A DNA stretch of 64,000 bases from Deltaproteobacteria bacterium (lineage in GTDB: Bacteria > Myxococcota_A > Polyangia > Polyangiales > Houyiibacteriaceae): contig JAXMNT010000004.1 in NCBI GenBank assembly GCA_034670305.1, positions 192,001-256,000 on the forward strand, in the 5' to 3' direction. The notes beneath the pieces were generated by a model, which was not told the origin of the DNA, searched no databases, and saw nothing but the letters and a program-made list of their open reading frames with translations. Of this stretch, positions 1 through 64,000 are shown piece by piece (position 1 is the first letter of the stretch; the number at the start of each line of letters is the position of its first letter). The position numbers were made by a program, and so were the translations under genes.

Positions 1-506
1 TCCACGTCGAGATCGTTGGCGTGGGGCTGCACCGCGTCGAGGATCCGGTTTCCATCCGTGGGCCCGACCCGGCCCGCGGCGCCACGCCCGTCCCCCGGCT
101 CGGTGACCTCGGGCGCGCGCCACGGTTCGACGACCGGTGGGCAAGTCGACGCCATCGGCGCCTGGAACCAGCCCTCGACCGGCCCGAGCACGTGCACCTG
201 GGCGCCTTCGGCCTCCGCCACGACTTCGGCGCCCGACGCGAGCAGGATCCGCTCCTCCTCGAGGGGAGGCACCTCCGGATCGGGTCGGCCTTCGATCCCG
301 GCCAGCATCGCGCCATCGACCGGCCCAAGCCGAGTACAGGTCCGGGGGGGTGCGGTCACGGCTGGGGTGGCGGTGGCCACCGGATCGGGCTGAGGCGTGG
401 CCGGGGGGGTCGCGCCTGAAGCCGGGCCACACCCGCCCAGAATCACGAAAGCGACGCCAAAGGGGCCAAGCGAGCGGCTTGGCGTTCTTCGAAGGAAATC
501 CAACAT
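1..506 (-). CDS. Putative lipoprotein, 5' part only (runs off the window start)
   Basis: Hand translation from ATG 506: MLDFLRRTPSRSLGPFGVAFVILGGC (lipobox-like LGGC), then a Pro/Thr/Ala linker; no stop seen toward position 1; divergent from ffh. Confidence 0.55.
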   Translation of the reverse strand, partial: MLDFLRRTPSRSLGPFGVAFVILGGCGPASGATPPATPQPDPVATATPAVTAPPRTCTRLGPVDGAMLAGIEGRPDPEVPPLEEERILLASGAEVVAEAEGAQVHVLGPVEGWFQAPMASTCPPVVEPWRAPEVTEPGDGRGAAGRVGPTDGNRILDAVQPHANDLDV

Positions 507-552
507 CGGCGGCAATGTCCCCCGCGGGGGGCTCCAGGATCAAGGGGCCGTG

Positions 553-582
553 TTGCACGGTGTCGAACCGGCGTGCTACCTC
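553..582 (+). promoter_or_regulatory. Putative housekeeping promoter for ffh
   Basis: TTGCAC at 553 and TGC-TACCTC (extended -10-like) at 574-582; the same TGCTACCT precedes rpoZ. Confidence 0.3.
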
Positions 583-601
583 GCCGTTCCCCTACAAACG
601 C

Positions 602-2227
<1,626 letters not shown>

Positions 2228-2235
2228 GAGGCACG

Positions 2236-3699
2236 ATGCAGATGCGGCGTACGTTCAACGTGTGGGGGAGCGCCTTGCTGGCGCTGGCGACGACTGTGGC
2301 GACGACGGGATGTGTGGAGCGTTCGCGCGAACTCACCCGCACCGAGCGCGAACAACTCGCGCAGTACGTCTCGGAGACGGCGACGACGCCGCAGCACGAG
2401 CTCGACATCTCGTTCGAGGACAAGGTCTTCCTGGTCGGCTACGACCTGAGCAGCGAGACGTGGACCCCGGGCCAAGAGATGACCATCACCTGGCACTGGC
2501 GCGTCGAACGCGCGCTCGAAGACGGCTGGAACCTCTTCACCCACGTGGCCGATGCGAACGACTCGAGCCGGCTCAACGAAGACGGCACCGGCATCGTGCG
2601 CGAGCTCTACCCGCCGGGCCGCTGGAAGGCCGGCGAGCACATTCGGGACCCGCAGCCGATCACGCTGCCCGCCGACTGGAGCGCACCGCAAGCGGTGGTC
2701 TACCTCGGCCTGTGGAACGGGCCGCACCGCCTGCGCATCACGCGCGGTGCGAACGATGGAGACAACCGCGCGCGCGCCGCCTCGATCCCGACCGGCGTGA
2801 GCGCCGCCAACACCAACCGTGCCCCGACCGCGCCGCAGGTTCCGTCGGTCGTCGCCAACGCAGTGGCGGACAGCGCCATCACGCTCGACGGCAACCTCGA
2901 CGAGCCGGCGTGGGTCGCCGCGACTGCGACGAGCCCCTTCGTCAACACCATGAGCGGCGGAGCGGCCGAGTTCCGCGCGACCGCGAAGGTGCTCTTCGGC
3001 GACGAACACCTGTACGTCGGATTCGTGGTCGACGACGACTTCCTCAAGAGTGAGTTCACCGACCGGGACGACCATCTGTGGGAAGCGGACTGCGTCGAGA
3101 TCATGGTCGACCCGGACGGCGACGGCCGGAACTACTTCGAACTCCAAGTGAACCCGCGCAACGCCGCGTTCGACACGCGCTACGACAGCCGCCGCAACCC
3201 CGGCCCGATCGGCCACGACGACTGGGACAGCGGCATCCGCTCGGCCGTTCAGGTGCGCGGCACGATCGACGACGACGAAGAAGACCAGGGCTACACGGTC
3301 GAGATCGCGATTCCTTGGACCGGCTTCGCGCAGGGCACACCGCCCGCGACCAAACCGAGCGCCGGCGATCACTGGCGCGTGAACTTCTACGTGATGGACT
3401 CTCGTGAAGAAGGCCAGCGCGCCGCCGGTTGGTCCGCGCCCCGCGTCGGCGACTTCCACGTGCCGGCCCGCTTCGGCCGCGTGAACTTCGGCACCCCGAC
3501 CGCCGCCGCGCCCACCGCCGCGCCCACCGCCGCGCCTGCCGCCGCCGGCCCCGCAGGCACGCCCATGCTCGCCCCCCAAGTCCAGCGCGCCCTCCAAGCC
3601 GTCCGCGCCCGCGAAGGCCAACTCCGCCAAAACGCCCTCGACCCCGACCGCGCCGCCCCCGGCGAGACGATTCGAAACGTCCCGACCGCGATGGAGTAG
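2236..3699 (+). CDS. Lipoprotein with CBM9-like (DOMON-like) carbohydrate-binding domain
   Basis: Signal peptide ending TTGC; ITLDGNLDEPAW, DCVEIMVDPDGDG, YFELQVNP, YTVEIAIPW, WRVNFY motifs; 8 nt after the ffh stop. Confidence 0.75.
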   Translation: MQMRRTFNVWGSALLALATTVATTGCVERSRELTRTEREQLAQYVSETATTPQHELDISFEDKVFLVGYDLSSETWTPGQEMTITWHWRVERALEDGWNLFTHVADANDSSRLNEDGTGIVRELYPPGRWKAGEHIRDPQPITLPADWSAPQAVVYLGLWNGPHRLRITRGANDGDNRARAASIPTGVSAANTNRAPTAPQVPSVVANAVADSAITLDGNLDEPAWVAATATSPFVNTMSGGAAEFRATAKVLFGDEHLYVGFVVDDDFLKSEFTDRDDHLWEADCVEIMVDPDGDGRNYFELQVNPRNAAFDTRYDSRRNPGPIGHDDWDSGIRSAVQVRGTIDDDEEDQGYTVEIAIPWTGFAQGTPPATKPSAGDHWRVNFYVMDSREEGQRAAGWSAPRVGDFHVPARFGRVNFGTPTAAAPTAAPTAAPAAAGPAGTPMLAPQVQRALQAVRAREGQLRQNALDPDRAAPGETIRNVPTAME

Positions 3700-3715
3700 C
3701 GACCCCGCGCGCGGC

Positions 3716-4058
3716 CGGATTCGGATTCGGATTCGGATTCGGACACCGAGGGCAAGGGCACGGGCAAGGGCAAGGGCAAGGGAGCTGCGGCATCCTCTCC
3801 TTCGGATTCGGATTCGGATTCGGATTCGGATTCGGATTCGGCTTCGGCTTCGGATTCGGCTTCGGGATCGGCTTCGGCATCGGCTTCGGCTTCGGCTTCG
3901 GCTTCGGCTTCGGTAGCAGCAGCAGCCGCAGAATCAGCCGCAGAATCAGCAGCAGAATCAGCAGCAGAACCAGCAGCAGAATCAGCAGCAGAACCAGCCG
4001 CAGAATCAGCAGCAGAATCAGCAGCAGAATCAGCAGCAGAATCAGCAGCAGAATCAGC
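3716..4058. repeat. Composite simple-sequence-repeat block filling a convergent intergenic gap
   Basis: (TCGGAT)n 3716-3743, (GGGCAA)n 3750-3782, (TTCGGA/TTCGGC)n 3801-3913, (AGCAGCAGAATC)n 3914-4058. Confidence 0.95.
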
Positions 4059-5457
4059 GCGGCGAGTCGCGCCGGTCCAGCCACACGTAGTGGTAGCCGT
4101 CTGTGTAGCGGATGGTCTCGCGGTAGACGTAGTGGCGGCGCACGTACGCCGAGGCGGCGAGTCTTCGCTCCACTGGGTAGCCGGCCAGACGGGTCAACCG
4201 CCCTTCCGAGTCGACGGTCGGCGGAACGGCGCTGTGCAGCAGGATCACCTCGGGTGCTTCCTCCGCGAGCCAGCCGATGGGCACGTCCTTGTCGAGGTGT
4301 CCGCCGGGCGCATGTGCGACCACCGGCTCGGTGATGCCGCCGAGATCCAGGACCCGCACATCGGAGTCCCAGGTGAAGTAGCCGATGTCGACGAGCGCCA
4401 CCGAACGCAGTCCGCGCACCTGAGCGCGGAGCGCCAACGCATCCGAGCGCGCCTCGCCCGCGTCGCGCACGTGCGGCAGTTGCAGCCACGCGTCTCCGAT
4501 CCCAGCGCACACGACCCACGCGCAGAATACGAAGCGCAACGCAGGCGACGCGGGCAGTGCACGCACCCCGCGCGCGACGAGCCACGCATACGCGGGCAGG
4601 AGCGGCGCGAAGAGCCGCCACCCGGGCATCCAGTCGCCGCCAGCCAGTGCGACCGTGGCGAGGTGCACCAAACACGCGAGCACGAGACCCCGCGCGTCGC
4701 CGCCGGTGCGCCACGCCAGCGCCGCCACGCCCACCCCGACCCCACCGGTGAGGAACATCAGGCCGTAGAACACATACTGCGCGCCAGCGCCTGCGTCGCC
4801 GGCCTTGGCGAACATCGGGAGCGGAAAAACCGACTCGAACAGCGCGAGGCGGAACCCGACCAGCAGCACCGCCGGCACGAGCGCGCCGATCCACGCGACC
4901 CGTGATCGTTTCGCGATCAGCAGCAGCAGCGCGAACGGCGCGAGCTCGGGGCGAAGCCAACCGGCGAGTCCGAGTGCGACGCCCATCGCGATCGCGTCGC
5001 GGCGTTCCCGCCCGGCGTAGCCCACGACGGCCACCGAGGTCGCCAGCACCGCGCCGCCGGTCTCGAGTCCTGCGCCGCCCCAGATGCCGAGGGTGGACTG
5101 GCTCGCGAGCACGAGCGCCGCGAAGGGCGGCGTGTGTCGAGCCAGCCACCAAGCCCCCGTGGCGGCGGCTGCGAGCCCAAAGGCTTTCTGAAACGTCGGT
5201 GCACCGATGCCGGTGAGCTCGCCGAAGGCCGCGGGCAACATCCAGAGAGGGCCGGTGATTCCGTCGGTGGGGGGCCCGTCGATAAAGGTCCATCCAAGGC
5301 CACCGCACAGCCGCTGCGCGTAGCGGCTCACGACGAACGCGTCGTCCACCGTGAAGGGCCACGCGAAGAGCCCCACCCCGATCACCGCGAGCGCGGCCGC
5401 CACCGCACGCCACGCCTGTCGACGGTCTCCGTCCGATCGGTGCGCATCTTTCACCAA
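4054..5457 (-). CDS. Polytopic membrane protein, putative GT-C glycosyltransferase (AftB-like family)
   Basis: TVDDAFVVSRYA after TM1, GLETG, LRPE, GGDWMPGWRLFAP motifs; many hydrophobic segments. Confidence 0.6.
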   Translation of the reverse strand: MVKDAHRSDGDRRQAWRAVAAALAVIGVGLFAWPFTVDDAFVVSRYAQRLCGGLGWTFIDGPPTDGITGPLWMLPAAFGELTGIGAPTFQKAFGLAAAATGAWWLARHTPPFAALVLASQSTLGIWGGAGLETGGAVLATSVAVVGYAGRERRDAIAMGVALGLAGWLRPELAPFALLLLIAKRSRVAWIGALVPAVLLVGFRLALFESVFPLPMFAKAGDAGAGAQYVFYGLMFLTGGVGVGVAALAWRTGGDARGLVLACLVHLATVALAGGDWMPGWRLFAPLLPAYAWLVARGVRALPASPALRFVFCAWVVCAGIGDAWLQLPHVRDAGEARSDALALRAQVRGLRSVALVDIGYFTWDSDVRVLDLGGITEPVVAHAPGGHLDKDVPIGWLAEEAPEVILLHSAVPPTVDSEGRLTRLAGYPVERRLAASAYVRRHYVYRETIRYTDGYHYVWLDRRDSPR

Positions 5458-5471
5458 CGCGCCGTCATCCC

Positions 5472-6626
5472 ATGCATCGGACCGCCCACCTTGGACTCCG
5501 ACGCGGTCTGGCCCACACTCCGTGGGTGCAACCCGCCCGCATCGGCAAATACGTGCTCGAGCAGAAGCTCGGCGAGGGCGCCAACGGCCAAGTCTACGCG
5601 GGGCGCGACTCGGTCTTGGGTCGGCCCGTCGCGCTCAAGTTGCTTCACCCACGGCTGACCAGCGACGCCACGATCCTCGGGCGGTTTCGTTCGGAAGCCG
5701 AAGCCATGGCCCGCTTGAATCACCCGCACGTGCTGACCGTTCACGACTTCGTCGGCGATCGCAACGAATGGGCGATCGTCATGGAGCTCATCGAAGGCGG
5801 CGAGACCCTCGAGTCCGTGCTCGCCCGCGAAGGCAGGCTTCCCCCCGCGCGCGCGGCGGCGCTCCTGCGCGACGTCGCCGATGGCCTGGCCCACGCGCAC
5901 GCGCACGGCATCGTGCACCGCGACATCAAGCCGGCGAACGTGATGGTCACCCACGTGGGCAAGAAGGAGATCGCGAAGCTCACCGACTTCGGCATCGCGC
6001 GGGTGCTCGACCAGCAGCGCCAGACCGCGATGAACACGACGCTCGGCACGCTCTACTACATGTCTCCGGAACAAGCCGGAGACGCCGCGGTGGATGCGCC
6101 GGCCGATCTCTACTCGCTCGGTGTGAGCGCGTTCGAGCTGCTGACCGGCTCGGTCCCGTTCGAATACGACTCGCCGGCGCGGCTCATCCGCGCGCACCTC
6201 GAAGAAGTGCCCCCCCGCGTGTCGACGATCGTGGCCGAGATGCCACCCGAGTTCGACACCTTGGTCGCGCAGATGCTCGCCAAGGATCCCGCGCAGCGAC
6301 CGGCCAGCGCGGAGATGGTCGCGCAATCGCTCGAGCCGCTGATCGAAGCGCGGCCGTCCGGTTCGCCGGCCCACCCGATGGCGTTCGCACCCACCGCCGC
6401 GATGGCCAGCACCCCACCGGCCGCCGCGACCCGCACGGCCGAAGGACAGGCATTCACGCGAGGCGACACCCACCAGCCCGGTCCAGGACAGTCCGGCAGC
6501 GGCGGGTCCACGTCGATGGGTGTGCGCACCGACGAAGACAAACTGGCGCTGAAGATCGCGCTCGGCGTCGTCGTGTTCTTCCTCGTGGTGTGCATCGGCG
6601 GCATGGCGCTCAACTGCGCGCTGTAA
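5472..6626 (+). CDS. Hanks-type Ser/Thr protein kinase with C-terminal TM anchor
   Basis: LGEGANGQV, VALK, HRDIKPAN, DFG, YMSPEQ, DLYSLG; hydrophobic C-terminus; alternative start GTG 5526. Confidence 0.93.
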   Translation: MHRTAHLGLRRGLAHTPWVQPARIGKYVLEQKLGEGANGQVYAGRDSVLGRPVALKLLHPRLTSDATILGRFRSEAEAMARLNHPHVLTVHDFVGDRNEWAIVMELIEGGETLESVLAREGRLPPARAAALLRDVADGLAHAHAHGIVHRDIKPANVMVTHVGKKEIAKLTDFGIARVLDQQRQTAMNTTLGTLYYMSPEQAGDAAVDAPADLYSLGVSAFELLTGSVPFEYDSPARLIRAHLEEVPPRVSTIVAEMPPEFDTLVAQMLAKDPAQRPASAEMVAQSLEPLIEARPSGSPAHPMAFAPTAAMASTPPAAATRTAEGQAFTRGDTHQPGPGQSGSGGSTSMGVRTDEDKLALKIALGVVVFFLVVCIGGMALNCAL

Positions 6627-6674
6627 CGAACCCGTCGCACGTGCACCAGGCCCGTGGTGGGCTTCAGGAAGCGG

Positions 6675-8168
6675 CTATTCGGGGACGCGGCCGCCGTGGC
6701 CGACGATGTGCACGCGGTGCTCTTCGATGCCTTCGACGAACGGATGCGCGACGTCGGGATCGAACTGCGACTTCGAACAGCGCTTGATCTCACTCACCGC
6801 GACTTCGTGCGGCAGCGCTTTGCGGTAGGCGCGGTCGCTGGTCATCGCGTCGTAGGTGTCGGCGACGGAGATGATGCGCGCGATGACGGGGATCTCCTGC
6901 GCCTCGAGCCCAAGTGGGTACCCGCTGCCATCCCACCGTTCGTGGTGCAGATGCACGCCCGGAATCAGCGGATGGAGAAACGAGATCGGTTCCAGGATGT
7001 CGCGGCCGAAATCCGGATGACGTTTGAAGACGTCGTACTCTTCTTGGCTGAGCTTGCCGGGCTTGTTCAGGTTCATCACGCACCCGATCTTGCCGATGTC
7101 GTGCATGAGCGCGGCTTGCCGCACGATCTCCACCGTCTCGTCGTCGAGGCCGAGTTTGATCGCGAGCACCTGCGCGTACCCCGCCACCCGCTCCGAGTGT
7201 CCGGCGGTGTAGCGGTCCATCTTGTCGATGGCGCTCGCGAGTCCGCGAATCGTCTGTTTGAACGTCGACTGCAGGTCTTCGTAGAGGCGGGCGTTCTCGA
7301 TCGCCGCACTGGCGCGATCGGACACGATGCTGAGCAACTTGCGCTGCCCTTCGTCGAATCGGCGGCCCCGGACGTACGAGACGACCGCGAGAAATCCGAT
7401 GACTTCTTTTCGAACCCGGAGCGCCGTGATCAGCACCGCGCTCGGCCGTGGATGGTCGGGCAAGTCCGCGAAGTACTGGAGTGCAGTCTCTCCATGCGCG
7501 CGCAGATGCGGCTCTTCTTCGAAGTGCAAGAGCAACCGCTCCGGGTGCAGCTTCGGCAGTTCGTCGATCGTGAAGCCGAAGTCGTGGGAGACGTCGTTGA
7601 TGCGTTCGAAGAACCCACCCTCGCCGTTCTGCAACATGATGATGACGTGGTCCGCGTTGACCTCGCCGAGCGCGGCTTCGTGCACGGTGCCGAGCACCTG
7701 ATCGAGCGAGAGGCTGGACGCGATGGCTTCGCTGACCTTGTAGAGCGAGAGCGCTTCCTTGAGACGCATGTTCTCAGCGCGCAGCTTCTGCTTCTCGAGT
7801 CCGCGCCGAATCGTGTGCACGACCTCCTCCACCTTGAACGGCTTGAGGATGTAGTCGTACGCCCCGCGCTTCATCGCATCGATGGCGGTCTCGACCGTGC
7901 CGAAGCCGGTCATGATCACGGTGACGACGTGCGGCGTGTGCTTCTGAATCGCCTCGAGCAGTTCCAGTCCGCCCATCTTCGGCATCTTCAGATCGGAGAG
8001 CACGAGGTCGTACCGACTCCGGCTCAACTCGACCAGCGCCTCCGAGCCGTCGGCGGCCGTGCGTACGAGGAAGCCCTCCATCGAGAGAAAATCCGCAAGG
8101 ATCTCTCGGATGACCTGCTCATCGTCCACCACCAGGATGCGTGGAGCTTCGTCGCTGGATTCCGCCAT
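6675..8168 (-). CDS. REC-GAF-HD-GYP cyclic dinucleotide phosphodiesterase
   Basis: ILVVDDE..SDLKMP..KPF receiver; GAF ending AIENARLY; HSERV, HDIGKIG, HHERWDGSGYP. Confidence 0.92.
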   Translation of the reverse strand: MAESSDEAPRILVVDDEQVIREILADFLSMEGFLVRTAADGSEALVELSRSRYDLVLSDLKMPKMGGLELLEAIQKHTPHVVTVIMTGFGTVETAIDAMKRGAYDYILKPFKVEEVVHTIRRGLEKQKLRAENMRLKEALSLYKVSEAIASSLSLDQVLGTVHEAALGEVNADHVIIMLQNGEGGFFERINDVSHDFGFTIDELPKLHPERLLLHFEEEPHLRAHGETALQYFADLPDHPRPSAVLITALRVRKEVIGFLAVVSYVRGRRFDEGQRKLLSIVSDRASAAIENARLYEDLQSTFKQTIRGLASAIDKMDRYTAGHSERVAGYAQVLAIKLGLDDETVEIVRQAALMHDIGKIGCVMNLNKPGKLSQEEYDVFKRHPDFGRDILEPISFLHPLIPGVHLHHERWDGSGYPLGLEAQEIPVIARIISVADTYDAMTSDRAYRKALPHEVAVSEIKRCSKSQFDPDVAHPFVEGIEEHRVHIVGHGGRVPE

Positions 8169-8275
8169 TTTCGCTTCTGCAGTTAGTTCTTTCGCACAAC
8201 TGGTGTCAACCATGACCCGCACCCGCGGTGCTGGGGTCGTTTGCCGGTGCGTGGCACACCTGATACGAGCGTTCA

Positions 8276-8923
8276 GTGGTTTCACACATCCGCCGTCGGG
8301 TCCCGCGCCGCATCCTGGTGGCTGGCTTGGCCTACGCCGCGATGACCGCCGCGGGGTTGTTCTGGATGCACGGCCACGCCCCGCAGGCGAGTTGGATCGA
8401 AACAATCTGGCCGGAGGTGACCCGGGGCAGTCAGATCGGACTGTCCCTGGGTGGGGGACTGCTCTTGGCGATGGCCACCATCGCCCTCAGCCGCGTCCTG
8501 GTTCGCCGCACCGCCTGGGCCCAGCGTCTGCACCTCGGGTTTCGGGACATGCTCGGCAACCTCTCGAGCGCCGAGATCGCGTTCTTCGCGATCAGCGCGG
8601 GGATCGCCGAAGAGATTCTATTTCGCGGAGGCATGCTCAATGCGTGGGGCTTCTGGCCAAGTGTCCTGATCTTCGGGCTCGCCCACGTGGCGCCCGACCG
8701 CCGCTTCTGGCCATGGACCGCCTCGGCGATCGTGGCCGGTCTGGCATTCGGCGCGCTGTACGCAGCGACCGGCGAACTCGTGGGGGTCGTGGTGGCGCAC
8801 ATCCTCATCAACTACGAGAACCTGCACTTCGTGCGCAGCTACGACCCGAGCCGCCGCGTGCCACGCACGCCCTCCGCCCCAGGCCTGGTTGGGGATCGGT
8901 TGCGCGTCGGCGGACATTCTTAG
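8276..8923 (+). CDS. CPBP (Abi/CAAX type II) intramembrane glutamic protease
   Basis: EEILFRG, FGLAH, HILIN motifs; several TM segments. Confidence 0.85.
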   Translation: MVSHIRRRVPRRILVAGLAYAAMTAAGLFWMHGHAPQASWIETIWPEVTRGSQIGLSLGGGLLLAMATIALSRVLVRRTAWAQRLHLGFRDMLGNLSSAEIAFFAISAGIAEEILFRGGMLNAWGFWPSVLIFGLAHVAPDRRFWPWTASAIVAGLAFGALYAATGELVGVVVAHILINYENLHFVRSYDPSRRVPRTPSAPGLVGDRLRVGGHS

Positions 8924-9084
8924 CAGGGCCACCGGCCAACGAATCGTCCAAATCCACCATCTTTTTCCAACCCGAACGTGTCCGGGGTACCGCTGCGCAG
9001 GGGTGGCGAGACCCGACCTGGACATCTTGGCAGTTGACTGCGGGTCGCCCGGCTTCCTAGGATTGGGGTCGACCTTGAGGACTT

Positions 9085-9969
9085 TTGGACTCTGACATCA
9101 AAACGCGGGTCACCCCGCTCGACGAGCTCAAGCTCCCGAACAAATCCGGCTCGGACTGTTTGGTCGTCATCTACAGCACCGACTCGCGGCAGTTGGGCAA
9201 ACGGCACGTGCTCGCCTCGCAGCCGGTGTCGCTTGGTCGGGGCAGCGACAACACCATCGTTCTGGAGAACGACAGCGTGTCCCGCCGGCATTGCCGCATC
9301 GAGAAACGTGGGCCTGGCTACCACGTGCAGGACCTGAACTCGACCAACGGCACCTACGTCAACGACGAGCTGATCAGCGACTACCAGCTGCGGCGAGGCG
9401 ACCAGGTCAAAGTCGGCGACACCATCTTCAAGTTCCTCAGTGGCTCCGACATGGAAGCCCAGTACCACGAGACCATCTACAAGATGACGATCGTGGACGG
9501 CCTCACTGGCGTGAACAACAAGCGCTTCCTGCTCGAGACGCTCGAACGGGAGATCCCACGCGCGCGTCGACACGAGCGTCCGCTCACGCTCGTGATGATG
9601 GACATCGACCACTTCAAGAACATCAACGACACCTACGGCCACCTCGCGGGCGACTACGTGCTCAAAGAGCAGGCGCAGCTCGTCAAGAGCCGGCTTCGTC
9701 CAGACGATGTGCTCGGCCGATACGGCGGCGAAGAGTTCGCGATTCTGCTTCCGGAGACGGCGCTCGAGGGCGGGGTCGCCATCGCAGAGGAACTCCGCTC
9801 GATGATCCAGGACCACTCCTTCAGCTTTGAGCAGGAGAAGATCCAAGTGACGATGTCGATGGGTCTCGCGCAACTCGAAGATGGCTGGGACGTGCCGTCG
9901 TTCATCAAACAAGCGGATGAGCGTCTGTACGCGGCCAAGCGCGAAGGCCGCAACCGAGTCTGCTTCTAG
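9085..9969 (+). CDS. FHA-GGDEF diguanylate cyclase
   Basis: FHA (LGRG, VSRRH, STNGT); DGLTG, DIDHFKNINDTYGH, RPDD I-site and GGEEF. Confidence 0.93.
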   Translation: MDSDIKTRVTPLDELKLPNKSGSDCLVVIYSTDSRQLGKRHVLASQPVSLGRGSDNTIVLENDSVSRRHCRIEKRGPGYHVQDLNSTNGTYVNDELISDYQLRRGDQVKVGDTIFKFLSGSDMEAQYHETIYKMTIVDGLTGVNNKRFLLETLEREIPRARRHERPLTLVMMDIDHFKNINDTYGHLAGDYVLKEQAQLVKSRLRPDDVLGRYGGEEFAILLPETALEGGVAIAEELRSMIQDHSFSFEQEKIQVTMSMGLAQLEDGWDVPSFIKQADERLYAAKREGRNRVCF

Positions 9970-11951
9970 TGTTCGCCAGACCCGGACTCCACGAGCCCCG
10001 GGTCAAGCGCACACGAACATCCCGCCTGCCACGACGCGTGGTGACCGGCCTTGCGATCGCCCTGCTCGCGGGCTGCGCGAGCAACAGCGGGCTCGAACTC
10101 AGCGTCGACGTGCGCACGGATCTCGTGCCCGGCCGCAACTTCATCGGAGTCCGCGTCGAGCACTTCAACGCCGACCGGTCGCGCACCCTCAACCGCGCAG
10201 ACGCGATCGCGACCCTCAGTCAGGACTACTTCGAAGGCTACCGCGTCGCCGACTTCGAAGATGTGCCCGGCGGACCGCAGCTGTTGCTCGTGTCCCTCAT
10301 CTCGCCCGACGGAGACGTGGTCGCGAGCCGACTCACTTCGCTCGACCTCAACTCCAGCTACGCGGTGACCGTGGTGCTCACCGCGAGTTGCAGCGGCATC
10401 GAATGTCCCGGCGAAGGGGACGACCCAACCTACTCCGCCTGCCACGGCGGCCAATGCGTCGACCCCCGTTGCAGCGTGGAAGAACCCGAGTTCTGCGGAC
10501 CGCAGAACTGCACGACCGACGACGAGTGCAGCTCGCCGGTGCCGTGCGGTGTTCCGATCTGCCGGGTTGGGGTGTGTTTCGTCCGGCTCGACGATTCGGC
10601 GTGTCTGGATGGCGAGGTCTGCGACGTCGAAGGGTGCATTCCGGACCCCGCCGTGGTGATGATGGACGCCGGCATGGACGACGGCGGACCCGACTGCCCC
10701 GCCAGCGAGACGCTCTGTTCCGATGGCCGCGACGACGACTGCGACGGGCTCACCGACTGTGAAGATCCCGACTGCGAATCCGAGTCGTGCGACGACGGCA
10801 ACCTCTGCACGACAGCCGACGCGTGCGGCGACGCGGGCACTTGCGTCGGCACGCCGGTCGTGTGCGACGACGAGAACGCATGCACCGACGACGCATGCGA
10901 TCCCGAGACCGGTGGGTGCGAGAGCGTGAACAACACCGCCAGCTGCGACGACGGACTGTGGTGCAACGGCGCCGACTCGTGCGCGGGCGGGGCTTGCACC
11001 GAACACAGCGACCCGCCCTGCCCGACCTTCTGCAACGAGACCTCGATGGCGTGCGAAGCGTGTCGGGGTCCGGACGACTGCGGCACCGTGACGTTCGGCG
11101 GGTGGGGCTCCTGCGGAGGCTACGCGGACTCGTGCGATGAGACCGGCACCCAGAGCCGGACCGTCACCACGCCCACGTGCACCGCCGGCATGTGCGGGAC
11201 GGTCGTCACCATGGAATCCCAAGGCTGCATGCGGGACACGGACGGAGTCACGTGCGGCTCGACGACCATGGGCGGATGGAGTGGCTGCAGCGGGTACACC
11301 AGCACCTGCGACGAGACGGGCAACCGCACCCGGACCATCACGATGCGCCAGTGCGCGGCGGGAAGCTGCGCGAACATGGACAGTGTCGAAAACGGAAGCT
11401 GCGGTCGCGACACCGACGGGACCTCCTGCGGCACCACGACGTACGGCGCGTGGGGATCCTGCGGCGGGTACAGCAACGCATGCGACGAGACGGGGAGCCG
11501 CAGCCGGACGTGCACCGCGCGCTCGTGTGTGGCCGGCAGCTGCGCCTCGCAGAACACGACGCAGAACGGGAGCTGCGGCCGGACGGTGAACGACGGCACC
11601 GTGTGCGGCGGAAGTGCGTGGCAGGTCTGCTGCGGACCGAGCTGCGTGGACACGAGAAACAACAACGCGGCGTGCGGCTCGTGTGGACAAGCGTGCGCGG
11701 GCGGACTCACCTGTGCCGCGACAGGAAACGGGGGCTACGGGTGCCGCTCCTGCACCGCCAACTCTCAGTGCACGGGCTCCCTGGACTCCGACGCCACGTG
11801 CTGGAACGTGGCCGCCCCGCCTGCGTACTGCCAATGCCAGTGTCCTGGCGCCGGCCATCAGATTTGCGCCGACGCGGGATGCGGTCCCGGCATGTACTGC
11901 CACGATTGCAGCGGCCACAACTGGTGCGCGCCCTTCCCCGGCAGCTGCTGA
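9969..11951 (+). CDS. Cys-rich surface lipoprotein with Dictyostelium-type, thrombospondin-1-like and Stig1-like repeats
   Basis: LAGC lipobox; CDDGNLCT and CDDENACTDDACDP repeats; three 58-aa W-x-x-C..CDETG..RT repeats; CCGPSCVD..NCGSC-like end (NNNAACGSCG). Confidence 0.8.
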   Translation: MFARPGLHEPRVKRTRTSRLPRRVVTGLAIALLAGCASNSGLELSVDVRTDLVPGRNFIGVRVEHFNADRSRTLNRADAIATLSQDYFEGYRVADFEDVPGGPQLLLVSLISPDGDVVASRLTSLDLNSSYAVTVVLTASCSGIECPGEGDDPTYSACHGGQCVDPRCSVEEPEFCGPQNCTTDDECSSPVPCGVPICRVGVCFVRLDDSACLDGEVCDVEGCIPDPAVVMMDAGMDDGGPDCPASETLCSDGRDDDCDGLTDCEDPDCESESCDDGNLCTTADACGDAGTCVGTPVVCDDENACTDDACDPETGGCESVNNTASCDDGLWCNGADSCAGGACTEHSDPPCPTFCNETSMACEACRGPDDCGTVTFGGWGSCGGYADSCDETGTQSRTVTTPTCTAGMCGTVVTMESQGCMRDTDGVTCGSTTMGGWSGCSGYTSTCDETGNRTRTITMRQCAAGSCANMDSVENGSCGRDTDGTSCGTTTYGAWGSCGGYSNACDETGSRSRTCTARSCVAGSCASQNTTQNGSCGRTVNDGTVCGGSAWQVCCGPSCVDTRNNNAACGSCGQACAGGLTCAATGNGGYGCRSCTANSQCTGSLDSDATCWNVAAPPAYCQCQCPGAGHQICADAGCGPGMYCHDCSGHNWCAPFPGSC

Positions 11952-12012
11952 AAAGGTCGGCCCTCCCGGTCTTCTTGCAGCCGGCCGTGGCGTAGTTTGG
12001 TACAACCACACC

Positions 12013-13128
12013 GTGCATCGGGGTGTACGAGATTTGATTCGCTGGGTCAGCGAACACGAGGCCGACGAGGACGTCCAGCTGAACCCGCCGGCGTCCACGG
12101 CGGACATCGCGGACGTCGAGCAGATGCTTGGCGGACCGCTGCCCGCGGACCTGAAGTTGGTCCTCACGCGGTTCAATGGGGGTGCGTTGCCCGCTGGCGA
12201 GCTGCTCCCCGCCGGCCTCGAGCCGGGGACCATCGGTCACACGGTCCGCGAGTACGCCGAAGCCGTGGGCGGTGACTTCCTCGACACCGAGCTCTTGCTG
12301 CCGTTCCACCGCACGCCGGAGGGGAGTTTGCTCGCCTTCGATCGGAGCGCCGGTCCGGTCTCCGACACCTGGCCGATCGTCGACTACTACGAGGACACCG
12401 ACGAGCACCGGCTGATGTACCGGACCTTCGACGGCTGGTGCCGGGTCTGTGTCGCCGAGTGGACCTCCGATGATTTTCATCAGGAGTTCACGCTCGACAC
12501 CTACCTTCGTTCCGGTGCCCGACATGCCGAAGCCGAACCCGACGTGGCCACCGCGCACGCCACAGTGGCCCACGCGCTGCGTCGCGCCGGACGTCCCCTC
12601 GATGCGCTCGAAGCGTACTTGCGGGCTGCTCGGTGTGTACCGGAGCTTCCTTGGACCGATTGGGAGGCACTGAAGCTCGCCGCGATCCTCGACCAACGCG
12701 ACCAGGCGTTCGAAGCGGCCACCCGGCTCTGCAGCTGGGCGCCTGCGGCGCGCTGGGGACAGCGCGAGACCACGCCGGCACGGGTCGCCGAAGTGATCGG
12801 TCCGCTCGCGTTTCGCGGCGGCGACGACGAACGCTGGATGCGTTTGCTCGAGCAGCTGCTGGAACAGTCCGACGAGGAAGACCAGCCCGTGGTCGATGCG
12901 ATCCGCGTCGCGACCGGCGCTGGGGACCCGCCCCCACCGGTTCGGCCCTTCCGAGCGGAGAGCGTCGTGCCGCGCGTGCCAGACCTCGACGCGTGGTGGG
13001 CCGCCGCGGTGGCCGCGTTCTCGGCGGGCACCTTGCGGGACGAGGACCTGCTGCTCGACCCGGAGATGGTGCACCTCGGCCGGGTGCGAAACTTCGCAGA
13101 GCTGCTCCAGATCCGCCGCGACTTCTGA
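12013..13128 (+). CDS. SMI1/KNR4-family protein with helical C-terminal extension
   Basis: LNPPASTADIADVEQMLGGPLPADLKLVLTRFNGG is the SMI1/KNR4 signature; GTG start at 12013 inferred. Confidence 0.75.
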   Translation: MHRGVRDLIRWVSEHEADEDVQLNPPASTADIADVEQMLGGPLPADLKLVLTRFNGGALPAGELLPAGLEPGTIGHTVREYAEAVGGDFLDTELLLPFHRTPEGSLLAFDRSAGPVSDTWPIVDYYEDTDEHRLMYRTFDGWCRVCVAEWTSDDFHQEFTLDTYLRSGARHAEAEPDVATAHATVAHALRRAGRPLDALEAYLRAARCVPELPWTDWEALKLAAILDQRDQAFEAATRLCSWAPAARWGQRETTPARVAEVIGPLAFRGGDDERWMRLLEQLLEQSDEEDQPVVDAIRVATGAGDPPPPVRPFRAESVVPRVPDLDAWWAAAVAAFSAGTLRDEDLLLDPEMVHLGRVRNFAELLQIRRDF

Positions 13129-13150
13129 TCGCGGCGAGCCGCTTCGCGAA

Positions 13151-13223
13151 CCACATGCGGCTCCGGACCCGATGGTCGCTTCGCTCGCGCGGGCCCACTG
13201 GACCCGCGGGCCGTCGCATGTGG
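13151..13223. repeat. REP-like hairpin element, copy A
   Basis: Terminal inverted repeat CCACATGCG/CGCATGTGG; core matches 26169-26247 in opposite orientation. Confidence 0.6.
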
Positions 13224-13338
13224 GCATCGACCGCGACACGGATCACAGCCTCCCGCACGAAGACTTATCGAAGCGCTTGTGGAAGTTGGGCGCCCGCGAA
13301 GTCGCCAACTCCGCTGGAGCATCCTAGGATCGCGCGTG

Positions 13339-15522
13339 ATGCGTTCCGTCCTCTGTGTGTTGATGCTCGTCCTCGCCAGTGTGTTGCCCCGCGTGGGCAG
13401 CGCCCAGAGCGACGCGACCGAGCCGGCGTCCACCCCCAACCGCTTCGAAGCGCACTGGGTGGACGGAGAAGAGTCGGCTGCGTTGGCGGCTTTGCGGCTC
13501 GCCGAAGAAGAGATGTTCCGGCAAGTGGCGCAACCGCTGGTGGCCAGGGCCAGCGTGACGGTCGGCATCCCTCCGAGCGCGACCAGCGCTCCGGCGCACC
13601 GCACCGATCACCCGGCCGCGGTCGGCACCCCGCGCTGGCTCGAAGGACTCACGTTGCCGGATCTCCCGGTGCGGTTTCACGACCGCGTCGTGCGCTACCT
13701 CGAGTACTTCCGGGACTCGCGCCGTGGTCAGTCGTTGATGCGTGCATGGCTGCGGCGTTCGAGCCGGTACGGCGGCATGATCACCCAGACCCTGGAAGCA
13801 CGCGGCTTGCCCCGCGACCTGCGCTGTGTGGCGATGGCCGAAAGCGGATTCGATCCCACCGTCCGGTCCCACCGCGGCGCACTCGGCATGTGGCAGTTCG
13901 TGCCGCGCACGGGACGCGAGTACGACTTGAACTCGAACCGGTGGTTCGACGAGCGCATGGATCCCATCAAGTCGACCGACGCGGCCGCGCGCATGCTCGG
14001 CGACCTGCATCGACGGTTCGGAAGCTGGGAGCTCGCGCTGGCCGCATACAACATGGGCTACGGCGCCCTGCTTCGCGCCATCCGCAAGTACAACACCAAC
14101 GACTACTGGGTGCTCGCGGATCTGGAAGCAGGCCTCCCCTTCGAGACCACCATCTACGTGGCGAAGATCATGGCGTGTTCGGTGGTGATGCGAAACACCG
14201 AGACCTTCGGGTTCGGAGAACTCACCCGCGACCCGCCCCTCGAGGTGGAACCCTTTCATGTGGGCGGCGGCACGACCCTTCGGCAGATCGCGAGCGCCGC
14301 GTCGATGACGGTCGAGGAGATCTCGGCGCTCAACCCGGAGTTGCGCCGCGGGCGCACCCCACCCGGACGCGAAGGTTGGGACGTGCGGGTGCCCGCCGAC
14401 CGATTGGAGGCGTTGAGTGCGCGCTGGGCGCGGCGGCGCGCGCAAGACCATCCGACCCAGCCCTACGTGGTGCGCTTTGGCGAGACGGTGGCGATGATCG
14501 CACACCGGTACCGCACGCGAGAACGGGACCTGGTCGAACTCAACGGCATCCTCGACGACGAGACGATCGGTGCCGGCACCACGCTCCTGGTTCCGGCGGT
14601 CGAACCACGCGAAGAAGAGACGCCCGAAGAGGCGCCAGTGGTCGCGGTGCCGCAGGGTGTCCGCCCGCCCTCCGGCACGGTTCGAGTCATCTACCGCGTC
14701 TCGCGCGGCGACACGCTCTGGGAGATCGCGCGGTTCTTCGACACACGCGTGGCGGCGGTGGCGGAGTGGAACCAACTCGACCCGCACGCGACCTTGCACC
14801 GCGGCATGTACCTGCAGCTCTTCGTCTCGCGCAGCCGCGATCTGAGCCGTGCCATCGTGCTCCAGGAGAACGACGTGCGGCTCGTCACGGTGGGCACCGA
14901 GGCGTTCTTCGACCAACACGAAGAGGCGCAGGGGCGCGTGCGCTTCCGCTACCGCGTGGTGGAAGGCGACACGATCGCGGGCATCGCCCGGCGGTTCGGA
15001 CTGTCCACGGGGAGCGTGGCGCGCATCAACCAGTTCTCGCGGCGGACGACGTTGCAGATCGGACAGGAAGTGATCGTGTACGCGGACGAGGGCCGCGTGC
15101 CGGCGAGGTTCCGCCGGCGGAGTGCGGGGGATGCCGCGGCTGATTCTGATGCCGGCGCTGCTGCTGGGGGGGATGCTGATGCTGCGGCTGATGCTGCGGC
15201 TGCGACTGACGCTGAGGCTGAGGCTGACTCCGAAGCCGATGCCGATGCCGAAGCCGATGCCGATGCCGATGCCGAAGCCGATGCCGATGCCGATGCCGAT
15301 GCCGATGCCGATGCCGATGCCGATGCCGAAGCCGATGCCGACGCCGAAACCGATGCCGATGCCGATGCCGATGCCGATGCCGATGCCGATGCCGATGCCG
15401 ATGCCGATGCCGAGGCCGATGCCGATGCCGATGCCGAAGCCGAAGCCGACGCCCAAAGCGACGCCGATGCCGACGCCGGGTCTGCCGTTGCCGACACGAC
15501 CGTGGTGGAGCCGCGCGAGTGA
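13339..15522 (+). CDS. MltD-like lytic transglycosylase with four LysM domains and an (Ala-Asp)n tail
   Basis: Signal peptide; AESGF, GMWQF, LAAYNMG SLT motifs; LysM motifs such as [13 protein letters not shown] and [13 protein letters not shown]. Confidence 0.88.
15130..15478. repeat. In-frame hexamer array (GCCGAT)n preceded by a GCTG-rich block
   Basis: Reverse complement of the TCGGCA-then-CAGC arrays elsewhere; encodes ADADAD. Confidence 0.93.
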
Positions 15523-16757
15523 TCTCTCCGGCGGAGGCGCTTCGACGGATTGTTGGGGGGGCCGTGGCGCTCGAGGCGGAGGAGGTTGGGATCTCGGAGG
15601 CGGGGGGGCGGGTGTGTGCGGAGGCGGTGGCGGCGCGGATGGATGCGCCGGCGCTTGATGAGAGTGCGATGGACGGGTTCGCGGTGCGGGCGGGCGAGGT
15701 CATTGCGGCGACCGCCGGGCGGCCCGTCTTCTTGCCGCTTCACGGAGAGTCGCGGGCGGGCGGGCCGATGCCGCCCCCGCTGCCGGTTGGTCACGCGATG
15801 CCCACCTTCACCGGGGCACCCTTGCCCGACGGCGCGGACGCCATCGTGGTGCGTGAAGACACGCAGCGCATCTCGCGCGAAGGACTCGACGCGGTTCAGA
15901 TCCGGTTCGCGGCGCCGCGGCATCACCACGTGCGACGTCGAGCCGCGGACCTGGAGGCGGGTGCAACGATCGTGGAGGCCGGTCGGCGGCTCCATGCGGG
16001 CGCCCTTGGGCTGCTCGCCAGCCAAGGGATCGACCGGCTGGCGGTGCGCCGGGCCGCGCGCGTCCGAATCTTGGCGACCGGCGACGAACTCATTCCGCTG
16101 GGGACCCCGCTGAAGCCTGGCCAGCGCTACGACAGCAACGGCCCGATGTTGTTGGCCTTGTGCGCCGAGGTCGGAGCGTCGGCCTCCGTCGTGCCGACGA
16201 CCGGCGACGACCTGGGCGCGCTCACCGCGGCGGTGGCCGGTGCGATGGCAGAGTCCGAGGTGTTGATCACGACGGGCGGCGTGAGCGTGGGTGACCACGA
16301 CCACACCCGTGCCGCGTTCGAAGCCGCGGGGGCGACGCTCGACTTCTGGAAGATCGCGATCAAACCCGGCAAGCCGCTGGTCTTCGGACGAACCGAGACC
16401 GGCGGGTTCGTGATCGGCCTGCCGGGCAACCCGGTCAGCGCCTTCGCGACCTTCCATGCGTTCGTACGGCCGCTCTTGCGGGCCCTCGAGGGCGACGCGG
16501 CGCCCTACCCGCCGGTCCTGCGGGCCAAACTTGCGGGACCCACCAAACATCGGCCGGGCCGACTCGAACTCGCCCGAGTTCGCGTCAACGGGGGGCGGGC
16601 GGTGCTGCATCCGCATCAGGGATCGGGCGACCTCAGCAGCCTCGGCTGGGCCGACGGGCTCGCGGTGTTGCCCGCCGACGCCGGCGATCTGGTCGCCGGG
16701 ACGAGCGTGGACGTGCTCCGCCTGGACGGTGGTCAGCCCGAGCCCTGGATCCTCTGA
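15519..16757 (+). CDS. moeA: Molybdopterin molybdotransferase MoeA
   Basis: [49 protein letters not shown] overlap with the upstream stop. Confidence 0.95.
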
Positions 16758-16781
16758 GCGCTTGCGAAGCGAGCCAGGCCA

Positions 16782-16858
16782 CAAGATCGGGTGGCCCGCA
16801 AGATCGGGTGGCCCGCAAGATCGGCCCGCAAGATCGGGTGGCCCGCAAGATCGGGTGG
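16782..16858. repeat. Tandem 17-bp repeat CAAGATCGGGTGGCCCG (five units, two truncated)
   Basis: Direct read; each full unit holds the mini-hairpin CGGG-TGG-CCCG; no spacers. Confidence 0.9.
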
Positions 16859-17083
16859 AAGGGAACGCCCCGTTCGTGCGTTCTTTGTTCGTGCACACTG
16901 GCGTTGTCTCGATGCGACTTGGTTCCGGTCGGTTCTCAGCTATTTTCTCAAGAGAACCAAGGGATTGCCGGATCTGGCGTGTCCAAGGAAGACCTGCGGA
17001 GCGAGGGCACGCATGCCCCCAATCCGTCGTACACTGAACCACCACGGAAACTTTCGTCTCCGTTCCGCGTCCCAACCTCACCC

Positions 17084-19213
17084 ATGTCGCCACGTCCCAC
17101 CCCGCTTCCTCCTTCGTTGACCCGCGCTTTGGCGTCCGTCCGGCGCCGTCTCCGCACCCAGCGGGCCGTCAACGCGGGCGTGGTGTTCCTGATGGCCGGC
17201 CTCGGTCTCGCGGCGGTGGTCCTGACCCTGGCGAAGACCTCGACCATCACCGAAGCCGATTCGGTCCGGTGGCTGTATGTCGCGGGGGCCCTGCCCGTCT
17301 TGGGGATCCTGATCGGTGTGCTCCGGCCCGTCGCGCGCCTGCTTCCGGCCCAGTTGCTCGACCGGAGCCATGGCCTGCGCTCCCGCATCGCCAACGCACT
17401 CGAGCTCTCGAGCGTGGAGGAGCGGACGCCGTTCATGGACGCGGCCATCCAGGACGCGGCGGACAAAGCCGGCGCCGTGACCCCGAAACGTGCGATGCCC
17501 CTCAAGGCGCCCAAGGACCTCGGTCCGGTGTTCGTTCTCGGCGTCGCGGTCGCCGTGCTGGTGATGCTGGAGATCCCGCGCGAGGTGCCCGCGCCCGTCG
17601 TCTCGCAGCTGCAGCCGATGTTGCTGGACGGAGACTCGCTCGACGCGTTCGAGTCCAGCCTCGAGCCGGTGCTGCGCGACCAGGAGACCAGCGAAGACAT
17701 CCGGCGCGCCGCCGACCGGCTGAACCAGATCCTCGAAGACATCGCAGACCGCCGGCTCGACCGCACCGAAGCACTGCGCCGGATCCAGGAGCTCGAGAAC
17801 GAGCTCGTCGAAGGCCGCAATGCGTCCGCCGACGAGATGGAAGCGCAGCTGCGCGAGATGGGGCAGCAACTCGATCGGTCCGCCCTCGCGGAAGCGGCGA
17901 GCGAAGCGCTCCAAGACGCCGACGCGGAGCGGGCCTCCGAAGCGATGTCCGAGCTCGCCAACCAACTCGAGAACGAACCCCCGAGCCGCCAGGAGCTCGA
18001 GCAGCTTCGTCAGGCCATGGACCGCGCGAGCCAGGACCGCACCGAACAGGAGGAGCGGGAGAACGAGCAGGAGCAAGAGCGTCTGCAGAGTCTTCTGCAA
18101 CGCCAGCGCGAGCAGAACAAGACCGAGTCCGAGCGGGAGCGGCGGCTCCTTCAACGCCGACAACGACAGCTCGAGCGGCTGCAGCGCGAGCAGCAGGACA
18201 TGCAGGAGCAGCGGCGTCAGCTCGACCGGCTGCGCCGCGAGATGCAGCAAGCGGCCGAGAACCTGAACCGCGATGCTCAGGACCGAAGCCAAGCCTCCGA
18301 GCAGATGCGACGCGCGGCCGAAGAGCTGAACCGCATGGCCCGCCAGCAGATGAGCGAAGAGCAGCGTCAGCAACTCGAGCGTCAGATGCGGCAGCTGCGC
18401 GAGATGATTCGGCGTCAGCAGCAACAGCAGCAGCAGCAAGGCGGCCAGCAGCAGGGCCAGCAGGGCCAAGGCGGACAGCAGGGGCGCATGCAGCGCTTCG
18501 TGCTCCAAGCCGGTGGCCAAGGCGCGCGGCTCCAGATGCCAGGTCAGCAGGGCCAGGGTCAGCAGGGCCAGGGCCAGCAGGGCCAGGGCCAGCAGGGCCA
18601 GGGCCAGCAGGGCCAGGGTCAGCAGGGCCAAGGTCAGGGTCAGCAGGGCCAAGGTCAGGGTCAGCAGGGACAAGGTCAGGGTCAGCAAGGCCAGGGTCAG
18701 CAAGGCCAAGGCCAGGGACAAGGGCAAGGCCAGGGACAAGGGCAAGGGCAAGGCGGCCAGGGCGGGCAAGCTCAGGGCGGTCAGGGTCAGGGCCAAGGCC
18801 AAGGTCAGGGCGGACAACAGACGCTCACGCTTGGCGGCAACGGCCAAGGCAACGCGGTGCTCGAGATGCCCGGCATGGGCCAGGGTCAGGGCCAAGAAGG
18901 CGAAGGCCAAGGCGGCGGTCAGGGCGGAAGCCAGGCCGGCACCGGACACGATCCGCAGATGCTCGACGACCCGACCCACCTCCGCGGCAGCCGACAGAAC
19001 AGCCGCGTGCAGGGCGACCAATCCGGAGAAGGTCCGTCGCGCAGCGAGGTCATCCTCGGCGCGTCCGACCGTGGCTTCGTCGGCGAGGGGTACCGCGAGG
19101 TGTTCACCGACTACGAAGGCCACGCCGAAGAGGTCCTCGAGCGCGACGAGGTTCCGCCCGGCTACCGGTTCTACGTGCGCCGCTACTTCCAGCTGATTCG
19201 CCCGCGCGAATGA
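17084..19213 (+). CDS. Membrane-anchored coiled-coil protein with Gln/Gly low-complexity region (DUF4175-like)
   Basis: Three N-terminal TM segments, LLDRSHGLRSRIANALEL, long E/Q/R coil, (QGQQG)n, C-terminal VPPGYRFYVRRYFQLI. Confidence 0.7.
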   Translation: MSPRPTPLPPSLTRALASVRRRLRTQRAVNAGVVFLMAGLGLAAVVLTLAKTSTITEADSVRWLYVAGALPVLGILIGVLRPVARLLPAQLLDRSHGLRSRIANALELSSVEERTPFMDAAIQDAADKAGAVTPKRAMPLKAPKDLGPVFVLGVAVAVLVMLEIPREVPAPVVSQLQPMLLDGDSLDAFESSLEPVLRDQETSEDIRRAADRLNQILEDIADRRLDRTEALRRIQELENELVEGRNASADEMEAQLREMGQQLDRSALAEAASEALQDADAERASEAMSELANQLENEPPSRQELEQLRQAMDRASQDRTEQEERENEQEQERLQSLLQRQREQNKTESERERRLLQRRQRQLERLQREQQDMQEQRRQLDRLRREMQQAAENLNRDAQDRSQASEQMRRAAEELNRMARQQMSEEQRQQLERQMRQLREMIRRQQQQQQQQGGQQQGQQGQGGQQGRMQRFVLQAGGQGARLQMPGQQGQGQQGQGQQGQGQQGQGQQGQGQQGQGQGQQGQGQGQQGQGQGQQGQGQQGQGQGQGQGQGQGQGQGGQGGQAQGGQGQGQGQGQGGQQTLTLGGNGQGNAVLEMPGMGQGQGQEGEGQGGGQGGSQAGTGHDPQMLDDPTHLRGSRQNSRVQGDQSGEGPSRSEVILGASDRGFVGEGYREVFTDYEGHAEEVLERDEVPPGYRFYVRRYFQLIRPRE

Positions 19214-19313
19214 ACGGCGCATCTGAAGCGCCTTCGGCACGCATCCATTCCCGTACGACACCCGCCAGCCGCGGGTGCGCACCCCACCCCAACGCACACC
19301 ACCCAGGAACCAG

Positions 19314-20312
<999 letters not shown>

Positions 20313-20313
20313 C

Positions 20314-21249
20314 TTGCTCGACTGGCTGCGCGGCAAGAAGGCCACCGACACGCGCAAAAGGGCGCGCGGTGGAGACGATCTGTTCGACGAGGAGTTTCAG
20401 CGGCGCCTCGAGTACCTGGCGATCGTGTCCCGCAAGATCTACCGCGGGCGCATGCGGGCGGAGCGCCGTTCGAAAAAGACCGGCGCGGGCATCGAGTTCG
20501 CCGACCACCGCGAGTACGCCCCGGGCGACGACTTCCGCTACCTCGACTGGAACGTCTACCAGCGCACCGGCCGGCTCTTGGTCCGGCTCTTCGAAGAAGA
20601 AGAGGACCTCAGCGTCTACGTGATCGTCGACACCTCGCGCTCGATGAGCCTCGGGGACCCTTCGAAACTCGACTACGCCAAACGCATCGCCGCCGCCCTC
20701 GCCTACGTGGCGCTCGCGAACCTCGACCGCGTCTCCGTGTTGAGTTTCGACGAGAAGATGGAGGCCCGGCTCGCGCCGACCCGCGGCAAGAACCGGATCT
20801 TCAAGGTGTTCGACTTCCTCCGGCCGCTGGTCGCCGAGGGCGAGACCAAACTCGAGGATTCGCTCAAGACCTTCGCCGCGCAGAACAAGCGGCGCGGCAT
20901 CGCGATCCTGATCAGTGATCTCTACGACCCGGCGGGCTTCGAAGACGGCATCAACCAGCTGCGCTTCGCGAAGTTCGAGCCCTTCGTGCTGCATCTCTTC
21001 GACCCGGCGGAGGTCGAACCGGCGCTTCATGGCGACGTGCGACTCGTCGACCACGAGACCGGCGAACACCGCGAGGTGACCATCACGCCGCGGGTGCTCA
21101 AGCGCTACAAAGAAGCGCACGAGAAGTACCGCAAGGAGATCGCGACCTTCTGCGGGAAGAAGCAGGTCGCCTACCACCCGCTGCGGACCGACCTGCCCTT
21201 CGACGAGGCGGTGCTCGAAGTCCTGCGCGCCGGCGGACTCGTGCGATGA
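20314..21249 (+). CDS. DUF58-family vWA-like protein
   Basis: EFADHREYAPGDDFRYLDWN, DTSRSM, ISDL; directly after MoxR. Confidence 0.9.
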   Translation: MLDWLRGKKATDTRKRARGGDDLFDEEFQRRLEYLAIVSRKIYRGRMRAERRSKKTGAGIEFADHREYAPGDDFRYLDWNVYQRTGRLLVRLFEEEEDLSVYVIVDTSRSMSLGDPSKLDYAKRIAAALAYVALANLDRVSVLSFDEKMEARLAPTRGKNRIFKVFDFLRPLVAEGETKLEDSLKTFAAQNKRRGIAILISDLYDPAGFEDGINQLRFAKFEPFVLHLFDPAEVEPALHGDVRLVDHETGEHREVTITPRVLKRYKEAHEKYRKEIATFCGKKQVAYHPLRTDLPFDEAVLEVLRAGGLVR

Positions 21250-23186
21250 CTCCCGTCTTCCCCGAGCTGGCATCCGGCGTCTTCGTCCCCGCGATCTCGT
21301 TGACCGGGCTCACCGCCACGCAGGTGTTCACGGTGCTCGGCATCGCGGGCGGGCTCGTGGTGGTGCTCTACCTGCTCAAACTTCGGCGCCGCCAGGTCGA
21401 AGTCCCCTTCGTCAAACTCTGGCAGCAGGTGCTCGCGGAGAAGCAGACCACCCGTCTGTTCTCGCAGCTCAAGCGGCTGCTCTCGTTGCTCATCGCCCTG
21501 ATCATCGTGGGCGCGCTCGCGTTCGCGCTCGGGGATCCGCGCAGCGACGGCGCGCTCGACGAAGGCCGCACGCTGGTCGTCCTGGTGGATGCCTCGGCTT
21601 CCATGCAAGCGACCGACGTGGAGCCGAGCCGGTTCGACGCGGCGAAAGAGAAGGTCAAAGAACTGATCGAAGCGCTCGGCCCGGCGGACCGGATGCTCAT
21701 CGCGCAGCTCGATGCGACCGCGACGCCGGTGAGTCCGCTCTCGGGCGAGACGCGGGTGCTCTTCGACGCGCTCGACACCCTCGAAGCGACCGAGGTCGCC
21801 GCCAACCTGCGGGCGGGACTTCATCTCGCGCTCGACGTGCTGCGCGACCAGCCGCAGCCGGAGGTCGTGCTGATCTCCGATGGCAACGTCGGCGAGTCGC
21901 GTTTCGATCCACGCGTCTTCGCCGCGCGGCTGGAGGAACGCAACGTCCGCCTGAGCTGGGAGAAGATCGGCGTGCGCGGCCGCAACGTCGGCATCGCGGC
22001 GTTCAGCGTGCGGCGCTACCCACTCGACAAGAGCCAGAGCGAAGTCTTGGTCGAGCTCACGAACCCAAGCGACGAAGCCCACGACGTGGAGCTCACCTTG
22101 CTCGGCGACGGCGAAGCGGTGGACGTGCAGCGGCTGCGGCTCGCCGCCGGCGAACGGCTTCGGCGGTTCTTCCGAAACATCTCGGGCGTCGACGAAGCGC
22201 TCGAAGCCCGGATCACGATGGCGGACGGGACCCACGACGACCTCGCTGCGGACGACCGCGCGTTCGCCCGGTTGCCGGAGCGCCGGCGCGCGCGGGTGTG
22301 CGTGGTCAGCGAAGGCAACCTCTACCTTCAGGCCGCGCTGCTGCTCGATGAGTACCTCGACGTGACCGAGGTGACCCCGTCCCAGTGGCCGGTCGAAGAA
22401 ACCTACGACGTCTTCATCTTCGATGCGTGGGCGCCGCCCTCCCCGCCCGACACCGCGTCGCTGTACCTGGCGCCGCTTCGGTGGACCGAAGGCACCGGCC
22501 CACTGGAAGTCACCGGCGAGTTTGCCGCGCCTTACTTCACCCACATCGACCGCCGCCATCCGCTCTTGCGATGGACCGCGCTTCGGGACGTGAACGTCGC
22601 ACGCGCCGCCGAACTTCGACTCGAGCAAGGCGATCGGGGACTCGCGCGCGACGACCGCGGCCCGCTCATCGTGAGCGGTGCCCGCGATGGAAAGCGGTTC
22701 GTGGTGTTCGGCTTCGACGTCCGCGAGAGCGACCTGCCCTTGCGCGTGGCGTGGCCACTGCTCTTGCTCAACACCGTCGACTACTTCGTGCAGGAAGACG
22801 TCGGGTTCGTCTCGAGTTTCCACACCGGCGACACGTGGCATGTGCCGGTGCCCTCGCACCTCGACGCCGTAACCATCCTCGATCCGCGCGGCGAAGAACG
22901 CCGGGTGCCGGTCGTCGAAGGCCGCGCGGTGTTCGCCGGCCAGCACGTTGGCTTCCACACCGTGCGCACAGATGAAGGCGACGAACGGTTCGCGGCCAAC
23001 CTCGGCGCGGGCGAAGAGAGCCGCATCGAACCGGCGGAGTCTGTGGACGTCGGTGACATCGTTGCCGGCGCGCCGTCTCGTGGACAGATCGGCGCGCGGC
23101 GTGAGATCTGGCTCTACCTGGTGCTCTTGGTGCTCGGTGTCCTCACGGTCGAATGGTGGACCTACCACCGCAGGATGACGGTATGA
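21246..23186 (+). CDS. BatA-N / vWA domain membrane protein
   Basis: LYLLKLRRR..PFVKLW BatA-like N-terminus, DASASM MIDAS, C-terminal TM with EW; ATGA overlap. Confidence 0.85.
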   Translation: MTPVFPELASGVFVPAISLTGLTATQVFTVLGIAGGLVVVLYLLKLRRRQVEVPFVKLWQQVLAEKQTTRLFSQLKRLLSLLIALIIVGALAFALGDPRSDGALDEGRTLVVLVDASASMQATDVEPSRFDAAKEKVKELIEALGPADRMLIAQLDATATPVSPLSGETRVLFDALDTLEATEVAANLRAGLHLALDVLRDQPQPEVVLISDGNVGESRFDPRVFAARLEERNVRLSWEKIGVRGRNVGIAAFSVRRYPLDKSQSEVLVELTNPSDEAHDVELTLLGDGEAVDVQRLRLAAGERLRRFFRNISGVDEALEARITMADGTHDDLAADDRAFARLPERRRARVCVVSEGNLYLQAALLLDEYLDVTEVTPSQWPVEETYDVFIFDAWAPPSPPDTASLYLAPLRWTEGTGPLEVTGEFAAPYFTHIDRRHPLLRWTALRDVNVARAAELRLEQGDRGLARDDRGPLIVSGARDGKRFVVFGFDVRESDLPLRVAWPLLLLNTVDYFVQEDVGFVSSFHTGDTWHVPVPSHLDAVTILDPRGEERRVPVVEGRAVFAGQHVGFHTVRTDEGDERFAANLGAGEESRIEPAESVDVGDIVAGAPSRGQIGARREIWLYLVLLVLGVLTVEWWTYHRRMTV

Positions 23187-26143
23187 GCACGGCAGACGAA
23201 CGATCGGACGCGGACGACGCCGCGAAACGGATCGGACGGCGCCGGCCCAGCCGACCGCCACCGAAGAAGAAGTCGAAAGGCGTGCCCTTCTTCTGGGGCA
23301 TGCTCTTCACCCTCGCCGCGTGCGTCGGGCTTGGCATCGCGCTCTGGACGACCCTCGGCGAAGGCTGGTCGGCGGAGATCGGCGGCGAGACCTACGAGCT
23401 CCTCCAGCCGCGCTGGATCGTCGCGTTCGCGATCGCCCCGCTGTTTCTGTTCGGCGCGACCCGTTCGCTCGCCGACCTGCCCGGGGCCCAGCGCTGGCTC
23501 GGGGTGTTCTCGCGCATCGCGCTCGCGGCGCTCCTGACGCTCGCCGTCGCGCGGCTCGCACGCACCACCGACGCCACCAAGGTCAGCACCGTCTTCCTCG
23601 TCGACGTGAGCGACTCCGTCACCGAAGAAGCACTCGTGGACGCCCGCGATGCCGTGCAGGCCGCGTGGGAGGTGCGCGAAGACAACGACCTGCAGCTCGT
23701 GACCTTCGCGCGTGAAGCGCGCGCGGTCCCGCTCGAACGCGGCCTCGATGAGATCCCGGGCATCGAACGCCACGAAGCCGTCGGCGCATCCGTCGCGGAC
23801 ACCGCCACGACACCCGAAGGTGCGGAAGTCGAACGAGACGCACCACCGCCCGACGAACAAGCGGGCGACCACCCCGGCCGCGGCAGCAACCTGCAGTCCG
23901 CGCTTCAGCTCGCCTATGGGCTCTTCCCGCCCGGCCATCTGCGCCGGGTCGTGCTCGTCAGCGACGGCGGCCAGACCGACGGAGACTTGCTCGCGGAAGC
24001 CAGCCGCGCCCGGCGCTTCGGGGTGAAGATCCACGCGCGGCCGAGCCGCCACGGCGCGCCGCCGGAAGTCGCCATCCGCGAGCTCGACTTGCCGGACCGC
24101 ATCAAGGTCGGCGACCCCTTCCCCGTCCGTGGCCGGATCTTCGCCTCGGTGCCCTCGACGATTCGTCTCCGGCTCTACCAGGGCGAGACCCTCAACGGAC
24201 TCGACTCGGTCCGCGACGTCGAAGTGCAACCGGGCGAGACCGAAGTGAACTTCCAGTCGGTGGTGCGGGTCGCCGGTCCGGTCACCTACCGGATGACCCT
24301 CGAACCCTCGGTGCCCGATGGCGAGCTCGCCGGCGGCGTCGCGCTCGACCGGTTCGCGGCCAACAACGAGTACGAGACTTCGGTCGTGGTGCCGGGCAAA
24401 CCCACGGTGCTCTACGTCGAAGGCGACCCCGGGCGCGCGACCTACCTCGCACGCGCGCTCAGCGCGGCCGACTACGACGTCGATGTGCGCGGACCGCGCG
24501 CCATCCCGACCAACGTGCGCGAGCTCGAGCGCTTCGACTTCTTCATCTTGAGCGACGTGTCCGCGGACCAAGTGAGCCTCGGTCAGATGGACGCGATCGA
24601 ACGCTACGTGCGCGACCTCGGCGGCGGCTTCCTCTTCGCCGGTGGCGAACGCGGCTTCGGGCTCGGCGGCTGGCAGGGCACCCGCATGGAGCGCCTGTTG
24701 CCGGTGCGCATGGACTCCGAGCGCCGCCGTGACCAACCGTCGCTCGCGCTCGCGCTCGTCATCGACCGCTCGGGATCGATGAACGGGGTCAAGATGGAGC
24801 TCGCCAAAGAAGCCGCGAAGGCGACCGCGGAGCTTTTGAGCGGCGACGACTACATCAGCGTCATCGGGTTCGACTCCCGGCCCGAACGGGTCGTGCGCAT
24901 GCAGAGCGCGCGCAACCGGGTCCGCATCCTGCGCGACATCGGCCGGCTCACGCCACGCGGCGGCACCGCCATCTTCCCGGCGCTCGACATGGCGTACCAG
25001 GATCTCGCGGTCACCCGCGCGCGGGTCAAACACGTCATTTTGCTCACCGACGGCCAAGCGCCGGACCAAGGCATCACCGAACTCACCCAGGTGATGCGCG
25101 CCGAAGGCATGACCATCTCGACGGTCGGTCTCGGCGCAGACGTCAACCGCGCGCTCTTGCAATCGATCGCCAACCTCGGTGGCGGCCGCAGCTACCTCAC
25201 GAACGACCCGCACAACGTGCCGCGCATCTTCATGCGCGAGACCACCACCGTGGCGCGCTCGAGCGCGGTCGAGGAGTACTTCCAGCCCACCGTCGTCCAG
25301 CGCGCGGACTTCTTGCGCGGCACCAACGTCGAGGGCTCGCCCTTCCTGCATGGCTACGTGGCGACCCGCAGCAAGCCGAGCCCGGCGCAGGTGATCTTGC
25401 AGAGCGACATCGGCGAGCCGATCCTCGCGCGCTGGCGGGTCGGCCTCGGCTGGTCGATGGCGTGGACCAGCGACGTGAAGAACCGCTGGGCGGTCGAGTG
25501 GGTGCGCTGGAACGGGTTCAGCCGGTTCTGGGCGCAGCTCATCCGAGAACACATGCGGCAGAAGCGGCGGCAGCGGCTCGACATGGTCGCGCGCACCACC
25601 GGCGACGAAGTGCACGTCGTGGTCGATGGCATCGGCGGCGACGACCAGTTCATGAACGACCTGACTTCGACGTTGAAGATCGAAGGTCCGATGGGCAGCC
25701 GCCGCGCCCGCGACGAAGAAGACGACCCACAGCTGCGCCGGACCCGCGAGCTGCCCTTCCGCCAGACCGCACCTGGCCGCTACGAAGCCCGGTTCCCGCT
25801 CGATGCGTACGGCTCGTTCGTCCTGACGGCGGAACACCGCCGCGAAGGCCGGCTCATCGCCGAGAGCGCGACCCAACTCGCGAACCCCTACCCCGCCGAG
25901 TACGCCACCCTCGAACCGGACGAAGCGCTGCTGAGAAGCGCGGCCGACCTCACCGAAGGCGTGCTCGACCCCGAACCCGCCGCCATCTTTGATCCCGGCG
26001 AAGAGACCATCCGCGCCCACGAAGAACTCTGGCCCTGGCTCCTCTACTTCGCACTCGGCCTCTTCTTGCTGGATCTGCTGCTGCGCCGCGTCCGAATCTT
26101 CGACCGCAAGTTCAAGAAGAGAACCCGCCGCCAACGCGCCTAG
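23183..26143 (+). CDS. Double-vWA plus glutamine-amidotransferase-like domain membrane protein
   Basis: DVSDS and DRSGSM MIDAS motifs, FFILSDV..GGGFLFAGG, PILARWRVGLG, C-terminal TM; ATGA overlap. Confidence 0.82.
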   Translation: MSTADERSDADDAAKRIGRRRPSRPPPKKKSKGVPFFWGMLFTLAACVGLGIALWTTLGEGWSAEIGGETYELLQPRWIVAFAIAPLFLFGATRSLADLPGAQRWLGVFSRIALAALLTLAVARLARTTDATKVSTVFLVDVSDSVTEEALVDARDAVQAAWEVREDNDLQLVTFAREARAVPLERGLDEIPGIERHEAVGASVADTATTPEGAEVERDAPPPDEQAGDHPGRGSNLQSALQLAYGLFPPGHLRRVVLVSDGGQTDGDLLAEASRARRFGVKIHARPSRHGAPPEVAIRELDLPDRIKVGDPFPVRGRIFASVPSTIRLRLYQGETLNGLDSVRDVEVQPGETEVNFQSVVRVAGPVTYRMTLEPSVPDGELAGGVALDRFAANNEYETSVVVPGKPTVLYVEGDPGRATYLARALSAADYDVDVRGPRAIPTNVRELERFDFFILSDVSADQVSLGQMDAIERYVRDLGGGFLFAGGERGFGLGGWQGTRMERLLPVRMDSERRRDQPSLALALVIDRSGSMNGVKMELAKEAAKATAELLSGDDYISVIGFDSRPERVVRMQSARNRVRILRDIGRLTPRGGTAIFPALDMAYQDLAVTRARVKHVILLTDGQAPDQGITELTQVMRAEGMTISTVGLGADVNRALLQSIANLGGGRSYLTNDPHNVPRIFMRETTTVARSSAVEEYFQPTVVQRADFLRGTNVEGSPFLHGYVATRSKPSPAQVILQSDIGEPILARWRVGLGWSMAWTSDVKNRWAVEWVRWNGFSRFWAQLIREHMRQKRRQRLDMVARTTGDEVHVVVDGIGGDDQFMNDLTSTLKIEGPMGSRRARDEEDDPQLRRTRELPFRQTAPGRYEARFPLDAYGSFVLTAEHRREGRLIAESATQLANPYPAEYATLEPDEALLRSAADLTEGVLDPEPAAIFDPGEETIRAHEELWPWLLYFALGLFLLDLLLRRVRIFDRKFKKRTRRQRA

Positions 26144-26168
26144 CCTCGGCTGAGTCGAAACGCGGGTC

Positions 26169-26247
26169 GTCTCTCGCGAGGGAGGCTTTGGGCCCGCGCG
26201 GAGCGAAACGAGCAGGTCCGGAGGCCCGCAGAAACCCCGCGAGAGAC
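26169..26247. repeat. REP-like hairpin element, copy B
   Basis: Terminal inverted repeat GTCTCTCGCG/CGCGAGAGAC; core TGGGCCCGCGCGGAGCGAAACGAGCAGGTCCGGAGG. Confidence 0.6.
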
Positions 26248-26312
26248 CAGCAATCAGCGGCGCTTTTTCTCACCCGAGGTGAAGATGCCGGCCTTCCGCG
26301 ACAAGATGGGGT

Positions 26313-26846
26313 GTGGGTCGTTCGCGCACCGATGTTCTTCCGGCGGTTTCGGCGCCGGTGCTGGATGTGCACGAGGCCTACGAGCGCCATGCGGAATTCG
26401 TGTGGCGGTCGCTGGCGCGGCTTGGATGTGCACCTGCGGACCGGGCGGACCTGCTTCAGGAGGCCTTCGTGGTGCTCCACCGGCGGCGGGCCGATTGGGA
26501 CGGGCGTTCGGTGCGGGGTTGGCTGTGGGGGATCTGCGTTGGACTGATGCGGAACCACCGGCGGCGGGCGTTTCGTCGGATCGAGACTTTGGTGGCCGAT
26601 GTGGACGTTGCGGGCGCCCCGCCAGTCGATGTGATCGAGCGGAAGCGACGGATGGCGAATGGGCAGCGCGCGCTCGCGGAGCTGGAGGTCGAACAGCGGG
26701 CGGTGTTCGTGATGTTCGAGATCGAGCAACTGAGCGGCAAACAGATCGCAGACTCCTTGGAGATCCCACTCGGCACCGTGCACTCGCGTCTCTTCTCCGC
26801 CCGCAAGACGCTCGCGCGGCGGCTGCAGGAGTTCGAAGATGAGTGA
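26313..26846 (+). CDS. ECF RNA polymerase sigma factor
   Basis: FVWRSLARLG, DLLQEAF, WLWGI region 2; IADSLEIPLGTVHSRLFSAR region 4. Confidence 0.9.
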   Translation: MGRSRTDVLPAVSAPVLDVHEAYERHAEFVWRSLARLGCAPADRADLLQEAFVVLHRRRADWDGRSVRGWLWGICVGLMRNHRRRAFRRIETLVADVDVAGAPPVDVIERKRRMANGQRALAELEVEQRAVFVMFEIEQLSGKQIADSLEIPLGTVHSRLFSARKTLARRLQEFEDE

Positions 26847-27657
26847 GTCTGATCCGATCCGCTGGCGCGAGATGCCGGAGCTTCCACCCGGCACGCTCGA
26901 GCTGCTCGAGTCGGTCGAGCGGCCCGATGTGCTGCCGCCCGCGATCCGGGCCGAGGTCGGTGGACGGCTCAGTGCGCAAGTGGTGCGTCCGGCGCCTCGG
27001 TGGATGGCGGGGGCACTTCCGGTCGGCGTCGCGGTCCTGGCGACGGCGGCGGTGATCGGCGGGATCGTCGTGTGGCATCAGTCCCGGCCGCGGGCTCCCG
27101 AGCGGATCGATCCGCTGGTCGAAGAGATGGCTGCGCCGTCCGAAGCGCCGAGTTCTACGATCGATGCCGTCGAAGAAGAGCACACGCTCGGGCAAACGAT
27201 CGAGGAGCCGCCGGAGGTAGAGCGCGTCGTAGCACCGCCCAGCCCAATGCGTGCCACCCAGAGCGCGATGCGCGCCGTTCCCCAGTCGCCCGATGTAGAC
27301 CCCGTTCCCGCCATGACCCTCCTAGGCCGCGAGGCATTCGAGAGGGAGCTTCCCTCTCGAATGGAGGCGCGGCCTGCGGTGGCGGAGGGGGTCGGCACGC
27401 TGATGGTGAACTCGATGCCGTGGTCGCGGGTATGGGTCGATGGACGTTCGTTGGGCAACACGCCAGTGGTGAACGTGAGGCTGGCCGCGGGCACCCACCG
27501 ACTGCGTTTGCAGGCGGAGGGCTTTGACGCGGTGACCCGAACCATCCAAATCCGCGCCGATCAACGAAGCCAGTTCATCCACCGGTTCAGCCGCTCAACG
27601 ATGACATCTTCGATCGTCGACCCGTTCGGCGACCCCGTCCCAGCCAACCCGTTCTAG
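26839..27657 (+). CDS. Single-TM PEGA-domain protein, probable anti-sigma factor
   Basis: Overlaps the sigma stop; one TM; GTLMVNSMPWSRVWVDG..GNTP..GTHRL PEGA motif. Confidence 0.7.
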   Translation: MSESDPIRWREMPELPPGTLELLESVERPDVLPPAIRAEVGGRLSAQVVRPAPRWMAGALPVGVAVLATAAVIGGIVVWHQSRPRAPERIDPLVEEMAAPSEAPSSTIDAVEEEHTLGQTIEEPPEVERVVAPPSPMRATQSAMRAVPQSPDVDPVPAMTLLGREAFERELPSRMEARPAVAEGVGTLMVNSMPWSRVWVDGRSLGNTPVVNVRLAAGTHRLRLQAEGFDAVTRTIQIRADQRSQFIHRFSRSTMTSSIVDPFGDPVPANPF

Positions 27658-27658
27658 C

Positions 27659-27678
27659 AGGTCGCTGAAAAGCGACCT
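27659..27678 (+). terminator. Possible terminator or stability hairpin
   Basis: AGGTCGCT-GAAA-AGCGACCT perfect stem right after the stop; weak U-tract. Confidence 0.4.
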
Positions 27679-27681
27679 ACT

Positions 27682-27877
27682 CCCTTTGCCGTTGCCCTCG
27701 CCCGTGCCCTTGCCCGCGTCGTGGACGCCGTGTGTTTCGCGACGGCCAACCCGCGAATCGGTCGGTGGAGCTCTAGCCCACCTTGAGCAGGTCGTCGCGA
27801 TGCTCGTCGCGCTGATCAAGCGATCTGACCGCTGATCCGCGGGCAGGGCAAAGGCAAGGGCAGGGGCAAGGGGCAGG
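27682..27877. mobile_element. Putative relic element: inverted TTGCCC/GGGCAA arms around a four-helix-bundle-like gene remnant
   Basis: Left arm 27682-27718, right arm 27838-27877; internal frame ..GALAHLEQVVAMLVALIKRSDR-stop ending at 27835. Confidence 0.4.
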
Positions 27878-27912
27878 CTGCTGAAGGGAACTGGGTCGCG
27901 CTATCCTCCGGC

Positions 27913-29367
27913 ATGGCCCGAGTACGGAATCTTCTGATCACCCTCGCCCTCACCGGCTGCCCGGCCGAGTCCCCCGTCACGCCGGAACCAGAGCCAACCC
28001 AGGGCGCTGAAGAGGCCCGCTCGTTTGCCAGCATCGAAGAAGCCACCGCCGCGCTCGAGAGCGGCGACCAGGCGGCCGCCATCTTTCTCGCGGAGCAAGT
28101 GCACGACCCCGACACCTCGGACGAAGACGTCGTCGAAGCGCTCGCCGGTCTGCAAGCCGCGCCCCAAGTGGCCGCGGCGCGGTGGGGGCTGGACCGGGCC
28201 TCGGGCAACTCGCCGGTGCACAACCGAATCCGGATCCACGCGATGCGCATGCTCGGTGCGACCGGGAGCGAGGAGGCGGTCGAGCCGCTGGCCAGCGTGG
28301 TCGACGACAGCCGCAGCCACATCCTGATTCGTAGGCTCGCTGTGGAGAGCCTGGGCCAACTTCGTTCCGAGAGCGCCCTGCCGGTCTTGCTCCGCGCGCT
28401 CTACATCGCAGACCGTGAGAACCCGGCAATGCGCATGAACGACGCAGCCGCCTTGGCGCTCCTCCAGCTTGGTGAGGTCGCGGTGCAGCCTCTTTTGGAG
28501 ATCCTCGATGCGGAACCGGAGGGCGCACACGACGACATCCTCACGCTGACCGAAGCCTACGTGGGCCAAGTGCTCACGGCGAACTCGGCTGTGGAGATGA
28601 ACCCACGCGAAGTCCGCATGGGCGAGGCGCTGTACGTCCTTGGCGCTCTCGGCGACCCGCGCGCGGCGCCGCGCTTGGTGGAGTTGAGCGCCGACGAGGA
28701 CTCCCATGTCTCGCTGGGTGCGATGATGGCGGCCGCGCGCCTGGTCCCCACGCCGCCAGAGACGTTCGGGCTCGTGGACGCGGCGATTCAGGACGCAGAC
28801 CGGCCTGCGTACGAACGCGCTCAGCTGCTCGCACTGATGGTGCGTTTGCCAGACAACCGGGCCGTCAGCGTCTGCCAGCGCATCGCAGAGGGCGGGGACG
28901 AACTCCCGCTCCGCTACCAAGCGACCAACTTCTTCTGGCTGCTGGCAACCGCCACCGAAGCCGGACGTTTCTCCTCCGCGGAGGACATTCCAATGAACGA
29001 CTCACTCGAAGCGCTGGCCAGTCTCTCGGAGCGCTGCAACGACCTAGCTTGCTACCGCGACATGCTCGACCCCGGAGACCACGTGGCGTTCGAGAAGGCG
29101 AGCGCAATGCTCATCCGGGTGGGCGACCAGGAGCCCGAGACCATCGATCGATTCTTCGGTGCCCTTCGCACGGGGGAGATCATGGTCCGCCGCCAGGCCA
29201 CCCAGGCCATCGATCGCCTGCTTGTGACCCCCACCCAGGCGCAGGCCGATGCGCTGCGGCACCTCACCGACACCCTTGAAGTAGCGGAAGCTGGACGCGC
29301 CAGCTGGCACGCTGTCCAGAGTGAACTTCGCATCGTGGTCGAGCGCGTGGCAGGCCGAGTCCAGTAG
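27913..29367 (+). CDS. HEAT-repeat lipoprotein
   Basis: LTGC lipobox; repeated R..AVESLGQL..ALPVL HEAT/PBS-like motifs. Confidence 0.75.
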   Translation: MARVRNLLITLALTGCPAESPVTPEPEPTQGAEEARSFASIEEATAALESGDQAAAIFLAEQVHDPDTSDEDVVEALAGLQAAPQVAAARWGLDRASGNSPVHNRIRIHAMRMLGATGSEEAVEPLASVVDDSRSHILIRRLAVESLGQLRSESALPVLLRALYIADRENPAMRMNDAAALALLQLGEVAVQPLLEILDAEPEGAHDDILTLTEAYVGQVLTANSAVEMNPREVRMGEALYVLGALGDPRAAPRLVELSADEDSHVSLGAMMAAARLVPTPPETFGLVDAAIQDADRPAYERAQLLALMVRLPDNRAVSVCQRIAEGGDELPLRYQATNFFWLLATATEAGRFSSAEDIPMNDSLEALASLSERCNDLACYRDMLDPGDHVAFEKASAMLIRVGDQEPETIDRFFGALRTGEIMVRRQATQAIDRLLVTPTQAQADALRHLTDTLEVAEAGRASWHAVQSELRIVVERVAGRVQ

Positions 29368-29381
29368 ACCGCCAACGGGGG

Positions 29382-31223
29382 TCAGCTGGCCGCGTCGTAG
29401 ACGCCGCTGGAGCTCTTGGTGTGCGACTGCGGCAGCACCATGGTGAACACGGTTTTCCCCGGTTCGCTCTCGCACGTGATCGTACCGCCGTGGTCTTCGA
29501 CGATCTGGGCGACGATGGCGAGGCCGAGGCCGGTGCCGCCCTTCTTGCCATGCGTGATGAAGGATTCGAAGAGCCGCCCTTTGATGAGCTCCGGCACGCC
29601 AGGGCCGTCGTCGATGAACTGGAGCACGAGCGCTTTGGTCTCCACGTCCCGGTCGACGATGATCCGGAACGTGCCGCGCCGGTCGGTCGCAGCGATGGCC
29701 TCGGCCGCGTTGCGCGCGAGGTTGTGCACGGCGCGCATGAGCTTCGGTCCGTCGACGTGTGCGATGCCGCGATCCCGCAGCTCGAGCTGGATGTCGATGT
29801 GCTCCTCGAGGCTCCGCCGGACCTGCTCGGTGAGCACGTCGAAGAACTGGTACAGGTACACCTTCCGGACCCAGAGCTTGCGGTCGCCACGCGCGAACGC
29901 GAGCGTCTCGCGGGTCATGTCGTCGAGCACGTCCACCTGGGTGAGCACCGACTCCACGTACTGCGCTCGGATCTCGCCGTCTGCCTCCCCTGCGAGCATG
30001 CGCGCGTACCCCTTGATGATCGTCATCGGGGTCTTCAGGTCGTGGAGCACACTGGAGAGGAACTGGCCGAGGGCCGTCAGCCGCTCTTCCCGCTCCTGCC
30101 GCTCTCGGCCGCGGGCGATTTGAATCGCGGTCGAGATGTGTCCCGCGATCACCGTGGCGAGCTTCAGGTCGTCCGAGGTGAAGTTGCTTCGGCCCTTGCC
30201 CTTGTTGAGCAGCTCGACCGCCCCGATGCCTTCCAGTTCGCCGTCGTCCCAGCGAAGCGGCACACAGAGCACGTTCCGCGGATGGTACCCGGTGTGCTCC
30301 GAGATGTGCCGGGAGTGGCGGTCGTCGTCGTCGAGGCGGTTGACCACCTGCGGCTTGTTGTTCTTCGCCACCCAGCCGCAGATGCCCTGGCCGGATCGGA
30401 TCTTCAGCTTCTTCACCTTCTCGGGCTCGCCGCCCACCGCCGCGCGGAAGTGCAGGTCGCCGGTGACCTCGTGGGCCAACATGATCGATGCGGCTTCGGC
30501 GTCGACGGCCCGCATGGTGCGCGCCAGCATCGCTTGCAGCAGCTCGTCGAGATCTTCGGTGCTCGCCGACACCTGCGCGATCTCGAAGAGCACGTCGAGT
30601 TCGCGGATCTTGTTCTGGAGCTGCTCTTGGGTTTCGAGCAGCTCGATGTTCTTGCCGACGACACTCAAGAACAGCTTCGAGTTCTCGATCGACACGGCCG
30701 CTTGAGAAGCCAGCGCACCGAGCAGGCGCTCGTCGGCGACCATGAAATAGCCGTGGCGTTTGTTGAGCACCTGCACCACGCCGATGATCCGGCCGTGCTG
30801 GTTCTTCATCGGGATACACAGAACGCTGCGGGTGCGGTAGCCGGTGCGGCGGTCCCACTCGCCATCGAACCGAACGTCCTGGTAGGCGTCCTTGAGGTTC
30901 AGCGGCTTGCCGGTCTTCGCCACGGAACCGGCGAGCCCTTCCCCGACCTTCAAACGGATCTCGTGCACGAGTTCGCCCTGCGCGACCTTCGACCACAGCT
31001 CGCCAGTGTCTTCGTCGAGCAAGTAGAGGGTGGAGCGCTCCGCATCCATCAGGTCGCTGATGCGGGCGAGCACCACGGTCAGCAGCTCGTTCAGATCGAG
31101 CGTCGAACCAAGCAAGACGCCGATCTCTTGCAGGGCGCGCAGTTTGGCGCGCTCGCGCTCCATCTCGAGCCTCAGCTCAGACAGCGCCTCCGCATCGGTC
31201 TCGGCTTCGGTCTCCGTCGACAC
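29382..31223 (-). CDS. Cytoplasmic GAF-GAF histidine kinase
   Basis: Two GAF domains (GYRTRSVLCIP, QVLNK); H-box LHDLKTP, N-box NLARNA, DDGPG, GTGLGL; GTG start inferred. Confidence 0.92.
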   Translation of the reverse strand: MSTETEAETDAEALSELRLEMERERAKLRALQEIGVLLGSTLDLNELLTVVLARISDLMDAERSTLYLLDEDTGELWSKVAQGELVHEIRLKVGEGLAGSVAKTGKPLNLKDAYQDVRFDGEWDRRTGYRTRSVLCIPMKNQHGRIIGVVQVLNKRHGYFMVADERLLGALASQAAVSIENSKLFLSVVGKNIELLETQEQLQNKIRELDVLFEIAQVSASTEDLDELLQAMLARTMRAVDAEAASIMLAHEVTGDLHFRAAVGGEPEKVKKLKIRSGQGICGWVAKNNKPQVVNRLDDDDRHSRHISEHTGYHPRNVLCVPLRWDDGELEGIGAVELLNKGKGRSNFTSDDLKLATVIAGHISTAIQIARGRERQEREERLTALGQFLSSVLHDLKTPMTIIKGYARMLAGEADGEIRAQYVESVLTQVDVLDDMTRETLAFARGDRKLWVRKVYLYQFFDVLTEQVRRSLEEHIDIQLELRDRGIAHVDGPKLMRAVHNLARNAAEAIAATDRRGTFRIIVDRDVETKALVLQFIDDGPGVPELIKGRLFESFITHGKKGGTGLGLAIVAQIVEDHGGTITCESEPGKTVFTMVLPQSHTKSSSGVYDAAS

Positions 31224-31334
31224 AGGCCATTGTCCCCGCAAAGGGGGGACAACATCAACCAGCGTGTTGGGCGTTCACGCGCTCGAAGCGGGCACGCACG
31301 CAAGCCAAGGGCAAGGGGAGCAGCTTCGCGTGCT

Positions 31335-32453
31335 CTAGAACCCGCGGCGCATCTCGACCTTGTCGCCCACCTCGACCGCGCGCACGCTCCGCGTGATGAG
31401 CAGCGTGGCCGTGCTCGGTCGAACCGACACCACGCGGCCTTCGGCCGTCACTTCGGGCGGGTACTGGTCTTCGTCGGCGCTCGGTGCATCCGGCAACTCC
31501 TGGCCGTAGTCGAGCCCGTCGTCGAGAAGGCCTGTCCGCCATTCGTCTCCGCTTCGGACGATGAAGAACCGGTTGCCGAGCTGGACGCCCGACTCTCCAC
31601 CGATGTTGATGAAGACGATCTGGCTGTCGGAGCTGAGCTGGAGCGGGCGCAGCGTGGCGACCACGTCCCCCTGGATGTCGCGGGCGTTCTCACGCGGCGG
31701 GACGACCTCGAAGCGGCGCGGAATCGGCGCCACTCGGAAGCCGCGCTCGATCGGATCGAGCGCCTCGGTGATGGTCGCCCGGCCGACGCCGCGGTCGCGG
31801 TCGTAGCTTCGCAGGCGGACGGTTCCGAAGATGCGGACGAGCTCCCCGAGTTCTTCTTCGCGTCGTTCGCGCTCTTCCATCTGCCGGAAGATCGTGTACT
31901 CGCGGCCCGGCTGGATCTGCGCGCCCTCTTCGAAACGAATGTAGACCTCATCGAACGCGCTGAGCAGCATGTGCTCTTCGGGCGAACCAATGATGATCCC
32001 CGCGTTCTCGAGCGCGTCGGTGTCGAGGAAGCCCTGGTCGCGAAGCCAGACGGTTCCCGCAGGCGCCCGGGAGGGAGCGCGCACGCTGGTCTGAGGCAGC
32101 TGCGCGAGCTGCGCGCCTTCGGGCCGCAGCCGCAATCGGTCGAGCGGGTAGATCCAGTGGGGGTTCGTGATCTCCGGGTTGTAGGACCACACCCGGGGCC
32201 ACTCGTACGAGTTGCCGTAGAAGCGACCGGTCACACCCCAGAGCGTGTCGCCCCGTCGCACCGTGTAGACGTCGGGAATGAACGCGGCGCGTGAACGGCC
32301 GAGCACGATGCCGCGGCCACTCGAGCGCGCGGCCTCCAGCCCGTAGTCGTCTTGCGCGGTCGCGGGCAGCACGGGCAAAGCCAAGGCCACGACGATCGCG
32401 GCGACTTCCCGCATGCGGGCCGACAAACTTCGGCGGTGGGATCCACGCTTCAT
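31335..32453 (-). CDS. tsaP: LysM protein, TsaP-like (type IV pilus secretin-associated)
   Basis: YTVRRGDTLW..WPRVWSYNPEITNPHWIYP and a C-terminal FlgT-like beta domain; signal peptide. Confidence 0.65.
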   Translation of the reverse strand: MKRGSHRRSLSARMREVAAIVVALALPVLPATAQDDYGLEAARSSGRGIVLGRSRAAFIPDVYTVRRGDTLWGVTGRFYGNSYEWPRVWSYNPEITNPHWIYPLDRLRLRPEGAQLAQLPQTSVRAPSRAPAGTVWLRDQGFLDTDALENAGIIIGSPEEHMLLSAFDEVYIRFEEGAQIQPGREYTIFRQMEERERREEELGELVRIFGTVRLRSYDRDRGVGRATITEALDPIERGFRVAPIPRRFEVVPPRENARDIQGDVVATLRPLQLSSDSQIVFINIGGESGVQLGNRFFIVRSGDEWRTGLLDDGLDYGQELPDAPSADEDQYPPEVTAEGRVVSVRPSTATLLITRSVRAVEVGDKVEMRRGF

Positions 32454-32454
32454 G

Positions 32455-33405
32455 TCACACATCCTCTCTCATCGCGGTGCGTGCGGCCACGCTCTCCGGG
32501 TGTTCTTGCTGGAGCTGCTCGAATGCGCGGTGCGCGGCGGCGGGGTCGCCCATGTGCTGGTGGCACATGCCGATCTTCAACATGGCTTCGGCCACCTTCC
32601 GCCCTTGCGGATGCAACCGGACGTACAGACGAAACGCCGACCGTGCCCGGCGGTACTCACGCTGGATGTAGAGCGACTCGGCCCTCCAGTAGCGTGCGTT
32701 GGCCGCGAGGTGGTGGCTGGGGTGGTCGGTCAGGAAACGATCGAACCCCGCGAGTGCCCGCTCGAAACGCTGTGCCCGCAGTTCCCCGAGCGCCGCCCGG
32801 TAGCTCTCCCGTCCGATGTCGAACGCTGCCCGCGCACGGGGCGCCGGAGCGACCGCGGCCGGGAGCGGCAGAGGCGCGGGCTCGACCTGCGGACTGGTGG
32901 GCAACGGTGCGAGTGCGGGCGCCACCGGCAAACTGGCCCGTGCCCATCCCGATGCTTCGGCCGCCGGTATGGCGCGCACCGGAACGTCCGGCAGCGGCTC
33001 GTCCCGCGTGCCGTAGAGGCGCAAGACCGGCCGGGGCCGCGAGGAGACATCCTCCGTCTCCTCGGGTTCGGCCGGTGTCGGCAAGTTGTCCTCGGGGTCG
33101 TCCCACGCGCCGCCTTCGTCGTCTGCGAAGGACGTGCTCTCCGATCCCGAGGCCGGCGAACCGATCCGCACCGTCTCCCGTGGAAGCGACTCGGCCGACT
33201 GTGCCTGCGCCAGTGCGAGCCTCGTCCGCATCTCGCGCATCTCTTCTTCGTGCGCCTGCCGTTCTGCGCGCAGGGTTGCCAGCTCCGCTTCGTTGGCGCG
33301 TTCAACCGCGGCCTCCGAAGTGACGTCGGCGGCACTGGCCGGCTGCGATGTGGTCTGACCACAGGCCATCGAGAGAAGAAGGGTGACGAATGCGAGCGTT
33401 TTCAC
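32455..33405 (-). CDS. CpoB/YbgF-like TPR lipoprotein
   Basis: SMAC lipobox, short coil, FLTDHPSHHLAANARYWRAE and KVAEAMLKIG TPR motifs. Confidence 0.75.
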   Translation of the reverse strand: MKTLAFVTLLLSMACGQTTSQPASAADVTSEAAVERANEAELATLRAERQAHEEEMREMRTRLALAQAQSAESLPRETVRIGSPASGSESTSFADDEGGAWDDPEDNLPTPAEPEETEDVSSRPRPVLRLYGTRDEPLPDVPVRAIPAAEASGWARASLPVAPALAPLPTSPQVEPAPLPLPAAVAPAPRARAAFDIGRESYRAALGELRAQRFERALAGFDRFLTDHPSHHLAANARYWRAESLYIQREYRRARSAFRLYVRLHPQGRKVAEAMLKIGMCHQHMGDPAAAHRAFEQLQQEHPESVAARTAMREDV

Positions 33406-33674
33406 GGGTCCTCACCTGCATCCTAGAGAGTGCGATCCCAGCGACCAAGAAAGCGACGAACGAACCGGGCCGGCGCGAAGCGAAGTGGGAGAGGAGGCCC
33501 TCGGCGGGCGTTGCGCCGCAGACCGACGGGAACGCGCCCCGCCCCTGGGACAACGAAACGGTGTTGGACAAAGCTTGACCATCCACCCCCGACGGGCAGG
33601 ATCTGAAGAACAGCTCGTTGAGCGCCCGACACTGTGACCCACCCTGCCCACCCACGTTCCTCGAGGCCTGCCTG

Positions 33675-35843
33675 ATGGCAGAGGACGGAGGCGTCTCCCT
33701 CATCCGGGACATCGTGCTGCTCGCGGAGCGGCGCGCGACGGGGGTGCTGGAGATCGACGGTCCCAACGGGGCCGTGCTCCACGTCTACTTCATGGACGGC
33801 TGGCCGGTCTTCGCGGAAGCCGGCACGCTCGGCGACTCTCTCGGGCGCGTGCTGCTGACTGAGGGACTGCTCGACGAGTCGCAGTACGCGGACGTGGTGC
33901 GCATGATGACCGACTCGCTCGTCGACAACGAAGCGATGCGGTTCGGGGAATGCGCGGTCTCCCTTGGCTTCGTGACGCCCGACGAGGTCACACTGGCACT
34001 GGCCCGTCAGGTTCGGCGCAAAATCGTCAGCTGCCTCCAGTGGACGCGGGTCGAGCGCGGGTTCGACCCCGACGTGCGCGCCCTCGGCAAGAGCAACCGG
34101 TACCCCTGCGCACCCAAGCCGCTCCTCGTGGAGGGGATTCGAAAGTTCTTCGACTCGACCCGTCTGCTCCCGGTCCTCGGCCCCCATCTGCAGAAGTACT
34201 TGCTCTTGGAAGGCCGGGCCGACGAGGTCGCGACCAGGTGCGGGTTCTCGGACCGGGAAGAGGCGTGCCTGACGACCATGGATGGCACCGCGACGTTGGC
34301 GGACGTCCTGACCAGCGGAGGCCCCGACGGCCTCTCCGGGGCCGAGACGGCGTTGCTCCTCGGTTCGCTCGTCTTGCTCGAAGAAGTCTCCGTCCACGAC
34401 GCGCCGGCGGCGCGTTCTGACCACCCCACTCCGCAACCGGTGGCCGAGCCCTTCGTCGACATCCTCGAGACCCTGGGCGCCCGCCGCGACACCACCCCAG
34501 CGCCGCCGCCCGCCCTCGCAGAACTCCTGGAGCCCTACGACGCGGCAGCAGCCGACCTCGCCACCCCATCCACCCCTCTCCCAGCCGCGCCCGCCACCAT
34601 CGCCGAACCCCGCCCCCCGACATCCGCGTCGACCGCGGCTTCGGAATCGGCTTCGGAATCGGCTTCGGAATCGGATTCGGAGTCGGCGTCGGAGTCGGCT
34701 TCGGCTTCGGAGTCGGCTTCGGAATCGGCTTCGGCTTCGGCTTCGGCTTCGACTTCGGCTTCGGAATCGGCTTCGGCTTCGGCTTCGGCTTCGGCTTCGG
34801 AGTCGGCTTCGGCTTCGGCCTCCGCTTCGGTATCGGCTTCGGTATCGGAATCGGCTTCGGAATCGGCTTCGGAATCGGCTTCGGAGTCGGCTTCGGCCAC
34901 GGTCGCGCCCCGCCGCCAACTCGCCAAGATCAAGCTCACCGTCTCGGCACGGCGCAAACCGGTGCCCACGGACGCGCCCGCAACCACCGCGCACGACGCC
35001 GATGCCCGTCGTCCGAAGACGGAGGAGTCACAACCCCTCCCTCCTCATCCTCCCCGCCAGCGACTCAATTCGGACTTCGTGGACGCCTTCATCCGGCAGT
35101 TCGGACCCGGGGCCGCCCCGCCCGCGAAACCGGCGCCGGAGCCCGAGGTCGAGGCTCCTTCGACTTCACCGCAGGGTGACGAGGAAGGGGGCTGGGACTG
35201 GGACGACTTCCAAGCGGCCGAGGAGGCGCCACAGGAACCCGCCGAGCCGCGGCCTCGGGTCAAACGCAAGGACACGGCCCTCGCCGCCGCGCGACGACGG
35301 GCCAAACAGCTCGCGAAGATGGCCGCCTCCGCCCGCCCCCGGACGCCGCCTGCCGGGATCCCGGCCCACCAGGGTCCTCCCCAGCGGTCGCGGCGCAAGC
35401 TCCGGCAGTCCCAGATCATCCGGAAGAAGCGCATCCTCGCCGAGAAGGAGTTCCGGACCGCGCGCGCGCACATTCGGCGGGCCGAGTGGCCGGTCGCAGA
35501 GAAGCTGCTCCAGCGCGCGCTCGAGTACGAGCCCGACCAAGTCGAGTACGAGATCCATCTCGTGTGGGTTCAGTTCCGCCTTCGCCCAGAGGACCCGGCC
35601 GCCCGCACACAGTTGGAGTCGGTGGTCGCCCGCGCCTTCGCCCAAGACCGGCGGATGGCGTTCGCCCACTACGTCCAGGGTCAGATCGCGCTGCTCGACG
35701 AGGACGAAGAAGGCGCCTGGAAGGCGTTCCGAAATGCGATGCTGCTCGACCCGGCGTTGCGGGACGCCGAACGCCACTTCCGCCTCATCGACATGCGGAC
35801 CGAGAAGGCGGACTGGAAGAAGAAGCTCCGCAAGAAGAAGTAG
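33675..35843 (+). CDS. DUF4388/PATAN-like N-terminus, low-complexity linker and C-terminal TPR protein
   Basis: [25 protein letters not shown]-domain; Ser-Ala/Ser-Glu insert; TPR-like end. Confidence 0.7.
34638..34897. repeat. In-frame hexamer array (TCGGCT/TCGGAA)n encoding SA/SE
   Basis: Direct read. Confidence 0.93.
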
Positions 35844-35850
35844 CGGTGCT

Positions 35851-36804
35851 TCAGGGCGCCATCGCGCCCATCGCCCGGAACTTCGCGTAGCGATCTTCGA
35901 TGCGGGTCGGGGCATCCATCGCGGTGAGGTCCGCGAGATGCCGGGTCAGATGAACCTTGAGGCGCGCCGCCGCGTCGTCGATGTCGCGGTGCGCACCCCC
36001 GACCGGTTCTTCGACGAGCTCGTCCACGATGCCGATGCGCAAGGCATCGCCCGCCAGCAGTTTGAGCTGTTCGGCCGCTTCGGGTGCACGGGCACCGTCT
36101 CGCCACAGGATGGACGCGCAGCCCTCGGGCGTGATGACCGAGTAGGTGGAGTACTGGAGCATCAACACTCGGTTGGCGACCCCGAGCGCGAGCGCACCGC
36201 CGCTGCCGCCCTCCCCGATCACCGTGGCGATGATCGGCACGGGCAGGCGCGACATCACGAGCAACGAATGCCCAATCGCTTCACTCTGCCCACGCTCTTC
36301 GGCTTCGAGCCCAGGGTACGCGCCGGGCGTGTCGATGAACGTCATCACCGGCCGTCCATACCGCGCGGCCAGCTCCATGATTCGACACGACTTCCGGTAC
36401 CCCTCCGGGTGGGCCATGCCGAAGTTGCGCTGGACCTTCTCCTTCGTGGATCGGCCCTTCTGGTGACCGATGACGGCAACGCTCTGCCCGTTGAAGCGGG
36501 CGAAGCCGGCGATCACGGCGGGGTCGTCGGCGAACGCGCGGTCGCCGTGCAGCTCGACGAAATCGTCGAACATGCGGGTCAGATAGTCGCGAAAGTAGGG
36601 ACGGTCCGGGTGGCGGCTGAGCTGAACCTTCTGCCAAACGGTGAGGTCTTCGTAGAGCTCACGCTGCAGCTGCTCGGCCCGATCTTCGAGCTCCTGGATC
36701 TGCTGCACGATCCCATCGTCGTCGTCCAGATCGGAAACCGACTTGAGGTCGCGAATGCGCCGTTCGAGTTCAACGAGCGGCTTCTCGAAATCGAGGTGGG
36801 CCAT
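35851..36804 (-). CDS. accA: Acetyl-CoA carboxylase carboxyltransferase alpha subunit
   Basis: LDFEKP, RHPDRP, ELHGDR, DTPGAYPG, GEGGSGGAL, YSVITPEGCASILW. Confidence 0.97.
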   Translation of the reverse strand: MAHLDFEKPLVELERRIRDLKSVSDLDDDDGIVQQIQELEDRAEQLQRELYEDLTVWQKVQLSRHPDRPYFRDYLTRMFDDFVELHGDRAFADDPAVIAGFARFNGQSVAVIGHQKGRSTKEKVQRNFGMAHPEGYRKSCRIMELAARYGRPVMTFIDTPGAYPGLEAEERGQSEAIGHSLLVMSRLPVPIIATVIGEGGSGGALALGVANRVLMLQYSTYSVITPEGCASILWRDGARAPEAAEQLKLLAGDALRIGIVDELVEEPVGGAHRDIDDAAARLKVHLTRHLADLTAMDAPTRIEDRYAKFRAMGAMAP

Positions 36805-36938
36805 GGTGGGTGGCTACTCCGCGTTTGCTGTCCACGCCACCGCGAACCCCTGATGGTCGGCGAGCGGAAGCGCTTCCGCATCGGATGTTCGGGGGTCGTG
36901 CATTCTCGTGATGTTCCGAAGGGGCCGGGCTACACGGG

Positions 36939-38645
36939 CTACACGGGCCGCGTGCGATCGTCCCACATCGTGGAGGGATCCTTGTGTCCCACGACGTTGA
37001 AGATCTTGAGCGCCTTGGCTTTGCCCTTCACTTCGGCCATCGGAAGTTCTTCGACCTCGAAGTAGTCCCCGACGACCGCGAAGAGCTGCTCGCTGATGAT
37101 GCATTGGCCGGCCTTCGCGACCGAACACAGGCGCGCGCCGGTGTTCACGGTGTCGCCGATGACCGTGTACTCGAGCGCCTTGCTGCTCCCGAGGTACCCA
37201 GCGACGACTTCGCCGGTGTTGATGCCGATACCGATTTCCAGGACCGCCTTGCCCTCTTTGCGACGGGTCTGGTTGAACTCGTTCTCGAGCACGTCGAGCA
37301 TCTTCAGCGCGGTGCGCACCGCTCGGACCGCGTCGTCGGGATGGGCCACCGGCGAACCGAAGAGCGCCATGATCTCGTCCCCGACGAACTTGTCGAGCGT
37401 GCCTTCGTTCTCGAAGATGATCTCCACCATCAGCTCGAAGTAGTCGTTCAGCATGTCGACGACTTCCTGCGCTGGCATGCTCTCGCTCATCGAGGTGAAG
37501 CCGCGAATGTCGCTGAAGAGCACGGTCGTCTCGCGAAGTTCGCCGCCCTTCTTGACCTCGACCTTGCCGCTGATGACCTGCTCCGCAATCGCGGGCGAGA
37601 GAAGTCGCTGGAAGCGCTCCCGGGTGATCGCCTCGTGCTGCAACTGCCGTGCGAAGAGGGAGTTCTGCACCGCGATCGCGGCCTGGTTCGCGACGTTCTG
37701 AAACAGCTGCAAGTCCTTCTCGGTGAAGGCGTTCGCAGCGATCTGCGAGTCGAGCAGCATGATGCCGAACACGTCCTCGCCATGGAGAAGCGGCACCGCC
37801 ATCGAACTGCGGATGCCTTGCATGATGATCGAGTGGGCCCCCTGAAAGCGGGAGTCCACCGATGCATCGCTCGAGAGCACGGCGGCTTTGTCGCGCAGCA
37901 CTTCTTCGATGATCGTCGTGGAGAGCACGACGTCCTCGTCGACCTTCGCGGCCTTCGTGCGCACGCAGCGCGGCTGGAGCTCCTTCTCCGCGTCGTAGAG
38001 CAACACCACACCGCGGTCGGCGGGCAAGATGGAGAACGCCGCGTCGAGGATCTTCTCGAGCAACCGGTCGACGTCCAGCTCCATGCCGATCGCCTGCATC
38101 AGTTCGTAGCTGGCCCGCAGCTTCTCGTAGTCGCGTCGGAGCGCGTCGTTGTCCTGGACGAGCCGCTCGGGCAGGAAGTTCTGCTCCAAGAGCGGCGCGA
38201 GCTTGGTCCGGATGTGGCTCTCCACCATGCCCGGCGCGATCGTCACCTTGGAGGTGGGGGGCGGCAGGCCCCCGACCGTCGCTGCCACGCCGCCGACGGG
38301 GGCGACTGGAGCCACGGCCCCCGCGGGTTCCGCCAGATCCGGATGGCCGACGCCCAGAATCGTCGAATCGTCCTGGAAGATGATGCGCGTGGATCCGAGG
38401 GTGATCTCGTCTCCGTTGTTGAGCACCTTGTCGCCGACCCGCTCGCCGTTGATGAACGTTCCGTTCAACGAGCCCAGGTCGCGAAGCACGTAGCGGCCAT
38501 CGACGAGGTCGATGTGGCAGTGCTCCTTCGACACGATCCGATCCAGCACCTGATGGGTGTTGTTCGGGTGCCGTCCCAGGGTGTTGTGGACCCCGAGCTC
38601 GCGTTCCTGACGGCCGTCGGGGCCAATGATGGTGATCCGGGCCAT
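36939..38645 (-). CDS. FHA-GAF class III adenylate cyclase
   Basis: FHA (LGRH, VSKEH, SLNGT); [32 protein letters not shown] (Lys/Thr specificity residues point to ATP). Confidence 0.92.
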
Positions 38646-38753
38646 AGGGTGCGGAGCGAGCCCGATGCTAACGAGACCCCGCGGGGGAGTAAAGCTCGGT
38701 TTTGGGAAGTTCAGGCCCCTGGGCCGCCTTGCCCGGGCGGATGCGCAGGACCC

Positions 38754-38781
38754 TCGACTTTGCCGGGGACGATGCTACCTT
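38754..38781 (+). promoter_or_regulatory. Putative promoter for rpoZ
   Basis: TCGACT-N16-TACCTT with TGn extended -10. Confidence 0.35.
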
Positions 38782-38846
38782 CCGCCGCCCCTTCTTCTTC
38801 ACGGCCGCCGACCTCGGCGCCGGAACCTGGACTGGATCAAGATCTC

Positions 38847-39089
38847 ATGGCTCGCGTTACCGTCGAAGACTGCCTCGAACACGAAGAGAACCGCTTTGCA
38901 CTCGTGGTGCTTGCCGGTCGCCGGACCCGTCAGCTCATGAAGGGCGCGCCCGCACTCGTCGCGAGCAAGAACCGCGCAGCGGTCACCGCACTTCGCGAGA
39001 TCGCAGCCCAGACCGTCCGGTACAACCGACCGGTCAAAGAAGCGGTCGAAGAGTTCATCGTCGAGACGAAGAACGCCGAGATCCGCTAG
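38847..39089 (+). CDS. rpoZ: RNA polymerase omega subunit
   Basis: [34 protein letters not shown]. Confidence 0.96.
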
Positions 39090-39838
39090 CTCCCCGCGAA
39101 CGCGCGGCTGAGCTTCTGGGTCTGTCCGAGGCGGTAGAAGCGTCGTAGCTCGCGCACCAGGCCGGTCTGATCGCCGGGCACTACGAACGTGTGCTCGAGC
39201 CACGCGGTGTAGCGGGCCGCCGCACGGTTCGCGAGGCGGTACCGGTGGCCCTGCTCGGTGCCCGGTTCGTCGAGAAACGCCGGGTCCGCGAAGAGCGACG
39301 CACGCAACCGGCGACTTCGGTCGAGCTGGGCCAGCTGGTCGCGTGCGCGGATGAGACCGACGCCCCAGCCGGAGAGCTGGGCCTCCGTGTCGAGCAGCGC
39401 TGCGTCGAGCAGCGCGGTCGCGTACTTGTCGACCTCCGCTTGGAGTTCGAGTTCGAGCTGGGTGACCGAGTCCGCGTTCTCGGCCCGGAACAGCAGATAG
39501 ACGAAGTGGCTCACGCCTTCGGTCGCCAGGAGCCATCCGGCTTGGTCGCCCTGCCGCATCGCTTCGATCGCGGCTTCGCAGACGAAGAGTCCGACCGCGA
39601 TGTCGTTGCCCTGCTCTTGGACGAGCAGGACTTCGCCGCGCGCGACGCCATCGCCCACCGCCGCTTGGGTCTCCTCGTGCGTGCACAGAAAAGGAGCCAC
39701 CTCGGGCGCGTCGAGGTCGTAGAGGCGCGAGAGGTTCTCACGGATGGTCTCGAGTTCCGGGACCACCATCTCGTCGAAGGTCTCCGGCTCAGGACTGGTT
39801 TCGAGCTCCGGAGCCGGCGTCTGGTCCGTGGTCTCCAC
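39086..39838 (-). CDS. Hypothetical protein with degenerate zincin-like motifs
   Basis: EGVSHF and [12 protein letters not shown] motifs; start abuts the upstream stop with no gap. Confidence 0.75.
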
Positions 39839-40405
39839 TCAGTGCACGTCGTCCTTCGGGATCTGCGGGAACACGCCGGCGGCATGCAGCCGTGCTGCCA
39901 AGCGCGGACTGCGGGTTCGTCGCCAGCGGTCGTAGAGCCGGACGATGTCTTGAGGCGTTCGGAGGACCGTGGATTCACGGACTTCCTCGAGAACCTTCGA
40001 GTAGTCGTCGAACCGTGCGCCCAGCTGATGGTAGACGTCCGCCCGTTGGCCACAGAGTTCGCTGGCCGCGCAGTAGGCGCGGGCGCCGAGCTCCACGTAG
40101 TAGTCGTGGCTCAGTCCGCGCTTCTGTAGATGTTCGGCGAAGAACCCACTCGTGTAGAGCGCCGCATCCCCGGCCTCGCGGTAACTGCGCAGACGCTCCC
40201 GCCGATCCCGTGCCTCGATGGCGGCCTGGAGCCGGTGGACCAGGGGCTGGTCGGGTGTGGCGACCGCCCCCTTCTGACCGGCGGCCAGAAGTTCGACGAG
40301 GTAGTGCTCGGTGTGCGGTTCGGCGACCACTCCGAGCTCGCTCAGCGCGGTGCTGAGACGTTCCTGAAAGTAGCCGCGGGCGTCAGAGATGGACTCGATG
40401 GGCAT
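39839..40405 (-). CDS. Hypothetical helical protein, divergent from groES
   Basis: Clean 188-aa ORF; YLVELL, GDAALYTSGFF, YYVELGARAY motifs. Confidence 0.75.
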   Translation of the reverse strand: MPIESISDARGYFQERLSTALSELGVVAEPHTEHYLVELLAAGQKGAVATPDQPLVHRLQAAIEARDRRERLRSYREAGDAALYTSGFFAEHLQKRGLSHDYYVELGARAYCAASELCGQRADVYHQLGARFDDYSKVLEEVRESTVLRTPQDIVRLYDRWRRTRSPRLAARLHAAGVFPQIPKDDVH

Positions 40406-40411
40406 ACCCCC

Positions 40412-40439
40412 AACCTACATATCGTGAGCACCGTCACAA
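40412..40439 (-). promoter_or_regulatory. Putative sigma70 promoter for the divergent pair (leaderless)
   Basis: Minus strand TTGTGA-N16-TAGGTT, ending 6 nt before ATG 40405. Confidence 0.45.
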
Positions 40440-40520
40440 GAATTAGGTGAAGCGAAATTCCGGCGCGCCCGAAGGCCTCGCCGGTGGGATCAGCCGTGGC
40501 ACCTGCGGCACAGGGGGTCT

Positions 40521-40547
40521 TTGGCACTCGGGAGCGCTGAGTGCCAA
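40521..40547. promoter_or_regulatory. CIRCE element 1 (HrcA operator)
   Basis: TTGGCACTC-N9-GAGTGCCAA perfect inverted repeat. Confidence 0.9.
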
Positions 40548-40600
40548 AGCCGCGAAACCATTGGAGGTGAGCAGGCTCACAAGCGCTGCGCCCCCCCCGA

Positions 40601-40628
40601 TTGACTCCCCGCCGAGGGCGTTTAGGTT
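40601..40628 (+). promoter_or_regulatory. Putative groESL promoter
   Basis: TTGACT-N16-TAGGTT just upstream of CIRCE 2. Confidence 0.6.
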
Positions 40629-40639
40629 CCGCTCCGATG

Positions 40640-40666
40640 TCAGCACTCTCGGGGGACGAGTGCCAA
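40640..40666. promoter_or_regulatory. CIRCE element 2 (HrcA operator)
   Basis: TCAGCACTC-N9-GAGTGCCAA. Confidence 0.88.
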
Positions 40667-40757
40667 CAAACGACCGCGGGCGACCTACCCGCACCACCCG
40701 TTCCCCGTTCGTGCCGGATTTTTGGGCTCGCGCCCAGCAAACCTCAAGGAGAGTCAC

Positions 40758-41048
40758 ATGGCGATCAAACCACTCGGCGATCGCGTGCTCGTGAAGCGCG
40801 TCGCAGAAGAAGAGACCACCAAAGGCGGAATCATCATTCCTGATACCGCCAAAGAGAAGCCCATCGAGGGCAAAGTGATCGCAGTCGGAGCCGGCAAGCG
40901 CGGCGACGATGGCAAGCGCATCGCCGTCGACGTCAAGAAGGGCGACCGCGTCCTCTTCGGCAAGTACGCGGGCACCGAAGTCAAGATCGATGGCGAGGAG
41001 CACGTCGTGCTCCGCGAAGACGACATCGTCGGCATCGTCACCAAGTAA
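40758..41048 (+). CDS. groES: Co-chaperonin GroES
   Basis: [38 protein letters not shown] ribosome-binding site. Confidence 0.98.
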
Positions 41049-41074
41049 CTCACAGGAACAACGGAGAAATTACG

Positions 41075-42715
<1,641 letters not shown>

Positions 42716-42737
42716 GGTCCACCCCGACTGAATGAAG

Positions 42738-42769
42738 AAGCCGGTCCGCAAGGGCCGGCTTTTTCTTTT
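42738..42769 (+). terminator. Rho-independent terminator of groESL, possibly bidirectional
   Basis: AAGCCGGTCC-GCAA-GGGCCGGCTT followed by TTTCTTTT. Confidence 0.85.
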
Positions 42770-42773
42770 CCGT

Positions 42774-43010
42774 CCGGCTTCGGCATCGGCGTCGGGCTTC
42801 GGCTTCGGCATCGGCATCGGCCTCGGCCTCGGCATCGGCATCGGCTTCGGCATCGGCATCGGCATCGGCATCGGCTTCGGCATCGGCTTCGGCATCGGCT
42901 TCGGCGTCGGCTTCGGCGTCGGCTTCGGCGTCGGCATCGGCTTCGGCGTCGGCATCGGCCTCGGCTTCGGCGTCGGAGTCGGCTTCAGCGACAGCCTCGG
43001 CGTCGGTTTC
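42774..43010. repeat. Intergenic hexamer array (TCGGCN)n
   Basis: Direct read; lies between the groEL terminator and a convergent stop. Confidence 0.93.
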
Positions 43011-43031
43011 AGCTCTCGGCGTTGGCCCCGC

Positions 43032-46000
43032 TCAGAACGTCTTGAGCACTTCGACGAGCGCAGCGAGGCGCGCGGACGCGTCTTCGTCGCCGATGGCGCC
43101 GAGGAGCGATTCGATCTCGGCGCGCGCGTCGGCGCAGACCGTTCGCAGGCTTCCGACGTCCCGCTCGAACATGGAAGCGCGCGAGAGCGCGTCTTCGAGC
43201 GCCGCCTCACGGTCCGCCAGGCGTTTTTCGAGCCGGCCGAGTTCATCCACCGCGTCGGGGGTCTGCTGGAGACTCGCGACCTGGTCTTCGGAGGCGCGCC
43301 GCGCGTCCTGCGCGTGGCGCAGCTCTTCGCGAAGGCGCTCCACCCGCTCCTGCAGTTCCAGCAGTGTGCGACGCGCGTCTTCGTCATCGCCCGATCCGCT
43401 GCCGCCTTCGGCCAACCGGCGCTCGAGCGCGCGGATGCGGTCGTTGCGTTCCTCAAGCTGAGCCGTCAACGATCGGAGCAAGGTGTCCTTGTCGTCGATC
43501 TCGCGGCGCAGCCGGTCCGAGCCATCCTCGGTCGCGTCTGGCGCTTCCAGGCCCACCGCGGTGATGTCGGATCGGACCGGTTGCTGTGGTTGCTGCTCAG
43601 CCCGCCAGGCGTCGAGCGTACGACGCAGCAGGTGCAGTGACTCCACTTGCGCGTCGCGATCTCGGAGCAGGGTGTCCACGCGCTGGACGAGCGCATCGCG
43701 CTCCGCCTGCAGGCCCTGCAGTTCCGAGTCCGCCCCGTCGACCGCTTGGTCGCGTGCCGTTTCCGCTGCGGTGAGCGCGTCGACCGCTTCCTTCAGCGCC
43801 GCCTCGGCCGCCAACTTGTCCGCCTGGGCTGCGTCGTTCGCGGCTTGATGATCTTTGGCCGCCTTGCGCAAACCGTCGATCTCACGCGCCAGCGCGTCCG
43901 CGCGCTCCACCGCGCCGGAGGCATCGACGAGCGCTTCGCGGAGCCGGTCCCGTTCGTCGCGCACCCGCTCGAGCCGCTGGTCGAACGTGCGGCGCTGCTG
44001 CTCTTCCTCGGCCAGGTCCATCTGCAGTCGAGTGACCAGCGCATCGCGCGACGCGACCGCCGCCACCAAATCGCGGGCCCGCGCTTCGGCTTCGCTCTTC
44101 CCCATTTGGAGATCGCCGGCGGCCAGGGTCAGTTCTGCTTCGGTGGTCCGCAACGTCGCGACTTCATCCCGCAGACGATCGAGTTCATCGAGCGTCTTGG
44201 GCGAGACCGGGGCTTTCGTCAGCGCAAGCAACGACGCCTCGCGATCCGCCAGGCGCAGCCGCAGCCCTTCCCGCTCCCCGCGCAATCCCTGAAGTTCGTC
44301 GCTGACGCGTGCGAGCTCGCCTTCGATCGCTTCGTCGGTGCCGGTCGCGGATTCTCCGCTGGCGGTGCCTGGCTCCGCGCTGAGCATCGCGATGCGCATC
44401 TCGTACCCCATGCGGAGTCCTTCGACGCGGGTCTCGAGATTGCTGAGCTGAGCCATCAGCCGCAGCGTCTCGGCGCGGGCTCGGTCGCGCTCTTGCTCCG
44501 CGTCCGCGCGGCCTTCGCGGGCGAGCAGGAGCTGCCCGGTGAGCTGTCCGACGCGGGCCGAGAGCTTTCGCTCCGACTCCCGCAGCGCCGCCACTTCGGC
44601 TTCGGAACGCTGGCTCGGCAGACTGGGGGTGGGGGCACCGCGCTCGCGGATCATCGCGAGCTCGAGCTGCTCGCGCGCGTCGCCGAGAGAAGCCTCCGTC
44701 TGGCGCAGCTTCTCCACCCGATCTTCGAGATCGAGTTTGGCCACTGCCAGGCGCGCTTCCGCGAGCGCTCGAAGTTCTTCGATCTCCGCCGCGCGCGCTC
44801 GAAGCCCACGGACCCTTCCCGAGAGCTCTGCCTGTGCCGTACGGAGCGCTTCGAGCGCTGCGTCTCGTTCGAGCAGCGTCGTGCGCAGCTCGTCAACCGA
44901 CAGCTCCGCTTCGGTGCGCTCGAGCTCCCGGGTCAGTCGGCTGACCGGCGCGCCGGCGGCTGCCTCGCCCGCGGTCTCGCCAGCGGCCACTGCGTCTGCC
45001 AGCACCGCGCTTCGACGACCGAGCTGATGCTCCCGCAGCTCTTCGACCACATCTCGGAGCACGAGCCGGACCGAACCGACCTCCGCTTCGAGCGCCCGCA
45101 CATGAGACGCGCGGTCGCGGAGTTTTTGTTCGAGTTCCGCCACATCGGACGCCACGGAGAAGTCTTCGACCCGCGCGTCGGCCGGGGCGTCGGGCCGCAG
45201 CCCCGCCACCACGTCGGCCACCACATCGCTTACCGGCGCGACGTCGCCGAGATCGATCTCGGCGCTGTCGAGTGCTGGCGGTGCATCCGTCAACGCGGCC
45301 CGCGCTTCGGCCAGTTCGCCTTCGGTGGTGATCAGCCGAGCTTGCGCTTGCTCCAAACGGCTCTCGGCGCGGTCGAGTGCTTCGCGAAGCGCATCCACCT
45401 CGCGACGGCGCGCCGTGAGCGCTTCCTCCATCTCGGAAGGTTCCGTGGCGTCGGCTTCCGAGGCCTCGTCGTTGGGGAGTTGCACGACGAGGTACGGATC
45501 GGTCGGAGGCAGCTCGTCGGCTGCCATCCCGAACACGAACGTCAGGTCCTCGGTCTCGCTGCCGAGCAGCGACCCATCGACGCACACCTCTTCGGCATGG
45601 CCCGCGGTGAGGTCCGCCAGCGCCACGCCCCGAAATGCGGCCTGACCCAGCACCCGGACTTCTCGGAACGCGGTCTGGAGCTGGCTCTGCAAGTTGGCGA
45701 GCGCCGCGTCGTCTCCGACCCGGGTGCCCACCACCAGCACACCGTCCGCCAGGATCGCCGAGAGCTCGGCAAACCGATCCTCCGGATGATCGAGACACTC
45801 GATGTCCGCCACGACCACGAGATCGAAGCTGCCCGCTTGGAATGAGAGGCGGCCGGGGCGGTAGAGCGACACGCGGGCGGCCCCACCCCGTCGGCGGCGG
45901 CCACGGCCCGAGGTGTCGAGCACCCGGACCACGTCGGCGAAGGACGCGAGTTGATCCGCACCTGCGCCGGCGTCACCGATCCACAACACCCGCCGTCCGC

Positions 46001-46067
46001 TCGCCAAGGGCGCAAGAAACACGGAGAGCGCGAGGTCGTTCATCGGAGGTGGCCCGAGCGTGGTCAT
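43032..46067 (-). CDS. Degenerate class I methyltransferase-like domain fused to a very long coiled coil
   Basis: [28 protein letters not shown], then several hundred aa of E/R/A/L heptads; start ATG 46067 or 46043. Confidence 0.7.
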
Positions 46068-46221
46068 GCGCGGGGGTAGTAATAGTCGCGTCTGATTCGC
46101 AGGGTCAACGACGACGTTGACGGATCGCCCGTTTGTTTTCAGGCTCCGGACCGCAGTCGCTGGCCCCACATCGCGATTCCAGAGGTTGGGGAGGAGGCCG
46201 GAGGGGCCTTGCCCCGCACGC

Positions 46222-46249
46222 CCGAGGGGGATGCGCCCATCCCCCTCGG
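46222..46249. repeat. Perfect 12-bp hairpin in a divergent intergenic region
   Basis: CCGAGGGGGATG-CGCC-CATCCCCCTCGG. Confidence 0.7.
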
Positions 46250-46335
46250 ACGACAAACGCCCGCCGAATCTCCGAAGCCGCACTTCTCGACCGTTTGGGG
46301 TCGCGGGCACCGAGGTCGGTCGCTACATTTCGCCC

Positions 46336-49300
46336 GTGACCGCCGCCACCCGGGTCCAGCGCCAGCTGGGCCGATTTCGTCGACGCGCGCGCGCCCTCGT
46401 CGGCGTGCGTGCCGTGCTGGTCGCGCTCGCGATCGGTGCGGTCGGGTTCTTCGCCGCGAGTTGGATGGTCGGGCCGACCATCGGCTGGGCCGGCAGCATC
46501 ACCGCGTGGACGCTCGTCTCCGGTGCGTCACTCGCTGGATTCTGGTGGGCCATCCGACCGATCCGCGGCCTCGGAGGACCGGGCGCGACTCGACTGATCC
46601 GGCCCGTGGACGCGTCCCTCGCGTCCATGACCCGCTCCGCGCTCGAGTTCGCGAGCCCGTCGGTGCCGGCCGACTCGAGCGATCTCGTGCGCGCCCACCT
46701 GCGTTCGGTGGACGTGCGCCTGGCGGCGTTGGCACCAGAAGTCGTCGTGCCCGTTCAGACGGCCGATCGCCGCTGGCTGCTCGGCGCGGTGCTCGTGCTG
46801 GCCCTGTCGGTCGGTGGATTGTTCGGCGTCGACCGAGCCATGTCCGGCGCCTTCGCGCTGCTCAACCCGGCCGCTCGCGAAGGCACGACCCGCGTCGCCA
46901 GCATCGGCGCCGACGTGACCGCCCACCTCAGGTTCCCCGCGTACATGGGCCGGGACCCCGTCGACGTCGAAGGCGCCCGCATCGAAGCACCGCGCGGCAC
47001 CCTCGTTCGATGGTCGATGCGCGCGCGCGTGCCGCTCGTCTCGGCCACGCTCACCACACCCGAAGGGCCCGTCCGGCTCTCCGCCGACCCCGCCAACGGA
47101 CCGGAACGTTGGGGCGCGAGTTTCGTGGTTCGGGAATCGGGTCCGTTGACCTTGGTCGGCGTGGACACCGAAGGCGACGCGCTGCAAGACGCGACCGTGC
47201 GTGCGCTCGTTGTCGAAGTCGACGCCGCACCGAACGTCCGCATCGTCCGCCCAGAAGAAGACTTGGTGCTCGAACCCGGGTCCACGATGCGGTTCGAGGT
47301 CGAAGCCAGCGACGATCACCAACTCGGCGACGTAGAGCTGGTCGTGGGCATGCCCGGCGGTGCGGAACGCCGCCTTCCCTTTCCCGCATTCGACGTGGAC
47401 GCGAATGGTGCACTGCAGATCACTCGGCTCGGCCCCACCAGCGGTTCGGCTCCGCTTGATCCGAACGCGCCGCCGGACGACTTGCTCCGCGACCTCCTCG
47501 GCACGACGCCGACCCAGCCCGCACTGCCTTCCTTTCGTGGGGAGGTCTCGCTCGACCCGATGGCGCTTGGGGCCCGCGCCGGCGACATGCTCCGGGTCTG
47601 GGCGGAAGCGAGCGACCGCGACGACGTGGCCGGGCCGAACATCGGGCGCTCGGGCGAGATTCGGATCGAGGTGGCGTCCGAAGCCACGCATCGAGAAGAA
47701 CGCATCGGCACACTGAGCGAGGTCCTGGATGCGGCACTCGCCGCGCTCGCCGATCGGCTCGAGCGGCCGGTGCCGCGCGCCGAAGCGGAAGCCCGCACCC
47801 GACACGAACGCGTCGACGCTTCGGCACAGTCGCTCGCGGACGGACTCGAGACGCTTCGTGAGATGGGCCTGGACCCGACGCACGCAGCGCTCGTGCCGGA
47901 GATGATCCGAGATCTTCGCCGCGCGCGCTTCGCGGAGAAGCGGGTCGTGGGCACGACCCTTGGCCCGCACGCGGCTCGAGAGCGGGTGGACGCCGCGCTC
48001 GTCGAGGTGCTCGAAGATCAGTCGCTCCAGCTCTCCGACCTGCTCGGCGCCGCGAAGATCGAAGACGCCGCGGCGATCGCACGCGAGCTCGAAGACCTGC
48101 GGCGGGAGATGGCGTCGCTGCTGGCCGAGGTCCGCAGGACCGACTCCCCCGAAGCGCGGGAAGCTCTGATGGCCGCGTTGCACCGCGCGCAACGCCGCAT
48201 GCAGGAGTTGCGGGCTCGCCTCGCCGCGATGAGCGAAGACGTGCCCGGCGAGTTCCTGAACATGGATGCGCTGCCGCAAGACGAAGCCGAAGCTGCGCTC
48301 GACGGCCTCGACGAAGCGCTGGAGCGCGGAGACATGGACGCCGCGGCCCGGTACCTGCTCGACCTCGAGCGGGAGATCGACGCCCTCGCCCGCTCGTTGA
48401 ACTCGGCCGAAGAAGGATTCGAAGCCGAGCGGTTCGGCCCGCGTCAACGCGCGATGGCGGATGCGCTCGACCGCCTCGCGGGCATCGAAGCCGAAGAGCG
48501 CACCCTTGCGGAGCGTTCCGACGAAGTCCGGCGCGCGGCCGCGGAGAGCGCGCTCGAAGCCGCTGGACAGAGCACCGCCGACTCCGCGCGTGCGTTGGCC
48601 GAGCGGGCCGCCGAGGTGCGTGCCGCGCTGGACGAGGTGCCCACTGCGCCACTGGGTCCGGTGGACCGAGAGACACTCGAGCGGGCGCGGCAGCGGCTGA
48701 TCGACACCGAAGACGCGCTGCGGGCCGGCGACCTCGGCGAAGCGCGGGCCATGGCCGAGGAGGCCGGCAGCGATGCGACCCGGTTGGCGCGCGATCTCGA
48801 ACTCTCGTCGATGATGTTCGCGGGTCGTCGGGGGGAAGTGCGGCGCGCGGCGCAGGAGGCCGCCGAGGCCGCATCGCAGGCGCGCGAACTCGGGGAACGC
48901 CTCGACGACTCGTTGCCTCGACTGAGCGAGTACATCGATCGCGCCTCTCGGGAACAGCTGCGCGCCGATGCGGAGCGGCAGCAGCGGGCCAACGGCGCCG
49001 CGGAGAGTTTGCAGGAAGCGTTCAACGCCGAGCCGGACGGAGCACCGCTCTCACCGGAAGGTGCCGAAGCGATGGAAGCGATCCGCGAATCGATGCGGGC
49101 GGCACGCCAAGCCCTGCAGCGGGGCGAGCCGGTCGGCGCTGCGCGGGCCCAGCACGAAGCGGCGCGCCGGCTGACCGAGCTCCGAGAAGAACTCGAGAAG
49201 GATCAGTCCCCGAGCGGCGGCGGTGGCGAGGGCGACGGCGAACGGCAACCGACCGAACGGGTCCGCATCCCCGGCGCGGAAGAAGCGGAGGGGGTCTCCG

Positions 49301-49395
49301 AGCTTCGACGCCGACTCCTCGATGCGATGCGCGAAGGCGCCCCACGTGGCTACGAGGACGCCGTCCGCCACTACTACGAAGGACTGCTCCGATGA
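46336..49395 (+). CDS. DUF4175-like membrane-anchored Ig-like plus coiled-coil protein
   Basis: N-terminal TMs, FPAYMG, DAAPNVRIVRP, ASDDHQL, AEASDRD..GPNIG, long coil, APRGYEDAVRHYYEGL; GTG start inferred. Confidence 0.72.
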   Translation: MTAATRVQRQLGRFRRRARALVGVRAVLVALAIGAVGFFAASWMVGPTIGWAGSITAWTLVSGASLAGFWWAIRPIRGLGGPGATRLIRPVDASLASMTRSALEFASPSVPADSSDLVRAHLRSVDVRLAALAPEVVVPVQTADRRWLLGAVLVLALSVGGLFGVDRAMSGAFALLNPAAREGTTRVASIGADVTAHLRFPAYMGRDPVDVEGARIEAPRGTLVRWSMRARVPLVSATLTTPEGPVRLSADPANGPERWGASFVVRESGPLTLVGVDTEGDALQDATVRALVVEVDAAPNVRIVRPEEDLVLEPGSTMRFEVEASDDHQLGDVELVVGMPGGAERRLPFPAFDVDANGALQITRLGPTSGSAPLDPNAPPDDLLRDLLGTTPTQPALPSFRGEVSLDPMALGARAGDMLRVWAEASDRDDVAGPNIGRSGEIRIEVASEATHREERIGTLSEVLDAALAALADRLERPVPRAEAEARTRHERVDASAQSLADGLETLREMGLDPTHAALVPEMIRDLRRARFAEKRVVGTTLGPHAARERVDAALVEVLEDQSLQLSDLLGAAKIEDAAAIARELEDLRREMASLLAEVRRTDSPEAREALMAALHRAQRRMQELRARLAAMSEDVPGEFLNMDALPQDEAEAALDGLDEALERGDMDAAARYLLDLEREIDALARSLNSAEEGFEAERFGPRQRAMADALDRLAGIEAEERTLAERSDEVRRAAAESALEAAGQSTADSARALAERAAEVRAALDEVPTAPLGPVDRETLERARQRLIDTEDALRAGDLGEARAMAEEAGSDATRLARDLELSSMMFAGRRGEVRRAAQEAAEAASQARELGERLDDSLPRLSEYIDRASREQLRADAERQQRANGAAESLQEAFNAEPDGAPLSPEGAEAMEAIRESMRAARQALQRGEPVGAARAQHEAARRLTELREELEKDQSPSGGGGEGDGERQPTERVRIPGAEEAEGVSELRRRLLDAMREGAPRGYEDAVRHYYEGLLR

Positions 49396-50972
49396 GGCGC
49401 GCCGCCCAGGTGTTCGTCTTGTTCGCGCTGTGCGCGGTCTCGGGCCCCGCGTGGGCGCTCGGCCGCGCCGACGTGGCAGCCCTCAACGCCGGCCATCTGG
49501 CGCTGCGCGAACTCCGGGTAGAAGACGCTGCCCGCAGCAGCGCGGCCCTCCTTGCCCGCCTTCCCACGGACCCGGATGTGCTCTCGCTCGCCGCCCAAGT
49601 CGACTTCCACCAGGGGCGCTACGCCCTGGCCGTGGAGCGTCTCGAAGCGTCGCTCGCATCACGCGCCCCGCGGACCGGAGACGAGGGCGACCCGCGCGCT
49701 TGGCTGCTCGAGTTGTTCCGCTCCACGCACGACGCGACGGCTTCGTTCGTGGAAGCGCGCAGCGACGACGGTCGCTACATCGTGCGCCACGCGCCCGGCC
49801 GCGACCGCCACCTGGTCCCCTACGTCCTGCGGGCACTCGAGGGCTCCGACGCCGCGATGCAGGATGAACTCGGCATTCGACTCCCGGGACCGATCCGCGT
49901 CGAGATCCTCCCGAACGCAGACGAGCTCGCGAAGGTCAGCACGCTGACCGAGGAGGCCATCGCCACCACCGGCACCATCGCGCTGTGCAAGTGGGACAAG
50001 CTGATGGTGACCAGCCCACGGGCACTGCTCCGCGGCTACCCATGGATGGACACCATCGCGCACGAGTTCGTGCACCTCGCGCTCAGCCGCGCGTCGCACG
50101 ACCACGCGCCAGTCTGGTTTCAAGAGGGCATGGCGAAGTTCCTCGAACGCCGCTGGCGTGAACCCGAGGCGACCGAACACTTGCACCCGGCGGCCCTCGG
50201 CCTGCTCGTCCGCGCGGTGCGCGAACGCGGGCTGCTTCCATTCGACCGCATCCATCCCTCGATCGCGCTCTTGCCCTCTCAGGAAGATGCGGCGCTCGCG
50301 TTCGCTCAGGTCTCGACGTTCGTCGCGCGGTTCCACACCGCGTACGGCAAAGCGGGCATCCAGGCGGCCATCGCGCGGATGGCGGAAGGCGAAGACGCCC
50401 GGGTCGCCCTCGCTGGCGTGGCGTCGGTTTCCTGGGAAGAACTCGAGTCCCGATGGAAGCGCTCCCTCCAGGCACTTCGCGGAGGCGACGCACCCCCGCT
50501 TCTCCCGCGACAGCTCCGCGGCGGCGCCTCCGAAGAACAGGCCGAGGCCCAACAGGTGGCGCAGGCGGCGCGCCGCAACTTGCGGCTCGGCGACCTCCTC
50601 TGGGCCCGCCGGCGCTACGGCGCGGCTGCGGTCGAGTACGGCCGGGCGTTGGAGGCGGCACCGGGCGACCCACGCATCGCTTCGCGCATGGCCGCCGCCT
50701 CCCTCGAAGCGGGCCGGCCCGCCGACGCGGTGGCCGCGCTCGCGCCGATCGTCGATCGGTACCCGGATCACGCGCCGAGCTTGGCGGTGCTCGCCCGCGC
50801 GTACCGAGAGACCGGGGACCGCGAACGCGCCGAAGCCACCGCCCGCGCGGCGCTGCGACTCAACCCCTTCGACCCCTCCCCCCACTGCGACCTGGCCGCC
50901 GTGGCCACCGACGACGCCACACGCGCCCTAGAAGCCCGCCAGTGCACCGCGCTCGGCGGCTCGATTCCCTAA
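49392..50972 (+). CDS. Secreted TPR / peptidase MA-like gluzincin
   Basis: Signal peptide; [18 protein letters not shown]-like flanks; ATGA overlap. Confidence 0.8.
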
Positions 50973-50980
50973 GGGCGTTC

Positions 50981-51235
50981 GGCAAGCGGCAGCGGCAGCG
51001 GCGTCGGCGTCGGCGTCCAGATTCGGCTTCGGCTTCGGATTCGGCTTCGGCATCGGCTTCGGCATCGGCTTCGGCATCGGCTTCGGCATCGGCTTCGGCA
51101 TCGGCTTCGGCATCGGCTTCGGCATCGGCTTCGGCATCGGCTTCGGCATCGGCATCGGCTTCGGCATCGGCTTCGGCATCAGCATCGGCATCGGCTTCGG
51201 CTTCGGCATCGGCATCGGCTTCGGCATCGTCGGCT
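50981..51235. repeat. Intergenic hexamer array (TCGGCT/TCGGCA)n preceded by GCGGCA units
   Basis: Direct read. Confidence 0.93.
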
Positions 51236-51337
51236 GCTTGTTCGCGCACTCCAGGTCAAGGGCCGAACGGAAGTTGCGCAGTGAGTTCGCCCGTTCCGCG
51301 ACTTGTGCAGGGCGACCGGGCGTGCGTAGATCGGGTC

Positions 51338-54193
51338 ATGGACGCTCCCGTCTGCCCAGCGTGTGGCTTCGAGAACCCCCGCGCTTGGCGCGCTTGCGCG
51401 AGCTGTGGCCGCGCCCTCGGCTCCGATGCCCGCCCCGTCACCGTGACCGGGCATGGCCCGTCGGCCTCCGATCGAACCCAGGTCACCGCAGCCCCCGACT
51501 TCGATCCGAACGCGGGCTTCGCCGAAGAAGCGTTCGCCTCGACCGAAGAGGTCGAGGTCGAGCTGGATCCGGCCGAAGAAGAGGGTCCTGGCGAGATCCC
51601 CCTCATCGGCCAGACGGCCGCCGCAGACGCCATCCAAACCGGCATCGAACGCGCGTTCACCGTCGGCGCGCCGACCTTGGTCGCGCTCGAAGGCGGACGC
51701 GGTTCGGGCCGCACCCGCCTGCTCATCTTCGCGAGCGAGATCGCGGCGCGCATGGCCGACAAGGTCCGCGTGCAATACGCCGCCTGCCGCGAAGGCGGAG
51801 ACGGCGCGTACGCGCCCTTCTCACGCATGTTGCTGGAGCGCTTCGGCGTGACGCCGGCGTCCTCGCCGAGCGCCGTGCGCGCGCAGATGACGACCACGGT
51901 GCGCAACGCGCTGCAGACCAGCGACGCGATCGAAGTGGGTCAGGTCACGCATCTGCTCGGTCACATGGCCGGCATCCCCTTTCCGGACAGCCCCTTCCTG
52001 ACGCCGCTGCAGGACGACCCGGCGGAGCTCCATGCCCGCGCCATCCGCGCACTGGCCCGACTGACCGAGGGCGACGGGCAAGCGCGCCCGGTGCTGCTGC
52101 TTCTCGACAACATGCACTTCGCAGAAGACGCCGCTTGGGATGTCGTCGAGGCACTCACCAAGACGGACGCCCACCTCGCGATCATCATCGCGGGCGGCCC
52201 CAACATCGCTGAGCGTGCCGAGGCCCTCGAGCCCGCCGGTGGTTTGGCGATTGGCCCCATCGCGCCGCTCTCCGAACAAGATGTGCATGCGACGTTGCAC
52301 GTGCTCTTGCCGACCTTGGTGTCGGCGCCCGAGCCCCTCGTCGCCGCGGTCACGCACCGGACGAAAGGCAACCCGAGCGCGGTGCGCGAGCTTGTGTTCG
52401 CGCTCTGGGAGGCCGGGCTCTTTCTCCAGGGCCCGAACGGGCTCGAAGTCGACCTGCATCGTCTCGAGAGCGGCGACCTACCCGTCACGATGGAAGACGC
52501 GGTGCAAGCGCGCATCGCCCGACTCGACGCACTCGAACGCGCCACCCTCGATCGCGCCAGCGTGATCGGTGAGGTGTTCTGGGACGGTGCGATCCTCGGA
52601 CAGATGCGTTCCGAGCGCACCTCGCCCGGAACCGAAGAAGACCCGCTCAGCGTGTGGCCGGACGACGACGACGCCATGGCGCTCGCGCATGCGCTGCGTC
52701 GGCTCCAGGAAAAGGGATTCATCCTCGCCTCCGACAGCTCGGACTTGCCTGGCGCGCAGGAGTTCCAGTTCGCCCTGCAAGGCACCCGAGAGCTCGTGTA
52801 CGACGCGCTCAACGAAGAGATCCGGATCAAGCGCCACGGTTCCGTTGCGCGCTGGCTCGCACTCGTAGGCACGCTTCGCCGAGAGGGCGTGGCCGCCATG
52901 ATCGCACCGCACCTCGAGCGTGCGGGCGAGAAGGCCCGCGCCGGGCGCGCGTACCTCGAAGCGGCGGTGTACGAGCGTACCAACCTGCGCACCCGTCCGG
53001 CGTTGAAGTACATCGAGCGCGCGCTCGACCATCTCCCGAGCGAGGACATCGTGCGGCGAATCGAAGCGCTGCACGAACACGGCTCGCTGCTCGCGATGCT
53101 CGGCCGCAACGACGAAGCGGCCCGCGCGTTTGGCGAGATGCTCAAACTCGCGTGGCGGGTGGGCGCGCGTGGCAAAGGCGGCGCGGCGCTGAACCGCCTG
53201 GCGCGCGTCGAGCGGGCCCGGGGCGAAGAAGAGCGCGGACGTGCGCTGCTGAACCGCGCGCTCGAACTGTTTCGATCCGCGGCCGATCTCCGAGGGGTCG
53301 CTTCCACGCTCGACGACCTCGCCCAGATCGGGCTGCTTCGGGGCGAGACGGAAGAAGCAGTGAAGTTCGCCACCGAGGCGCTCGAGATCCGTCGGGCCCA
53401 CGGCGACCAACGGGGCGAAGCGGTGTCGCTCACGACGCTTGGGCAGCTCGAGCTCCACCGCGGCAACCTCGACGCCGCCGAGCAGCTGCTTCGGCTCTCG
53501 CTCGACATCCGCCAGCGCATCGGCGACCGAGAAGGCATTCTCAAGACGCACAACGGTCTGGGTGTCGTCGCGTACCAGCGCGGCGACCGCGGTGCCGCCG
53601 TCCGAGCGTGGCGGGCCGCGCTCGAGCAGGCGAAAGAGATGGCCGACCGGCGCGCCGAGTGTTTCCTCTGGAACAACGTCGGAGAAGCGCGCCTCATGGA
53701 TGGTGCCTTTGACGAAGCCGAGGTTGCGCTCGAACGCGCGCTGGAGCTCGCCGAGGACCACGGCGACAAACGCGCGCGGGCGGATGTGATGCGCAACCTC
53801 GGCATGCTCGCGATGCGACGCGGCGACGACGACGCGGGCTCACGGATGGAGCGGGCCTTCGAAGCGGCCGAAGAGTACGGCGGCGCGCTGGCCCTCGGCC
53901 TGATGCACCGCGCGCTCGGGCAACTCCGCGCGCAGACCCTCTTCGACACCGACGGCGCGGGCGCCAGCCTCGCGGAAGAGAGTTTCCTCTCGAGCATCGA
54001 TCTGTTCCGGCAGGTCGGAAACGAACACGAAGCCGCCCGAACGCTCGTGGAGTTCGCGAAACACTTGGTGGAGCGCGGCGATGTGGATCAGGCCAAGGAG
54101 CGGCTGCGTGAAGCGCGCGCGACCTTCCGCCGCATGGGCTTGACCGAAGCAGCCATGACCACCGACGAGTCTCTCTCCGACCTCGGCGGGTGA
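51338..54193 (+). CDS. Zinc-ribbon / STAND (AAA_16-like) NTPase / TPR protein
   Basis: CPACG..CASCG; GGRGSGRT Walker A variant; LLLDNMHFA Walker B; GNP; long TPR array. Confidence 0.85.
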   Translation: MDAPVCPACGFENPRAWRACASCGRALGSDARPVTVTGHGPSASDRTQVTAAPDFDPNAGFAEEAFASTEEVEVELDPAEEEGPGEIPLIGQTAAADAIQTGIERAFTVGAPTLVALEGGRGSGRTRLLIFASEIAARMADKVRVQYAACREGGDGAYAPFSRMLLERFGVTPASSPSAVRAQMTTTVRNALQTSDAIEVGQVTHLLGHMAGIPFPDSPFLTPLQDDPAELHARAIRALARLTEGDGQARPVLLLLDNMHFAEDAAWDVVEALTKTDAHLAIIIAGGPNIAERAEALEPAGGLAIGPIAPLSEQDVHATLHVLLPTLVSAPEPLVAAVTHRTKGNPSAVRELVFALWEAGLFLQGPNGLEVDLHRLESGDLPVTMEDAVQARIARLDALERATLDRASVIGEVFWDGAILGQMRSERTSPGTEEDPLSVWPDDDDAMALAHALRRLQEKGFILASDSSDLPGAQEFQFALQGTRELVYDALNEEIRIKRHGSVARWLALVGTLRREGVAAMIAPHLERAGEKARAGRAYLEAAVYERTNLRTRPALKYIERALDHLPSEDIVRRIEALHEHGSLLAMLGRNDEAARAFGEMLKLAWRVGARGKGGAALNRLARVERARGEEERGRALLNRALELFRSAADLRGVASTLDDLAQIGLLRGETEEAVKFATEALEIRRAHGDQRGEAVSLTTLGQLELHRGNLDAAEQLLRLSLDIRQRIGDREGILKTHNGLGVVAYQRGDRGAAVRAWRAALEQAKEMADRRAECFLWNNVGEARLMDGAFDEAEVALERALELAEDHGDKRARADVMRNLGMLAMRRGDDDAGSRMERAFEAAEEYGGALALGLMHRALGQLRAQTLFDTDGAGASLAEESFLSSIDLFRQVGNEHEAARTLVEFAKHLVERGDVDQAKERLREARATFRRMGLTEAAMTTDESLSDLGG

Positions 54194-56160
54194 GCGCCGA
54201 ACCGAAGCGGCGGCGCCTCCGGCTGGCCTCCAAAGCCGCCGCGCTGGTTCTCGGCGCCCTCCTCCTCGCCGCGGGACTCGCGGTGCACAGCGCACGCCTG
54301 AACGACAGGCTTCAATCCGCAGAGCCAAACGCCTTCGACGCGGATGCGTTCGTCGGAAGCGGCCAGTGCCGCCGATGCCACGAAGACCACTGGCAGTCTT
54401 GGCACGCGACCTTCCACCGCACGATGACCCAGGATGTGCAGGGCGAGACCACGGTGGTGTTGGGCCGCTTCGACGGAAGCGCGATCGACTACTTCGGCTG
54501 GCACGCGACGATGCGTGAAGAAGACGGCCAACCCCACATCGAGATCCACGCGCCCGACGGCACGACGACGCGCCATCTCGTCGAGCGCGCGGTGGGCTCG
54601 CGGCGCATGCAGCAGTACCTCACCCGGTCCGCCGAGCGGCCGGCCGAGTACGAGCGGCTGCCGATCGCGTGGCACGTGGAAGAGTCGCGGTGGATGCACA
54701 TGAACGGCGCGTTCCTCACGCCCGACCCAGCGGAAGACGTCGCCTCGACCGAGGACTTTCACCGGCACGTCACCCGCTGGAACGACAACTGTGTGTTCTG
54801 CCACAACGTCGCGCCCAACCCAGGACGGCGGCCGGACGGCCATTTCGAGACCGACGTCGCGGAGCTGGGCGTTGCGTGCGAGGCGTGCCACGGCGCGGGC
54901 GCCGTCCATGCGGAGCGCAACAGCGATCCGGTGCGCAGGTACCTGCTGCACCTCTCAGAAGCGCACGACCCGACCATCGCCAACCCGGCGACCATGCCCG
55001 AAGGACGGCAAGCCGATGTGTGCGGCCGCTGTCATGGGCAGCGCCTCACCGACGACATCGATCGAACCCTCGCGCTCGGCGACCGCTTCGTCCCCGGACA
55101 AGACCTGGCCGTGCACAGCGAACCGCTCTGGCGCGACACCACCCTCAACGGCGTAGACGGAGTGTTCGCGGCCCGCTTCTGGGAGGACGGCACCCCGCGA
55201 CTGACCGCTTACGAGTACCAAGGACTCACCCAATCGGTGTGTGCGCAGCGCGCGCCGCTCAGCTGCACGACCTGCCACGGCATGCACGAGGGCGACCCCC
55301 GCGGCCAACTTCGACCGGCCGCCGCGGAAGCACCCGACACCATGTGCAGCGACTGCCACGACGCCGACTCCCTGAGCGCCGGCCACGTCGCCCACGAAGC
55401 GCAGGCGCACGTCGACTGCATCGACTGCCACATGCCTCGCATCGTCTACGGAATCATCGACGCCCACCGCAGCCACCGCATCGAGCGCCCCTCCCCCGCC
55501 CGCGCCGCCCGCTTCGCCCGCCCCGACCCCTGCACCCTCTGCCACACCACCCGCTCCCGAACCTGGGCCGAGCAAACCCAACAGGAGATGTGGGGCCCGG
55601 ATCCGGAAGCGGCTTCGGCGTCGGCTTCGGCATCGGCTTCGGCTTCAGCTTCGGCGTCGGATTCGGATTCGGCTTCGGCTTCGGATTCAGCGTCAGCAAC
55701 AGACTCCGCAGCAGACGCAGCAACAGCAACAGCCGCAGCAACAGCCGCAGCCGCAGCAACAGCCGCAGCAACAGCCGCAGCAACAGACTCACCGCCAGCA
55801 ACAGCCTCGGCCATCGCCTCCCTCCCCGAAGTCCACCGCGCCCTCCTCGGCGGCGACCCCATCGAACGCGCCCTCGCCGCCGCCGCACTCGGCCGCCGCC
55901 CCCAGTCCCCCGCCGACCGTGGCATGCTCGCGATGGTGCTCGCGCGCGACCCCTACCCGGCTGTCCGGCGCATCGCCTGGAGAAGTCTGCGTGCACCGCT
56001 GGGGCTCGAGTGGTCGGCGTTCGATCCCACCGGGACGCCCTCCGAGCGCGCCGCGCAAGTCCGCGCATTGCCCCTCGGCGAAGTCGCCGGCCCCGACCCC
56101 GTCCTCGCAGCGCAGCTTCGCTCCCACGCCTCCTCGCGCGCGATCGCGATCGGCGAATGA
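54190..56160 (+). CDS. Octaheme c-type cytochrome with low-complexity insert and short HEAT-like C-terminus
   Basis: N-terminal signal/TM; eight CxxCH motifs (CRRCH, CVFCH, CEACH, CGRCH, CTTCH, CSDCH, CIDCH, CTLCH); GTGA overlap. Confidence 0.9.
   Translation: MSAEPKRRRLRLASKAAALVLGALLLAAGLAVHSARLNDRLQSAEPNAFDADAFVGSGQCRRCHEDHWQSWHATFHRTMTQDVQGETTVVLGRFDGSAIDYFGWHATMREEDGQPHIEIHAPDGTTTRHLVERAVGSRRMQQYLTRSAERPAEYERLPIAWHVEESRWMHMNGAFLTPDPAEDVASTEDFHRHVTRWNDNCVFCHNVAPNPGRRPDGHFETDVAELGVACEACHGAGAVHAERNSDPVRRYLLHLSEAHDPTIANPATMPEGRQADVCGRCHGQRLTDDIDRTLALGDRFVPGQDLAVHSEPLWRDTTLNGVDGVFAARFWEDGTPRLTAYEYQGLTQSVCAQRAPLSCTTCHGMHEGDPRGQLRPAAAEAPDTMCSDCHDADSLSAGHVAHEAQAHVDCIDCHMPRIVYGIIDAHRSHRIERPSPARAARFARPDPCTLCHTTRSRTWAEQTQQEMWGPDPEAASASASASASASASASDSDSASASDSASATDSAADAATATAAATAAAAATAAATAAATDSPPATASAIASLPEVHRALLGGDPIERALAAAALGRRPQSPADRGMLAMVLARDPYPAVRRIAWRSLRAPLGLEWSAFDPTGTPSERAAQVRALPLGEVAGPDPVLAAQLRSHASSRAIAIGE
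55611..55805. repeat. In-frame bipartite array: (TCGGCT/TCGGAT)n then (ACAGCCGCAGCA)-type units
   Basis: Direct read; encodes SASA then ATAAA. Confidence 0.9.
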
Positions 56161-56570
56161 GCCTCCCGCCCCGGACCCGCACCGACCCGCACGCCAGGCG
56201 CACCCGTGCGTTCGCGTGGACGCTCGCGGCCGTCTCCGCGTCGTTCGGTCTGCTGCTCGAGTCGGCCCACGCGTTCAAGTGGTCGGACTACCTGGATGCA
56301 CCGGTGGTGCGGCTGATGTTCACCCTCGCCCACGCCCACGGCCTCGGACTCGCACTCGTCGTGCTGGTGCATGCCCTGCAGTCGGATCCGCGTGGGCGGC
56401 GCGCTCTGGTGTTCGGCGCGGTGCTGATGCCGCTCGGATTCTTCGCGGGCGGGTTCGGCGTCTTCGAGAGCGACCCGGGCGTCGGGGTGATGCTCGCGCC
56501 GATCGGTGCGCTGTGCGTGCTGGTGGGTTTGTGGCAGTCGGTCTGGGCCGCGCTCCGTCCCCAGCCTTGA
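56157..56570 (+). CDS. Small 4-TM membrane protein with LAHAHG motif
   Basis: ATGA overlap with the cytochrome stop; four hydrophobic segments; His residues in AHAFK and AHAHG. Confidence 0.7.
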   Translation: MSLPPRTRTDPHARRTRAFAWTLAAVSASFGLLLESAHAFKWSDYLDAPVVRLMFTLAHAHGLGLALVVLVHALQSDPRGRRALVFGAVLMPLGFFAGGFGVFESDPGVGVMLAPIGALCVLVGLWQSVWAALRPQP

Positions 56571-56598
56571 ACCGTCCTCGAACGCCCAGACGGTCGGC

Positions 56599-57207
56599 TC
56601 AGATCCGGCGGCTCAACATCCGGTAGACCGGCAGCCCGTCTTCTTTCGCGCGGACCTCGCGGTTGCTCACGCAGCCGTAGGGGTTGTCCGTGAGGTTCGG
56701 CTCCGCGACCTCGAACGAGGGGTGGGCTTCGAGCGTCGCGCGGTAGATCGCGTGCCGAGAGGCCACATCGGTCTGGACATAGAGTTCGCCACCGCCGGGC
56801 ATGAGGACCGCGAGCGCGTCGAGCAATGCGTCTCCGACCACGCGGCGTTTCGTATGCCGCTTCTTCCACCAGGGGTCGGGGAAGTGCACGAACACGCGCT
56901 GCACCGACGACGTCGGACCGCAGCGGCTGAGCACCTCGCGCGCGTCGGCGGCCCAGATGACGACGCGATCGGAGAGCCCCTTCTTCTGGACCCGTTCGGC
57001 GACCTTGGTCGACCACTTGCTCTTGATCTCGATGCCGAGGATCCGGCTCTCCGGCGCAACCTCTGCGCGGGTGAACACGCTCAAGCCGCGGCCGAATCCG
57101 ATGTCGACCTCGAGCGGCCCGGTCCCCGGGATCACGAGGTCCAGATCCACGTCTCCGTCGGGCGGGCGGGGGGCCATGGCCCCGTAGCGAATGGGTGGGT
57201 CGGTCAT
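56599..57207 (-). CDS. trmB: tRNA (guanine-N7)-methyltransferase
   Basis: DIGFGRG, GIEI, HFPDPWWKKRH.KRR, QTD. Confidence 0.9.
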   Translation of the reverse strand: MTDPPIRYGAMAPRPPDGDVDLDLVIPGTGPLEVDIGFGRGLSVFTRAEVAPESRILGIEIKSKWSTKVAERVQKKGLSDRVVIWAADAREVLSRCGPTSSVQRVFVHFPDPWWKKRHTKRRVVGDALLDALAVLMPGGGELYVQTDVASRHAIYRATLEAHPSFEVAEPNLTDNPYGCVSNREVRAKEDGLPVYRMLSRRI

Positions 57208-57288
57208 CGGCGCGCGAGAACCTGTCGCCTCCCGCGCCGATTCGCAAACCGCTCGCGCGGTTTCGCCGAAGCCAGGTAGCCTTAGCCC

Positions 57289-58242
57289 GTGGCCAAGACA
57301 CCCGCCCTCCAGTTCACCGTCCCAAGGCATCCGAAATCGTCGTGGGGCGAACTGGTGCTGGGCATGACCGTCACCCCGAGCGGCGAAGTGTTCGTCGTTG
57401 GGGGACGTGGCAAGAACTTCATGCTGCACTCCCGCGACGGCTCGCGGTTCAAGACGCTGCGCATGTCGAAGGCAAACCTCGGCGGTGCGCGCGGGCTGCG
57501 AACGGTGAGCACGTTCGGCCGCGAGATCTGGATCAGCGGTGAGTGGGGACACATCGCTCGTTCGGTGGACGGCGGCCGCACGTTCAAGTCAGTGAAGACC
57601 CCCACCCGCAACTGCTGCTGGAGTTTGGTCCACGATGCCGACGGAAACGTCTGGGGCACCGCCGACAACGGGTGGGTGGGCTACTGCACGGACAAGAAGA
57701 GTTGGCGTCCGGTCTCGCGCGGGATCCCGTGCTCGGACGACGAGACCTGGAAGAACACGTACGGCATGCCCGGCGGCATCGCCTGGGCCGAGCCGAGCCC
57801 TCTTGGCGTGTTGCTCCCAGCGGGCAACCGCCTGCTGATCGGCAACGAAGCCGACGCTGTGCTCACCGGATTGGAGGCGAAAGGCAAACTCTCCAACGCC
57901 ATCGTGACGAGCAACGGCTCGCTGGTCGCGGTGGGCCACGACGGCGTCTACCGTTCGACCGATCGGGGCGAGACCTTTCAACAGAGCGACACGAACGCCA
58001 AGGGCCGCGCCCGCCGCCATCCGGTCCTCCACCGCATCCGCCAACTCAAAGACGTGCTCGTCGTCACCGGCGACAACCTCGTCATGGTCTCCACCGACGA
58101 CGGAGAGACCTTCCGCCGGGTCAAACACCCGTTCTTCTCCAAGCAGAAGCCGAAGGAGGACTGGCTCTACGCACTCGGCGTCGTGAACGACAGCCTCCTC
58201 ATCGGCGGCGACGGCGGCCTCCTGGGCCGCATCCGGCTCTAG
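57289..58242 (+). CDS. BNR/Asp-box beta-propeller protein (YCF48-like)
   Basis: RSVDGGRTF, RSTDRGETF, VSTDDGETF Asp-boxes. Confidence 0.75.
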   Translation: MAKTPALQFTVPRHPKSSWGELVLGMTVTPSGEVFVVGGRGKNFMLHSRDGSRFKTLRMSKANLGGARGLRTVSTFGREIWISGEWGHIARSVDGGRTFKSVKTPTRNCCWSLVHDADGNVWGTADNGWVGYCTDKKSWRPVSRGIPCSDDETWKNTYGMPGGIAWAEPSPLGVLLPAGNRLLIGNEADAVLTGLEAKGKLSNAIVTSNGSLVAVGHDGVYRSTDRGETFQQSDTNAKGRARRHPVLHRIRQLKDVLVVTGDNLVMVSTDDGETFRRVKHPFFSKQKPKEDWLYALGVVNDSLLIGGDGGLLGRIRL

Positions 58243-61200
58243 AGCGTGATCCCGATTTCGCTCGCGGCGTCTTCGAGTGCGGAGGATGCGTTCGGGAGGC
58301 CGCGGGAGGCGTGGTAGCAGTCGCGCAGGACCGCTTCGGCTTCTTCGGTGCGTCCGCCCATGTTCAAGAGGCGCGCGAGCGCGGCGGCTGCGACCGCGTG
58401 TCCGGGGTTGTGCCAGAGCGCGCGCCGGTAATGCCGCATGGCCAGCCCGTACACGCCGTGGCCGTTCGCTTCTTCGCCGTCGCGGGCCTGCCTCGACGCG
58501 CGCACCCGTTCCGCTCGGTAGCGCTGTTGCAGGTACTCCTCTGCCTTTTCCGTGTAGCCCGCTTCGAACGCGCACGCGGCGGCGCGGAAGGTCGCCTCTC
58601 GGTTCTCGAGCGCGCGTGGGTGGGCATCGACCGCTTCCATCATCGCCGCGCAGTCGTTCGCGAGGAACGCGTTCGCCACCGCGACCATGCCGTCGTCGCG
58701 GCTGTTGTTCAGCCGCTCGGCCATCGCCAACGCGAGCCGTGCGCTGTGCCGGCTTGAGAGCCCGACGGCCGCGGTGAGGAACGGTTCGGCCGACGAGGGG
58801 TTCGCGCGGCCGGGGACCTCGAGGCTCTGCAGCAGATGCCAGTACATGTGCTCTGAGAAGCGCAGCTCGTCCGCCCGGTTCGCCAGCCGGCCGTCGCCGG
58901 GGAAGCGGTCGTACTGCGCGAGCGTGCCTCGGACGTCGCCGCGGTGCTCTTCGAGCACGCCGGTCACAAACGCACGTTCGACTTCGCTGAACTCCAGCGC
59001 GTCGAGCGCGGCGCGAATGCGTCGGTGGGTACGCCAGCGGAGTTTCGTGTAGATGGTTCGCTGGACGAAGAGGTCCGCGCGCATCTCGGACGGAATCGCC
59101 GCGAAGGTCTCCGCGCCCATCCAAGGCAAACTCTCGAGCGCCCGGTCCAGTTGGTCCTCGCTGATCGCGTCCCGGTGGGGAATGCGCGCGAGGTCGAACT
59201 CCAGCGACGGCCGATCGTCCACGATGATCGGCGCGTTGCCCGCGAAGATGCGGGCGCTGCCGCTGTCGAGTTCGAGACCGACCGCGAAGTCCACCAGATC
59301 GTCGAGCGCGAACGGCTGCAGGTACGGCCGCAGCTCTTCGGTCACGACACGCTCGGAGAACTGCTCATCGAAACGCAGCGGATGGTTGCTCGCGAGCAGG
59401 ATGAAACTGGATGTCTCCACCACGTACGCCTGCACATGCTCGAACACGCTCAGCAGGGTCCGCACGATGCTGCGCAGGTGGGGGATGTCCATCCGGAAGA
59501 GGTTCGTCCAAAGCGCGAGCACGCCGCCGGGGGTCAACGCGCGGTCGCACTCCTGGAAGAACTCCTGCGTGTAAAGCGCGCTCGATCCTGCGAGCCACGG
59601 ATGGCTCGGTTGGCTGACCACCGCGTCGTAGCTGTCTTCTTCCGCCAGCACGAGCTGCGCCCGCGCGTCGTCGACCACGAGATGCACCCGCGGGTCGTCG
59701 ATCGGGAACGGCTTGTCGCGGCTGTCGTAGAGGTAGCGCGCCGCATCCACGACCGCGCCCTCGAGCTCGACCGCGTCGATGTGTTCCCACGGACCGCCCG
59801 TCATCACGGCGGCGGTGTGTCCCGCCCCGACCCCGATGACCATCGCGCGGTTCCGCTCTTCCGCGAAGAGCGTGGGCAGGCTACCGAGCACCGCCAGTTC
59901 TTCGCCGAAGCCTGGGTCGTCCTGCCCGATGCCACTCTCCGGCCGGCCGTCGTTGAAGAGCCGCAACGTGCCTTCGCGATCGATGATGGTGACGGTCGTG
60001 TTCCGTCCTTCGCGCAAGAAGACGAGCGGGTCCCGCCAGCTTTCGTCCGGACCATACAAGAGCGCCTGATCCGGGTCGTACCAGGCGTCCAGCAGGTACG
60101 GGACGTGGAGGCTCGGGTGGATGACGATGACGAGGGCACCAAGAAGGATCGGAACGCCGATCGTCACCGCACGCCACACGAATCGTGCGCCGCGCGACCA
60201 CGCCTCGAACGCCAGCAGCGCCGCAACGATGTGTACGAAGAGCACGCAGAGCAGGGAGAGCTCGATGCCCGTCGTCGACAACTCCGCCGGATGATCGTCG
60301 GCGAGCAGCGCGGAGAACCCCGGCACGAGAATGAAACCGGCGACCAGCGATCCGAGCAGTCCGCCCAGCGTGTTCGCCGCGAGGATGCGACCGCTGTACT
60401 GCGCCGCGTCTTCCGCGCCGCCTCCGGCGATGCGCCACGCCAGCGGGATCGAGGTGCCGAGCACGAGCGCGAGCGGGAAGAGGATGACGGCGCTGACCGC
60501 GAGGATCACCCAGGCTTCGTGGGGCACGAGCCAGGTCGATTCCTGGATCAGGATCAACATCCGAGGGGTCTGCGATCCCATCCAGAGCGCCACCGCTGTC
60601 AGCAGTGCCAAGAGCAACTGGGTCACCCCGAAGAGCCAACGCGCGTCGTGACCGCGCTTGAGCAGCCGCTCCGCGATCACGCTGCCGATCGCGATGCCCA
60701 GGAGGTAGTTCACGAGCATCGCGGCGAACGCCTGGGTCGTGCCTTGCACCACCATGCGCAACACCCGCGTCCAGAGCACTTCGCCGGCCAGCGATGCGAA
60801 GCCTGCGATCGCCGCGAGGGTCATCGCCAGCTTCACAGCGCTCGGGGCGCGTCCGGCAGGCCGTGCGCCCTCTTCTTCCTCCGGCTGGGTGATGCCGGCC
60901 GAACGCCAGACCGCGAGCACGATCGCGGCCGCGCCGAAGCTGCCGCCCGCGGCGACGATGACGCTCATCTGCGCGCCGTGGGTGGGGACGAGGTAGAGCC
61001 CGGTCACGCCGGCCCCGAGCACGGCGCCAAGGGTGTTGGTCGCGTAGAGCCAGGTCGCGCTCGACGACCACGACACACCGCGCTGGGCGACGGCCGCGAC
61101 GAGCACCGGCAGGGTGGCGCCCATCATCAGCGTGGGCGGAAGCAGGATCAGCACCGCCAGCAAAAAACGGATCGACGTCAACACGCCGAACGACGCCCCT

Positions 61201-61514
61201 TGGCCGACCGACGCGTACAGGTGGTGCACGTTCGGCACGAGCAGCAGCGACAGCAGCGCCCACAGACCGATGATCGCTTCCAGCGCCGCGTACGCGAGGG
61301 CGGGGCGGGCGAGCTTCTTCGCCCAGCGGGCCGCGAGCGCCGATCCGACCCCGAGCCCCAGGAAGAAGGTCGCGAGTACCGTGGCGTTCGCGAGGTCGCT
61401 CACGCCGAACACCCGCTGCAGCATGCGTCCCCAGGTCGACTGGTAGACGAGGCTGGCACTTCCGCTGAGCAGAAGGGCGACGTAGAGGGTGGAAACTCGA
61501 AGGGAATCAGCCAA
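58239..61514 (-). CDS. Fused polytopic membrane / spermidine-synthase-like SAM-binding protein with C-terminal TPR
   Basis: SGSASLVYQ, PTLMMGATLP, LYATNTLGA TM motifs; IGVGAG, VELE, DDAR, SQPSHPW..LYTQEFF. Confidence 0.85.
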   Translation of the reverse strand: MADSLRVSTLYVALLLSGSASLVYQSTWGRMLQRVFGVSDLANATVLATFFLGLGVGSALAARWAKKLARPALAYAALEAIIGLWALLSLLLVPNVHHLYASVGQGASFGVLTSIRFLLAVLILLPPTLMMGATLPVLVAAVAQRGVSWSSSATWLYATNTLGAVLGAGVTGLYLVPTHGAQMSVIVAAGGSFGAAAIVLAVWRSAGITQPEEEEGARPAGRAPSAVKLAMTLAAIAGFASLAGEVLWTRVLRMVVQGTTQAFAAMLVNYLLGIAIGSVIAERLLKRGHDARWLFGVTQLLLALLTAVALWMGSQTPRMLILIQESTWLVPHEAWVILAVSAVILFPLALVLGTSIPLAWRIAGGGAEDAAQYSGRILAANTLGGLLGSLVAGFILVPGFSALLADDHPAELSTTGIELSLLCVLFVHIVAALLAFEAWSRGARFVWRAVTIGVPILLGALVIVIHPSLHVPYLLDAWYDPDQALLYGPDESWRDPLVFLREGRNTTVTIIDREGTLRLFNDGRPESGIGQDDPGFGEELAVLGSLPTLFAEERNRAMVIGVGAGHTAAVMTGGPWEHIDAVELEGAVVDAARYLYDSRDKPFPIDDPRVHLVVDDARAQLVLAEEDSYDAVVSQPSHPWLAGSSALYTQEFFQECDRALTPGGVLALWTNLFRMDIPHLRSIVRTLLSVFEHVQAYVVETSSFILLASNHPLRFDEQFSERVVTEELRPYLQPFALDDLVDFAVGLELDSGSARIFAGNAPIIVDDRPSLEFDLARIPHRDAISEDQLDRALESLPWMGAETFAAIPSEMRADLFVQRTIYTKLRWRTHRRIRAALDALEFSEVERAFVTGVLEEHRGDVRGTLAQYDRFPGDGRLANRADELRFSEHMYWHLLQSLEVPGRANPSSAEPFLTAAVGLSSRHSARLALAMAERLNNSRDDGMVAVANAFLANDCAAMMEAVDAHPRALENREATFRAAACAFEAGYTEKAEEYLQQRYRAERVRASRQARDGEEANGHGVYGLAMRHYRRALWHNPGHAVAAAALARLLNMGGRTEEAEAVLRDCYHASRGLPNASSALEDAASEIGITL

Positions 61515-61719
61515 AGCGGGTGGACCTTACAAGCTTTTCTCGGGACTTCACGTCATCTTCCTTCGATCGCACGGGTTTGGGCCCAGCGGCCACTCGGAAC
61601 AGGGCCGAAACCAGTGCTGTCCCTCCGAAACGCAGTCGCTGAGCAAGGTCGGACCCCGGTGGGCACCGCTGTCTTGGAGTCGGGCCCCGCTGGACGCTCG
61701 CAACTAACTCCGCAAGATC

Positions 61720-61749
61720 TTGACGCTTTGCGACCATAGGGGGTATTCC
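61720..61749 (+). promoter_or_regulatory. Putative promoter for romR
   Basis: TTGACG-N18-TATTCC upstream of the start. Confidence 0.3.
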
Positions 61750-61802
61750 AGATCCGCGTTCGAGTCCGTTCACGCGGACCAAACCAAACGCGGGAGGCGT
61801 GT

Positions 61803-62765
61803 GTGACGGTGAAGATCCTGGCCGTCGATGACAGCGCGACGATGCGAAAGATCATGGAGATGACTTTTGCAGGTGAAGATGTGGAGGTCGCCGTGGCCTC
61901 CAACGGGCAAGAAGGCCTGGCGCGCGCCCAACAAATGAACCCGGACGTCGTGTTTGCGGACGCGTCGATGACCGGCATGGACGGGTACGCCTTGGCGCAC
62001 GCGATCAAATCGGATGCGGCCCTGGCCCATACCGCGGTGATCGTGCTGGCGAGCCAACACAGCCCGTTCGACGAGGGCAAAGGTCGCACCTCTGGGGTCG
62101 ACGACCACGTTGCCAAACCCTTCGACAGCCAAGTCGTGATCGACAAGGTCGCCCAGGTGCTGTCCCGCCCCCGCGCCAAAGCGAGCGGCACGATGTCGGC
62201 GGTGGCGGCGGTCAGCCCGCCCGCCTCCTCCGCTGGTGCACCGGTGCAGCAGACCCCTCCGCGCTCTCCCAAGCAGACGGCCGCGTTCGGATCGAAGCCG
62301 CCCGCGACCCTCGAGTTGATGGACGAGCCGGAGATCGAGATCACCCCGCCGCGGCCCGCGCCGCCCCGGCCCGCGCCGCCCCGGCCCACCGCGCCGAAAC
62401 CGGTCGCGCCCAAACCCGTGGTCGCCAAACCCGTGCCCCCGCGACCTGCGCCGGCCAAACCGGCACCGGTCAAACCAGAGCCGCCGAGGCCCGCGCGGCC
62501 CGAGCCGGTCGTCGCGAAGCCAGCGCCCGCGAAGCCTGCGCCAGTGAAACCATCCCCCGCCAAGCCGGCCGGGGCCGTTGCAGCGGCGACCAGCAGTTCT
62601 GGCGACCTCGCGCAGAAACTGGATGCCCTCGGACTCTCTGCCGATCAGGTCGCTGGCGTGCTCGCCTTGAGCCGCGAAGTGATCGAACAGGTGGTCTGGG
62701 AAGTCGTCCCGGACATGGCCGAGACGCTCATTCGTGAAGAGATCCGTCGGCTCACCGCCGACTGA
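61803..62765 (+). CDS. romR: RomR polarity response regulator
   Basis: Receiver domain, Pro/Ala/Lys-rich linker and the RomR-type C-terminal helix SREVIEQVVWEVVPDMAETLIREEIRRL. Confidence 0.88.
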   Translation: MTVKILAVDDSATMRKIMEMTFAGEDVEVAVASNGQEGLARAQQMNPDVVFADASMTGMDGYALAHAIKSDAALAHTAVIVLASQHSPFDEGKGRTSGVDDHVAKPFDSQVVIDKVAQVLSRPRAKASGTMSAVAAVSPPASSAGAPVQQTPPRSPKQTAAFGSKPPATLELMDEPEIEITPPRPAPPRPAPPRPTAPKPVAPKPVVAKPVPPRPAPAKPAPVKPEPPRPARPEPVVAKPAPAKPAPVKPSPAKPAGAVAAATSSSGDLAQKLDALGLSADQVAGVLALSREVIEQVVWEVVPDMAETLIREEIRRLTAD

Positions 62766-62777
62766 ACCTCGGTCGCC

Positions 62778-64000
62778 TCAATCCTCGGCGGCCCCGACCC
62801 GCAGTGCCTCGTCGCGCATCGCGGCGAGGTCTTGGTCGATCGCCTCCGGCGTCCGCGCGATCGGACCGGTGGACAATCCTCGGGCTTGCGCGAGGACGAC
62901 CTCGATGCCGTCCAGGTCGAGCGGCCGACCGAGCAGGTAGCCCTGGATCTCGTCGCAGCCGAGCGATTCGAGGGACTCGAACTGGGCCTGGGTCTCGACG
63001 CCCTCCGCCAACACGATCATGCCGAGCCCGTGCCCCATCGCGATGATGGTTCGGACGAGCACCATGTCGCCTTCGTCCTGGTGCATGGACTGGACGAAGG
63101 ACCGGTCGATCTTGAGCCGCTCGACAGGCAGCCGGCGCAAATACGCCAGCGATGAGTACCCGGTGCCGAAATCGTCGAGGGCGATCGACACCCCGAGCGC
63201 CCGCAGCCCCTCCAGCAACTCCACCGTGCCGTCGATGTCCTTCGCGAGCACCCCTTCGGTGACCTCCAGTTCCAAGCGCTGCGGATCGAGTCCGGTGAAC
63301 TCGAGCACCGACGCGACCTTCTGCACGAACCGCGGATGCATCAGCTGGAGCGGACTGACGTTGACCGAGATCCGCATCGTACTCGGCCACTCGCTCGCTT
63401 GCGCGCAGGCTTCTTGAAGCACCCACGCGCCGAGCTTGACGACCTGGCCACTCGACTCTGCCACCGGGATGAACTCCCCTGGAGACACCGCGCCGAGCAC
63501 CGGAGAGTTCCATCGGAGCAGCGCCTCGGCTCCAATGATCCGCCCATCGATGTGAAAGAGCGGCTGGTACGCCAGTTCGAGCTCTCCACGCTCCACGACC
63601 CCTTCGAGACCGGCGCGCAAGACCCGCTCCCGCCTCTGCACCTCGTAGTCCTCGGCGTCGAAGTAGCCGATGCCATCCGTCGAGAGGCGCTTCGCGCGCA
63701 CGAGCGCGGCATCCGCGTGGGCCACCAAACTCGCGACGTCGTCGTCGGCGGCGCTCGAGACGCCGATCGTCACACTGAGCCGAATGAGATCTCCGTCGCG
63801 GGTCACGATGGGCCGCCCGAGCACCGTCTGCAGCTCAGACGCGACCCGTGAGGCAGTTCGCGCCGCTGGCCCACAGAGGAGGATGCTGAACTCGTCCGCG
63901 CCCCACCGGCCCGCCAGTGCACCGACGTAGCCCTCGTCCAGTTCCGAGGGCTCCGGTTCGTCGTTCCCCTCGAAGATCGTTTGTTCGATCCGTTCGCCGA
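62778..64000 (-). CDS. GGDEF-EAL protein, 3' part only
   Basis: Open frame to the window edge; GADEF variant; intact EAL (AEALLRW, DDFGTGYSSL, LKIDRSF, AEGVE, QGY). Confidence 0.88.
   Translation of the reverse strand, partial: GERIEQTIFEGNDEPEPSELDEGYVGALAGRWGADEFSILLCGPAARTASRVASELQTVLGRPIVTRDGDLIRLSVTIGVSSAADDDVASLVAHADAALVRAKRLSTDGIGYFDAEDYEVQRRERVLRAGLEGVVERGELELAYQPLFHIDGRIIGAEALLRWNSPVLGAVSPGEFIPVAESSGQVVKLGAWVLQEACAQASEWPSTMRISVNVSPLQLMHPRFVQKVASVLEFTGLDPQRLELEVTEGVLAKDIDGTVELLEGLRALGVSIALDDFGTGYSSLAYLRRLPVERLKIDRSFVQSMHQDEGDMVLVRTIIAMGHGLGMIVLAEGVETQAQFESLESLGCDEIQGYLLGRPLDLDGIEVVLAQARGLSTGPIARTPEAIDQDLAAMRDEALRVGAAED

Follow-up and report, generated by a model that had tools for sequence, protein, structure and literature searches.

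Arrays of a short oriented repeat, (TCGGNN)n, occur 663 times in this genome, and the coding DNA beside them carries a halo of strand-asymmetric composition. Of the 629 arrays with at least 20 fourfold-degenerate sites in the flanking 300 nt, 511 show a gain of C and a loss of G at those sites on the TCGG strand. The mean shift is +0.192 (s.e. 0.009), and none of 10,000 sign flips gave a value above 0.04. The halo is tied to array orientation, decays with distance, does not depend on gene strand, includes both transitions and is roughly independent of replichore.

Arrays and flanking composition in the 64-kb window

The window, meaning the whole 64-kb stretch of DNA analysed, contains six TCGG arrays, listed here with the associated halos (counts are of fourfold sites).

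3420..3699, + strand: skew halo at the 3′ end of a CBM9-like gene (C54/G12)
3716..3913, + strand: intergenic compound hexamer array of CGGATT, AGGGCA and CTTCGG blocks, TCGG core on the + strand; a AGCAGAATCAGC block extends it onward to 4058
14930..15160, + strand: skew halo in a LysM/SLT gene ahead of the reverse array; sense strand G-rich (TCGG strand C28/G11)
15230..15478, − strand: reverse-oriented array, GCCGAT/GCCGAA on the + strand; in frame, the Ala-Asp/Ala-Glu tail of the LysM/SLT gene
15519..15938, + strand: skew halo in moeA (counts by codon range below)
34340..34635, + strand: skew halo (C43/G21) on the 5′ side of the third array, within a DUF4388 gene and in part a Pro/Ala linker
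34636..34897, + strand: in-gene TCGG array
42775..43020, + strand: intergenic TCGG array beyond the groEL terminator
50720..50972, + strand: skew halo at the 3′ end of a peptidase-MA/TPR gene (C34/G20)
50987..51229, + strand: intergenic TCGG array
55315..55609, + strand: skew halo (C38/G5) on the 5′ side of the array, within a multiheme cytochrome c gene
55610..55688, + strand: in-gene TCGG array; a CAGCAA/CAGCCG block comes next and ends at 55806
55810..55990, + strand: skew halo in the multiheme cytochrome c gene, 3′ of the last array (C37/G7)

The original prediction drew on hand counts, C-rich on the plus strand next to plus-oriented arrays and G-rich next to the reverse-oriented one, and each was exact on recount: C33/G14 at 3601-3660, C39/G8 at 34561-34620, C33/G12 at 50861-50920, C37/G11 at 55501-55560 and, with the flip, G35/C12 at 15601-15660. 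Because these windows had been chosen by eye, and 34561-34620 is a Pro/Ala-rich linker, the stretch was retested with all fourfold sites within 300 nt of each array, read on the TCGG strand, with no windows picked. In array order, the 5′ flanks gave C54/G12, C34/G14, C43/G21, C29/G10, C34/G20 and C38/G5, and the 3′ flanks C13/G16, C28/G11, C26/G18, C20/G28, C11/G5 and C37/G7. The shift was absent from two of the 12 flanks, those 3′ of the arrays at 3721 and 42799 (the latter being the 42775..43020 array, C20/G28). The groEL flank on the 5′ side of that array is uninformative, since groEL is C-rich farther off too (C58/G18).

The gene at 15519-16757, whose N-terminus flanks the reverse array, had been recognized as MoeA, in agreement with a PF03453 match on residues 2-170. 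Its fourfold sites are C8/G36 over codons 1-70, C12/G24 over codons 70-140 and C80/G84 over the rest. The atypical codons reported there are borne out in the first 80 codons: GGG makes up 7 of 9 Gly-family codons (genome share 0.18), CTT 3 of 4 in its family (0.058) and GTT 2 of 9 (0.036), together with GAT (2/3), AGT (1/1) and TGT (1/1).

Extent, shape and composition of the halo genome-wide

The halo is maximal 50-150 nt from the array, is down by half at ~250 nt, does not exceed 0.1 beyond 400 nt and is gone by ~800 nt. Its polar term, 0.25-0.30 at 20-200 nt, is equal for sense genes, antisense genes and in-gene arrays, and a "toward-C" term of ~0.1 adds to it at intergenic arrays. The increase with array length is weak (rho 0.15). 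Codons within 300 nt of an array are found in 1,016 of the 5,266 called genes. When genes were divided into segments of 40 fourfold sites, 54 had an extreme shift (at least 0.7); 32 of these lie within 300 nt of an array, versus 4.9% of 29,738 segments, and 31 of the 32 are skewed in the predicted direction, while 22 of the 54 are farther than 300 nt from any TCGG array.

The expected dependence on distance and on array and gene orientation was borne out genome-wide, with the halo following array orientation in genes on either strand, which excludes gene strand as its cause. The shift is nearly restricted to third codon positions (positions 1 and 2 hardly move), and rather than vanishing at fourfold-degenerate sites it is strongest there. 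It survives removal of Pro and Ala as well as matching of gene-end position, so that neither amino acid content nor gene ends explain it. A sequencing artifact is also unlikely, given that the shift lies almost only at third positions and that contigs of four sequencing runs, which come from one study, possibly the source, and are not independent, match 43100-50970 with zero differing letters and no variants. Quasi-palindrome copying of the array into its flank was rejected, the 5-mer context ranking having no preference for the reverse complement of the array.

C and G dominate the shift. At twofold sites, however, both transitions shift, and the TCGG strand is as depleted of T as of G; the halo is a G+T versus C+A skew, not C loss alone. 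The proposed loss of C on the GCCGA strand was accordingly incomplete: C-to-T shifts as predicted, but A-to-G shifts about equally. Near arrays, Gly and Val are up on the G+T strand, and Pro, Thr and His on the C+A strand. The sequence-context profile on the TCGG strand is shared by sense and antisense genes (r=0.90, 9 contexts), from which the halo is a DNA-level effect. Other hexamer and REP-like elements (8-54 and 185 elements) have gene-end C-richness and no clear polar halo.

The halo in related genomes

No close relative of the same genus is present in GTDB, and the best identity in a metagenome scan was 28-34%. The claim that array orientation sets the sign holds in this genome, but among relatives the repeat does not by itself fix the sign. 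It differs among genomes carrying the same repeat units; two relatives switch sign across the array, one of them being the complete genome G012, in which the pattern is present on both replichores; G026 has many arrays and no halo; and one relative whose moeA is preceded by an identically placed and oriented array has the opposite skew in that gene.

Two genomes of another family carry an array upstream of rtcA, and codons 1-70 of that gene are C5/G41 and C6/G41 in them, compared with C26/G21 and C27/G17 in the nearest outgroups; C>G changes number 13-15 versus 1-2. Since rtcA is skewed with an upstream array and near-flat in the outgroups, the skew is derived there. Between the same two genomes, fourfold divergence is higher near arrays (122/781) than deeper in the same genes (229/2,089), a modest excess seen in 11 of 18 genes and taken from a family other than that of this genome; this is the opposite of what purifying selection would be expected to leave. 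Near eight flanks in the other family, the pooled changes polarized on the stem are evenly split, with 32 C>G and 33 G>C. Within the present genome, comparison of the near copy with array-distant paralogues on the 5′ side gave G>C 101 versus C>G 62 (far control, 780 versus 756), and cassette copies polarized against the family consensus gave a mixed outcome at few sites. Among genus-wide orthologue searches for three skewed loci, one found its locus in only 2 of 17 genomes, and the purH-purD locus has little skew.

Array-associated cassettes and candidate enzymes

Arrays also flank multicopy four-helix-bundle cassettes. The genome has 49 matches to the four-helix-bundle family TIGR02436, one tested copy of which matches PDB 2GSC (E 8e-06), and the copies adjoin arrays in this genome and in relatives; near-identical cassette copies are flanked by arrays in 29 of 38 tblastn matches (within 600 nt). 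The XCC0516/PDB 2GSC family (TIGR02436, 23S rRNA intervening-sequence protein) is related to the DGR accessory protein Avd; no DGR-type reverse transcriptase was found here. Array counts and four-helix-bundle counts are correlated across 30 related genomes (rho 0.70), and the halo is a possible read-out for the cassettes. Solo arrays are as skewed as cassette arrays (only 6-10 cassette flanks).

Two DnaE2 polymerase genes and a DinB-like motif were found, as presence only. The mutation signature of ImuC is G:C to C:G. That signature is absent from the available passages of PMC7198004, and a pure C-to-G transversion by DnaE2 was rejected, as twofold sites shift too. A Y1/RAYT-like nuclease was rejected as the nicking enzyme: it is not beside arrays (a TCGG array lies within ~1 kb of only 1 of the 11 Y1 matches), its own codons are unskewed, and G012, a genome with halos, has no Y1 match. 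A DGR-like enzyme was likewise rejected, the three reverse transcriptases scoring best with retron models, all below cut-off. Judged by its reverse transcriptases and base changes, the system is not a diversity-generating retroelement: the former are retron-like, and the latter are C/G plus both transitions, not adenine specific.

Relation to known systems

GRINS are an intense G+T/C+A skew inside working genes, the cause of which their authors call unknown (PMC8256042). Like GRINS as described in that source, the array flanks combine correlated GC and TA skew in functional genes, strongest at third positions, with a Gly/Val versus Pro/Thr/His shift and, in G012, abrupt sign switches. The third-position correlation is r=0.53 near arrays (677 windows) versus 0.09 far from them (25,217), compared with 0.70 versus 0.09 for GRINS (PMC8256042). 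The array halo resembles GRINS skew but is not GRINS, which are duplicated at >80% identity, because the skewed DNA is short (~300 nt, below the 500-bp length) and single-copy: only 38 of 569 5′ flanks have a copy of at least 150 nt at 80% identity elsewhere, 23 of which adjoin cassettes. The 531 single-copy flanks have a mean GC skew of −0.106 and a mean TA skew of −0.076, and 85 pass both skew thresholds, versus 1.9% of 3,000 control windows, in a comparison that used 300-nt windows where the paper used a 150-nt sliding mean (PMC8256042). When the cassettes themselves are compared with GRINS (multicopy, >500 bp, both skews >0.15, >80% identity), 11 of 33 full cassettes pass both skew thresholds, over ~548 nt; median family-B cassette identity, flanks included, is 0.77.

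The place and sign of the halo are set by the adjacent short oriented repeat, whereas the available GRINS text names no such anchor (PMC8256042). In this genome the GRINS-type skew has a defined anchor, the array, which predicts the place, sign and decay of the skew. The cause thus becomes testable with one repeat and one reporter, the relatives serving as natural contrasts (polar, switch, none), and the halo could give a handle on similar bias in antibiotic-synthesis genes. Codon use in about one-fifth of genes is partly set by a neighboring repeat, which can mislead analyses of codon bias, horizontal transfer and origin prediction.

The 3R hypothesis (McDonald et al. 2011, PMC3114760) also holds that repeats raise substitution rates nearby, and proposes error-prone polymerases after fork stalling; it differs in concerning homopolymers, with raised rates within ~150 nt, and its available passages have no strand- or orientation-linked composition. 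Here, a higher substitution rate near repeats is the excess described above for the other-family pair. Prokaryotic long simple-sequence repeats, with many short oriented arrays, were reportedly treated by Mrazek et al. The Xanthomonas GGGAATC and Nostoc GGGGA(C/T)T heptamers likewise form many short oriented arrays, mostly intergenic and on both strands, and the Xanthomonas unit also holds TCGG (PMC4692102); the word "skew" is absent from the main text of that paper in its available form. At 50 Xanthomonadales loci, a short 3′ shift of +0.18 was found (350 sites, 22 arrays; gene ends uncontrolled), and the 5′ side was flat. In mismatch-repair-defective E. coli, too, A and C are lost from one strand, and uncorrected replication errors have a 5′-NAC/GTN context (Foster et al., 10.1101/346874, in part). 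In contrast to leading-strand G+T skew and the E. coli transitions, the halo is local (hundreds of nt), several times stronger and fork independent, and the 5′-NAC/GTN context is absent from its changes. A literature search, with most subscription journals outside its scope, returned no skew halos around bacterial short tandem repeats, no report on hexanucleotide repeats in myxobacteria and no relevant report joining four-helix-bundle/TIGR02436 proteins with repeats.

Proposed mechanism and alternatives

The halo is probably caused by repeated resynthesis or exposure of one strand at the arrays. On this view, repair or recombination would open one DNA strand again and again at these fixed, oriented sites, and the strand would be re-made each time; substitutions would accumulate with a strand asymmetry that reaches ~300 nt to either side, with a weak tail to ~800 nt. 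G and T would increase on the GCCGA strand, and C and A on the TCGG strand. The general pull of the genome to G+C would turn most of this bias into a C/G swap at silent sites. Lineage would set the geometry: polar in this genome, and switching sign across the array in two relatives. The origin would then be mutation and not selection; the strand-specific mutagenesis of the original prediction is supported indirectly, in that the context profile shared by sense and antisense genes and, from the other family, the derived rtcA skew and the higher divergence near arrays suggest a mutational halo. One plausible, if tentative, cause is that the GCCGA strand is resynthesized with low fidelity (G opposite T, T opposite G); damage to this strand in the single-stranded state is a weaker possibility. 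The A-to-G shift is about equal to the C-to-T shift, a pattern that plain cytosine deamination does not predict. Sign differences among genomes with the same units weigh against strand resynthesis or exposure, as do G026, with many arrays and no halo, the balanced changes near the eight flanks of the other family and the absence of the 5′-NAC/GTN context.

A more specific version, speculative and on the unlikely side, is that a dedicated activity for strand-specific DNA rewriting docks at the arrays. The Avd-like cassettes would carry or assist this activity, which would open or re-copy one strand at several hundred sites, and the silent sites of about a thousand genes would have been recoded; at larger repeats the process would also cause GRINS skew.

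Selection on nucleic-acid composition, with flanks kept C-rich and G-poor by synonymous codon choice in a Rho-loading-like role or for low self-structure beside structured repeat RNA, is unlikely. It would accord with the dominance of C and G, with the "toward-C" term at intergenic arrays, and with array location, most arrays lying at a 3′ end, in TCGG sense (a TCGG-sense gene is upstream of 370 of the 526 intergenic arrays); even in the absence of an array, the sense strand is somewhat C-rich at gene ends (+0.18 over the final 17 codons), and C-rich gene ends also precede other repeated elements, whatever their orientation. However, in antisense genes the mRNA strand gains G+T, which makes up half of the effect, the C-rich strand loses T, which does not fit a Rho site, as these are pyrimidine-rich, divergence near arrays is higher rather than lower, and the sign flips among relatives.

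Strand-polarized gene conversion is improbable. On this reading, the arrays would initiate invasion by one strand, between strains or between copies, and the mutation rate would not increase. C-C mismatches are poorly repaired, and through repair-escaping C-C and A-C mismatches the invading TCGG strand would build up C and A; C/G would be strongest and both transitions weaker, as is seen. Arrays flank near-identical cassettes, and so are DNA-exchange sites, and GRINS skew has been tied to gene conversion (PMC8256042, in part). Against this, 531 of 569 flanks are single-copy, so that the donor would be another strain.

That arrays arise or insert where strand skew pre-exists is very improbable. 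The 22 extreme segments away from arrays favor it, as does rtcA in G331, an array-less genome, which is G-rich throughout; but array-less orthologues are mostly flat, none of 19 moeA orthologues without the array reaching −0.64 (range −0.36 to +0.54), and the halo peaks beside the array and decays on both sides. Replication-fork polarity, in which the arrays would serve primase or loading on one strand of a replichore, and sequencing error after GGC-rich repeats are scarcely credible: arrays do lean to the background skew (392 versus 245; contig rho 0.54), and the sign is that of the usual leading-strand G+T skew, but arrays against the background have nearly the same halo (0.141 versus 0.183), neighboring arrays share an orientation in only 287 of 573 cases, the sign does not follow fork direction in this genome or in G012, where both replichores have the pattern, and sequencing error would not spare codon positions 1 and 2.

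Within the arrays themselves, variant units have lost G3 191 times and C2 58 times, a bias of the same sign as the halo that may reflect selection on the motif and is not counted as support for mutation. In G026, G3 was lost 32 times and C2 4 times, though the halo is absent there.

Skew flanking hexamer arrays in the genome

Next to TCGGC arrays, an orientation-matched C/G skew had been noted in five 60-nt windows; all five counts were exact on recount, and the G-rich window lies, as claimed, inside the MoeA N-terminal domain. Because these windows had been chosen by eye, the relationship was retested genome-wide, on 7.93 Mb in 105 contigs (68% G+C). A whole-genome pattern search for oriented runs of at least four TCGGNN units identified 663 arrays (349 on the plus strand, 314 on the minus strand; median, 144 bp), with TCGGCT, whose RNA form is a repeated CUUCGG tetraloop motif, as the most frequent unit. 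Arrays are often compound and polar, with GCGGAA, GCGGCA, or CCCGTG runs 5′ of the TCGG core and, often, GGGCAC, TTCCGC, or GGGCAA runs 3′ of it. Genes were taken from a purpose-built dicodon model (6,125 calls, 5,504 retained), and all period-6 DNA was masked.

The skew around arrays is real and strong, its sign tracks array orientation, and it decays with distance. Far from arrays, sense-strand (C-G)/(C+G) at fourfold sites is +0.07 to +0.10, versus +0.56 at 50-100 nt for genes on the TCGG strand 5′ of an array and -0.35 at 100-150 nt for genes on the opposite strand. In successive 50-nt bins, this shift toward C on the TCGG strand (the halo) is 0.26, 0.41, 0.37, 0.29, 0.23, 0.20, and 0.15 5′ of the array. 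The corresponding 3′ values are 0.24, 0.26, 0.16, 0.08, and 0.02, and the shift is positive at 511 of 629 arrays. After splitting, its polar term falls from 0.29 through 0.22, 0.12, and 0.08 to 0.05 out to 700 nt; this term is nearly equal 5′ and 3′ at 108 in-gene arrays, while the longer 5′ tail of intergenic arrays accompanies a second term of ~0.1 (C-rich heading toward the array).

Neither Pro/Ala content nor gene-end position accounts for the skew, which persists at fourfold sites. Gene ends show +0.13 without an array, +0.48 with a same-strand array, and -0.02 with an opposite one (gene starts, +0.08, +0.15, and -0.15, respectively); with Pro and Ala removed, the values are +0.56 and -0.17 versus +0.21. 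A gene caller blind to third-position C versus G left the result unchanged (+0.30 and +0.15; 150 random arrays). The shift is present in all eight fourfold families, and codon positions 1 and 2 hardly change. Arrays opposing the local background skew, from which replichores were inferred, have nearly the same halo (0.141, n = 88, versus 0.183, n = 188).

Genome-wide, 22 of 54 extreme-skew segments lie away from arrays and, like the sigma factor gene listed here, may mark arrays since lost. The first of the following features of the window is accompanied by a C-rich stretch (17016-17162) and has no TCGG array.

16763-16858, REP-like word (196 genome copies), then a 17-bp tandem repeat
18416-18810, long Gln-Gly repeat (CAGGGT/CAGGGC) within a 694-aa protein without a Pfam match
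26469-26581, probable ECF sigma factor gene, G-rich in its 5′ part, no array nearby
46185-46260, short multicopy element in the spacer of a divergent gene pair, aligning with many other contigs

Substitution spectrum and origin of the halo

At twofold sites of same-strand genes, log-odds are +0.7 to +0.9 for C/T and +0.5 to +0.9 for A/G, with mirror values for both transitions in opposite-strand genes, and the fourfold-site order on the TCGG strand is C > A > G ~ T. The GCCGA strand therefore gains G and T; the C loss originally proposed for that strand covers only part of this, its A-to-G shift being about as large as its C-to-T shift. Third-position GC and TA skews correlate near arrays (r = 0.53) and hardly far from them (r = 0.09), and context profiles on the TCGG strand agree whether genes are sense or antisense (r = 0.90). 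Amino acids shift weakly between same- and opposite-strand genes (Gly, 8.4/9.9%; Val, 7.8/9.0%; Pro, 6.8/5.7%; Thr, 6.2/5.3%).

Array-anchored mutation is the probable cause of the halo, with indirect support from sequence comparisons. Between paralogues, G>C changes outnumber C>G changes (101 versus 62; control, 780 versus 756). In another family, represented by 15 genomes, rtcA is C5/G41 and C6/G41 in two genomes with shared upstream arrays, versus C26/G21 and C27/G17 in their nearest outgroups; this trend was weaker in a second gene, and rtcA is G-rich throughout in one genome that lacks the array. Between those two array-bearing genomes, fourfold divergence within the same genes is 15.6% near arrays versus 11.0% farther away (11 of 18 genes; sites not independent), and 16.5% near arrays versus 13.3% at all distal sites. 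Counting against array-anchored mutation, polarised changes pooled near arrays of other-family genomes are balanced, and the known context of uncorrected replication errors (10.1101/346874) is absent near arrays. The collections searched contained no same-genus genome or close strain, and no variants were seen among four runs of one study.

Selection is an unlikely cause, and polarised conversion is less probable still. That arrays merely follow pre-existing skew is very improbable.

Array halos resemble GRINS (PMC8256042), a strong G+T/C+A skew in bacterial genes, in their working, but fall outside its definition, its duplication and length criteria excluding them. They likewise match the spirit of repeat-induced recurrent repair (3R; PMC3114760), adding orientation and strand. 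Halos of this form are apparently unreported in the literature searched (outside subscription journals and supplements); the GRINS supplement may contain relevant single-copy examples.

Arrays and skew in other genomes

Array distribution is patchy. This genome has 8,815 pattern matches; among 30 relatives, three have 1,063, 969, and 526, and each of the others has <100. A stricter pattern is present in 37 of the 301 genomes of the class.

C-G excess on the TCGG strand 30-200 nt from arrays in other genomes (overlapping loci removed)
Genome; loci sampled/matches; 5′; 3′
G012; 62/73; -0.22; +0.18
G320; 29/51; -0.17; +0.15
G209; 19/20; -0.20; +0.05
G017; 28/66; -0.08; +0.11
G026; 28/159; -0.04; -0.02
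G057; 18/18; +0.02; +0.09
G190 (few arrays, cassette genes included); 11/12; +0.04; -0.30
G147 (few arrays, cassette genes included); 8/9; +0.22; -0.38

G012, a complete genome, has opposite signs on the two sides of an array, whichever replichore the array lies on and whichever way it points; gene-position controls there are flat. Such a sign switch is the expected trace of resection from a break or of gaps behind a stalled polymerase, and either could have left that of G012; by symmetry, a rule based on whether genes are transcribed toward the array or away from it fits equally and is indistinguishable. The array preceding moeA has the same place and orientation in both genomes, with a moeA start of +0.54 (C-rich) in G012 versus -0.64 (G-rich) here, and may be either long-lived or repeatedly gained; the G012 copy is L003:2766-2898, and the proteins are only 49% identical. 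GGGAATC arrays at 50 Xanthomonadales loci showed a short 3′ shift and nothing else.

Four-helix-bundle cassettes and candidate enzymes

A search for words shared among flanks uncovered a multicopy cassette that carries a four-helix-bundle gene (TIGR02436, 49 matches in this genome); 29 of 38 tblastn matches lie within 600 nt of an array, and among 30 relatives the number of these genes correlates with that of arrays (rho = 0.70; kin not independent). The sense strand of cassette genes is rich in G+T (C 0.23, G 0.49, T 0.18-0.27, versus 0.48, 0.41, 0.06). This includes family-B cassettes, opposite to the prediction from their position; in these, L395 for example, a same-strand array follows closely, an arrangement in which host genes are C-rich. 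In G190 and G147, cassette skew tracks the DNA strand, not the gene. Four-helix-bundle gene pairs at L263 and L268 (G190) and L257 and L267 (G147) have one strand C-rich across both genes, with counts of C45/G10 and C14/G37 on opposite strands.

Y1 nucleases and retron-like reverse transcriptases occur in the genome and, as a class, have no tie to arrays. One such reverse transcriptase (L273:1279-2598, contig C10) has a TCGG array directly 3′, and two more lie downstream of SWIM-like or unknown genes. Two separate DnaE2 error-prone polymerase genes (L397 and L398, contigs C5 and C8) both score above the NF004225 cut-off.
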